Counted from the stretch's first letter, positions 1 through 64,000 are shown. The stretch: 64,000 bases of DNA from Laetmonice hystrix (GCA_965235115.1 OZ249451.1:16120001-16184000); one strand, 5' to 3'. Numbers and translations are program-made. Notes: a model not told the origin generated them from the letters alone.

Positions 1-1981
1 GGCTAACGTACCAATCAATAAAATTAGCATGTGTGGCACTGAGTGGGCTATTTCAAGTATACCACCCCTAACCGGCTTTGTACAACATTACTTTATACAT
101 TAGACTGCTGTGTACCCACACTGGACCTGGGATGAATGTTACTGATACCGTTCTCCTAGTTTCGTTACACGACCTCTAGATAAGTGGGTCGTCAATTACA
201 GATTGCCAGGTCTGTGGATATAGTTATACCAATACCTGTAATTATTATGCCTTGAGAAATGTTTAATTAATCATTACCACTTTTCTTTAGACTGGTGGTC
301 GGTGGGTGGGGTTGGGGGTGAATAGGGGCCCACTTAAGTTTCTAGGCACTCTCAAAGGGTGTCTTCTTTGGGAGTTTAGTGGACAAACTTGTTTGTGAAT
401 GGGCCCAATATTACACTGAATTGATGGGGGTCAATTGGAAGACGTTGAGTAGTCGTACCCGGCCCGGGTTGAAGTCGGAAGGAGGGGTCGGTCCTGGGCG
501 TACCATGGCCTAACGTTGGAGGACTTACTGGGGGTTGGGGGGTTGGGGGGTTGGGGGGGGGGGGTCTTTACTGTACCTGGCCGCTCACAACATCCCTCAA
601 ACTTGTGGGTATTACCGAGCCTGACGTAATTCAAGGCTAATCAATATTGGACATGGAAGGCAGGCACTGGTTGGCTGGTAAGACGATGTCTGCTGATTGG
701 TTATCGAGGCACATATTTTTTATATATATGCAGAATAAAGTCCGCAAGGTACGCAGAATTGGGGAATTTCCTCTGTGAATGATTCTATTGAAGGCGTGGC
801 TATAACATATTATACACCATTAATATGGTGTGGCTATTAGTGTTATATACCATGGTACAAAGAACAATATATTATTCACATAATGCCTTTGTTAAATACC
901 TGCCGGTCTTGATTGGTATCGTACTTTCAGAACTTTCTGAATGCCATTCACTTCTAGGGCCGACATCAATAGGAATTATTTTGACTCAACTAAGATTAGT
1001 GATGTGAAAAACACATACACTAAAACACCACAAAAGACCATAAAACACCACAAAACACCACATCACCTCCTTCACAAAACCCAGATACATTTTCTGGGCG
1101 GATACCAGCATAACGCCTGGAATCATTACGTTACCGTACGAAAACCATCACAGCAGGCAATAGGGATTCTGTACACAAAACATGAAACTATTTACCGTAT
1201 TTAATTCCTTGAAAAAAGTGAAAATCTAAATCACAGTCTCATTTATAATTTTCTAAATCGGCTGGTAATAAGTACAAGACGTACCAGCCACCAGGGAGGT
1301 TTCTTTTTCTCAACTTACAATTTATAGATGTAGCATAGTACATGGTGTTTTATGTTTGCCAGCAGACTAAATGTACCGCAATCGAACTTATGAATCTTTG
1401 GTGCTGAAAATGATAAATGTCCTCTTTTATATTGTGATCATGTAGTTACCAAACCTGCCGTTTGGGTGCTAACTTAAAACTTTAAAACCTGCTCAGGCGA
1501 TACTTGCTATGTGAGAGGCACCTTCCTCAGATATATCTGACAAAAGATCAGGGTGATTAAAAGTAGCTGACATTTGTGCAATAGATACCTTTGGAAATAC
1601 GAAAACTGAATTTTCCGCTAGCTTCACTCCCCGCCCTGTGTGAAGCATGAACGCTGAGGCACAATTCTCTCTGAACGATTTCCTGAAAGACGACATGGTA
1701 GGTAGGTTTTTTCCCACCACTGAATGCATAGATAACCACAGGCAAATCGTAGGACCGTGCTAAAACGAGTTACCACCATTGTCCACTAGATGGCGATGCT
1801 GACACCTTCTATTATTTGGAACGTTTTCAAACGTCTTCTCTTCTAATTCCCCACAAATTGTCTTTTCTAATGACACGAGTGTCTAGATTCTCCTCAGAAG
1901 ACAATATTTTTAGATGAGCCACACACCAGACGTCCTAAAACAAATTCTACTCAAGTCTAGCAGTTCAGACCTCATACATAC

Positions 1982-1987
1982 TTTATT
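1982..1987 (-). promoter_or_regulatory. Candidate polyadenylation signal (AATAAA) of the PNP-like gene
   Basis: tttatt on the + strand ~550 nt downstream of the stop codon; not validated. Confidence 0.3.
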
Positions 1988-2533
1988 GTAGCTTCGGAAG
2001 GCTTGATTCAGCAAATGCAGTCTGACCTTTTTGCAGTCAGACATAGGTTGGCAAACTGCCACCATAAAAAAAGGAAGGCAACATCAACAACAGGGCCCCG
2101 TGAACCCAAACAGTTCCCGTAACCATCAACAACAATGTTTTGTAAGCCCTGCTCCGGTAACAAAACTACAATCACTTCTGAGCCTCATGACCCCTCAACA
2201 CAATAAAAGCTAAATCCTGCGCTCTAGCGAATTAAACAAAAGAAGCTGCATTCTACATTGAATCTTGTAGGAGTAACATTCTCTCTTCCCGTTTCAATTT
2301 ACACTGAATATCTTTTGATCTCAATGTGACCCTACGGTGGGCTATAATAGCACATAAACAGTGCTATCTGCTTTCTTTAAACAGTGTCCATTACAATTGG
2401 TTTGGGCTTACTGCGACTACAGGATTTCTTGATAATGTTTTATGGTATTGCTCTATTGCAGAACCCAAAGATGATGCAGACTAATACAAATAAAAGCTAT
2501 GGTGATTATACTTAACAAATTGCATCTAGGATT

Positions 2534-3264
2534 CTACTCCGGCACTGGCAACCTTTCGATGATCTGTTTCATAACTGCTGCTGCCGCCAACGCTGAATAC
2601 GGCTGCCAGTCGACATTCTTCGTGCCATCCAAATAATCAGCGATTCCACGGATAAATACAAAACTGTCTTTGCGGTTACCCACCACGGACTCCAACACCT
2701 GGTCGAATTCCGTGTCAAAGCAAACACAATTGTGTTTTGTAGCAAAATCCAGGCGTAACTGATCGTCACGCACGACTGGTTTCCCTGAGGCGACCGTTCC
2801 GAACCGCATCATGGGTCGTCCTGCCTTCATCTCCTCCCCAGTTCCTTCCGGAGCCGGCGGGTGCCCCACCTCAATGACGTCATTTCCTCCTATATTCATG
2901 AACAGCCGATCCGTGGATGCGTCAGGGCGGTCAAAGTTCACCTCCTGACCTTGAAGGAGGGCTTGACCTTGGGCTACAGCGTCCTCCCAAGGACAGAAGC
3001 TCGGGTTGGCGGTGAATTCGCTGAAGATTTCTGTGGCGATCCGCTGGATGACGAGGTCCTGTGGCGACCAGACTTTACGCATGTACTGAACCTTGCCCGC
3101 TTCGTCGTACTTGAGAGCGTCGCAGTAAATGTAAACATGCCCAGCGTCGTTTGGTGTCGACACGACTACGTCACCGAGACGGCCATGTTTGTAGTAGTCA
3201 GTGTAGTGAGGAACGCCACCGCCGACACCAACTAGGAACACGTGCTCCACATCACCAAACGTAC
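2534..3264 (-). CDS. Last coding exon of a winged-helix + nucleoside phosphorylase (PNP_UDP_1/MTAN-like) domain protein
   Basis: Acceptor ttatttcag|GTACG at 3265, phase 1, stop TAG at 2534. Encodes GTFGDVEHVFLVGVGGGVP..RLGDVVVS..GTVASG..CFDTE..FIRGIADY..WQPYSALAAAA, the PNP/MTAN-fold motif series. Confidence 0.93.
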
Positions 3265-3635
3265 CTGAAATAAAGTCAGCCAACGTGTTTACATCATACA
3301 CTGGGCACCAACGATTAAAATACACCAATTCATTGCTAATTCACTGCAAGAACGGAGCAAGAGCCAGTGGCTTATCAGTGGTCAAATCACCAGGCCCTCG
3401 ACACAGGATAAATGTAGACAGAATATTCCTAGATACAAGGCTTGTGATGTTACAAACACAAGATAAAGTTATCTAAAAAATCAGGTGAAGGCTTCCTTCC
3501 TTTTACCAAATTATATTACGTAAATCTAGAAAAACATGGATTAATCCTAACAGCAAGCTTTGAGGCTAGTATTATCTAGCCCTATATCTACTACTGTTAG
3601 TATTTCGGATTTTTTCGTTCCGTTCTCAAACTCAC

Positions 3636-3761
3636 CTAGGAGCCGTGTTGTTGTGTTACCAGATGAGATCTGTGCTGCCCTCTGGCGACCAATGACGGGA
3701 AGCTTGGTGCTGACAATCTTGTGACCTCCAATCTGACCAATGGTGTACACGTTCGACTCAC
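3636..3761 (-). CDS. Internal exon of the PNP-like gene (GESNVYTIGQIGGHKIVSTKLP...TTTRLL)
   Basis: Acceptor gattggttgtag| and donor |GTGAGT; 126 nt, phase 1-1, frame-compatible with both neighbours. Confidence 0.9.
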   Translation of the reverse strand: MSRTCTPLVRLEVTRLSAPSFPSLVARGQHRSHLVTQQHGS

Positions 3762-4063
3762 CTACAACCAATCACAGCGTTCAGGGCTCAATTCTTGTTC
3801 AACTTAAGATCTTGTATAAGCTTAAGCTGAAGGCCTGCTATTGGTTGGTCTGCTGCGACCAACCAGAAGAGTTAAGCTTAAGCTTAAGCTAGATTCATTG
3901 AAGTAAGGTAATACTTGTTCCCAACACATCACAAATACCAGGAACCAGTTTATATATTGTTATATATTAAGAGATCTTTACGTAGCACCAGTGGGCGGCT
4001 TTGGTGTGGACAATTTTTGATTTTTACTAGTGTTTCTCGTCTCCAACAATAAAACCATCTTAC

Positions 4064-4207
4064 CCTCAGTCTTGTAGCGTACAAATGTTGTCTTGTTGGC
4101 CATCATGGCATCCACAGCCAGTTTCTCGTAGTATTTCGACGTGATGATGGCAATGGTTGGCTTGTTGCTTCCCGTTTGCACTGGCATATTTTTGACGACC
4201 TTGACCT
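4064..4207 (-). CDS. Internal exon, start of the PNP domain (EVKVVKNMP...PTIAIITSKYYEKLAVDAMM...RYKTE)
   Basis: Acceptor tttcctcccacag| and donor |GTAAGA; 144 nt, phase 1-1. IAIIT..E matches PNP/MTAN strand 1. Confidence 0.9.
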
Positions 4208-5609
4208 CTGTGGGAGGAAACAAGGTTAGTGGGTCATGCAGGTCAGTAAAAGCAGGTCGAAGGTCAAAGGTCAACATACAGCTTTAGTGAGCTGAGCACT
4301 CCAAGTCAGGGTAAAGTGTATGTTGAGTCAGATTATGACAGCAACTAGACCAGCTGGAGTTTAGTTCACAAAGCCACCACTAGGAGACACCCCTAAGATA
4401 TGAAAGTACCCAGGCACGTTAACCCATCAGTCTATCTATGAAGGTCTGACTCAAAGACTCCGCCTTCTTTTCTCCTGAGATTACTTTTCAAAGCCTACAT
4501 AAGCAAGTTGAACATAGACTGATAGTTACTACTGCCCCATGACACACTATATTGTTTAGTTGTGTTTTCTAAACCTAAAATTTAGTTTTGTAGCATTCAA
4601 AGAGTATTACTAAACCAAGTACCCTCTAGCTATATTTTATTTAACAAGTTTATTTTTGATTAGACAAGACTGACTGACACTGGCGGCTCACAGTTGGAGA
4701 ACAGGCACAGCTGGCAGGATCATGAAAGTTTACAGAGTCGGCCATAGGAGGTAAATTGTTAATACTGAGAACTATTATTCTGAAAGGGTGTGGATTAGGG
4801 AGGGAGTATTTTGTGGGAACAGAAGCTGACGTCAGCAACGATTCTTAATGAAAACATGGCGACAAAAGTCAACTGGGGACAAAAAACTAGCAGTCACTCA
4901 ATCTCATTCTCTGTACTGCTTGGCAAATATTTCATAACATTATTGGCAAAAACGGGGTACAAAAAAACTCAAAAAATACACCAATTAAAGGCAATGTTAC
5001 AAAATGATAAATAAATACTTCTTTTAGTAGTGGTTTTCTGAGTTTCAAAAAGTAGGAGCATTTATACTGATTTTCTTTACAATTATAACAAGAGAATATT
5101 GTTTAAATCCATCACTTCACAATTACATGGATGTCGCACATTTACTGACAGAAATTAAACCTCTTTGTATACAAGGGCTTGTTAGTCCCAACTAGTTAGT
5201 CTACTTTATTTAGCTCAGACCTCTTGAACATGCATATGATATACAAAGAAGTCAACATTACTTCCAATTAGTAGACTTTTCTTTCACTGATAGTCATTCT
5301 AAAAACCTTTCCCAATATTATCATTATTAGCATTCAAACTCCATACTTCAGTTAGCTTTGTTTCATACTTATATTTTTCTGAGTTAGTATAGCAATAATA
5401 TTAGAATTCAGGTATTTTTTATTACGGGGCAGGGGAATACTTCTGCCAAGTTTAAACAATTCAAATAAAATACATTTGCAGATTTTACCCATGCCTCTGC
5501 TATCCACCTTTACATGGCCTGTATCCATGGCAACAACTATCGCCGAGTTCCAAAAAATACTGGATCTGCGCATTTGGTTGCCATGGTTACGGGCCGTTGC
5601 TATGCGTAC

Positions 5610-5728
5610 CTGTGTTGTCGTCAAGGACGCGTCGGACGAACCTGCCGGGCTCGACCTCGCGGATGAGGTCACGGCCCTGCAACATTCTCAGTTGTTCAGC
5701 GACCATACTCTCATCTGCGTTGGTCAGA
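5610..5728 (-). CDS. Internal exon, winged-helix-like segment (LTNADESMVAEQLRMLQGRDLIREVEPGRFVRR)
   Basis: Acceptor ttttcttgcag| and donor |GTACGC; 119 nt, phase 2-1. Helix followed by the L...G.I.EV..G.F.R wing pattern. Confidence 0.85.
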
Positions 5729-5979
5729 CTGCAAGAAAAAATAACAATAGAACGATGTCCTGGTTAATAAGGCCCAAAAAAAATAGTTTCGTTTCTTGTC
5801 CTTTCATATCAAAAAGTTGGTGCGGTGATGCGGTTTTTTTTATTTCTTTTTTTTGTGGATGCAACCAGACCAATGGCCGATTCTTCGAATGCAATTGGTT
5901 TTGGGGACATGAAGAAATCTGGAAGAAAAAACTAATGCAATGATGTTTTTAATGTTTTTGACAGTGGTTAGTCAGTTAC

Positions 5980-6088
5980 CTGGCCAGATCCTCCACCGGA
6001 AGAATGTTGGGGTAGGCCGACTCCAGGGTGTGAAGTACCTGCTCCTGTACGATCGCTTCCTTGGGTCTCGTGTCCTCCCGTGACATTC
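5980..6088 (-). CDS. Internal exon, winged-helix-like N-half (MSREDTRPKEAIVQEQVLHTLESAYPNILPVEDLA)
   Basis: Acceptor ttttttctccag| and donor |GTAACT; 109 nt, phase 1-2, joins the next exon in frame. Confidence 0.85.
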
Positions 6089-7507
6089 CTGGAGAAAAAA
6101 AAAACAACCGTTAGTGACATCTGGTGGTTGATTGGGATACTAGCAGATTATCATCACAAGGTCCCCCCCCCCCTCTTTCCCGGCTGGAGCCCCCCCCCCC
6201 CCCCGCGCCTGGAGAAACCATCCACCTCCCTCCTTAATCAAGACTTTTAACATGAAATATGACCTAACCTAAATATCAGGCTGTATACACTTCCCCCAAT
6301 TCCATATTTCCTAGGCTATGAACAAAACAGGTTACGCAATGCTTTTTATTGTAAAAAAAATATGGCAACCGTCTTCGATGGTGTTTTATTTTTGCATTGT
6401 AGAAAATATTGAACAATAATATAAGACCCCTTGATTGAAGAACTCGTAAAAGACATCTTGACAGTTTGTATAATGCCGGCTAGGTTTTCTTGGAGAGGGG
6501 GACAATAGCATACCAAGAAGAAAGTTCAAGTACCACCAAGAACCTCATTGCTACATTTCCTCAAATAATATTTCAAAGAACCCTCACACATGAGTTTGTA
6601 GATATCAACAGGGTATGTAAAGTGTTTTTGTAGAATAGTATGGAAAAATGTAACTTCATGCAGAACTCGTATAATATCAACATGTCGTCAAGAAAACTAA
6701 ACCAATAAAAAAATCCAAACCCTCATCCACCAACACACACACACTGCCTCTTCTATAAAAACCATCTGTGTCTAAAGAAACCAGCTCAAACACAACTCAA
6801 TATCATAACAACATCTACAAAGTAACTGTTCCGACTACGCATTTTAGTCCACTGTTTTACATTCTCAACTTAAATGCTAATATTAAATGGGCCTGAAGCC
6901 TAACTCGTCTACTGGCCCAATAACTGATACTAACTGTGTCTTAACTGAACAGTAAAACGTCATGTTAGTAAGTTCTCAATCTTCACTATCTGATAGGGAA
7001 AGGCCTGACGTTTTCGTGACAAATCTTTTCTAATAATTATACCCTCTGGAGTGCATCTAAAATGAGGTAAAATTAATATTAAAATTTTGTGGGTTAAATT
7101 GATTTTTGAAATCAGGTTTGAGTTATTTATGAATGTATTTATATTCCTGCCGTAACATTGCAAGGACGTTTATGAAATATTGTCTGAATATAATTCTGAA
7201 TTTAACTACAGTGTCAGTAAACTAACTTAAACTTATCATGGGTCAGATGATCTATGTTTGAACATCATGCATCAATCCAGTCTCACTACAACACACACAC
7301 ATCACCGATTAATCTACCAACTACAGAAAAAAAACAAAAACAAACACTATCCAGACGGAGAAATCCAGAGAAGTACAAAAAATAAAATCACGAAACACCA
7401 CTACCAGGGTCAGAGAAACCTTTATAATGGATGGTAACTCAGGATGGACAATAAACTCCAAATACGTTTCCATGCCAACCACTGGTCTGCAGCCAATCCT
7501 TACTTAC

Positions 7508-7528
7508 CCTCATCGTCGTAATTCATTG
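7508..7528 (-). CDS. Candidate 21-nt micro-exon (xMNYDDE)
   Basis: Long polypyrimidine tract tttgtttttccccttgtgttttcaccgtgtag| and consensus donor G|GTAAGT; phase 1-1, frame-preserving, no stop. Confidence 0.6.
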
Positions 7529-9121
7529 CTACACGGTGAAAACACAAGGGGAAAAACAAAAAATCTTGAATGAAAAATTTCATCCTGTATCTTTAAGATC
7601 TCGGTAACATGACATGATAGGAAATCTTTGCGATGAAAAGGTCCCTGAAATCTTGAGTCCCGGTGAAGTCCTCGTACTTTCCAGGGACTGTCCCAGTGGT
7701 GGATGCGACCTGTAATCAGGTACCTCCACTGCACCTTCGCACGCCTTACTAGGTAACTTGAGTATGCCATATTATTGATCAACTAGATATCATGCTTTTA
7801 CTAAACCTACTTCAGCTATCAATATCGATTTTCAGGCACGTTGCACTAAAGCGTAAGATCTGAGCTGCTCTCGCTATGTACTGTCTAGGAAGCTGAACTA
7901 ACATTTCCGTATTGGCTTTAATGAGTTAAAATGATACATATATATACAAACATATGTTTGTAAATCATGACATGACGAGAGATGGCGACAGGCAAGGTGA
8001 AAGTCACAACACCAATCATGCATGACGGGATATCGTTCAGCACTTCTCATTGTCACGTGACTACGTAACGTCATCAGTATTTTATAGATTCATTCCACGC
8101 TCTGTCCTTAGGGCATTTATCAAGCACAAGCAGATTCTATCAACTAGCAACTTTCTGGCGAGAAGGTCAAACTTTTAGTGATAAAAAAAACAAACATGAT
8201 TTTGTTCCTTATTTCTAGAATAAAGTGATGGGTTAAACTTAATACTAAACAACGCTTTGAAGCCAAACGTGCCTCCTGATGCAATTAAACACGAACTTAT
8301 TTTGTAAATCCACAAGGAATCCATAATCAAACTGGGGTTTGGGTTCTGAACCAATGGTTCAAAAGTTCATAAAGCAATAACACCAAGTTTAATCCCTCAA
8401 AATGGTGAATCCCTCATACTGAAAACCATTAGAAAAAGTGAAAACGCAACCAACAAAGTGTCACAGAAAAAGTCTTTGGGATTTGATGGGTCAATAGTCC
8501 CAAAGTAACACAAAACTGGGAGAAGTGAAAATGCTGGTTGGCGGGGGGGGGGGGGATATCGAGCTGAAAATTTAACTTGGTGACTAACCCCCAGCCCCGC
8601 AGGGCACTGTCAGGCAGCTTTTAAATGCTTCCACTGTCACTTCCTGCTCTAAACGTTCCGCTGAAAAAGAGGCTCAAAATACAGCGATTGCTGCTACCAC
8701 CTGGTGGCCACATCCGAAACGACCACCATCTGGCCAAAACATCCGGGGTCTTGGAATTTATAATTTCATAAGGGACCGTAGAACTGGGGAAATCAAACAA
8801 AATTATTCCTGGGGGTTGAATCTTGTGTTTAGATCTAATGAGGCAGCAACAAATAAATATTAAAAAAAAAAAAAAATAGCAGGTTAAACGTGCATGACTA
8901 CGCCAAACTAATGCAAGGGCTCAACCCTCCTAACAAACAAATAAAACAATCTTCAAACAACAGCATGCATTTGGAAATAACTGCTCCACCCGCCATCGGG
9001 TAAAACCAGTTATACCAAAACCCAGTTTACCAACAGCTTCACTACGAGTGTGTATACATCTATAAAACTCAGTGCAACCAGAGACATTAAGCTATGTTCC
9101 TCATTTGACGACCAAACTCAC

Positions 9122-9145
9122 CTGAAGCGTCTCTGAAATTGGCAT
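9122..9145 (-). CDS. Candidate 24-nt micro-exon (DANFRDAS)
   Basis: Acceptor gtgtctttgttctag| and consensus donor CAG|GTGAGT; phase 1-1, frame-preserving, no stop. Confidence 0.6.
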
Positions 9146-9804
9146 CTAGAACAAAGACACGTGAAGGACTAGGGTCAACAAGGGGGGTCACAAGCTAGCC
9201 ATTCATTAGCGTTCAGTGCTGCTAACTGTTAGTTATCTTACACGCAAGGTTGATGTCAACGCAGACAACTAGATACACACACCCAACTAAAATATCCACA
9301 ACGGATTACTTGATGCACGTGGTCAACCCAAATTTCATACGACACACATGGCCAGTGCAACAATATCAGGCAGTGTTGTATGAACACTTAAATAAAATCC
9401 CCGACAGGAATTTCACAATTGCAGAACATTCCCCAAATGTAGGCCGTCTTTTCCTTAGCTCTCGTTTTAAATATCCTTGCATATTGCTTATGTATTCATT
9501 CATAAATAGGGCGACTTAGGATATTGCTTTTGCATCACCTTATCTTAATTTAGGTTTAGTATACGCTGCTCAGGAATATAGTGTACACTGAATGTTATTT
9601 AGCAAAGATTAAAATTAAAGCTGAGACTTGATTTCTTAAAACTTAAAATGAAACATTAGGCTGACTTATATACAATGTGAATGACGAGTAAAACTCTTAC
9701 GATGAAGATAAATTAAATGTGGCAGTGTTCTGTGAAACCCTTACGATGAAGATAAATTAAATGTGGCAGTGTTCTGTGCCTGAGGATGGTAACTGAGTAC
9801 ATAC

Positions 9805-9927
9805 CAGGACTGGGGGCCGGGTTGTCTGCCTCCTCTAGTGTCGTCAGGTCTACGTCAACCTTCTTGATCTGGGAATACCGGGGTGCTTGGAGCTGTTTCA
9901 TTACTCGCTTGATAAAACCAACGTAAT
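9805..9927 (-). CDS. Internal exon (DYVGFIKRVMKQLQAPRYSQIKKVDVDLTTLEEADNPAPSP)
   Basis: Acceptor ttattgacag| and donor |GTATGT; 123 nt, phase 1-1. Confidence 0.85.
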
Positions 9928-10126
9928 CTGTCAATAATAAATAATATGACATAACATACCTGCAGAAAACAGTTGAGGAGTTCTAACACAGACATATTGT
10001 TTAAAACATTTTACCAGTTTAAAACTTTTAATTACATTGTTATTGGCTCTTGGGAAATACAATGCTATAATACAAATTATCAACTATTGAGAGCAAATTA
10101 ACGAAAGTCACAAACTTTGAAATTAC

Positions 10127-10238
10127 CTCGTGGGAAGTTGTCAGGTTTCACCAGCTCTCTGAAAAACTCATACGCTCCCGTTACCTTGTCCAGGTAGTCG
10201 GTGTCGGGAGCAAACCAAAACTTGAGCACTCGACTTTC
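10127..10238 (-). CDS. Internal exon (ESRVLKFWFAPDTDYLDKVTGAYEFFRELVKPDNFPR)
   Basis: Acceptor ttcttgttgacag| and donor |GTAATT; 112 nt, phase 0-1. Not in the ORF track; found by hand. Confidence 0.85.
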
Positions 10239-10700
10239 CTGTCAACAAGAAAATATTTCTGTTTTTAAATTAAATTCCATCAAGAAAATTGGTGAGATTT
10301 GTTTTCGCTGCAGTGGTCACTCTTGCGTTACAAAATTAGAACGTAGAACGAACTTCATGGCGATAGTGCGCACTGTTGGCAATAGGTGGCAGCACTGTCC
10401 TCTCCCGTCCCGCCAAGTGTTGCGAGCAGACGACACAAACTCTCCATTGTACATGCACAGACATGAATAATAGCCTTACAAAAAATTCACATGACAACAA
10501 CCTCGACTTAAAAAAACTCTTTTTGTTCATGACAGGTGAAGCATGTCTTAGCTAGTACTACAAAAAAGTAACTTGGAATACATGCCGTACACTGTTACAG
10601 ATCAAAAAAAGTCTAGAGAAAACTGAGCACGACTTTTACATTATGATTCAGTAAAAGTTGTCATAATCATAATTTTGTCAAGCTGGAGTCTTTAACTTAC

Positions 10701-10786
10701 GGGAATGTGTTTGCCAGTCTTGTTGTCGACAAGGAAACATTTAAACTCCAGTTGTAACTGTGGTTGTTTGTCCAGGTCAGAGTCCC
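10701..10786 (-). CDS. Internal exon (GDSDLDKQPQLQLEFKCFLVDNKTGKHIP)
   Basis: Acceptor gtttgtgtttgtag| and donor |GTAAGT; 86 nt, phase 1-0, exactly bridging the phases of the flanking exons. Confidence 0.85.
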
Positions 10787-12816
10787 CTACAAACACAAAC
10801 ATGCAAACTTCTAAATATTGTCAAAAGTGTTATTTTATAAAGGTGAACTAATGACCTTTCAAACCAAAAGGCTTTTATAACCCAGTGGTCTTTATGGTTT
10901 CCTGACTGAGAGTTTTAATCTCAAGTGTTATAAATTATAAATTATCTTGGCAGCTTGTCAGAAGAAAGGTTTTGGTGGGGTGAGTACTTGTCAAGATATT
11001 GTCCTTTCTGAAACTCTATCTCAAAAATATATCATGTTACTGAACTTCTTAAATATATGAGGATAGCTTCAGCCTAGTTAGAGAATCTCTGTGGGTTAGA
11101 TTCCAAGTACGATGTAAATCCTGTATCCCGATTGTGGCAGTTAAAACAATCAATATGAAGCGGCTCAGGCCTGTGGTCTGTACCATTTAAAGCTAGGCCA
11201 GGCATAAAAACAGAGTAATATAACCAAAATATTTTCACGAAGAGTAGGGAACTAGGTTACCTTCCTAACCATCAATAATGGACGGAATCAGTTGAAATAC
11301 TCTATAATATTTAATCTCGCACAGAAGATAACTACAAAATACCAACAGCTACCACCAATCACTCAATGTTTTTAGGCAGGTGGCCAGGACCAACTGACCA
11401 AACTGTACCTGGGGGTGTGAGTGAAGCTAATTATACGAGGCCAAGTTGGGGGTCTGAGGTTGAGATCACCGACCCTACCGCCATCTGTCGTCATTCCCAG
11501 ACATTAATCACTTACTACGTCACAGATTACCATATACAAACAGATTGGAAACGGCCATAGTAATGACGTGAAACAAAGATGGCGTCACAATTCAGTGATT
11601 TGTCAGTGGCGACACCATGCGTCGGAGGAGATAAACTAAACGCCCTCCATAGGAAAAGCATGGCGTGACAGGTTTAGGACAACATATCTGACAAATGACC
11701 TGCATTTGGTGGCAGGCGTAAAAAAATACGGTACTCGGATGCCTAGGGAAGCCATATTTTCCCGGTAGGCTACCAACCTATGTCCAAAATGGGACTGAGG
11801 ACGTTCCCAGCCGGGCTCATGCATAACTTGCCACAGGCGCATTGTAGTTTATCTCACCATTCGCCAGGTGTCACTAGTGGTCACGGGCGCAAACCGGAAG
11901 TTTCAAATCGGCCTATCTCGTTTCCAATCTGTTTGTGTATGCTAATCTGTGACTACGTGAACATTTCCCTGTCCACTGTCCTTACCAACGGACCCGAGGG
12001 CAGACTGGGAGAGGGAGTCAGTCATGAAAACAATACACTTAGACATTTTCTAAGGGCTAAGACGAGGACTTAAGACTTAAGTCAGGTTTGGATACATAGT
12101 TTCTTGGTCTCACAAAGAAAATGGTCGACAATTATAGGAAAGAAATGGAAAATATGTGGTTTCTCTGGCTTAGAATTACAAGAGGTAAAATGGAGGATAC
12201 TTGACCAAATGGAAATTATCTTGCTTTCCTAGTTTATGCTCTCTGCACATGTATATTTATCATCCATTTTTAAAAAAAACTACGATCAGTGCTTGTCATG
12301 ATGAACTGCCGACAGAAGTTCATGACCTCAATACGTATGTCTGGTCCGCTGACCTCCTTGACCTTCACGTTGGAGTAGACCTCAGCCTGCTGCGTTAAAA
12401 GGTGCTCCCCTGGTAACTGTTTGTCAATGACAGGTCAGAGGTCAAGGTCAAAGGTCACATACCGACAGACCTCCCCTGGACACTTAGAGTATACAGTGGT
12501 GTATCACTATAGACCCCCTGCTGAAGACAAGCGTATCGCATGTGTTGGTGGTGTGGGGACCACCCGATAGAGGGCACTAGTAGTAACTGAAGTCAATCTC
12601 AGCTGAATTGTTCTGGTTCAGCAAAACTGGGCAAGATCGATTTTGAAAGGATGTTAAAACTGCAAACTGCCTGGGTACTTTTTGATGATCCTTCTTTCCA
12701 TCTGACAAACTTAATGACGTCGCGATCCCGTGAAGATTTCTTGAACTGTCATTTGTTCAATGTACCACTTCACAAAGAATGAACAAAGAACAAACAAAGA
12801 ATGAAGCTAGTCTTAC

Positions 12817-12966
12817 CTTGTATTTGTTTGTTGATGACGAGTCCCCTGTTCGCCCCACCTCCCTGATGTTCGACCTTGGTGTCATCGATGTTAGTTTTGG
12901 GAACCTTCTCTATCTTGATGCACGTTGTCCGACCTTTCTTTGTCGGCGTCATTACAATCTTCTCAT
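12817..12966 (-). CDS. Internal exon (DEKIVMTPTKKGRTTCIKIEKVPKTNIDDTKVEHQGGGANRGLVINKQIQ)
   Basis: Acceptor tacttttgttacag| and donor |GTAAGA; 150 nt, phase 1-1. Confidence 0.8.
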
Positions 12967-13700
12967 CTGTAACAAAAGTAGACACAAAATGATTTCTTTT
13001 TATCATCTTCCAATTCATTGTTTGTATATACATGTATTTGAAAAGGTTCTAGTGTCTTATTCTTCACCATGCGAGAATAAAATGACTAACAAGATCTTGA
13101 CCCCTCAGGCCTTCTTCCGATGACCCCTCCGGACCCAACTGAGGCTCCCCTGTGACCCTGATCTGTTGTGACCCTGATTTAGGTCACGACCCCAGGCTGA
13201 GAACCCGATTTAATACATGTTTTAGCCTACAGCCACTGTAACCTACCGGTGGCGATTGCCAGGTGTAGGGATTCTGCAATAACATGTAACTCTAGGCCAG
13301 GGCAGCCATCTATAATTATAACTGGGTGTTTTGGGCAGTACGTGCCTCATCTCCTGGCCCCCCTTACAATAAACACACTGTCAAAATGTTGGACATTTTC
13401 CAAAGTCCTCATTCAACACAAATTATTTGTGAATGGGCTTGGTTCTACCGTATTGCCAGGGCACAACAATAATGCTGGTAGTGGTAGTGGTTTGGTTGAG
13501 GTTCATCTGGAGCTAATGAGGGCGATGGATTCCAAAAATAAACAGGGTGTGTACGGTTAGGGTTATCTATGGCTGGGAACCCCGGCGGGAGGGTAAGCTT
13601 TTAGTGGATTATCTCGGCCTAAGGATTGATTGAATGCTGGCATGATCGGTCACATCTACCTCAACAACCAGTTTGTTTTTACCAGTCTTCATACTTCAAC

Positions 13701-15290
13701 TGTACAACCTCTGCTACCTAGGGCAGATGTCAGCAGATGTCAGAGGTATGACCTGATAGCTGTACAACCTCTGCTACCTAGGGCAGATGTCAGAGGTATG
13801 ACCTGACAGGTGTACAACCTCTGCTACCTAGGGCAGATGTCAGAGTGATGACCTGACAGGTGTACAACCTCTGCTACCTAGGGCAGATGTCAGGGTCAGC
13901 ACCTGACAGCTGTACAACCTCTGCTACCTAGGGCAGATGTCAGGGTCAGCACCTGACAGCTGTACAACCTCTGCTACCTAGGGCAGATGTCAGGGTCAGC
14001 ACCTGACAGCTGTACAACCTCTGCTACCTAGGGCAGATGTCAGGGTCAGCACCTGACAGCTGTACAACCTCTGCTACCTAGGGCAGATGTCAGGGTCAGC
14101 ACCTGACAGCTGTACAACCTCTGCTACCTAGGGCAGATGTCAGGGTCAGCACCTGACAGCTGTACAACCTCTGCTACCTAGGGCAGATGTCAGGGTCAGC
14201 ACCTGACAGCTGTACAACCTCTGCTACCTAGGGCAGATGTCAGGGTCAGCACCTGACAGCTGTACAACCTCTGCTACCTAGGGCAGATGTCAGAGTCAGC
14301 ACCTGACAGCTGTACAACCTCTGCTACCTAGGGCAGATGTCAGAGTCACGATCTGACAGCTGTACAACCTCTGCTACCTAGGGCAGATGTCAGGGTCAGC
14401 ACCTGACAGCTGTACAACCTCTGCTACCTAGGGCAGATGTCAGGGTCAGCACCTGACAGCTGTACAACCTCTGCTACCTAGGGCAGATGTCAGGGTCAGC
14501 ACCTGACAGCTGTACAACCTCTGCTACCTAGGGCAGATGTCAGGGTCAGCACCTGACAGCTGTACAACCTCTGCTACCTAGGGCAGATGTCAGGGTCAGC
14601 ACCTGACAGCTGTACAACCTCTGCTACCTAGGGCAGATGTCAGAGTCAGCACCTGACAGCTGTACAACCTCTGCTACCTAGGGCAGATGTCAGAGTCACG
14701 ATCTGACAGCTGTACAACCTCTGCTACCTAGGGCAGATGTCAGGGTCAGCACCTGACAGCTGTACAACCTCTGCTACCTAGGGCAGATGTCAGGGTCAGC
14801 ACCTGACAGCTGTACAACCTCTGCTACCTAGGGCAGATGTCAGGGTCAGCACCTGACAGCTGTACAACCTCTGCTACCTAGGGCAGATGTCAGGGTCAGC
14901 ACCTGACAGCTGTACAACCTCTGCTACCTAGGGCAGATGTCAGAGTCAGCACCTGACAGCTGTACAACCTCTGCTACCTAGGGCAGATGTCAGAGTCAGC
15001 ACCTGACAGCTGTACAACCTCTGCTACCTAGGGCAGATGTCAGAGTCAGCACCTGACAGGTGTACAACCTCTGCTACCTAGGGCAGATGTCAGAGTCACG
15101 ACCTGACAGCTGTACAACCTCTGCTAGGGCAGATGTCAGAGGCATGACCTGACAGCTGTACAACCTCTGCTACCTAGGGCAGATGTCAGAGCCAGGACCT
15201 GACAGCTGTACACCCTCTGGTAAGGCAGATGTCAGTCATGACATGACAGAATGTACACTCTCTGGGATGTCAGATGTCAGAGTCACGATC
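13701..15290. repeat. 50-bp minisatellite, ~31 copies (tgtacaacctctgctacctagggcagatgtcagggtcagcacctgacagc)
   Basis: Direct reading; exact 50-bp period from 13761, degenerate units at both ends; intronic. Confidence 0.97.
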
Positions 15291-18200
15291 GACAATTACA
15301 AGGTGTGGTTGTGACATTGGATCATGGAACATACACTTTTACTCGTTTTACTCTGGATCACTTCCACTTGGCTCTTCCAAAGAATAGTTTGCCTACTTTC
15401 ACTTTTTATTTGCCATGAAGTGTGTCATATATCACCAACTCTAACAACTTCTCTCCTCCTTGACACCGTCTCTCACAGCCAGACAGCCACACACTCACAG
15501 CCCAGCCGGGCAGAGTTCAATATGTCCACTCAAACATCTCAGCAATCACAGCAAGTCCGAAGTCAACTCAACACCCAACACTGGGTGAGCTATAACAGCA
15601 ATTGTTATAACTGTGGCAGACTTGTGGAACCTGTGACTGTCTCAGTTGTCAAAGTTCTATATTAACACACGTAGCGACCCTGATCCAATCCCCCCGCAAT
15701 GACCACCCCATCATCTGGCGGCCGGTGACATCCATTCACTCTGAGATATACGATGTTTACATAGGCCGCACCCAATCAGAGATTGGCGATCCCATCACAA
15801 CCTAACCCCTCACACATCCTAGTAACGACTTGATTTCCTCCTGCAGACAGCCACTCTCCCAGCCGAGGGGAGAAGCAATCAGTGTTACTTGAAGAATCTC
15901 CCAGACGAGGATCGTGTTTCTATAGTTACGTTTTACACGTGTTCCCGGCTGTCAGCACGCACGTGTATGACTCAGTACACGGCGGGTCGTGGGTAGGTGG
16001 GTGTTGGGATGCTGGGAGTTCCCAGACACCGTCATCATCACCACCACCCCCATTAGTCCACACCGTTACCATGGTAACAAAAAATCCCTACCCTCAACCG
16101 GACACATCTCTGAAAACGGCATTGTGTTTGACAAAACTTCACAATCCATGATACAACAATTATCGTTTTTTTCAGTACCCGTACCAATGCCGACGGTCGC
16201 CGATACATGAGGGTGAATTTCTATCCCGACCATATCCATGATAATGACAGCAAGGTTGTCATGAATACCATACAATATCAAACTGACTGGGCGCTGGGAT
16301 TTCCCCAGGTGATTGTCTTAAAGTCATCTTCTCCTCCTATTCACTGTTCCGGGGAAAACCCACATCTGAGACCGCCGTTACCATAGTAACCAGGAGGCAG
16401 GGACACTGAAAACCCAGTCGTGTAGCACCTGTCTCTGGTATGTCCCTGCCAAATTCACCACAACTTTCCTCTTTTTTGAGAGTATGTTGTATACATTTTG
16501 ACAGCGGTCCCGGCCATAAGAATGATCAGTAAATGTCATGTCTATTAGCTACAGAGCAGCCAATAGTTATTTAAATCGAGTGCATTTTTTCATGTACATA
16601 CACGTTCAAAGTATTGAAACCATTTCGTGAAAAACTTCTCCGTTTGACAAGATCAATGACTCTACTTTATAAACTTACTCTATAATAACACTTTGCAAAT
16701 CTGAGCTGAGCTAAAAGAAACTGCATAAAAGGAAGAACTAAGTGACCCGTGGTTAATGATCGTGCAGCGCCGGAGAATGAAGTCGGGACTTTCTCTGAAT
16801 GTAGTTCTCTTGGTGCTGCTCTGTGTTTTTTCCCAACTTCACCTCTTATTACTCTGGGAAATAATACATTAATATTGTTTTACACCAGGTTACCCGAGCT
16901 GGCAGAGTCTTCAAAATCAAGATCCTTTAGATTAGAGCACTTTTTTGTGATTTAAAATGAAAGTCTGCACATAAGTGGTCTTATTGGCTTCAGACTCCCT
17001 GGACCAGTGGTAAATAAAAAATTACTTTAGTTTGTGTGCCCCTAGTAACACAAGCTGGTAGAGTTTCAAAAGTTTCAAACGGAAAAATTAATGACAGCAA
17101 CATCGTATTGATTAAAGCAGATTTTTCAATTTTATTTATTTTTTTAGTGATTAATGAAATCCTGCATCCATTAAAAAACACTGGTCTCTGATGCTAAATG
17201 TTACTCTCTAAAAAAACAGTAATCCATCCATTTATTCATTCCTCATGAATTCCGAAGTCTCATGCATGGCTAAGTTACTATCCAGTCAAATCCAGTGCCA
17301 GGGTTTCCAGTATAACCCCTCCAGGCATTCTATTAACCCCCTGTGTACTACCTTTATCTCCATGGAGTCCCCCTATATCTAGACAAAGACGCACCCCCTC
17401 CTGTCACACCTGTGTTCAGGCAGTGATGACTCAGATAGTCTCTCTTTGATCCACCCTCACCTGTCTTTGTCTACAGATCACAGTACCAATCCCTCCTTGA
17501 GATCTCTCACCCAGACACCCCAGGTACACCTGCACTTATATACACTGCAGATCGGCTGGATACTAGATCCTAAGTGGTTTCATTTAGGGCCGTACCAATA
17601 CTCGACCCAGCCAGTGCCACTGGGGCATGGCCGGTCTGGCCACCTACTGGTGAACTTAGGTAACAAACAATGTCTGATCACTCGGTGGTCTACAGGGTCG
17701 CAGCCCTCGGAAACTGAAAGGAGCTCAAAAAACGGAGTCGGTATTTTGTGCTAATTGGCCTTCAGAAGTAGGCTACAACGAAAACCACTTCCCGGTCCTG
17801 GGCAAGTCAACCCCGCAGGATATTTCTACATACATGTCGTTTTTTTCGTAATGACAGAGGGCTTTGCTGGGGAACTTCAAGGGGTACATATATTTCAATG
17901 AACCTTAACCTTTCTCGGACTCAAGCTGGTCTCAAGGGGACCGTGGATGTGACGCCTCCCGAGGAGCGAATCTATGGTCACAGTGACCGATTGCAGGCCA
18001 CTCACGATCATCTGTCACCGATCTGTGGATCACCAGCAGGTCTTTGTGTGTTCTGATCCCCCCCGGGTAGAAATCCATCCCTCATGTCAGTACGGCACTC
18101 CTGGCGACACCTTGACTCAGTAAACACCGAGTCGTGCACACCTGGGGCCATGCTGGATTCGCTTCTTTTTTCATATTGCCATATTTCAAAGGATCATTTT

Positions 18201-18856
18201 TTTCTGGGCAGTCTGACAACAGACCTTTCACAGCATGCTGCAGATGTAGCACCATGTACCGGATCCTTTTTTTGTGGAGGAATGGGGATAATTTCAGTGA
18301 GGTTTTCACCTGAGAGCTTCGATTTCCAGTCCAGTGTGAAACTACCATAAACACACAAAACACCCCCACCTCGTTTAATCACCCCTACCCCAAGCCCCGG
18401 ATGTCAAACAGAGGGGTGACTCACACCTGTGGTCACTGACCCAAGACTGACACCAACAGAACACCAGGTCAACAACCCCACCTGACCCAATCCCCTATAG
18501 AACCATCTCAATGTGACCACCCACCCATCCTCGTGTCACTGTGACCCCTGGCCATACCTACCCCACCTTCAGCCACTCTGAGGTCACCAGACTGCTCTAT
18601 CAATAACCAATCTTGAGTTGAACTAAACTTAGAGAAACCTTCACTTGGGCCACACCGGCTAGACATACACAAGGGTCACTGACAGGCCACAAAGGGTGAT
18701 ATTCAAAGGTTCTAACTAGGCATTTCTGTGACCTTGACCTCCTCATCAAAGGTCATCAAAGGTCAAACGTTCAAGATGTTCCTGTCTCATTTCTTTAACT
18801 TGTCGCAATCTGATTTATGGCAGAAATGTATACCGGTACTTCACTTTTTCCGGACA

Positions 18857-19135
18857 TGGAATTTCAACAAGGTTACTGTCAACTTTCCAGCTTTCGCCCC
18901 ATGGAAATGCAACAACTGTCAGTCACCTTTCCAACATGGGCCCCATGGAAATTCAACAAAGTTCTGTCAGTCACCTTTCCATCATTCGACCCATGGAAAT
19001 TCAATAACTGTCAATCACCTTTCCAACATGGGCCCCATGGAAATTCAACAACTGTCAGTCACCTTTCCAACATGGGCCCCATGAAAATTCAACAGGAGTC
19101 TATCACTGCCCGTCACCTTTTCCAACACTCGCCCC
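18857..19135. repeat. ~44-bp degenerate tandem repeat, ~6 copies
   Basis: Unit atggaaattcaacaactgtcagtcacctttccaacatgggcccc; accounts for the repetitive ORFs 18728-19320. Confidence 0.85.
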
Positions 19136-19799
19136 GGTTCAACATGAACATGAGATGGAGCCGAGGCAAGTGTGACTACCCTCACCCCTATGTCATCAAG
19201 TCACGACTAACATGCTTCCATGACCGTCCCAATCCTGAATTACATGTTACAAAGCATGTGATTGCCCTTGTAATAGGTCACTTGTCTTATTACCCGTACA
19301 CAATCCGCCCCCAAACCTGAACAAACTGTACATTTTCTGTATTTATACCACAAATATTCTACTGTGTCCTCACAATAGAATTGCTAAGAACAGGAGACTA
19401 GGTCCTGACAGAGGACAGCCTGTTTCAGACAGTGCTGGGCGGGGCATGAAGTCGTAGGACGTCCATTCTACTCCCACTAGTATCATGGTTATTGTGGCCT
19501 AGATGATTCTCTATGATCCGAAAACATTGCCCTGACCTGTTGCGGTTTGCCCCACTTTTTATGCTGGATGGGAGGCATTGTCAGCGACACCGCACCCCCA
19601 GCACATGGCTATATGCTGACAACATGTGGTGGTCGGGTTGGCACGGCCCTGGCACAGCCATTCACAACTTGGTGGGAGTGCGGGGAGGGGTCCGGGTGGG
19701 GGGTGCCAACCCCCGGCCAGGGCTCAAAACACGACAAGGAGATAAGTAATCTACTACCGCTCACAAGCTCCTCTACTGGTTGCCATGGCAATGAGAAGC

Positions 19800-21190
19800 T
19801 CATCTTCCCACTGCTATCCCATTCTTATCATACTCGTCTTCCACGTGAATCCCAATAAATGCCTGGGCAGTCAGACATGTGGTCATAATGACAAGGACTG
19901 ACCGAGCCAGAGCCCTTACAATCACGTTTCCTTCACTTTCTCTGCAGTCCTCAATTGAACAAGTCACCTGACACTCTCTCGGGTTAATCAAGCAAGAGTT
20001 TAATTTTTCCCGTTTTGGAAGTTTTACTGGGCCTTTTCTTCATTAAAATCCACATTCAAAAGCGATTGACAGAAAGTGATGCGACAAGACTAACACTCAG
20101 TCGAGGGTTATACAGGTGTAGGAGAGGTAGAGGTAAGTGCCATCAACTGAAACCTACAATGCTAAATATCTGATAGTAAACGCCACCTTTTCCGCGCGAA
20201 CTAACTTTTGTAAAGTTCTTTTATTATTCAATGAATGAACTTCAAATAGAAAACACATGAGTCAATTTTCGAGAGTCATGGTGCTATGTTTTAAATCTTT
20301 GTCAAAAGATAGCTTGGATCCCGGAACCTTCTTCTAGATCAGATTCAAGATAGACCTCCGAGAAAATTACACCAAGACCAGACACTTCACGGACAAACTG
20401 GACAGGAAGGTTTTTATCCTGCCAACCTGCAGCACTTAGAAACCAAACAATTCCCCTGTACGGGGTACTGGCAACCGTAGTACCTACCTGAGCAAGGTAA
20501 ACATACTCTGGGAAAACTCTTTTAGTTCTGACAACCAATGTTTGCACAGTCATCACCCTATCATAAAACTGAAATAGAAATAACGAAATGACACTTTAAT
20601 AACACCCATAATCCTTTAAGTCTGGACTTGCCCACAGGGCATGTTTTGTCTTGGTGAGTTTAAACACAGCCGATGAGGAACACCAACCTATCTTCTGAGA
20701 GTCGAGACGGATGACATGGGAACTTTGACCCACTGACCTAGACTCTGGTGGGTCCAAGCTCCCTGCCCTATTTCCATTTGATCCGTCTGTGAATTCCTGA
20801 ACATTTTGCTGGATAACTTCTTCCTAGCTATCATATGACCATGAATGATAAGGATCTCAAATATACAATTAGTATAATTTTTATACAAATTTGCATGCTG
20901 CCAAAAAGCTAAAGTTACTTTTGCCTGATGTTGGAAATTCTTCTGAGACAGAACGTAACCATCTCAGGGGGTTCACTTTTATAGAACTTTTTTTTATAGA
21001 AGATTATTCATCCGGAAAATAATTTTAAGTAAGTGAATTTTGGTGAAATCGTATTCAAGCAACCAGTTTTTCAATGTGTTGGTTGAAGGAAGTTGGTTGA
21101 GATACGGTTTAATCTGTCCCATGCTCGGATCCCACTGAAGGTCTTTCAAGAGAGTTCCAGCCGACACTGATACAGTCTCTGGTTTATCCT
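19800..21190 (-). mobile_element. Possible decayed ISL2EU/Harbinger-type DDE transposase remnant
   Basis: Broken frames give VASTPYRGIVWFLSAAGWQDKNLPVQFVREVSG (recalled ISL2EU pattern: ACTPNGAISFLS.A.GGR.SD..IVRESG), YLNQLPSTNTLKNWLLEY and FIGIHVE (RIHVE). Resemblance from memory only; no TIRs found. Confidence 0.35.
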
Positions 21191-21536
21191 ACCCCTAAAC
21201 CACAACACTTCATTACACAAGACTTTACTTCATGATACCAGTCTGCTTGGTCCATCCACCTCTAGTACCACCTGTGTGACGATTGGCTCATCCAATCAAT
21301 AAACAACCAATCAATACTATCAGAAGTGTCCCCAGGAAATGGGTCAGATCGTGCCACACCCCTTCCCTTCTCTGTGTCTGCAGGAAACAGGCCACCCCCG
21401 CACCGCCCACCCCACCCTTCACCCCCAACCCGACATCCCCCCCCCCAATCCTTCTCTGCCCTTCATACCTGGCCAAGCCAATGTAAACCACACAATCAAT
21501 ACCATCTTGGCGACCTTGACTTGAGGTCATGCCATT

Positions 21537-21689
21537 ATGCCATCAGCGGTCTGCCACCCTCCCTACTCCATGTCAAGTCCTGTAGTGTCACCTGGTTCTG
21601 AAACCTGCACTGATGCCATCAGCGGTCTGCCACCCTCCCTACTCCATGTCAAGTCCTGTAGTGTCACCTGGTTCTGAAACCTGCACTGA
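21537..21689. repeat. 76-bp direct tandem duplication
   Basis: Two identical copies starting at 21537 and 21613. Confidence 0.95.
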
Positions 21690-24600
21690 CAACATCCACC
21701 TACAAGATCACCGACCTCAATTAATGGTAGGCAGGAAATCTGGTCCTGACCGATCTGTCCGACTGTTGAACGCTACCTGTCTGAGGTAACGGTCTGGTAT
21801 GTGTTAGATTGATATGGTGGCCAGAACAACCAGAGCCAGGCGGCTTTCAGACAGTAAGCCAGGCCAGCAGGCAGCCTTCCCTCAGCCAGGCGCCTTTGAA
21901 CCAGGCGCAGCCCAATCAGAACATTGTACCATAAGTCTCCCATGGTAAAAACCACTATCACAATTAGCCTAAGCATACTTTAGAACAGGCTGCTAATTAA
22001 TTACCCCATGACATTTGGCTGTGATGGAAGTACCGGTAGGTCATTTAGCAAAACATCTGATGCTTGTTTAAAACAAGATCAAAGAGACTGACTCTGCCAC
22101 CGACAGCCAGCTGTAGGCCACAGAATGGAGAGATTGACCGGGGACTCCGGTAACCTGCAGCAAGCCACTATCTACGGGAATGATCACTTGAAATATATAT
22201 AAAAAAATATAGTCAACGAATTATCTCCATTCTGTCTTTGCAATTTTGGGCTATCGTAGGACACATGCCCTCAAAGTACATGTATAATGTAGAATAATTT
22301 AGCGTCTTGCTTTTAGTACATAATATTGCTCAGGAAGTAGCTTCAATGTTTCATACGCGGTACCATGATGCCAGTGTGAGCACTATTTAAAAACGAAATG
22401 ATGTAATGACCGCAGACTGGGGTACCATAAATGTATGTGTTATGGTACGGTAATACGGCCTTGTACACAACATGTATGTGCTGGGTACAAGGGGATTATA
22501 CCATGGAGATTATCTACTGATTACCTCTGGCAATATCGACCACATCTACCGGCCACAGACGGGAGATTTATACGCTTTGCCTACAGGTACAAACATACCA
22601 GGCAGTACTACAACATGACTAGCATCATAATTTAATGGATTATTATTAGATCTTGCAAAGGCTGAATTTGCTGTATACTTTTCTGAAAACGAAAGCACGG
22701 CCTTGCACTTGTAGTAACAATGGCGTCATCTTTTGTGGCACCCCCACTTCCCCCCCCCCCCCGTACAGTTTTATACCAACCCCAGCGACCAAATCCCCAC
22801 TCTCCGACAAACCATCAACCCACACTGCCGCTACCAACCACTGTTTGACAACCACTCCACGAGCCCCACCAGCTTCCACAGTGCTCTTAGAATTTCGTGT
22901 TTTCGTAAGATCATTTGAATCTTTTCATGAAACTTCGGAGACTGTTTGAAAGACGTGCCCAGGCTGGGTGCGGATGCGTGGGTGCCCCCCCCTCCCCACC
23001 CCCAGACAGCACAGGGCACCGGGTGCAATATTTGATACCAATCCCATTCCCCTGTCAGATTTATGCACGTGCTGGTATTTATAACCCCACCACACGCGCC
23101 CATGTTTGCGAACAGAACACAACGCTCTGCTGAACGCCATGACAATACCTTAGATCATCAAAAAACACCGGAACAAAACGGATCATATTCAGTGCATGTC
23201 CCAGGGTACCATTCTCCTAAACGAGGGGGACTAATGACCCATCCCTAGACAACTTGCCGGGAATATTGACGACCCCTTCCTACTTCCTGATGCTGTCTGA
23301 TAACAATTCCTAAACACACATGTAATCCGTTGTCTGGTACAACATTCCCTCATCCCCTCGCCCCGCCAGCCGGCCAGTTCTATGGTAGTTGGAACCACAA
23401 GCCAACAAACCCCCAGTCGGCTTGCACAGCACCCCCCCCCCCCCCCCTAAACGGCACAACAAATAGTTTCATGTTTCACATCTCCCTCAATTTAGTTGTC
23501 ATATTGACGGGCTGCATGCATATCTCTCCCTCGATCTCTGCCTATAAACACCCACATCAAAGCAGCGTTCCCAGTCTCAGCTCTACAAAAAAAATATACT
23601 TACATATTGTGTGATGAGAGGGTTCTGTGCCAGTATTGACAACATTTCTCCAAATTGATGGATAATTGATCTTTAGAGCATGGGTTCTACCTCTGCTGTC
23701 AGAATAAATTTGGTCAAACACTCAAAATATGAACGTTTAAGGATCCGATTCCCAGACTTGGGTTGAGCGATATGCCTGGTTTCAAAGTGAGTTTGGGCAA
23801 TGGCTATGGGACGTTACCATCATCCACTTTACATTCTGACATTTGTACTGAAGTTCTGACAAAATATTGGTGTGTACACACAATGTCAAAGTATATTTGA
23901 TGGCTTCCAATAAAATGAGTCCGGGTTAACTCATTATTGTGCCAGTTATTCCCATGATGACAAAAACCATCTGTTTCTATGACAACAAAGTAGCAGGGGG
24001 GCATCTAAGTTAATTATATGATCTTTGTGACAACAGGTCACGACAAAACCAGCTTTGATGAATGAGTATTTAATGAGTTATACCAGTGAGACAAATCTCG
24101 ACTAGTATAACATTAGTGACTAAAATTTATGTGAGACTGAGTCAGAAACAACGGTGAGTCATACCTACATGTTTTCATTTAACTCACTTTAAATGGTACT
24201 CTATGACTCTAACTTCATGATCAAATAAAACGGAACTCTTAGTACCGATTCCACCACATCTGAAACTGGAACTAGGACTCCCCACCAGTTTTACCTATTT
24301 CTGTAAAATCCTGGTTGGTGTTGAGAGTCAGAAAGAAGTTACGACTGCGTTCTTTCACTGAGTTGTACCCTCACTCATCGCCCATGACAGCAATGTGAGT
24401 GGGACCCAAGCACATGGCATGTGTGTGGCGGGGGTGGGGTGGGAGGCTTGGGAAACAGGGTGTTGGGTTGGAGCAACGAGTATAGAATACTCGTTGGTTG
24501 GAGAGACTGGAATATGGAGATGATAGTAGGGTGTTTAGCGAAGGGCATGCTCTTCACCGCTGAAGATATACACATGCCTGGTTTTCTGACCTCAAAGATT

Positions 24601-25655
24601 ACAGAAAACAACATCAGAATCCATGACGTGGATAGGGTGGTGTGGTTTGTGGTACCGATATTAACATGACGTAGGGTACGGTAAACACCCCTACATTCCT
24701 ACCCCTCCCCAATAACCACCCTGTGTAGTTACGGCTATGTAACACCCCTGATTAATTACCCCTGTGTGTTTTCAGTACCACTGCCCTGTCCCTACATGCC
24801 CCCTGCCCAGCCAACCCCCACCACCACCAGATCCACACACCCCTACGATCTGACCCTAAGATCTGACCCAGGTCTGACCATCCCAACTGTACCTACCGGG
24901 GTATTCATTCATCACCCCCGCCCCCACACAACAGGTGTTAGTCCAGCTGGCCACTGGCTGACACTGACCACCGCATTGCCATGGCAACATGAGATTAAGG
25001 GTGGCGGTGGTATTTTAGATATTATCTTGACCAGATACCTGACTGGCCTGGTGGGGTCTGATCACCCGGGCAGATTCCACAATCTGTACAAACCACACAA
25101 CTACATACATACATACATATATATATGTAGGTGAATTGCCAGAAGGATTCAAAGGTCGGTCAGCACGCTAAGTAGGTGGCTCCACACATGTAAATGAATG
25201 ATGCAGGGCACATCGCAGACATGAACAGGAGAAAATATCCAAATCGCTGAAACTTATGATTCTGTGGCCAAAGGTAGAAAAAACTCAAAAATTGGACACA
25301 AATTTAGTGCTTTTTTTTGTGGCATTTCAATCTAAAAAAGGGAACTCCGCGAATCTGCAGAAAATGTTCATATCAGCATGGATCCCATAAAGATGATATG
25401 GAAGTACCGCCTTACAAACGCCTATCCTCTCCGCCCGTCGTCTAAAAACATCCCCCACCAAACCAGATCTTTACATCCAGAACATCTGAATTCACCCTTC
25501 TACAGAAAGTTTCACCCTTACCCTTATATAAATATTAAACACCTGCCCTCAGCTTCATGCTGAATACCTCCCCTGACACCTATCAACATGAGAACCCTTC
25601 CCGCCCCTACCCCTGACTGTACCTGATCCCAGCGCCTATCACAGTCATATCTTAC

Positions 25656-25671
25656 CTGCTGGTTCCGCCAT
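25656..25671 (-). CDS. Candidate first coding exon (MAEPA) of the PNP-like gene
   Basis: caagATGGCGGAACCAGCAG|GTAAGA: strong Kozak/YY1-like context, consensus donor, phase 1 matching exon 12817-12966, CpG-rich surroundings. Implies a 12.7-kb intron. Confidence 0.6.
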
Positions 25672-26301
25672 CTTGCCGGGTGTGTCGGTGGAAATCCCTG
25701 AGGTACAATCGTGAGAATCGTCGGGTGGAGGCACAGGTCAGGAGGTCACCGCTTACTGAAAACACCAAAATAAATATATGTAACAAAATATAACTGAGCA
25801 ATGTTGAAAACAAAAACCATCGATATTTTTAGACAAATAAAATTCATAGATTGAATTTTGTAACATACTTCGGTCAGACAAAGATGAACCCAAAGTTCAT
25901 CTGGGTAAGCGTCTAGAAAGCGTGCTACATCAAACCACACTGAAAGATGTGAGATTTTAGTCCTCACTTTAATATAAACCCGGCACGTGTCATGATGGAA
26001 TGATGTCAGGTTCCTGTCGGTACCAAGGTTCCGGATGACTGGTCTGTCACGTTCTGGGTCACGGGTCACTCAGAACATTCGTTACAACTTTCGCCCATTA
26101 AATCATCATTCAAGGCTCTCCATACCCAAGGTTTAGAAAGTTGGTCACTGTGACCTAGATTTCAAAGGAATTTTTTTTTTTTTTTTTCATTATTTCATGG
26201 TAATCTTTAGGGCGCAGAGGAACACCATAATTATTAAATCAGAGCGATGTATCCCTGGGTTCTTGAAGTATGTATGACTCGGTATGTCGGATTCTCGTGT
26301 G

Positions 26302-27397
26302 ATGAAACATGTCATTGTCTGAACCCGTCACAGTAAACCACCAGAATGTCAGCGTTTCCACTGAGAAGTTGTCGAGGGATCCTTGATCCATGTAAAGTTA
26401 CCACACCTGGAGAACCCTGATTGTCACAGTGATGAAACATGTCATTGTCTGAACCCGTCACAGTAAACCACCAGAATGTCAGCGTTTCCACTGAGAAGTT
26501 GTCAGAGGGATTCTTGATCCATGTAAAGTTACCACACCTGGAGAACCCTGATTGTCGCAGTGATAAAGTTTGAAACATGTCATTCTCTGAACCCGTCACA
26601 GTAAAGCACCAGAATGTCAGCGTTTCCACTGAGAAGTTGTCAGAGGGATCCTTGATCCATGTAAAGTTACCACACCTGGAGAACCCTGATTGTTGTGATG
26701 AAACATGTCATTCTCTGAACCCGTCACAGTAAAGCACCAGAATGTCAGCGTTTCCACTGAGAAGTTGTCAGAGGGATCCTTGATCCATGTAAAGTTACCA
26801 CACCTGGAGAACCCTGATTGTTATAGTGATGAAGTCTGAACCCGTCACAGTAAACCACCAGAATGTCAGCGTTTCCACTGAGAAGTTGTCGGAGGGATCC
26901 TTGATCCATGTAAAGTTACCACACCTGGAGAACCCTGATCATTGACGAAACATGTCATTCTCTGAACCCATCACAGTAAACCACCTGAATGTCAGCGTTT
27001 CCACTGAGAAGTTGTCGGAGGGATCCTTGATCCATGTAAAGTTACCACACCTGGAGAACCCTGATCATTGACGAAACATGTCATTCTCTGAACCCATCAC
27101 AGTAAACCACCAGAATGTCAGCGTTTCCACTGAGAAGTTGTCGGAGGGATCCTTGATCCATGTGAAGTTACCACACCTGGAGAACCCTGATTGTCGCAGT
27201 GATAAAGTTTGAAACATGTCATTCTCTGAACCCGTCACAGTAAACCACCAGAATGTCAGCGTTTCCACTGAGAAGTTGTCGGAGGGATCCTTGATCCATG
27301 TAAAGTTACCACACCTGGAGAACCCTGATCATTGACGAAACATGTCATTCCGGTAACCGTCACACTCACAGTAAACCACCAGAATGTCAGCGTTTCC
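26302..27397. repeat. ~120-137-bp tandem repeat, ~9 copies
   Basis: Conserved block gaacccgtcacagtaaaccaccagaatgtcagcgtttccactgagaagttgtc..gggatccttgatccatgtaaagttaccacacctggagaaccctgat with a variable-length segment before gaaacatgtc. Confidence 0.95.
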
Positions 27398-29984
27398 ATC
27401 GAACCGGAACCATGACATGATTGACCTTTCATTTGGGGTCACCAAGAACAACTCTTGACGAACCATTTCCAAAGCTGTCACCCACTGTAATCTTAAATTG
27501 TGTGCGACTACTACTTTAATTCACTTCACTCAGTGTGATGGCATTTATTCATATTTAACCAAATTATGTACTGTGCTGAACCAAAAGGGGGAAAATACGC
27601 GTTGAGGAGGGAAAATATCAGACTGAGTGCACCCAACCGATCTCAGTTGAGTATCTCAGTGAGAGTCAGTCGACCTTTCCCCACCCTACCTCCCACCTCC
27701 TCACCATGACATAAAAACCCCATCCAACACTCCTCCGTCCTGCTCCAAATGTCCCCTCCTGGGGACGGGCCCAGCACGTGGGGAGAGTGGGGAGGCGGGT
27801 GGTCTGAGCTCAGCCCCCATGACCCAGACAATTAACCATAGGAGTGGGGGAGGGGGGTGTCCCCCTACCCCCTCGCCCCTGACACCAGCTGCTTCTGAAG
27901 CATGGAACACTTCATCACTCTGTCAAGTACCAGGCACCCCCTCATCTTGGCCAAGTTCTGGTCTTTTCTAACTTATCATTCAGAATGAACCACTTTGGAA
28001 CATGAACATAAGTAGGTACGTCTGGACATGGGGCCTCCTGACTCTATCCCTCTATGACACAACCTTCCCCCAGAGATTGGTAATACAATTCCTAACATAC
28101 CACAACTATTATGTTTCCACGGGGATCCATAGCTGATTAGGCTATTAATTACCCTGCCTGTAAACCTAGTGTTACACTAACACCCTTTGTTTACTTTGCC
28201 CTGTGGATGGATGGTTAACAAACCCTCCTATGTTCATGGGCAACCCCCTGGAGAGGGACATACTGGAGCAGGGACAACAGCCCAGGAGGAGGTGTGACAT
28301 TCCATCATTGTACCAGCCCTGACTCAATGCCAATAGTTGCTGCCACTCCATCTGGCCCCTGGAGATAAGGCTGTGGGGGATGGGAGAACGGGATTACTAG
28401 ACTCTGTACGTCGGCGATTGGTCGCCAAACTAGGCGATTGGCCGCCAAAACGGCTGCCTACATCACCCATCTCCCAGCCTAAATCTCCCCAGTTTTTCCG
28501 GGATATCCCATACATTCCTGATCGATTCCGAGTCTCATTGATAGAGAATAAATAGATCATAGCGTGAAGTCAGAGAGTTATGACCCAACGTCAATTCTGA
28601 ACTCTTCACCCGGCCCAATGCTGATAAGGTGCCAACTCATTTATTACTTAGTGCAGGAAACCAGAGTACCGTCAGAAAACCCAATGACATGTAGCAAGTT
28701 GGATGACTTTTGTATGTTACATACTTGAAGTCTACACCATACTTGGCTTGGATTTTTGATGTATTCTTTATCAACCTTACCTCCAGTGTGAGTCCAGACG
28801 GTAACATACAGTACCTCCAGGCTAGGGCCACCTGTCTGTACTCAGGCACACTGTCTCAGTTCTATACCTCCAGGCTGAGCCCAGATGTGTGCCCACCAAT
28901 TGTTCAAAATCCAGTGCAGTGAAGCCAAACTCCAGCGGCGACGTCAAATTATAGGAATAATATTCAGCAATAAATATCCTCGGATTCTATTTCTAAAACT
29001 GATTCTCCTCTGCTTGAAATACCATCGTGCAAACCTCTGCACACGTATCAATCCAGAGCCGATCTGACGCTAGTGCAGCCTTGCATGCAGCCACCCGGGA
29101 GGGCTCAGCCTCGGTCCGACTCGCCAACTGGTCTGATTCTCACTGACACCCGCCTTCCAGTCCTAATCTACCTGGCATTCTGAGGCCTTTATAATTACCC
29201 CCTCACTGCACCCTGCTCTGAGTGATCGTGGCGGGAAGAGCATCAAACCATCCCGCATACCCCAGCCGGGCGCGCGCACAGTTTCATGTGTTCAGGGTGG
29301 AGGTGTTAAAACTTGTTCTGATGTTGTTGCGGTGTGAAAACTGTCACCTGTTGTGTCACTAGTGACCGCAAGTTGTCACTGCAGGTCATGTGTCTAAATG
29401 CAGTACGGTATCTTCAAACAACAAAGTTCTACCTCCCACTCAATATTTCTTGTAAATACTAGTGATATCCCCTCTGTAAATCATGAAATGACGATTAGAT
29501 TCGATGGCGACCGAGACCAGACGAGAAGGACCTCGCCATTCTTACCCAGCCCGGCTCAGATTTCACTAATCTCAGAACACACGGCATCAGTGGCTCCGAC
29601 AGCAGCATCACTCAACTCCTGTAACAATGGATAGATGGAGACAAAAGATGATGCGCCAGACGAACAACACAAAATGATTCCCTGAAGGGGGGAGGGGCAG
29701 ACCGCCTGGTGTCTCGCTGACCCTAGAGGTCAATGGACGAGGTGAAGGTCACGGCAGGGAGCAGGTGGCAGCAGCAAGGCCCTGTCATTATCGCTGCAGG
29801 CAGACCAACTTTGAAGGCTTACACTTTTTTTAACACTGATAGCTTAATTTGTATTTTGACGTCAGCTGTGCACACTTTGAGTCTAAATTTTTCTTAATTT
29901 TCTTTTCCTCTGTCGCTTCATATCTGTGAAACTGCAGTCTGACATTCTCCAAACCTGAATTCAGTCAGCGATATTATAAATTAG

Positions 29985-32900
29985 AACTAGACCCGTTGCG
30001 GTGATAACCACAATGGATCCCATCCCCTGGGGGGTCCCGTCTACCATGTTCTGATTTAGTAGAGAGAGCTAAGGCTATTCAAAATGATGGTGTCAAATGA
30101 AAGAACATATATATTGCTTCCTGTCAGTGTTAGTGTTTAATAGTAGGTACATAGCTCTAACTTCAACCATTTACAAGTTATAGCCATAAGAAAATATGGA
30201 TGATGTCATTAGGACCTGATAGGTCACGTGACCTGAAAAATAATGGTGCCAAATGAAAGAGCATATATGACTTCCTATTCGTCTTCAATAGTAGACTAAG
30301 TATGACTCTAACTTCAACCATTTACAAGTGATAGCCCTGCGAAAAGATGGATAACATCATTATGACGTCATAGGTCACGTGACCTGAAAAATAATGGTGT
30401 CAAGTGAAAGAGCATATGACTTCCTATTAGTGTATAATAGTAACTATGGCTTATCTTCAACCATTTACCAGTTATAGCCCTGAGAAAATATGGATGACAT
30501 CGTTATGAGGTCATAGGTCACGTGACCTGAAAAATAACGGTGCCAAATGAAAGAGCATATATGACTTCCTATTCGTGTTCAATAGTAACTATGACGCTAA
30601 CTTCAACCGTTTACAAGTGATAGCCCTGAGAAAATATGGATGACATCATTATGACGTCATAGGTCACGTGACCTGAAAAATAATGGTGTCAAGTGAAAGA
30701 ACATATATGACTTCCTATTAGTGTTTAATAGTAACTATGGCTCTATCTTCAACCATTCACAAGTTATAGCTCTGAGAAAATATGGATGACATTCTTATGC
30801 CATCACAGGTCACGTGACCTAAAATAATAATGGTGCCACATGAAAGAGCATATATGACTTCCTATTTATCTTCAATAGTAGACTAAGTATGACTCTAACT
30901 TCAACCATTTACAAGTGATGGCCCTGAGAAAACATGGTTGACATCATTATGACGTCATAGGTCACGTGACCTGAAAAATAATGGTGTCAAGTGAAAGAAC
31001 ATATATGACTTCCTATTAGTGTTTAATAGTAACTATGGCTCTATCTTCAACCATTTACAAGTAATAGCCCTGAGAAAATATTGATGACATCGTTATGACA
31101 TCATAGATCACGTGACCTGAAAAATTATGGTGCCAAATAAAAGAGCATATATGACTTCCTATTCGGGTTCAATAGTAACTATGGCCCTATCTGGCACTGT
31201 TTAGAAGTTGTAGCCATAGATAGCTAAACTGGCCACTTTTGAAAATTTCAAGGTCACGTGATTCACGCGAATATAGGTCAAATCGTGTATCCCTGGATAA
31301 TTCTATTAAAGCACTTGTTAGAGAGTGTCCCTGCCCAATATTTTCAAATTTTACCAATAAATGATGAAGAAGTAGCGATTTAACCGATTTGTGACCTAGG
31401 ACCCAGTTCTCCCTAAGGTCAAAGGTCAAAGGTCAAATGAAGGGTCACTTTTAGGCTAGACCCTTGCCTTATCATAAGGCCATGATAGATCTTGGAAATT
31501 CCAAATATGAACTTCAAAAATGGCCTTCAATGTCCCAAACACGTTTGACGTCATGACGTCATGACGTGATGTCACGTGACGTCATGACTGATTGTGTGAT
31601 CTGACTTTGTCATGGTCAAGCTGACTGCCAAATTTGATTGAGATATCTTGAAAAATGACTGAGATAGAGGTACTGTTTACGACTACTACTACTACGCAAA
31701 AAATAACTAGACCCGTTGCGGTGATAACCACAATGGATCCCATCCCCTGGGGGGTCCTGTCTACCATGTTCTGATTTAGTAGAGAGAGCTACGGCTATTC
31801 AAAATGATGGTGTCAAATGAAAGAGCATATATTGCTTCCTGTTAGTGTTAGTGTTTAATAGTAGGTATAGCTCTAACTTCAACCATTTACAAGTTATAGC
31901 CCTAAGAAAAAATAAGAAAATATGGGTGATGTCATTATGACCCGATAGGTCACGTGACCTGAAAAATAATGGTGCCAAATGAAAGAGTGCATATGACTTC
32001 CTATTAGTCTTTACTAGTAACTATGGCTCTAACTTCAACCATTTACAAGGTATAGCCCTAATAAATTATGGATGACATTGTTATGACGTCATAGGTCACG
32101 TGACCTAAAAAATAATGGTAACAAATGAAAGAGCATATATGACTTCCTATTAGAGTTTAATAGTAACTATGACTCTAACTTCAACCATTTGCAAGTTATA
32201 GGTATGAGAAAATATTGATGACATCGTTATGACGTCATAGGTCACGTGACCTGAAAAGCAATGGTGCCAAGTGAAAGAACATGACTTCCTAGGTGTCTTC
32301 AATAGTAACTCTGACTCTTAACTTCAACCATTTACAAGTGATAGCCATGAGAAAATATGGATGATATCGTTATGACGTCATAAGTCACGTGACCTGAAAA
32401 ATAATGGTGCAAAAGGAAAGAGCATATTTGACTTCCTATTCGTGTTCAATAGTAACTATGACCCTATCTGGCACCGTTAACAAGTTATAGCCCTGAGAAA
32501 ATATGGATGACATCATTATGACGTCATAGGTCACGTGACCTAAAAAATAATGGTGTCAAATGAAAGAGCATATATGACTTCCTATTCGTGTTCAATAGTA
32601 ACTATGACCCTATCTGGCACCGTTAACAAGTTATAGCCCTGAGAAAATATGGATGACATCATTATGACGTCATAGGTCACGTGACCTGAAAAATAATGGT
32701 CCCAAATGAAAGAGCATATATGACTTCCTATTCGTGTTCAATAGTAACTATGGCCCTAACTGGCATTGTTCAGAAGTTATAGCTATAGATAGCTAAACTG
32801 GCCACTGTTGAAAACTTCAGGGTCACGTGATTCATCGAATATAGGTCAAATCGCTTATCTTTGGATGATTCTATTAAAACCCCTGTTAGAGAGTGTTCCT

Positions 32901-33425
32901 GTCCAATATTATCAAATTTTACCAAAAAATTAAGAAGAAGAAGCAATTTAAGCGATTTGTGACCTAGGACCCAGTTCTCCCTAAGGTCAAAGGTCAAAGG
33001 TCAAATGAAGGGTCAGTTTTAGGCTAGACCCTTGCCTGATCATAACGCCATGATATATCTTGGAAATTCCAAATATGAACTTTGAAAATGGCCCTCAATA
33101 TCCCAAACACGTTTGACGTCATGACGTCATGACGTGACGTCACGTGACGTCATGACTGATTGTGTGACCTGACTTTGTCATGGTCAAGATCTCTGCCAAG
33201 TTTGATTGAGATATCTTGAAAAATGACTGAGATAGAGGTACTGTTTACAACTACAACTACAACTACTACTACTACTACTACTACAACGCAAAAAATAATA
33301 ATAGGGAAGACGAAACCACACAATTTCTAGATCCCATCCCCTGGATAGGGGATGGGATAATAATAATAGGGAAGACGAAACCACACAATTTCTAGATCCC
33401 ATCCCCTGGATAGGGGATGGGATAA
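29985..33425 (-). mobile_element. Non-autonomous Helentron/HINE (DINE-1-like), outer copy
   Basis: On the - strand: 5' subTIR palindrome ATCCCATCCCC..GGGGATGGGAT, (AGT)n microsatellite, ~146-bp core repeats (7 copies), matching 3' subTIR, then a hairpin (ccattgtggt/accgcaacgg) and a CTAG-TT end. Confidence 0.8.
31705..33360 (-). mobile_element. Non-autonomous Helentron/HINE, inner copy nested in the outer copy
   Basis: Second aactagacccgttgcgg 3' end at 31705 and a duplicated ~65-bp 5' block (33295-33360 and 33361-33425); ~6 core repeats. Confidence 0.75.
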
Positions 33426-34164
33426 TTAGGCTCGTTCCGCAAAAATATGCAACTGCAGCAAGTGTCCCAATGCGGATAATTTTCAGAAAACTATAATTTT
33501 AAAATCAGTGGTGTAGACGTACCCAGAATCTTCTCCTATTGAAATTATACAAAATAATTCTGACACAAAGGTTATCCGGGAGCATCTTTGTTGTTTCCAT
33601 CATAAAACTCTGTCATATTAACACAAAGGGGGCAATTCCGTTTTACCCCCTAGAAGAGTAAGTCTCCGTTAGATTCTCACCCCCACCCCCACCCCTCAGC
33701 GGTGCCTAGGGTGCACAATGCCGTGGGCGTGTCGCCCTGCCGCCAGCCAGGACTTGTGGCGCCTCTGTTGCTAATGGCGCTTTCCCCGTTGCTAACGACA
33801 TCAGTGGTTGCCAATGAAGCCAGATTTCATCATAGGATATTTCATTGTTGTCTTGATGGTTGCATGGCGCCAACATGATAATTGACCTCAATTAATAGAC
33901 TATCACTGTAACAATGCTGCCTTCGTGATGCTGGGTTGAAATGGCAACTTTGTTCCTGAATCGCTTTTTGTAAGCTCCTGGTTTTAGCTCAACTTGCAAT
34001 CTGACATGGGTGAAGCAAATCAAAAGGCACTTATAAAGATTAAATGAAGTTTTCTTTATTTCAAAGCATTTCTGTTGACTCTTAATTCTTTGGAAAACTC
34101 CCCTCTGTCAGAGAACTTCATATATCAGTCACTTGGAATACTTTCATTATGGGCCATCATGTAC

Positions 34165-34390
34165 AATTTTGTGAAATGCTAGGTACCTTCTGGTAAAAAG
34201 AGCGTTTACCTTAAAAGGTGTCAGAGTGGCCTCATCCCTACCTCCGACATGAGTGATCTGGTCCGAGTCCGTGTTTGCGACAAGGGTCCATTATAATATG
34301 ACCACCTATGAGGCATTGTGTACAGACACACATAACTGGAGAGCTCCTATAACAGGCTACAGTACCAGTGCCAAACTCAGCGTAGGTGGT
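34165..34390 (+). mobile_element. Possible ancient RTE-like LINE 3' remnant
   Basis: Broken frames give HPYLR and TTYEALCTDTHNWRAPI, resembling the RTE ORF2 C-terminus; weak. Confidence 0.25.
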
Positions 34391-34769
34391 CAGTAGATGA
34401 GACATGTCTGCCCCCCCCCTCCCCCACCCCCCTCCCACCCCCGCCCCCTCAACCACAGATATTCAGCACAATGTGTACCGAACACCCCCAGGTCAGCGGA
34501 CTGTACGGTGGTGTGGACCCTCTGATAATACATGGCCATCTCGGGGGGTATGATGTAAATTAGATTTTGAAAGCACGTGTATGCATAACAAACCCAAAAC
34601 ATCATTCACATTGAACCCCATTATCTCACGAAACGTATGACTAATCCAAAGTTGTATTCGACTATACAGGAGAGCGTCAGAACAAGAGAGGAAGTGAGGT
34701 AGACTGTACCGGTCACGTCCTGTCAACACCTGACAGGGCCGGAGACAAAACAATCACTGGGTTGACAAC

Positions 34770-36910
34770 ACCAGCCCAAGAGATCTAGCTGGTCCTGCCT
34801 GACCTATGTCTGTGGAATCAGTCCTCGCGACTGACTCCCTCACGTCTGGGTTTACAACACCAGTCTGATCTGATCCTGCCTGACCTATGTCTGTGGGCTC
34901 AGTCCTCGCGACTGACTCACTCACGTCTGGGTTTACAACACCAGTCTGATCTGATCCTGCCTGACCTATGTCTGTGGGATCAGTCCTCGCGACTGACTCA
35001 CTCACGTCTGGGTTTACAACACCAGTCTGATCTGATCCTGCCTGACCTATGTCTGTGGGATCAGTCCTCGCGACCGACTCACTCACGTCTGGGTTTACAA
35101 CACCAGTCTGATCTGATCCTGCCTGACCTATGTCTGTGGGATCAGTCCTCGCGACTGACTCACTCACGTCTGGGTTTACAACACCAGTCTGATCTGATCC
35201 TGCCTGACCTATGTCTGTGGGATCAGTCCTCGCGACTGACTCACTCACTGGGTTTACAACACCAGTCTGATCTGATCCTGCCTGACCTATGTCTGTGGGA
35301 TCAGTCCTCGCGACTGACTCACTCACTGGGTTTACAACACCAGTCTGATCTGATCCTGCCTGACCTATGTCTGTGGGATCAGTCCTCGCGACTGACGTCT
35401 GGGTTTACAACGCCAGTCTGATCTGATCCTGCCTGACCTATGGGATCAGTCCTCGCGACTGACTCACTCACGGCTGGGTTTACAACGCCAGTCTGATCTG
35501 ATCCTGCCTGACCTATGTCTGTGGGATCAGTCCTCGCGACTGACTCACTCACGTCTGGGTTTACAACACCAGTCTGATCCTGACATTCCTGCCTGACCTA
35601 TGTCTGTGGGATCAGTCCTCGCGACTGACTCACTCACGTCTGGGTTTACAACACCAGTCTGCTCTGATCCTGCCTGACCTATGGGATCAGTCCTCGCGAC
35701 TGACTCACTCACGTCTGGGTTTACAACACCAGTCTGATCCTGACATTCCTGCCTGACCTATGTCTGTGGGATCAGTCCTCGCGACTGACTCACTCACGTC
35801 TGGGTTTACAACACCAGTCTGATCTGATCCTGCCTGACCTATGTCTGTGGGATCAGTCCTCGCGACTGACTCACTCACGTCTGGGTTTACAACACCAGTC
35901 TGATCTGATCCTGCCTGACCTATGTCTGTGGGATCAGTCCTCACGACTGACTCACTCACGTCTGGGTTTACAACACCAGTCTGATCTGATCCTGCCTGAC
36001 CTATGTCTGTGGGATCAGTCCTCGCGACTAACTCACTCACGTCTGGGTTTACAACACCAGTCTGATCTGATCCTGCCTGACCTATGTCTGTGGGATCAGT
36101 CCTCGCGACTGACTCCCTCACGTCTGGGTTTACAACACCAGTCTGATCTGATCCTGCCTGACCTATGTCTGTGGGATCAGTCCTCGCGACTGACTCACTC
36201 AGGTCTGGGTTTACAACACCAGTCTGATCTGATCCTGCCTGACCTATGTCTGTGGGATCAGTCCTCGCGACTGACTCACTCACGTCTGGGTTTACACCAG
36301 TCTGATCTGATCCTGCCTGACCTATGTCTGTGGGCTCAGTCCTCGCGACTGACTCACTCACGTCTGGGTTTACAACACCAGTCTGATCTGATCCTGCCTG
36401 ACCTATGTCTGTGGGATCAGTCCTCGCGACTGACTCACTCACGTCTGGGTTTACAACACCAGTCTGATCTGATCCTGCCTGACCTATGTCGGTGGGATCA
36501 GTCCTCGCGACTGACTCACTCACGTCTGGGTTTACAACACCAGTCTGATCCTGCCTGACCTATGTCGGTGGGATCAGTCCTCGCGACTGACTCACTCACG
36601 TCTGGGTTTACAACACCAGTCTGATCCTGCCTGACCTATGTCTGTGGGATCAGTCCTCGCGACTGACTCACTCACGTCTGGGTTTACAACACCAGTCTGA
36701 TCCTGCCTGACCTATGTCTGTGGGATCAGTCCTCGCGACTGACTCACTCACGTCTGGGTTTACAACGCCAGTCTGATCTGATCCTGCCTGACCTATGTCT
36801 GTGGGATCAGTCCTCGCGACTGACTCACTCACGTCTGGGTTTACAACACCAGTCTGATCTGATCCTGCCTGACCTATGGGATCAGTCCTCGCGACTGACT
36901 CACTCACGTC
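34770..36910. repeat. 81-bp minisatellite, ~26 copies
   Basis: Unit cacgtctgggtttacaacaccagtctgatctgatcctgcctgacctatgtctgtgggatcagtcctcgcgactgactcact; has 5-bp and 6-bp indel variants. Confidence 0.97.
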
Positions 36911-36977
36911 ACGAGTACCGGGCCCTGTCATACGGTATACTGACCCACCCTGATCGCATTATATGATAACATATATA

Positions 36978-38226
36978 TAGCTTGGTTCCCGCCTCCCGTG
37001 TAGGTGGCGCCAGGCGCGCACGGTAGGCTAGGCACAAAGGTTGACGTCATCGCTCGTCCGGAAGTAAACAAAAGCACGTGGAGTCGATCTAGCGGTACCG
37101 ATCTAGCTGTTGGAATCACGCCAGAAATGGCAAGTTTTTGTTGGAGTGGTAGGTCTTATGACCCGTAATAATTTGATTTTACATCTCATATCACCTATGG
37201 CTATATTATATTTATAGCTCCCATCATCTCTCCTCGTCCCCCACTACCTGGACGCTTCCGAGTCCTTGTACCACTGCTGCCAGTGCTGGTTACCTGCCTA
37301 TAGCTGGCATCACGTCACTTGAGCCCGCCGCGAATGATCCCGGGGGGCCGCCGAGCCTGCCCGCGGGGCTGTGCCCGGGGTGAGCGAGGGAGCGGTGGCC
37401 AGTTACTCGCCCGCTCGCTTACTCGCTCAAACTACCGCCGGCCCGCCGGCCGCTCACTGCCGGGGCTTGTAGCAGGCCTCGGCCGGTCCGTTCGGCCGGG
37501 ACTTGTACAGGGGGCCTCGCCCTCGGCCAGTCGGTTCGGCCTGCATGGGCTTGTTGATCTAGGCGGATCTAGGATTTTTAAACAATTGCCGAGAATTGGA
37601 CTATATAATTGGCTGACCTACACCAACCAGCACCAGGGCGCCGCTACCGTCTGCTTTGACGGGACCCTTGCCAAGGCCTTGGCCTTGCTGGGTCGGCGGG
37701 CTCAGTCAAATCGCGTCGGGCTCATACGCCGTGTATTCGTTCCGAACATTAAAACGGTCGCTGCCATGAGACGAAATGCGACATATTGCTCATATTTATA
37801 CCACATCATGAGGTACATCCCCTTCGTGATTTACTAAATTTTCAGCCATATGTCGCGATCCAGTAAAATTTTAGAGGAATTCAAACATGAAACGAACCCA
37901 TCAGACTACCCCTCAATCGACCTATTATCGCCCAATGGAGGTCACCCGATACTTCTCGTTTTCTTTACAATTCCTCCCATTAACTCTCAAACTTTGACCT
38001 TAAGGTTGAATCGGTAAAGTGTATAAACATTTTAACAACGTTCTAACAGTTAATTATAAATAATAAACTGTTAGTGCTACTTATTTTCCTTTTTTTCCGC
38101 GCACACGATCGCCTTTTCTGGCCGCACAGGCTCACGTGGTTTGTTTACATCTGAGCGCAAAGGATTGTGGGTGATGACGTAAACCTTTGTGCAAGACCTA
38201 CACCAGTAGGTCGTGGAACAAGGCTA
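36978..38226. mobile_element. Non-autonomous AcademH-type DNA transposon, copy 1 (1249 bp)
   Basis: Termini TAGCTTGGTTCC.. and ..GGAACAAGGCTA (imperfect TIR, TAG..CTA); 9-bp TSD ACATATATA (36969-36977 and 38227-38235). Confidence 0.85.
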
Positions 38227-41200
38227 ACATATATATCCCTACCGAGTACACCCATCCCACCCCCACCCACACACACATTTAGGCCGACACACGTACGGAA
38301 TCGCTGCCCCGCCCCGTTATTGGTAGCTAAGATTTAAAGTAAATTTATTACTGAGATTAAAACAACTGATCAATATTAAAGCAGTCTATAATTTTCTTCT
38401 CACAAATTGTTGGTACCACTTACTACCAGTAAATGCAGTAAGACTATGACTTTCTTCATCAAGCTGTCCTTGGGATGAGGCAGCCTACATCCTTTTTTAA
38501 TGATCGAAAAAGATAACTCTCTAGCTGTATCTCTGGTGATAGTGACCTCTGATAATTACCGTCAGCTTAGTGATGGTGGTTGTTGTCATGGCTTCATGAT
38601 ATATTCATCATCTCTGTGCTCTTCTTGTGATGCCAGCTTTAACATGAGCTACTCATGCTACTCATGTTAATCATGTAATGATAGAGCCACTGTAGCCGTG
38701 TCTGCCCTTGGTTCTGGCCGGACATGCCAGTCTGGAGGTACATTGTAGTGTGACACTCGTCTGACAGAACTCTGGCACGGACACCTTGATGACACCAATA
38801 ACTCACTTTCTGAGTTAACATCAGTCAATGCCAACCAGATTGACACCCACCCACCCTCTCGGAGTCTCCCGACCTTTATAGGCTGCCCTTTCCCAGCAGG
38901 TACGGTACATTTTTGACAGATTTTTTTTAGCAGTGGTAAATTAATTCCCAGAATGGACAAATATACAATATAATCTATAGGATAAGGATACTGCCCACTG
39001 AGTACCCAACCTCGCTTAGCCAAGACGCTGGCTCCCGGACATCAACTGAGATGGACTGAGATTATCTGGCATTTGAAAAGTATTATCTGTGATCAGGAAA
39101 GTGACGCCTCAGTTAGTATAAGCATCGCTCCAAATGCTCCTCTGGCTAACACCACAGCCCGCCGCACTAATAAAATATCCCACGGAAAGCCATCAAAGGA
39201 TTTCCAAGCCCAAGTGCTTGGTTTTAGTGTCATGGATTTCAATTTAAGATTCCGATTTCCATTCCCCTCTTAATACCTCGACATCAATATCGCTCTCTGA
39301 TATCTTTAACTTTAATCTTTCTGAGATTGAAGAATTCAATTTGCGCCCAGGATCCCATGCACGTTGTGTGAGAAATGGTTCCATGTTTCACGAAGTGAGC
39401 TGGCATGCAGACACAGCCAGGCAGCAGACGGGTGACGGTATTCGACCCCCTTACATGAAAGAGATGACATCCTAGGGTGACAAGTGCAGATAGCTCGGAC
39501 CAAAGGTGCCCGCTGCTACACGATTCACACCTGTGACAATAGGTCTTTGAAGAGCTGCCAGAACCGACTTCAGCACAATGCGTGGTAAATTCTTTGTACA
39601 CATGTACGGAGCCGACCAACCTGGGGATCAAGCTGTTTTATGACGCCTGGGAATTTGGCTCCCTGTCTGTCAAGACTCCCTGCCCTGACTACTACACAAG
39701 TTCTCAAAGGGCGGATCCGACAGGCCATTCGGTGCCCTGTCCATATAAAACAGAAACCTCAAGCCTTGGGAACAGACATCGAACACAGCAGTCCAGCTAG
39801 AACGACACCAATATGAAACACGTCATATTGACTAAAGGCGCTCAAGGCTAAACCACCGGACGCCTAGAAACTTTATCGGAAGGATTACTGTCCAAACTGT
39901 GTACACTGGCCACCAGGACTGCCTACTTAAGCCTCCCTGCCTCCTCTAACCCCATGCCATCATGCCCCTGCACCAATATTCCCTGTCCATAAATCACCCC
40001 AATTTTCGGGTAAATTGACTTACCCGGCAATTAACACCACCATCATTGATTGCTACATCCCGTCATAACGATGGCAGCAGCTTGTGATGTCCCTGCCCAG
40101 TTGGCCACCTTTTAATCCTAGCGCCAAAAGGTCCTCCACTGTCAGCAGTGACCTCCATGTTCTCATGGCAAGGCGACCTTGACCCGGTAGGGGTCACCCT
40201 CCAAGGTTATCTGGGGCCAGGTCATGGTAAATTTTCACATGGCAATCCCGGGCGGCACTTCCTAAATCATTTTGGGGTTTGGTATATTGTTTGGCAAGTC
40301 TTATTCTCAGTTTCATGTTATACGTCGGCTGGTATGGAAAGGGATTTCCAAAATCACCTTTTAGCTTAGAAACTCAAATAGGATAAATCCTTGGGTATGA
40401 TAGTCAGACTTTAAGGTCACAACCTCTAGGCTTAAACTAGAATGATAAAATGGAGGCATGACCAAGCTCGAATCCAACACCAAGTGCAGAGTCTGTTTGA
40501 AACACACGAGTTGCCAGCCACAAGTAACACAAGGATATTTTTGGTCAGTGTCAGAGGTCCTAGATGACAACTTGGGGCTAATTTACCACACTACAGCCAT
40601 GTAGACTGTGACAGAGATGTAGACTCTGCAATAACACACCCTCTGAACACCTGGCTGGGAACATACCTGGTTAGATATAGAAAGTTAGTCACCTGAGTGA
40701 TTTGCTGATTGCAGGGAGGCACTGTACACAGAACAGGGATTGTGTTTGAGAGAGAAGCCTTGTGGCAGGCTCAGGACATCCTGTTAAAGCACTTAGGACG
40801 GTAGGATAAAGGACTGTAAAGTGAAGCTTGATGGCAGAGGTAGGCGGTGAACAAGAAAAAATGTTCACACTTTTGACGTTTGAAAATAAAATTGTGCCTA
40901 GTGGTTGCTGTGGCTTTGGAGCAATCTCCTTGGAAGTTGTGTCCAAAAGTCTCAGCCATTCCTGCATTTTCTTTTTCCATACATATCATACTTTTAAGAC
41001 AAATACTGGCACAAATGCCAGGCAGTAGCTGGTTATACTAACAGTGACGTCAATGTAAAACAGACAAACTCAGAAATCTAGGCTATTTCACTTTTCAAGT
41101 TTTTACCTTTTTTAAATTCATGATAAATGCCTGAAGTGTGCTAAATCTTGGGATTTGTATAAGTCCTGAGCATCGTTTTCACCCCTTCTCTCACCCCATC

Positions 41201-41737
41201 ATGATGGGGGTACATTCACTTCAGCAACTACCGACCAAACTAAGCCTTTCCAGCTTAACAGCCGCTTTCCTAATATTTACATCTGAGAAGGAGTCTCTCT
41301 AAACAAGCTGTAAGACCAAGTGTCAAACACAGCACTTCGATTGCCCCAAAAAGGTCATTGGCCTATTTCTAGTTCGTGGGCACTCTTCGTACTGTAGACT
41401 TTACAGCGTTTTTACAGCTTTCGTTATCTCATATGTCATTTATTTCTGCTTGCCAGTCAAACATAAGATCCTAACTATGTCAGAGAAAATTTAGTGCATC
41501 TATTCAGTTACTTACTAAAAGTAATTCAAGCAGTCAAAAGGTTATGTCACGAGTACAGAAATACTATGTAAAGGTTGTCAAAGATTTCATGCCAACAAAA
41601 AGCAGGCATACATACCAGACTGAATGCCATGCACTATATGCAGACAGGCATGACAAAGTTCAGACCTGAGTTTTTATGAAATCTAAACGATGAAAGCCCT
41701 TTTTGAAAGTCAAGTTGAAATGACTCCATACGACAAC

Positions 41738-42487
41738 ACAGATCACCCGGTGATCGTTCAAATCTTGTCCAAGTTGGCAGTGCTTGCCAATGCAAACTTT
41801 GATATTCACTTTTGCTGGGTGCCTGGGCATGTTGGTATCCCAGGCAATGAGCAAGCTGACAGAACTGCCAAGAGGGCTCTTGAAACAGACGTCGAACTGT
41901 GTCCAATCCCAGCCTCTGACCTCAGACCTACCATCTGGGCATACATTAAGAACAAATGGCAGGCTGAATGGGATGAACAACCAAACAATAAATTGTACCA
42001 GATCAGTCCTGTCGTGAACCAAAGGTGTCTTCACGGCCTAACCCAACGTAGGCATGAAATTGTTTATACTCGATGCAGGATTGGTCATTCTAGATTAACC
42101 CACGTGTTTTTATTCAAGGGGGAGCCACCTCCAGAGTGTCATGGCTGTCAGTGTCCTTTGACACTGAAGCATCTTTTACTTGAGTGTGGTGATTTTACTC
42201 TGATCAGACAACGGTTTTATAGTGAGACAAGTCTTAAGGATCTTTTTAACAATGTCAGACCAGGAGTGATTTTAGAGTTTTTGTCAGAAGCTGGACTTCT
42301 GACTCTTTTATAGTTCAGGCTCGTCGATGGCCCGGTTGGGCTGACAGGATGGAGTGTGTTTTAATGATATTCCCGTTGGGGCCCGGGATAAAATAGGTTC
42401 CTTTCATTTCATGGTCTTTTTAACCCTGTTTTCGCCGTGAAGATGGCCCCAGATGCCGGCACGGCGGAAAACCACCACTACTCACTC
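41738..42487 (+). mobile_element. 5'-truncated I-group (Nimb/I-like) LINE: RNase H C-half, zinc knuckle and 3' UTR
   Basis: WVPGHVGIPGNEQAD..AK (RNase H), TRCRIGH..THxFL and CHGC..LTLKHLLLEC (C-terminal knuckle); (CTCA)n tail; 15-bp TSD ACTCCATACGACAAC (41723-41737 and 42488-42502). Confidence 0.92.
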
Positions 42488-42632
42488 ACTCCATACGACA
42501 ACCCATCCCAGTTCTCTTGAGCTTGTGTCAGTTTAACTTTCACAGAAAACAACAGGTCTGCCATAAAATGTACTGGATGGGCTGATAGTTGGCCTCTCTA
42601 TGTTCGTAATTACCACTGGCTTCTAACCTTCT

Positions 42633-43803
42633 TAGCTTGGTTCCCGCCTCCCGTGTAGGTGGCGCTAGGCGCGCACGGTAGGCTAGGCACAAAGGTTGAC
42701 GTCATCGCTCGTCCGGAAGTAAACAAAAGCACGTGGAGTCGATCTAGCGGTACCGATCTAGCTGTTGGAATCACGCCAGAAATGGCAAGTTTTTGTTGGA
42801 GTGGTAGGTCTTATGGCCCGTAATAATTTGATTTTACATCTCATATCACCTATGGCTATATTATATTTATAGCTCCCATCATCTCTCCTCGTCCCCCACT
42901 ACCTGGACGCTTCCGAGTCCTTGTAGCCTACCACTGCTGCCTGTGCTGGTTACCTGCCTAGCTGGCATCAAGTCACTTGAGCCCGCCGCGAATGATCCCG
43001 GGGGGCCGCCGGGGCTGTGCCCGGGGTGAGCGAGGGAGCAGTGGCCAGTTACTCGCCCGCTCGCTTACTCGCTCAAACTGCCGCCGACCGCTCGCTCGCT
43101 GCCGGGGCTTGTAGCAGGCCTCGGCCGGTCCGTTCGGCCGGGACTTGTACAGGGGGCCTCGCCCTCGGCCAGTCGGTTCGGCCTGGTATAGGCCTATAAT
43201 TGGCTGACCTACACCAACCAGCACCAGGGCGCCGCTACCGTCTGCTTTGACGGGACCCGGCCTCGCTGGGTCGGCGGGCTCAGTCAAAACGCGTCGGGCT
43301 CATACGCCGTGTATTCGTTCCGAACATTAAAACGGTCGCTGTCATGAGACGAAATGCGACATATTGCTCATATTTGTACCATATCATGAGGTACATCCCC
43401 TTTGTGATTTACCAAATTTTCAGCCATATGTCGCGATCCAGTAAAATTTTAGAGGAATTCAAACATGAAACGAACCCATCAGACTACCCCTCAATCGACC
43501 TATTATCGCCCAATGGGGGTCACCCGATACTTCTCGTTTTCTTTACAATTCCTCCCATTAACTCTCAAACCATGACCTTAAGGTTGAATCGGTAAAGTGT
43601 ATAAACATTGTAACAACGTTCTAACAGTTAACTATAAATAATAAACTGTTAGTGCTACTTATTTTCCTTTTTTCCGCGCACACGATCGCCTTTTCTGGCC
43701 GCACAGGCTCACGTGGTTTGTTTACATCTGAGCGCAAAGGATTGTGGGTGATGACGTAAACCTTTGTGCAAGACCTACACCAGTAGGTCGCGGAACAAGG
43801 CTA
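42633..43803. mobile_element. Non-autonomous AcademH-type DNA transposon, copy 2 (1171 bp)
   Basis: Highly similar to copy 1, same orientation and termini; 10-bp TSD CTAACCTTCT (42623-42632 and 43804-43813). Confidence 0.85.
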
Positions 43804-45716
43804 CTAACCTTCTGAGCAATTCTTCAAGTTCAGGACAGTGGATGGTTGACCTCTGGAACATTATTCAGACACAGTATCGCACTTTGGTGTCTTGGGGAGA
43901 CGAAAAAACAATACATGTAAAATATATTTTACATGCAGTGCTTATATATCGTAATCGGTGTCTGTCCTTGATATAAAAAAATTGCTTTAGATGAACACTG
44001 CAGTCACTTTGCCCGAACAAGCGGAAAATAAGGCCTTTGCAGTTAGGCAAATATATAATGTGAATGTAAGAAATGCCTTCTAGGTTAGGATGTCTTTTAA
44101 AAACTACTCTGAGAAGACTGGGATTTGGACTGGTCCATGGAACCAAGCCCTGAGGCTGGCCCTTGATTATTATCTAGGCCCCACCCTGAGGTCAAAGTTG
44201 GCTTCCTGACAAGATCTGGGTCATATCCCGCTAACCTATATTTACAGATCTATATCTTTTTTGTCCATGAGCCTGAGTCATGAATACAAGGTGGTAAGAA
44301 AATTATCTACGGCGCCAGCTTACAATATGAAGACACAAATTTTCGTTTGTAGTTCATACTTAATATTGTTTCTCAACCTAGTTACCATGATCATTTATGA
44401 CACAATTAATATTTTAATTTTAAATTTTAATTAAAATATTAATTGTGTCAATTTAAAACAATTGAGACAAGACTCAAGATAGGACTTACTATATACATTG
44501 TATTCAGGTTTTCTTTCTTGCACCTCTATACTGGTCCTAAAAACTACCATATTTCACTTAAAAAGTAAAAAAAAAATATTGAATGACTACTACACCTAAA
44601 GGCAATGAAACGATACAAAGTTCGGTCGCCAGCTAGTCTGTTTTGTGTGTCCTGTTCCTGTTCCACATGTCCTCCAGCCAACTTGTTCTTGCCTTTTTAA
44701 ATACTATGTCGACTTATAACCAAGAAAATACATCTTAGAATGGAGATACGGGTGTACTCATTATGTACATGTCAGGTGTGCTAGCTCAAGTTCCACAAAC
44801 AATAAAAAGTACAGTTTGGAAACAATCCATGTGGGTACAACACTTAACTGTTCCAGGTTAATGTAAGGATGTGGTGTGAAACTAACACTTATTTTTATCA
44901 TGCAATAAACCAATAAAGTTGCTTTTTTTCTTCTGTGATGTCAGTAGAAAGAGCTGCATGGTCAACATGATATAAAGTGAAATGTCAGCCCATAAACACA
45001 GTCGGGTCATGTTTTACAAGCTAGCAAGTACACACTATTAATACATCATCCTACAATTTATGTCCACTGGTCCTACTAACAGAGTCAATAGCAGACAATT
45101 CATTGAGATTATGTTTACAAAGGGATATTTCCGTAGGATGATCTATTTTTTTATTTTATTTTATTTTTTTTTTTTTTTATTGGTTCCACAACAATCGCCT
45201 AGGTTGGCGTTCTTCCTTGTGTGGGAAAAGGAAGTCGTATAATACATTGGTAACTGATAGCTTAGATGATTGGGCATAATTTTTTATTTTAACTTTAAGT
45301 TAACCAACTTGCAAAAGAACCTTAAACTGGATTATATTATGGAAAAACCTTATGGTACTAGCTAATTTTTTTAAATAAGAAGGCCTGGATATTTTATATT
45401 ATATTAGTAAGTATCATGGTATACCCCCCTATCTCATGGAAATGCTTTTTCTTTGCTTTCAACCAAAACAGACATTTCTAACTGCAAATGAATTAAATAC
45501 CACTGCCAGACAGGATAAATTGTTGCATTTGCACTAGATCTATTGTTTATGCCAGGAAAAAAATCTATTGATTGACATTTATGAAAACTTAGTGTGTGCT
45601 ACATTAAAGCTAAAAACATTTAAAATTTTTAAAGTTGAATTCAATCACAATGGATAGTCATAGTGTATGTTGATCCAGAAGACAGAAGAACTTTATTGTG
45701 AAGTATCTTAGGCCTA

Positions 45717-48700
45717 TACGGGCCAGTTTTTCTAGAAATGTACAATTCGCCCTCAGCGGCCAAGAGAATATGGAATTTTAAAAACTTTTCCCAACCTATA
45801 TCATTTGCATTGATTATGATAAAGGAACATTTTATCTTTCTGAAAAAGTTAATTATACTCAGGAATTCCCATCCAGTCAGTTTTTAGAGCCCTCAAAAAA
45901 AATGTACTTCGTTTTCGTGGAACGTGAGTAAGATTTTGGACATTGCTTCAGATATTTGCAATTTCCTTCTCTTGTATTTAAATGAACAAAGTTATATTTG
46001 GCCCATTAAATTTTAACAACATTCCCCTGATATGTGCCAAATATGAACAATATGGGGCAAATATGAACTTATGAAACAGTTAGCCAAAATATAGGTCTGA
46101 AATTGCCAAAATTCCTGGATCATGTCCATCAGATATTCACAATATTCTATATTCTCTAGTTCTTTTTAGGTGCCAAATATGCATGTTAAAACTGTTTTAT
46201 TAACTTTTCACACATCTTATTATTATAAAACAAGCATTATATTTCATTTCTATCCGATTTCCATGTTGCAGTAAGCTAATAAATTGACACCTATTATTAT
46301 TACTCACGTTCCCAAAAAGGTTACTCACGTTCCGCCAAGTCCATACTTTTATCAAAGGCAGACTAAATAAGATCGAAAACGCCCAAAAAGTTTTATTTAG
46401 ACTGTAAACATATCAAATTTATTTTATCTGTGAAAACTTCATCAGAGGCACATAAATTTCAAAAATGTTACAACAAAGAAAAAACTTCACTGATGAAAAT
46501 TACTTTGCAATTTCTCACATGAATTTTCTCCCTTGAAAAACTCTGATTAATGAAATATTTTTACACCAATTGCATTCTCAAACCCTCATGTACATGATTC
46601 AATCAGTTCAAATTCGTTGACTTTGCCTTGCCCTGAACTCCTCCCCCCCCCGACTTCCGCCTTCTTCTTTAGCCTCTAGTCCAGCTGGGACTCTGTATTC
46701 ATCCTCCTCCTCATGACTGCGAAACTTGTGACCTATGAAAATAAACATGTTATAAAGGCTCAAACAAACAAAATGGAATATATACATGTTTAAAATAAGT
46801 CAATGTCTTGGTGGGCCCAGGATTGTTCCTATTTTTAATGTAAGATTAAAAAGGAGGGGCAGGCCTGTGGGACAGTCAAGTAAAATTGCCAAAAAAGTGC
46901 CACTTTAAAACCAATCAACTATCCAGAGGTTGGGGCCTGTTCTACTTTTGGAATGTGCTTTTTGCATCTCAAAAAGCCACCAGCCACTAGATAAGAGGCT
47001 GGGCACACAAGGCCTGGCATTCCATCGTTACGCAGGGTCGGTATTCAACCCAGCCATGTCCAGCACCAAAAAATGGAATATGTCAGAATGACCAAAAAAA
47101 ATAAATTTCTAAATTTGGATTCATTTCTGTGGTATATCTAAAGGTAATGCATAAACACATCTGAATTTAGAATATTATTGGGATTGAAATATTTTTTCAA
47201 TTTGTTGTTGTTGTTGTGGAGTGTTGTGCAGTTGTGTTGGAGCAGTTGTGGAACGTGAGTAAGTTTTTTTTACCCAACGCTGAGAGAAGACAACATATAA
47301 ATATCTATTCAAATACATATATTTTGAATTTTGTCATCATTAGTATATGAAATAACATATAGGAAGTGATGTGAGCCTGCTGTCGTTTATAAAAAACAGG
47401 GTTTGTGATATGTGGAGGAACGTGAGACACTTTTCTTACTCACGTTCCCGATTCATGAATTTAATGCATTTTTCTCAGCGTTTACATTAATGAAAAGGCC
47501 AAACATAGGTTCAATTTATAGAAGAGATAATGAACAAATGATTTAATTGTGTTTAATAATAAATGATAAGATTACAGCACTTTAAAACAGCGATGATATT
47601 GGACAATAAAGACAGAGGGAACGTGAGTAAGGGGTATAGTAGGGGGTATATTCAAGCCTACGATGGACAACGTTAAACCACCTAAACGGAGACACATTTA
47701 TATCTTTATTCATTCATATTTATGCACAATTACTTGGCCAAAGTTGAAAAATAACATCAAATATAACCTCTGAAAAGGCTCACTATTCATATTACTCACG
47801 TTCCACTTCTCACGGAACGAAACGACCTTGAGTCTTTTGAAAGCAGCCGGCGAAATGCCTGCTGTATTACCGCTCAAGCACGAGGCACTATTGGAAACAT
47901 CAATCTTTCCCAAAGTTAAACAAACATTGCAAGAAGGGTTAATTACATTTCTATATTTTGTCAATTAGATCCAAAACGATGCTTTTCACATCCGGACTGG
48001 CATTTGCCAACATGTATACATCCATAATTCTGTAGAAATGCTTTATAATGTTTCAAAAAGTGCTAGATACTTACCACGCTTTCGACTTTCCTCTTTACCA
48101 CAACGCGCTGTGGCGTTCTATCCAGTGAACAGGGTAAAAATGCGGTGAGATGCTTTCCCCCATTACTCACGTTCCCATCTCTCTCACGTTCCAACATTCG
48201 AAATTTCTATCATAAATGCAGTTCAAAGGGCCGTTTCTTCTGAAGTAATCTTATTTATAGAATGAATGATCTAGCAAGGAATGTAATGAAATGTTAAATG
48301 TGCAAGATATTATCTTATGTGGAAGTTAAATGAGATCTTCCATCTGAGGAACGTGAGAAACATTTTTGGTATAAAACCAGACTGCTGAGATTTGGGAGTT
48401 AATCACTTTTTCACTGCTCTGGCTACACCAATAGGAACTTAACACAATATAGAGAAATACATGTAGATTACAGCAATGGATATACTTCTGTTTTATAAGT
48501 GTTCAATGTGATAAAGTATAATAGAAGAAAAAGAAGTTTTGCACGTTCCTAAAAATTGACACAAAATCTCCATCCTCCATAAAAAAAACCCCACCACCTG
48601 GTTGGCCTGGAATACACCTTGAATGTCAATATAGCCATGATAGATCAATGAGCAAGTATCAAAATAAGGATCCCAATGTGTTTGTAAACGATATAGGGTG

Positions 48701-48945
48701 TCAAAGCCTTAATTTATGAGCAAAAAAGGTAATTTTCCTCAATTTTTCAGTTTCTATTAGTTGCAGTTTGTTAGGAGTTGTACCAAAGTATAACAATGTA
48801 TATATTTTATGAAAGCTTAGGATGTCCTGCATGAAATGTTACCAAAAAGGGGACCCTAGGCGGTAGTAGCCATGATTTACAGGCTTGTGAAGAGATCAAG
48901 GTGTGATTTTGGCCAATTGTACATTTCTAGAAAAACTGGCCCATA
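45717..48945. mobile_element. 3.2-kb TIR DNA transposon derivative, superfamily unresolved
   Basis: ~31-bp TIR TA(C/T)GGGCCAGTTTTTCTAGAAATGTACAATT at both ends; AT-rich interior with 8 perfect and ~4 partial copies of TTACTCACGTTCC in both orientations. Confidence 0.75.
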
Positions 48946-48953
48946 CATAGGCA

Positions 48954-49916
48954 TAGCCTGGCTGTAGTAATTGGGGAAACAGGATGGAAATAGGAATATT
49001 CATTAAATTTATGCCTGTCAGAAAAATCGGGTTCACCATCAATGCACCACAACCAGCCACAGTGAGCGACTCTTCATCGACTACCTTCGTCTGCACCGAT
49101 TGCTGGCGGCCCCACCGTGTGTTAATGCCCGCTCAGCAGCAGGTGCCCGTTAAATCGACACTCCTACCTCGACCTAGAGCTTGTCTGGTTCCTACACACT
49201 CATCAAAATCAGCTCCAGCCCAGATCAACAGATTAAATAATAATCGCAACCTAGGTCTCCCTTACAATTCCAACAATTATCATTAACTAACTTTTTCCAC
49301 TCATATACCACCACATATACCTAGGCACGAAGGCTGGCCCAGTTGAGGAAGTTTTCCCCGACTCGATGCCAGCAGTCTCCCACTCGAGTGGCGAGCGCTG
49401 CTCCCCGCTACCCTAACATTGTTCAGAAGGCCCAGACAAACTGTGCGCTTAGTCTAAATAAATTACATACCTTTATATCTTGCCGAAAGTGATCTTCTTT
49501 GGGTAAGTCCGTACTGATCAAATCGATGTTCGGCATTTAAAGACAATCCCACTTCGCGATAGCCACCGAGGCGGACTTGTAACTTCACGTTTATGGTCGA
49601 CCTGCGCATGCGCAATAATATTCGACCTAGTTAGCTGCCCTAGATAGTTCCGCGGGAGAAGGCTTGAGTAATCGGTCAACAATTTAAATTCTAAACACAC
49701 CACATGGTCATTCTGTAACCCTAAACATGTGTGTATCATCGGTTGGATGACGTAGAGAGATGTGGGCAATGACTCTAAAGAGGAAACCGACAATTTACCT
49801 TAATCAAAGAATGAATCAGAGTGAATTACAGTGGCGTTTTAAGGGGATTTCCAAGTAGGCCTATATCCCGGACTCGGCCTCAAAAAAAATTTACTACATA
49901 GCCTAAAACTAGGCTA
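48954..49916. mobile_element. Possible second Academ-like non-autonomous element
   Basis: Begins TAGCCTGGCTGTAGTAA and ends TTACTACATAGCCTAAAACTAGGCTA (interrupted inverted match); no TSD found. Confidence 0.3.
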
Positions 49917-50131
49917 AGGGGATTTTTGTAAAACAGAAGTGTAAAAAGTACATTACTTTAACCAAAGGAAATCTTCATATTTCCAAACAAGACGTTCTGA
50001 GATTGCATTATTTAAATTTGATATCTTTTTTTTTTAAATTTGACTGATGCACAGAGGAGCATGGCCTGAATACCTAATTATTGCCTACGTTTGAAATAGG
50101 GTAGATCTAGGCTATTTAGAAAACCAGGAGG

Positions 50132-50261
50132 NNNNNNNNNNNNNNNNNNNNNNNNNNNNNNNNNNNNNNNNNNNNNNNNNNNNNNNNNNNNNNNNNNNNN
50201 NNNNNNNNNNNNNNNNNNNNNNNNNNNNNNNNNNNNNNNNNNNNNNNNNNNNNNNNNNNNN
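50132..50261. other. Assembly gap (130 N)
   Basis: N run. Confidence 1.
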
Positions 50262-50589
50262 AGATCTATCTAATCTCCTCACCCCCTTTACCTCGACCAA
50301 TTGTATGATTTTGTGACTCGAGGGACAGGGAGCGATAAAGCAATGAACCATCGACTCTCCTCGTGCGTTTTTTGCGCGCGGTCGACCCCGGGCCGGTCCC
50401 ACGTGCGTGTTGACACGCGCACGCATTGATCAGCATCCTGGATACACACATAATTTATAAGGCGGTGTTCACCACTAGGTGGCACCATACGGTGTGTTCG
50501 CACGACACTCCTGCCGACTAGCGGACTAACGCAGAACCAAAGAACATGCTTTCTCAGTCCTGACTGGTGAGGATGGCCTCGCGGCACAT

Positions 50590-52530
50590 GGCCCGGGTGA
50601 TGTCCCTGAGTTGCTGTTTGCCCTGGCTGTGCCCCCTGTCCCTGAGTTCATGTTTGCTCTGGCTTTGCCCGGCCCCTGCTGTCACTGAGTTCCTGTTTGT
50701 CCTGGCTCTATCCCCTGTCACTGAGTTCCTGTTTGCTCTGGCTGTTGTGCCCCCTGTCCCTGAGTTCCTGTTTGCCCTGCTGGCTTTGCCCCCTGTCCCT
50801 GAGTTCCTGTTTGCCCTGCTGGCTTTGCCCCCCGTCCCTGAGTTCCTGTTTGCCCTGGCTTTGCCCCCTGTTCCCGAGTTCCTGTTTTCCCTGGCGGCCC
50901 GGCCCCTGCTGTCACTGAGTTCCTGTTTGTCCTACTGCTGGCTGTATCCCCAGCTGTCCCTGAGTTCCTGTTTACACTGGCTGTGCCCCCATTCCCTAAG
51001 TTCCTAGCTGTTTGCTTTGGCTTTGCCCGGCCCCTGCTGTCACTGCTGCGCATGAGTTCCTGTTTGCCCGCCCCCTGTCCCTGAGTTCCTGTTTGCCCTG
51101 GCTTTGCCCCCTGTCCCTTCATGTTTGCCCTGGCTTCGCCCCCTGTCCCCGAGTTCCTGTTTGCCCTGGCTTTGCCCCCTGTCCCTGAGTTCCTGTTTGC
51201 TTTGCTGGCTTTGCCCCCTGTCCCCGAGTTCCTGTTTGCTCTGGCTGTGCCCCCTGTCCCTGAGTTCCTGTTTGCTTTGCTGGCTTTGCCCCCTGTCCCC
51301 GAGTTCCTGTTTGCCCTGGCTTTGCCCCCTGTCCCTGAGTTCCTGCTTTCCCTGGCGGCCCGGCCCCTGCTGTCACCGAGTTTCTGTTTGTCCTGGCTGT
51401 ATCCCCTGTCCCTGAGTTCCTGTTTACACTGGCTGTGCCCCCTTTCCCTATAGGTTCCTGTTTGCTCTGGCTTTGCCCGGCCTCTGCTGTCACTGCATGA
51501 GTTCCTGTTTGTCCTGGCTGTATCCCCTGTCACTGAGTTCCTGTTTGCTCTGGCTGTGCCCCCTGTCCCCGAGTTCCTGTTTGCCTTGCTGGCTAATTTG
51601 CCCCCTGTCCCTGTTCCTGTTTGCCCTGGCTTTGCCCCCTGTCCCCCAGTTCCTGTTTGCCTTGCTGGCTTCGCCCCCTGTCCCTGAGTTCCTGTTTGCC
51701 CTGGCTTTGCCCCCTGTCCCCGAGTTCCTGTTTTCCCTGGCGGCCCGGCCCCTGCTGTCACTGAGTTCCTGTTTGCCCTGGCTGTATCCCCTGTCCCTGA
51801 GTTCCTGTTTACACTGGCTGTGTCCCCTGTCCCATAAAGTTCCTGTTTGCTCTGGCTTTGCCCGGCCCCTGTTGTCACTGCATGAGTTCCTGTCTGCCGT
51901 GGCTGTATCCCCTGTCACTGAGTTCCTGTTTGCTCTGGCTTTGCCCGGCCCCTGCTGTCACTGCATGAGTTCCTGTCTGCCGTGGCTGTATCCTCTGTCA
52001 CTGAGTTCATGTTTGCTCTGGCTGTGCTCCCTGTCCCTGAGTTCCTGTTTGCCATGGCTTTGCCCGGCGTCTGCTCTCACTGCATGAGTTCCTGTTTGTC
52101 CTGGCTGTGCCCCCTGTCCCTCAGTTCCTGTTTGCCTTGCTGGCTGTGCCCCCTGTCCCTGAGTTCCTGTTTGCCCTGGCTTTGCCCCCTGTCCCCCAGT
52201 TCCTGTTTGCCCTGCTGGCTTCGCCCCCTGTCCCTGAGTTCCTGTTTGCCCTGGCTTTGCCCCCTGTCCCTGAGTTCCTGCTTTCCCTGGCGGCCCGGCC
52301 CCTGCTGTCACTGAGTTTCTGTTTGTCCTGGCTGTATGCCCTGTCCCTGAGTTCCTGTTTACACCGGCTGTGCCTCCTGTCCCTGAGTTCCTGTTTGCTC
52401 TGGCTTTGTCCGGCCCCTGCTGTCACTGCATGAGTTCCTGTTTGCCCTGGCTGTGCCCCTGTCCTTGAGTTCCTGTTTGCACTGGCTTTGCCCCCTGTCT
52501 TTGAGTTCCTGTTTGCCCTGGCTTTGAACT
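50590..52530. repeat. Complex 33/36/39-bp higher-order minisatellite (cccctgtccctgagttcctgtttgccctggctttg)
   Basis: Direct reading; A-poor + strand; gives overlapping repetitive ORFs in several frames, with frameshifts. Confidence 0.93.
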
Positions 52531-52981
52531 AGCACTGTTACACGACTCATTCCATCCGCCGCCGCACCACCCCTGGCCCCCTAGCGGTAGGGCAGGGAAA
52601 CAGTCCTAGCTTTGAACCTGAAATTTAAGTCTGATGCCGACACTGGCGCCACCTGTCAATAGATAGATCACAATGACATGATCCGACAGATGGCGCTCTA
52701 GTAGGGTATGGGCCTGTCGCCGGGGGGGGGGGGGGTGCGGTCTGGAGAAGATAAGAGTTCTATCGTGACATTTACAGCTGTCTAATTCACGAATTTTAAT
52801 CTTCCAGTAAAACTGAAAATTCTAGGTCAAGGGCCCAGGTCCTTTAGAGGTTAAAGGGGCATGCTATGGAACACGTTTTGGAGGATTTCCGGCAATTATC
52901 CAACATGACCGTGTACTATCCAAGTAAATAATCCTACCACAGCATTTTGTCCTCCGACGTGTTTTAGGTTCTATACGGAGG

Positions 52982-53777
52982 ATGGAGGATGGAAAATGGA
53001 GGATAAAATTTAATCATAAAAAGTCAAAGGTTGTACACTATCGTAAAAGGAATGTTGAGCCAATTAGTATGCCCTTCTACCTAAATGATAAAGAAACTGA
53101 AAGAGTTCCACAGTATAAATATTTAGGCGTCATTTTATATGATCAGATATTGGAATCGACTTCTAAGTTTAAATAATGAAAGGATGACCAAAAAAAGTAT
53201 TTATGTGGGACTTGGCACAGACAACAAAGGGTTGGGCATCAGAAGTGAGGGAAATCCTCGAGAAGGTTAAAATGCTGGAAATATTTCATTCCTTAAGTGA
53301 GTACTCTACTGTCAGAGTCTGGGCTGAGTTACATAACCTGAAATGTCAAGACTGGAAAAAGAATTTATCGCAATACCCCAAACTTCGAACTTACGTTACT
53401 TTCAAAGATAGTTTTTGTATAGAACCTTATGTCATTGTGAATATGAATCGTAAATATAGATCTGTTATTGCACAATTACGAAGTGGAATTCTACCTTTAG
53501 AACTGGAATGCGGCCGATGGAAGGGTTTAAAGATTGAGGAGAGGAAATGTAAAATATGTAATCAGGAGGCCATTGAGGATGAGAACCTTTTCTTATTTGA
53601 ATGCACATTGTATAATTCAGAGAGAGATCGTTTTATAGAGAAAATGGGTAGACCTGATTTTGCAAGACTAGATAACAGAATTAATTGAATATAATTATGT
53701 CAAATGAAAATGTCATTGAAGCTGGAAGATTTATTTGGAATATTTTTCAAAAGAGGAAGCAGACCCTTTTTACCTAA
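52982..53777 (+). mobile_element. Decayed non-LTR retrotransposon ORF2 3' fragment (L2/CR1/RTE-X-like)
   Basis: W.IKFN.KKSKV..YKYLGV (RT thumb); after a deletion, KLRTY..FK..EPY..R.RS.IAQLRSG..L.LE.GR..ER.C..C..EDE..FLF.C..Y..ER; stops and frameshifts. Confidence 0.85.
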
Positions 53778-53935
53778 AATTCTCAAACTGCTTCCAAGCC
53801 CTATTTGATTTGTTAATTTTAATTTATTAAGTTGATAATCCTGATATTTTTCTTTGTCAAGTCAACTCGTTGTATGGTTTGTCTTCTTTGGTTTTGGCCG
53901 CTTTATTGCCTCTTCTGTTGTGTTAATCTACTAGT

Positions 53936-54841
53936 TGTAACCAATGTCGAGTGACAAAAAGTAGAATGTGTGACCTTGTCGCCTAGTAAAGTGGCAAAGA
54001 AAGGTGACTTATAGGCCCAAGTGGGTCGGGTGTAACCAGGTTTTTAACCTTCTGTACACAAGTCACGATAATAAAGATATATACATACATACATACATAT
54101 ACGACCAAACGCATAGATTTCTCCCGATAGCACATCTCCCGCCATAATTTGGTAGACAACCTCCCATCAACCCGTGTAATCGCGTACTGCGTCACATCCT
54201 GCGCGTGCACTCTCTGCATGTGCTTAGGCATGCGCTTCGCTTAGTTGCAAACAATTCAGCAGTGGCACCCGATCGTCCGGCATCAGAATGCCACCCAAAA
54301 ATATCACCTTTCTGCCGCTAGGGGGCTGCAGGGGAGAGAATGACCACGGGGTTGGTGGAATCCCAGAAACAATTTAGTCACACGTTCTCGGCACAAGTAA
54401 TATCAGTGTGCTGACGTACGTCTCTATGGCAACCAATGATTAGCACATGCTTTAGGGTGAAGGGGCCAGATAACCGATGGTTGTTATTATAAAATCATGT
54501 ATGTTAACATTGTTCAGGGTCATAAGGTTAGCCAAACCTCGGTCATATCATGCAGAATAGACAGTTTGAAATGCTAAAGAATGTCAACAAGATAAGCCGG
54601 GGAACCCCCGGTGAGAAGGCTCTGGGTATAAATATCGGAGCAGGGAATAGGCTATAGAGGAGAACGGGACGGGACACGATATCAGACGTTACTTGAAGAG
54701 CCAAGCTGAAAACACTCAACCTCCGCCGATCGCCGCACTTGTAGGAGTTGCTGAAGAACTCGGTGTTGTGTTATTCTACTGTCACCACGAGGGTCCGCCA
54801 CTATCACCTATCCACCAAACGTAGACCCCCACTTGGTTACA
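53936..54841 (+). mobile_element. Possible solo LTR
   Basis: Bounded by TGTAACCAA..TTGGTTACA (9-bp inverted ends, TG..CA), with an internal TATA-like ggtataaata near 54626; no TSD found. Confidence 0.35.
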
Positions 54842-57510
54842 TACGAAATCGGCAGAGAAGCGGGCAAGGGAGCTTCATAAACTTCGATTTCTCACGCAAA
54901 ATGAAACTGATAAGTCTGTAGATTGTTTACCAAGCAATTTGAATGAAGGATCTCTTTATGAAAACAGCAAAAGTTCTTTAAAATACCGATTTTTCACGTT
55001 TCCTCATAATATGCCCCTTTAACACCAATTTAGGGCAAGTCTGGACACTAAGGCAACGAACTAGATATATTCGATGAACTTGATTGATACTGTTTGTGTG
55101 TAGGCCGCCTTATTAGATTAAAAAGGCAGTTTTGTAATGTATGTACCTGGATAAAAGCTAGTGTACTACTGATAAATTTGTTGGTGTACTGACACCAGTC
55201 CGATAACTCAAGTTCGTTTGTGTACTGACCGTTAGTGAACTGACACTGTTGTCAAACTCTCAACAAGGAGGCATGGAGGTCGTAGATGGAGAGCTCATGA
55301 CGTGCTTTCTGCCAACGTTACCATGTCAACTGTGTTGATAAAACCTTTTTTTGTGATAAAAGTAGATTCTGTGGTTTCTAGGGGCGTTTATGTACTGATT
55401 CTGAATTAAATGCCGACCACTTAACTTTAGGTGTCAATTTTCTTTTGCCTGAGGGTAAATGAGTAATCTGCATTGCCCTTGACATGTCTGTTTTCTATAA
55501 ATATGCCTGCAATTAGCTTCCTGCTCAGCTTATAACAAAGGCCGCTAGATGGCGTGTTAGTGTTCAGCATTTTCAGGGAAATTGATTTATATTGTGTGTG
55601 TGTGGTTTAAGAGGAACTCCTGTGTGTGTTTATAAGGTAGGAAATAACTAATTTTGTAATTTAATAGGAAGGGTAAATATTCAATTGTATTATTTTTATG
55701 GTGTTCACGTTTTGGTGATACCACGTGAGACATGAGAAATTCACCACCATGCAAATGTTTGTCGCACCAGATACAAAATATATTTTACACTCCCTTACAA
55801 CAAGTTACTAAATTTACAGTCTGAGGGTTAGCCAGCAGAGTATTATTTAGTCCTAAGATGAGACTCCGTGCCTTGGAATTTTCCAGATCCCGGAGTCACG
55901 AAACTGCCATAAATCTATGATCCCAAGAATGGTAAGTCATTGTAGCACAGTATAACAGTTTGGTAGGAATGTTTAACTAAACTACAGATGAATAGAATGT
56001 TAGCTGGGTTCGTTCTAGTTAGGCACCATGGCCATACATGCAGCATATGTACCTCAGGGACCAAAACTGGTATAAACAGACATCGCGTGCCAATCGACGC
56101 CGTCACAGCAAACGCTGAATAGGGGCCTAAACTGTTAACATCATTTTTTCATGTTATTCTTTATCTCGTTCGCAAAAGTTCCTCCATCAGTAAGCCATTA
56201 GTCGTATCAACACTCTCCCCTTCAATAATAGATTTAAAAAAAGACAATGAGGCTTCGGCAAGCGGCTCGTTTCCGACATCACTGAATCTGTACCATTTCC
56301 AGGCGTTCAGCCGAGTGCGGTCAAGCAGTGAGAGTAGTATAGGGAAATGGGAATTTAGTAACGGCACGCTCCACGAGAGGGCGATGTGAGTCCGGCGTGT
56401 GTGTGTGATTGAGTGAGCGCCGGGAGCTGGGGTCGGGACGGCAGCAGTGATAGCTGCACGGAGGACGGACGGCCATGGCGGCGTGTGCTGCACGGACGGC
56501 CGGGCGGGACGACAGCGGGACCCCGTGCGCTGCATCCTAATGTAAGCAGGCAGCAGGACGACAGCGGATGGGGTTTCCATTAAACAGCGAGGCGTACAAC
56601 AGGCGAGTAGGAAACGCAGTAAATTCTGGCCAGCATTTGGTACTGGGCTCACTGACAGTTTGTGCTGGTCAGTAAGTGTGCACATTTTAGATTTCCGGCT
56701 GTTTTGCTTGGTGTGTTGGTGTGTGACGGGGTGCAGAACCCGACAAGGCTTGCCATATACAAGGAAGGACGCACAGTGGCGTCGCTCCCGTATAGTAGCC
56801 GTTAACAGTCCTCCATCGACGCTTGTTTTCTAAATGGTGCCGCTTTAGAAGGCACTGAATGCACTACGGCCGCACAACCACCAAGCCCAGTTCAGACTCT
56901 ATGCCTATATTCCCCTTCGTGTACACTTCACTGTTGCTTACTGCCGCCCGTTAGAAGACACACTTCCCCGACCCGCTGTCTGCTTATAATGAACACTGTG
57001 GACTGAATCGTCGCTTTCGCCTCCTTGTCGCCATCATCGCTCGCTTTAGTTGGCTGTATAGACGGTTGGTGAATGCTCGCACCCGTGTGTCGCCAGTTTC
57101 CCTCGGCTGTTCATCGTTCATCGCTTCCTGCCCGCTACCGTTCCCGCCTGGGCCTAATGGTTGTCCTCCACCCGGAGTGGAACAACCATCACAAGGCCAG
57201 CATGGTCACTGAAGGAATACTTACAAGGTAGGCTGAATATGTTGCTGTCACACAGCAATGCACTGTTCTTTTGGATCAGAGAGGGAGGGAGAGAAAGAGA
57301 GAGGATAGTAGAGGGGCAAAGTGCGTTAAGAGGCCTCTCTGTAGACTATGCAATCAGCATGAGAAGGACTTTGGTAGGCGTATCAGTTGTCCATAGGAAG
57401 CCTTGGCAGTGATAAGGTTTGCCGGAACGTCCACTGAGAGGCTTGTTTACTACCGAGGGTTGGCCATATGGGAAAATCTACAGGTGGCCTGAGTATGGCC
57501 AGTATATTTG

Positions 57511-57512
<2 letters not shown>

Positions 57513-57588
<76 letters not shown>
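57513..57588. repeat. (AG)38 microsatellite
   Basis: Direct reading. Confidence 0.99.
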
Positions 57589-57591
<3 letters not shown>

Positions 57592-57924
57592 GAGATTACA
57601 ACATCTTTGGCAGCGTCGTGATCCTGGAATTTTGGCCAGTTTTCCGGAAGCATCCAGATCATCACATTGCATAAGAAGAAAAGAACATACTAAATTTAGG
57701 ATGAAAGTGGAAGAAATGTTGAAAGGACCTTGACTGTCTCCATGTGTTTAACTCGGCCCTGCACGTAGACTTCGAAAGGGACTTTTGAACAACGTCCAAA
57801 TGATGAAAATCTGCGAAATGTTGCAACTTGTGCAATGGGTACCGGCAAAGAGATTGCTTGGTTGTATTGAGTGATGTGTTCATCCAGTATTAAGGTGGCT
57901 GGAGGCGGGGTGCTTGGTCAGTCG

Positions 57925-57990
57925 GTCAGTGAGCGGTCAAGTGGTCAACCAGACTATTCAATGCGAGACCCCGGGATCAATCATATTACT
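57925..57990 (+). other. Possible degenerate tRNA-derived SINE head
   Basis: ..agtggtc..tgcgagaccccgggatcaatc resembles a tRNA variable-loop/T-arm (B box); the cloverleaf is not intact. Confidence 0.25.
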
Positions 57991-58494
57991 ATGGGTTCCT
58001 ATTGCTAGCTGAAGGTAATGGAATCTCTCTTGATGTGACCCTCTTCTTCTATGGCCCTGCCTTGTCTGTAACGAACCCATACAATGGTGGACCTAATTTA
58101 ACACAGATTGCTTATTCATAATGTTAGTAGCCAGGCATCCTTGAAGATATCGAGTCCTTTTCTGGCCTTGGTGTTACGACAGAACGACTAAGGAGATTGT
58201 CCTTGAGACGTCATGGATGCACTGTTGATGTCGTTCTTTCATTTTATTATTTGAGTTCAAAGGTTGAAACCCCTTTCCCAATCAGGGTCGGACATCCAAT
58301 ACCATTTACAAAGTGGCATGCGATAACTGGCCGTAAAATCGCATGGTCACAGCAACAGCTTCAACCATAAATTCTGACAAAATCAGTAAAGTAATTCAAG
58401 ATATTTGATTAAAAATAGAGAAGGGGCTGTTTTGACTGCATGTATTATTTGAAAAAGATGCGTGGTTGATGCGAATAAAGATGATACTGCTGCA

Positions 58495-60455
58495 GTTCGG
58501 CACAGACATGTCCTGCTTCTTTGTGCACAGACATGTCCTGCTTCTTTGTGCACAGGCATGTCCTGCTTCTTTGTGCACAGACATGTCCCGCTCCTGTCGG
58601 CTCGGATTTGCTTGCTCCTTTCAGCTAAGTCTTGCCTACTCCTTTCAACTCTCCTGCCCTGTTCCTTTCAGCTCAGTCCTGCTCTGCCCCTGCTAGCTCA
58701 GTCTTGTCTTGCACCTGTCAGCCCAGTCCTATCCTGTTGCTGTCAGCTCAGTCTTGTCCTGCTACTGTCAGCCGAATTTTGCCCGGCTCCTTTCAGCCAA
58801 GTCTTGTCCAGCTCCTTTTGGTAGAGTCCTGCCTGTTCCGTTCGGCAGAGTCGTGCCCTTCTCTTCTCAGTTCAGACTTGTTCTGTTCGTTTCCTGCTGC
58901 CTTTAGCTCAGTCCTGTCCTGATTGCTGTCAGCTCAGTCCTGTCCTGATTGCTGTCAGCTCAGTCCTGTCCTGATTGCTGTCAGCTCAGTCCTGGCCTGA
59001 TTGCTGTCAGCTCAGCCTTGTCCTGATTGATGTCAGCTCAGTCTTGTCTTGATTGCTGTCAGCTCAGTCTTGTCTTGATTGCTGTCAGCTCAGTCCTGTC
59101 CTGATTGCTGTCAGCTCAGCCTTGTCCTGATTGCTGTCAGCTCAGTCCTGTCCTGGTTGTTGTCAGCTCAGTCCTGTCCTGACTGCTGTCACCCCAGTCT
59201 TGTCCTTGTTGCTGTCAGCCCAGTCTTGTCCTGATTGCTGTCAGCCCAGTCTTGTCCTGATTGCTGTCAGCTCAGTCTTGTCCTGATTGCTGTCAGCTCA
59301 GTCCTGTCCTGATTGCTGTCAGCTCAGTCCTGTCCTGATTGCTGTCACCTCAGTCCTGTCCTGATTGCTGTCAGCTCAGTCTTGTCTTGATTGCTGTCAG
59401 CTCAGTCTTGTCTTGATTGCTGTCAGCTCAGTCTTGTCCTGATTGCTGTCAGCTCAGTCTTGTCTTGATTGCTGTCAGCTCAGTCTTGGCCTGATTGCTG
59501 TCAGCTCAGTCTTGTCCTGATTGCTGTCAGCTCAGTCTTGTCCTAATTGCTGTCAGCTCAGTCCTGTCCCGATTGCTGTCAGCTCAGTCCTGTCCTGATT
59601 GCTGTCACCTCAGTCTTGTCTTGATTGCTGTCAGCTCAGTCCTGTCCTGATTGCTGTCAGCTCAGTCCTGTCCTGATTGCTGTCACCTCAGTCTTGTCTT
59701 GATTGCTGTCAGGTCAGTCCTGTCCTGATTGCTGTCAGCTCAGTCTGGTCCTGATTGCTGTCAGCTCAGTCTTGTCCTGATTGCTGTCAGCTCAGTCCTG
59801 TCCTGATTGCTGTCAGCTCAGTCTTGTCCTGATTGCTGTCACCTCAGTCCTGTCCTGATTGCTGTCAGCTCAGTCTTGTCCTGATTGCTGTCAGCTCAGT
59901 CCTGTCCTGGTTGTTGTCAGCTCAGTCCTGGCCTGATTGCTGTCAGCTCAGCCTTGTCCTGATTGATGTCACCTCAGTCCTGTCCTGATTGCTGTCAGCT
60001 CAGTCCTGTCCTGATTGCTGTCACCTCAGTCCTGTCCTGATTGCTGTCAGCTCAGTCCTGTCCTGATTGCTGTCAGCTCAGTCCTGTCCTGATTGCTGTC
60101 AGCTCAGTCCTGTCCTGATTGCTGTCACCTCAGTCCTGTCCTGATTGCTGTCACCTCAGTCCTGTCCTGATTGCTGTCAGCTCAGTCCTGTCCTGATTGC
60201 TGTCAGCTCAGTCCTGTCCTGATTGCTGTCAGCTCAGTCCTGTCCTGATTGCTGTCACCTCAGTCCTGTCCTGATTGCTGTCACCTCAGTCCTGTCCTGA
60301 TTGCTGTCAGCTCAGTGTTGTCCTGATTGCTGTCAGCTCAGTCCTGTCCTGATTGCTGTCAGCTCAGTCCTGTCCTGATTGCTGTCAGCTCAGTCTTGTC
60401 CTGATTGCTGTCAGCTCCGTCCTGTCCTGATTGCTGTCAGCTCAGTCTTGTCCTA
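58495..60455. repeat. 26-bp minisatellite (gctgtcagctcagtcctgtcctgatt), ~59 regular copies from 58905, with a degenerate leader
   Basis: Direct reading; preceded by three copies of cacagacatgtcctgcttctttgtg and diverged units. Confidence 0.97.
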
Positions 60456-60829
60456 TACTCTATTCGACAGTCCTTTCAGCACCGTTTTGTTCTGTTCTGC
60501 TCTTTTCGAGAATTAGCCACAGTTTTTTTTACATGTCACACCACATAGCGACTGTATGCGTCACTCTCCCTTTGTTAACCCGGTCGGGAGTACACGTAAT
60601 TAATTAACACCAGACTTATCAATCGTCCTTCGGGAGAGGCATGCTCATGCACCTTCCTGTGGCCTTATGTTCCTTGTCGCACTTATGTAACTCTCATGAT
60701 GTCAGTGTCGTTTATTACCCCATGCTATGGGTATAATTGGCCACAGATGAATAGGCATTTATTAGGTATTTATCTAAGCTGCATTCTGTCCGCGCCATAC
60801 TGGCAGTGGATACATAATGGAATTACACT

Positions 60830-61600
60830 AGGCACGGTTGGAACAATTTCCCATATAAACTGACCTTGATTTAGTATTTTTGTAGGGGTAACTGTAAAAT
60901 GTAGCTGTAGTGGCTAAAATGCGTCCGATCGTTAAGGTGCCAGGACCATGAATAACTAATGTTTGGTTCCTGAGAGGAATGCTTAATTTTACGGCCAACG
61001 CTCGCAACCAACCGACAAATGTATGGATGGCGGGCCGCTTTTTGATCAGATGTGGTCCGTGAACCATGAGCTATTACTAGAGGTAAACAAAACGTCTTTC
61101 CACTTATAACTTCTATTAGTTTGATTAACTCACCATTAATCCACGGGATCTGCACTATCAGATAAAGAACATGAACTTTGGCTTGTTGAAGATATGAGCC
61201 CAGTCAATATTTACAACAACTGATGTAGTAATGCCCTAAGGTGGTCCTTTTAAGTCATTGTACAAAATGTAGCATGCCCCTCGACAATGGTTGAGACTGA
61301 ATGCTAGGTCTGTATTCAGCAAACATACCGTCAAACAGCGAGAATTGTCACATTATGGAAATAATTCATTCCTCCGGATTTGTAAATAGGTGTATTTCAA
61401 ATATTGATCGCCATACGGATTTCCGTTAGTACCAAATGTGCGAGCTCTATGACCTGCTGCAAACATTGCCAGCTGTCATTGTCAGATATGTACACGAATA
61501 GAACTAACCCAGGGCAGACCCACTACTTGAGGACAATACGACTGCTGGCCACCGGATATTGCCATCTAAAGATGAATTGACGACAACATATTAATTCGGT
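60830..61600 (-). mobile_element. Possible ancient CR1/L2-like RT remnant
   Basis: Broken frames give GSALG*/LVLFVYISD (cf. GSVLGPLLFL.YIND) and QKAAR (cf. QRRAAR); heavily decayed. Confidence 0.3.
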
Positions 61601-63000
61601 GAGACTATTATCTCAATTTAAAGTTTATGGATTCGTGTACCATTGACGAATTTATCCATATTTTACAGGAAACGCCTGCCCATTTTGTTTGCTTTTGTTG
61701 GTCTCTATTTTTTTAAGCAATTAATTGTACTTTAGATGTGAGTTTGTATTACTATCATCAAAATGCAGTAATAATTCAAGAACGTTGAATGATTTTCCCT
61801 GGTGAAAAAATCACATCAATACTTGTTTGATGCCACGCTCTTGTAATGTTTTTTTTTATAACCATCAATTATATCCACCTATATGCCATGTATATTTGAA
61901 GGATCCCCATGCATTATCGTCGTTTAGATTTATTACGATATAATAAATTCTTTTTAGCGGCCTTCTTTGTCTCTTATGGTCACGCATCCACTCTTGCCTA
62001 TCATTAATGGAGATTTCTGTTGATTTACAAGAGGTAACAGTCACAATAGCAAGTGATCAGATTGCTCTAAGGGGGTAGACTTGTCAAGATTATTTCCACA
62101 GGGGAACTGGACTAAGAACTCTTGGATTGAAGACTTTCAAAGCTTTGCCACTGGTCTCATATAACGAATCGACTTGAGACCACTGTACTAGAAACGATTA
62201 AACTGGCTCGTGGCAGTGGCTCAACAGTCCAGCTGTGTTGGTAGAGTATGGTGAGAGGATACCTCTGGGGAGAAAGACAGTATGTATTGATCTCAAGAGC
62301 ACTGCCCTCCAGAGTGGAGGGCAGTGACCGGCAGCGGCAGGGGGTTCGAGCATTTGGCACTGGCTTGGCACCACCCACCCCCTCAATGACTTCTGATGTA
62401 ACTCGATACTTATCATTAATTCACCACATCCTCCACCCACCACCACCACCAGACTCCAACACCAGCACCACCAGCACCAGCACCACCCACCCCCGCAGCC
62501 ATTCCAGCCACCATGCAGTAATATTTGGCAACATGTAAACCCTGGCCCTGTCATGTTTTTATCGGACCTTTATGCTTCTCACCTTTGACCTTTATCAATT
62601 ATGAATTTTTACGGCAATGGCAGTTACGCAAATGTGGCTTCGAAGTACCAACCACATATTAGGCCTGAACCCACTCGGCTGTAGGTGTTTAATCAGTCGT
62701 AATGTGTATTTAACGGCATGATGTAATGTTTGGTGCTGTACACACCACCAAGGCTACAAATAGCAGATAACATTGTGATTCGAGTTTAGGATGAGTCAGG
62801 GAAGATCAGCCGCCCACTGAAAGTTTACACCACGTTTTCTGCGGTGACTCACTCGTACATATGTTCCCACTGCGGGTTGACTTCAAACTGTCATGAAGTA
62901 AACAACTAAATAAATGAGCAATCGAGTTGTCGCGGGGCACAAGATATCTAGCAAAAATTTTTGAATAACAGCCTTTTTGTGGCCCATGCCATTGTCACAA

Positions 63001-63136
63001 NNNNNNNNNNNNNNNNNNNNNNNNNNNNNNNNNNNNNNNNNNNNNNNNNNNNNNNNNNNNNNNNNNNNNNNNNNNNNNNNNNNNNNNNNNNNNNNNNNNN
63101 NNNNNNNNNNNNNNNNNNNNNNNNNNNNNNNNNNNN
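63001..63136. other. Assembly gap (136 N)
   Basis: N run. Confidence 1.
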
Positions 63137-63720
63137 AGACTATGCTATAAAAGTAATGTGAATATACTTTTGTCGCGTTTCGTTAGGTAAGGTAGTAACT
63201 ATTGGATGTTTGAAACGTAAAAAAAAACTACATAAAAACAAAACCAATGTAACATACAAAGTCAGATGAATGATGAAGCAGCCGTTGGACGCGACATACC
63301 AATATACTGAAAGAAGATTGAAACGCAGCTAAGTAGAAAGTCGGCAATGCTGGACCAAATGGTCAATCATAGCGCTCCATTCATTTGAATCATGGAACCG
63401 ACGCATTGATTAATGCGGTTCTTCCGTTCTATCAATCACTTAGGCAAATTTAGTTCAGGCGGTGCTTCTATATTTTCTCCCATACGGAAATCTTTCTTGA
63501 TGTAGGTGAAGTGCCAGCGGCCATCTTCCAAACTCATTGCCTCGGCTTCCATCAAGCCCACAACCTCATTAAGATCAGAGAGAAAATCCCTTCAAAACCC
63601 ATCAAGTTCTCACTTTGTACCACCGTGATCATTAGGATAGGTTGAAGTGTGACAAAATACTTCAGGAAAACCACGGGAGGAAACCACATTGCGTCCACCT
63701 TGGTGCAACCAGGCGAGCGG

Positions 63721-64000
63721 GAAACTTATGAGAGGGATACTGAGCCTGTTGATGAAACCTATGACAGGGATACAGAGCCTGTTGATGAAACCTACGACAG
63801 GGATACTGAGCCTGTTGATGAAACCTACGACAGGGATACAGAGCCTGTTGATGAAACCTATGACAGGGATACAGAGCCTGTTGATGAAACCTGTGACAGG
63901 GATACAGAACCTGTTGACGAAACCTGTGACAGGGATACTGAGCCTGTTGATGAAACCTGTGACAGGGATACAGAGCCTGTTGATGAAACCTATGACAGGG
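63721..64000 (+). repeat. 33-bp tandem repeat, open as (EPVDETYDRDT)n, runs off the window
   Basis: Unit gagcctgttgatgaaacctatgacagggataca, ~8.5 copies visible; no stop in this frame. Confidence 0.9.

Follow-up and report, generated by a model that had tools for sequence, protein, structure and literature searches.

A candidate gated adenine-nucleotide N-glycosidase of a conserved protostome family in Laetmonice hystrix

Within the window, the 64,000-nucleotide stretch of Laetmonice hystrix DNA that we analyzed, the minus strand from 25671 to 2534 holds a real, expressed animal gene. Its product, at ~66-68% identity, is the annelid-type ortholog of a pan-protostome family that combines an HTH_69 winged helix with a nucleoside phosphorylase (PNP) domain. 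As judged by alignment, the hydrolytic residues E274, E522, R542, and D546 are intact, and the comparisons described below support a placement of the PNP domain, within the PNP_UDP_1 superfamily, on the Cap17/NLR-type branch rather than among the housekeeping enzymes. We favor, by a modest degree, a regulated N-glycosidase that would take adenine off an adenine nucleotide, the two N-terminal modules serving as its gate; the substrate, the gating, the trigger, and an immune or stress role are what we infer.

The gene model put forward in the original prediction was rebuilt exactly: 12 exons, all bounded AG..GT, join in one frame to 1761 nt encoding 586 aa, with one terminal stop (Table 1). Ten of the 12 were located independently by tblastn using full-length orthologs as queries, and the product of these ten exons aligns end to end with orthologs of 561-583 aa. 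The 16 coding nucleotides of exon 1 were placed solely by the GT donor, the in-frame join to exon 2, and an ortholog-like N-terminus, MAEPA resembling those of orthologs such as P0223 (MAEAT). The architecture that had been read from the sequence is also right, with an N-terminal domain, an acidic linker, a winged helix (Pfam HTH_69), and a PNP/MTAN-like nucleosidase domain in that order; the linker is short, acidic, and alternatively spliced.

Table 1. Exons of the gene in window coordinates; residue numbers of exons and motifs run to 579, the isoform without micro-exon 7528-7508
Feature	Position	Strand	Residues	Support and content
Exon 1, coding part	25656..25671	-	1-6	ATG at 25671; MAEPA+; GT donor
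Exon 2, N-terminal domain start	12817..12966	-	6-56	tblastn E 6.5e-12; AG/GT
Exon 3, N-terminal domain	10701..10786	-	56-84	tblastn; AG/GT
Exon 4, N-terminal domain (FWF..FFRELV..FPR)	10127..10238	-	85-122	tblastn E 9e-11; AG/GT
Exon 5, N-terminal domain end (DYVGFIK..) and linker start	9805..9927	-	122-163	tblastn; X4 contig
Micro-exon 6, linker, 24 nt	9122..9145	-	163-171	DANFRDAS; X4 contig joints; AG/GT
Optional micro-exon, 21 nt	7508..7528	-		AMNYDDE; AG acceptor, GTAAGT donor; in frame
Winged helix, first-half exon	5980..6088	-	171-207	HTH_69 match; tblastn; joints; LESAYPN at 192-198
Winged helix, second-half exon	5610..5728	-	207-247	tblastn; joints 5980|5728 and 5610|4207; helix 3 (212-226), wing, R239
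PNP domain start exon	4064..4207	-	247-295	tblastn E 2.5e-15; MtnN alignment
PNP domain exon	3636..3761	-	295-337	STKLP..SSGNTTTRLLG; tblastn E 9e-17
Last exon, PNP domain and stop (2534-2536)	2534..3264	-	337-579	tblastn E 7.6e-80; RLGDVVVS 365, PWE 428, TDRL 454, DTE 520-522, R542, D546, WQPY 556

Expression is documented by a spliced 727-nt contig (run X4, record 25) that joins 9805 to 9145, 9122 to 6088, 5980 to 5728, and 5610 to 4207, and whose loose end at 4062 continues into exon 3761, bearing out five junctions and micro-exon 9145-9122. Since the genomic-type runs X1-X3, made from the same sample, contain none of the X4 joints, and since the copies found by a genome search all contain introns, with no retrocopy among them, the contig represents spliced RNA. 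It is the only spliced contig seen, and as it skips micro-exon 7528-7508, the isoform that it documents consists of 11 exons and encodes 579 aa. The skipped micro-exon, which the 586-aa model requires, is either an alternative exon or unused.

The protein aligns with annelid-type proteins at 62-68% identity over 562-584 alignment columns and, end to end, with those of molluscs at 56-58%, no block missing in either case. Within the family, identity is ~57% between annelids and cephalopods and ~50% to chelicerates, and the end-to-end protostome relatives (57-68% identity) carry PF22979, with or without PF01048. Besides annelids and molluscs, the family extends to arthropods, nematodes, priapulids, tardigrades, flatworms, rotifers, nemerteans, bryozoans, and brachiopods. 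Its members measure ~560-600 aa and are collinear from the N-terminal domain through the winged helix to the PNP domain. The family is low-copy; the genome studied here holds three old paralogs of the same architecture and, separately, housekeeping PF01048 genes. To the same family belong D. melanogaster CG12065 (Q8MRM6), C. elegans H14E04.2 (H2L0A5), and Apis A0A7M7MVF0 (Rousset et al. 2023); that study placed CG12065 and H14E04.2 in a Cap17-like ATP-nucleosidase clade, described a Zalpha-like domain, and flagged the family, as a speculation, as a possible ATP-destroying immune enzyme. The effector or ATP-cleavage reading is therefore not new. The same literature confirms the conserved, CG12065-like invertebrate family of which the original prediction had spoken, our own link to CG12065 being based on that publication and on insect family members.

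The PNP domain occupies residues ~250-579 (~330 aa). For the last exon, phmmer gives 4279 relatives, atlas features indicate PNP_UDP_1 clusters, and the PADLOC CBASS PN-effector model is matched at E 2.9e-6 over profile positions 412-497 of 506. Matches of the family profile to PNP domains of fungal NLR-type proteins (NB-ARC, NACHT, TPR, Ank) and to PNP domains positive for the PADLOC Cap17 model span the entire domain at 1e-40 to 1e-69, as opposed to only 9e-5 and a partial match (last third) against E. coli MtnN and no score for DeoD, Udp, or Amn. In a maximum-likelihood tree with one MTAN, in which PADLOC CBASS PN-effector-positive proteins stood in for bona fide Cap17 and DtcC, the family comes out as monophyletic (100/100) and groups with the NLR-type domains; DeoD, Udp, MtnN, and Amn, the four housekeeping enzymes, lie outside on long branches, and the stem branch of the family is itself long (1.41 changes per column). 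Two insertions, PWE..RP..TDRL and VPH..KHxRLGD, and the motif SDYxDG..WQxYAAxxAAA are common to the family and the NLR-type domains and absent from MtnN. Profile, tree, and shared insertions all agree with the earlier view that this is not a housekeeping salvage enzyme. The RLGDVVVS string on which that view had leaned is not diagnostic by itself, since E. coli MtnN has KVGDIVVS. The length of the domain (~330 vs ~230 aa), the three extra insertions or motifs, and the position of MtnN, the one MTAN compared, outside the clade argue against an identity as an MTA/SAH nucleosidase.

E274 aligns with Glu12 of MTAN, and D546, which sits in IRGIADY, aligns with D197. The equivalents of Glu12 and Asp197 are found in all members (59/59 and 58/58, respectively), that of Arg193 in 55 of 59, and that of Glu174 in 46 of 59. 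The EME motif of MTAN and NLR-type domains is not kept in the family, which has D(T/S)E (D520-T521-E522 in the window protein); its last position is Glu in 46, Asp in five, and Gly in four of the 59 members, nematode sequences among these four; one paralog in this genome also has Gly there. This replacement suggests that the substrate or the activity may differ. In the related systems, function is abolished by Cap17 D472A and DtcC D353A, sponge and fungal PNP domains of the Cap17 clade cleave ATP and dATP in vitro, and those branch members that have been tested are specific for ATP/dATP and toxic on expression; the cleavage, to adenine together with (deoxy)ribose-5'-triphosphate, is documented for bacterial, sponge, and fungal members only (Rousset et al. 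2023). ATP specificity is taken from these relatives across the long stem branch and is thus a prediction for the animal family.

Part of this evidence would also suit a constitutive housekeeping or regulatory nucleosidase whose substrate is some nucleoside or small metabolite, be it MTA/SAH-like, a modified adenosine, or a nucleotide used in signalling, rather than an ATP-depleting effector, its N-terminal domain and winged helix serving oligomerisation, localisation, or partner binding. The very high conservation across phyla and the low copy number are more in line with a core enzyme of the cell than with an immune sensor that evolves fast, and the three old paralogs of unchanged architecture point the same way. 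The solved structures nearest by sequence are MTA/SAH nucleosidases (E 3.6e-5), whose catalytic Glu, Arg, and Asp match; the change from EME to D(T/S)E in the ribose/5'-group motif suggests a pocket unlike those of both MTAN and the NLR-type domains; and the depth of the contig, 34 in an apparently untreated sample, suggests ordinary expression. However, the domain has all three NLR/Cap17 insertions or motifs and no MTAN-specific features, profile scores are over 35 orders of magnitude better for the NLR/Cap17 branch, housekeeping PF01048 genes exist elsewhere in the genome, and the tested members of the branch have the specificity and toxicity described above. We regard such a constitutive enzyme as rather unlikely and retain the regulated adenine-nucleotide N-glycosidase as our working interpretation.

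The winged helix covers residues ~180-243. Its first-half exon matches Pfam HTH_69 (PF22979) at E 9.6e-5; as an intron divides the domain, the score of 22.7 bits stays under the 27-bit cut-off; all 59 aligned orthologs match the model (best E 4.5e-29). A structure model of an ortholog (pLDDT 89.7) and its Zalpha-like matches vindicate the earlier assignment of segment 5610-6088 to a winged helix. Its best PDB matches by VIA and Foldseek are the Zalpha domains of ZBP1, PKZ, and ADAR1 (VIA Z 11.7 and rmsd 1.9 over 64 residues for ZBP1; Foldseek TM by target 0.84-0.93 for the Zalphas), followed at Z 10.7 by other winged helices, which include those of the protein-binding Rpa2 and cullin WHB within ~1-2 Z units. 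These top matches, a wing aromatic (F/W/Y) in 54 of 59 members, a wing Arg in 58 of 59, and three further conserved basic positions would be in keeping with the Zalpha-type sensor-effector proposed by Rousset et al. (2023), in which the winged helix binds left-handed or foreign nucleic acid and switches on ATP cleavage. The charge of the domain argues against this, with a pI of 5.0 in the window protein, a family mean net charge of -3.6, and a mean of -1.6 for helix 3; the exposed face of the recognition helix is unconserved. In a register set on the hydrophobic core and the Gly positions, the columns matching the established ADAR1 contact residues K169, K170, N173, R174, and Y177 mostly hold Glu (39/59), Glu or Ala, a variable residue, Glu, and a variable residue, respectively, so that these contacts are lacking. 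Moreover, generic winged helices score nearly as high, Pfam z-alpha is absent from the 25 Pfam families matched by most of the 59 members and from 11 full hit lists at E up to 1-10, and the most conserved patch, LESAYPN, sits away from helix 3. Canonical Z-DNA or DNA binding is thus doubtful for an acidic winged helix without the Zalpha contact residues, the published trigger by Z-nucleic acid sensing is unsupported here for the same reason, and we consider a sensor-effector of this type improbable.

A winged helix fused to a ligand-binding fold is an architecture that bacterial regulators are known to have, and some members match MarR, IclR, and Rrf2 HTH models weakly. Both could speak for a non-catalytic transcription regulator, a version of the nucleoside-sensing DNA-binding regulator first suggested for this protein, in which the PNP fold would only sense a nucleoside and the winged helix would bind promoter DNA. 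This proposal is disfavored by the near-invariance of the catalytic Glu, Arg, and Asp across phyla and by the acidic winged helix with its unconserved recognition face; neither a nuclear localisation feature nor a second DNA-binding module was seen in the protein. We give it very little credence.

When the winged helix was docked onto the PNP domain, the ipSAE was 0.50, compared with 0.08 for the best of three controls. Of 78 solved complexes, 51 reach the docking mark, as do 2 of 108 mismatched pairs; at values of 0.60 or below, only 5 of the 78 reach it, together with every one of the 4 mismatches that pass. At least 85% of contacts are shared between runs, with a partner pLDDT of at least 80. 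The model lends weak support to the winged helix packing against the PNP domain.

The N-terminal domain (~residues 6-152, ~150 aa) is basic, alpha/beta, and family-restricted, with no convincing match outside the family. A search for the T-fold, the beta-beta-alpha-alpha-beta-beta core of FolB, PTPS, and urate oxidase, returned weak, recurrent matches, all under the noise guide of Z 8 (DHNA Z 5.0, PTPS Z 4.6, urate oxidase Z 4.8), and TM values by query of 0.47-0.48 for FolE2 and FolB; ribosomal eS1 matches as high as the T-folds (Z 6.0).

In the mechanism that we propose, the PNP domain of the cytosolic-type protein of 579 or 586 aa that this gene of 11-12 exons encodes would cut adenine from an adenine nucleotide, ATP or dATP being the best guess by analogy with the tested relatives. 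The N-terminal domain and the winged helix would gate the enzyme. Of the two, the winged helix may act as an adaptor packed on the catalytic domain rather than read DNA or Z-DNA in the classical way, and the N-terminal domain would be the likelier sensor of a ligand or partner.

Among known systems, MtnN/Pfs (PDB 1JYS, 6PO4) is the nearest solved structure by sequence (E 3.6e-5) and shares the equivalents of Glu12, Glu174, Arg193, and Asp197 as well as the GD(I/V)VVS strand, but it lacks all three insertions or motifs and is smaller by ~100 aa. The Zalpha domains of ZBP1, ADAR1, PKZ, and E3L have the same winged-helix topology and give the closest superposition (TM by target up to 0.93), whereas the domain described here is acidic rather than basic and does not conserve their Asn, Tyr, and Lys contacts in helix 3. 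The arthropod and nematode proteins with Zalpha and Cap17-like PNP domains reported by Rousset et al. (2023) belong to the same family, and the same domain order is seen in insect, chelicerate, and nematode sequences that we aligned end to end with the window protein; the window protein differs from them in being annelid-type and in the micro-exon variants of its linker, the N-terminal domain was not described in that study, and the Zalpha reading given there finds no support here at the residue level. Cap17 (CBASS), DtcC (Detocs), sponge DDAN, and fungal NLRN belong to the same PNP_UDP_1 branch, as judged by profile score and by the insertions and motifs in common, keep the catalytic Asp, and likewise have the effector domain as the terminal part of a protein with several domains. 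Their sensors are TPALS/SLOG, receiver, NB-ARC, or Death domains, in contrast to the orphan N-terminal domain and winged helix found here, and the present family is set apart from them by being highly conserved rather than patchy, by its long stem, and by D(T/S)E in place of EME.

The gene on the minus strand between 25671 and 2534 ends in a long coding block (2534-3264), and the listing of open reading frames together with a reading of the sequence places shorter blocks, bounded by AG and GT, upstream of it. With this last exon as a phmmer query, 4279 relatives were obtained among 1.84 billion representatives, many of them full-length proteins of 560-600 aa with the exon aligned at their C-terminus. 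Nine exons were located in the window by tblastn with four of these relatives; with a 16-nt ATG exon at 25671 they make ten GT-AG exons and a 571-aa frame, the product of which is collinear with the orthologs from end to end, no block being missing. Exon 1 is placed by its donor, its frame and the similarity of MAEPA.. to ortholog N-termini; the transcript stretch examined did not reach it. Addition of 9145-9122 and 7528-7508, which came top for acidity when candidate extra exons were enumerated, yields 12 exons, 1761 nt and 586 aa, exactly the figures of the original prediction.

None of the public runs is labelled RNA. Four runs of one sample were mapped over 4050-10000, and one of them, X4, contains a spliced contig of 727 nt. 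Its joints (9805 to 9145, 9122 to 6088, 5980 to 5728 and 5610 to 4207) are all CT..AC, that is GT..AG on the minus strand, and a loose end runs on into exon 3761. These joints are absent from the three genomic-type runs, which cover the introns, and searching the whole assembly in six frames yielded only copies with introns; we conclude that the contig is spliced RNA. Micro-exon 9145-9122 is included in it and 7528-7508 is skipped, which gives an 11-exon isoform encoding 579 aa. Of the two extra exons predicted, the first is thus borne out by the spliced contig and the second is passed over; likewise, the transcript mapping proposed for the junctions supports the four joints and the reading into exon 3761, but not 7528-7508. 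The gene is confirmed, and the window contributes evidence of linker variation by micro-exons. The locus is an ordinary conserved gene, a member of a known family whose function in animals is putative.

A cephalopod ortholog as query retrieved more than 1000 proteins carrying the winged-helix family HTH_69 (PF22979) with or without the PNP domain (PF01048), almost all named "uncharacterized" or "Winged helix-turn-helix domain-containing protein". Annelid sequences come nearest to the window protein (Capitella 68%, Paralvinella 66%, Helobdella 62% identity); identity is 56-58% with molluscs and about 50% with chelicerates. Named members come from molluscs, annelids, nemerteans, brachiopods, bryozoans, flatworms and a seisonid rotifer, and from arthropods, tardigrades, priapulids, nematodes and nematomorphs; no deuterostome or cnidarian was seen among the family members retrieved. 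The invertebrate family named in the original interpretation (CG12065-like) is real: arthropod and nematode proteins, including CG12065 of the fly and H14E04.2 of C. elegans, have been assigned to the clade of the CBASS effector Cap17, with a Zalpha-like domain (Rousset et al., bioRxiv 10.1101/2023.01.24.525353). Two C. elegans papers, on alternative splicing and how it is regulated, also mention H14E04.2, and our literature search found no paper testing the animal family. Two more loci in the 627-Mb assembly (35 contigs) carry this N-terminal domain together with PNP exons, and two separate housekeeping PF01048 genes are present as well. The replacement of FDTEFD in the C2 paralog means that its Glu174 equivalent is missing, and its PNP match contains one in-frame stop or intron.

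Repeats lie in and near the gene. The intron between exons 6088-5980 and 5728-5610 contains, at 5770-5950, a short, very highly repeated element, probably SINE or MITE-like; in the bin 5642-5840 the summed contig depth goes from about 50 to about 50,000, and many contigs break or join. Within the first intron (12.7 kb) are a minisatellite with a 50-bp unit, present in about 30 copies (96% matches), and two tandem arrays of smaller size.

Tandem arrays in the window and paralogous loci elsewhere in the assembly
Feature	Position	Details
First-intron tandem array	13733-15219	
First-intron tandem array	18855-19094	
First-intron tandem array	21537-21689	
Large tandem array upstream of gene	26300-27398	period 126 bp
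Large tandem array upstream of gene	30130-32762	period 146/298 bp
Large tandem array upstream of gene	34789-36910	period 81 bp
Large tandem array upstream of gene	50601-52523	period 36 bp
Large tandem array upstream of gene	58509-60454	period 26 bp
Paralog (L001/L002)	G000:C4:30877464-30887712	N-terminal domain + PNP exons; YVQEFD instead of FDTEFD
Paralog (L003/L004)	G000:C2:35016924-35035720	N-terminal domain + PNP exons; IDPGFQ instead of FDTEFD

Pfam searches of the window's exon pieces gave no match on the PNP exons and a sub-threshold match only for HTH_69; the identity of the PNP domain was therefore taken from orthologs and profile searches. A family profile of 59 PNP domains matched, among solved structures, only MTA/SAH nucleosidases (MTANs; best E 3.6e-5, over the last third of the domain), and no solved Cap17-type structure was found in this search of the PDB. 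Against fungal NLR-type proteins, and against proteins of metagenomic origin that match the PADLOC CBASS PN-effector model, the profile gave 1e-40 to 1e-69 across the whole domain, and against the E. coli MTAN, MtnN, it gave 9e-5; DeoD, Udp and Amn of E. coli gave no score. In a maximum-likelihood tree of 38 domains the family forms a single clade (100/100) on a long stem (1.41) and joins the NLR-type domains at an unresolved fork, with the four E. coli enzymes outside on long branches. This grouping is explained by two insertions, VPH..KHxRLGD and PWE..RP..TDRL, and a C-terminal motif, SDYxDG..WQxYAAxxAAA, all of which the alignment finds common to the family and the NLR-type domains and not in MtnN. 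Judged by sequence, the PNP domain belongs to the Cap17/NLR-type branch, in line with its predicted placement apart from housekeeping enzymes.

The active site was read from the alignment, the predicted structures covering the N-terminal parts. Equivalents of MTAN Glu12, Arg193 and Asp197 are near-invariant (E274, R542 and D546 in the window protein), and the EME motif is D(T/S)E in the family, its last Glu being lost in a few lineages. The PNP domain is very probably a hydrolase, and its substrate should not be taken for granted: the family and the ATP nucleosidases that have been tested do not share the same substrate pocket motif. Outside the family, tandem sets of two or three PNP-type domains are found in many relatives, some of them with NB-ARC as well (P0098, P0113, P0122, P0110, P0097, P0067, P0120); the species-named ones (P0122, P0110, P0067) are fungal.

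The segment predicted to be a winged helix is modelled as one, confidently, in an ortholog, with Zalpha as its best structural match. In the AlphaFold model of the first 249 residues of an ortholog (pLDDT 89.7), residues 173-240 superpose best on Zalpha (ZBP1, Z 11.7, rmsd 1.9 over 64 residues; Foldseek TM by target up to 0.93), and ordinary winged helices, protein-binding ones included, trail by one to two Z units. The surface argues against a reader of Z-DNA. With helix 3 registered on the hydrophobic core and on the Gly that follows this helix, the columns at the ADAR1 contact residues K169, K170, N173, R174 and Y177 hold Glu, Glu/Ala, a variable residue, Glu and a variable residue, respectively; column counts show the buried residues of this helix to be conserved and its exposed face to be variable or acidic. 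The winged-helix domain as a whole has a mean net charge of -3.6 among family members, and LESAYPN, where helix 1 ends, is its most conserved patch, together with one wing Arg. The original interpretation is supported in part: it stands for the winged helix/PNP architecture, the non-housekeeping clade and the invertebrate family, and DNA reading is disfavoured for a winged helix that is acidic (pI 5.0 in the window protein) and unconserved on the exposed face of helix 3. We infer that this domain is an adaptor or regulatory module rather than a Z-DNA reader, and the improbability of the latter role sharpens the choice of experiments. A two-chain prediction weakly suggests that the winged helix may dock on the PNP domain: it scored 0.50 (ipSAE; best of three controls 0.08) in a range, up to 0.60, that among pairs passing the docking mark holds only 5 of the 78 solved complexes and all 4 passing mismatches. 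Contact agreement between runs was at least 85% and partner pLDDT at least 80; the mark itself is reached by 51 of the 78 solved complexes and 2 of 108 mismatched pairs.

The N-terminal domain, modelled alone (pLDDT 92, pTM 0.86), is predicted to consist of two beta hairpins followed by beta-beta-alpha-alpha-beta. Foldseek and VIA-align searches of the PDB, AlphaFold DB clusters and the ESM Atlas gave no match outside the family with Z of at least 8 or E of at most 0.001. The best PDB match was ribosomal eS1 (Z 6.0), followed by weak matches to T-fold enzymes (Z 4-5); the other two collections returned only family members and then T-fold enzymes, again weakly (TM about 0.47). Basic (pI 9.1 in the window protein) and without a Pfam model, this domain is the family-restricted, unexplained module of the protein, and singling it out likewise sharpens experiments. 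Weak matches to the death effector domain (DED) in 13 of the 59 members (best E 0.0012; Limulus 13.7 bits, cut-off 35.9) were rejected as spurious, because they fall on residues 72-134, which are beta strands in the confident model. The N-terminal domain also occupies residues 233-391 of a "DED domain-containing protein" in AlphaFold DB, an entry that may be a fused gene model.

The linker appears to be a hotspot for inserted exons. In P0013, a protein of the nemertean Tubulanus, the N-terminal domain is separated from the winged helix by a farnesoic-acid O-methyltransferase domain (PF12248, E 2.7e-27), and octopus isoforms are extended at this position by about 110 aa of proline-rich, acidic insert; neither the cassette nor a counterpart of the long acidic insert was found in the window's introns. 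AlphaFold DB V4BP35, named for the farnesoic-acid O-methyltransferase domain, is a 736-aa entry whose residues 4-155 form the N-terminal domain.

Cap17 and DtcC, the latter of the Detocs system, cut ATP and dATP at the N-glycosidic bond, sponge and fungal PNP domains of the Cap17 clade do the same in vitro, and CG12065/H14E04.2-type proteins have been speculated to degrade (d)ATP upon sensing foreign nucleic acid (bioRxiv 10.1101/2023.01.24.525353). The main hypothesis, an ATP-degrading effector, is thus already in print; the present analysis adds a gene model backed by a transcript and including a micro-exon in the linker, a winged helix whose chemistry is not that of Zalpha, an N-terminal domain restricted to the family and a change in the pocket motif. 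We put forward one further scheme, which we consider unlikely as a whole: the basic N-terminal domain would be a sensor of a new kind, for a ligand or for nucleic acid, that may descend from a purine-binding T-fold, and it would switch on an adenine-nucleotide N-glycosidase through the winged helix, an acidic adaptor docked to the catalytic domain, the trigger being something other than Z-nucleic acid. Protostomes would in that case possess a conserved switch for nucleotide depletion, in a single chain, analogous to bacterial CBASS-Cap17 or Detocs. If the family is indeed a triggered ATP/dATP nucleosidase, all protostome phyla would have retained an abortive-infection effector of bacterial type with hardly any change, and its fly and worm orthologs would be at hand for genetics.
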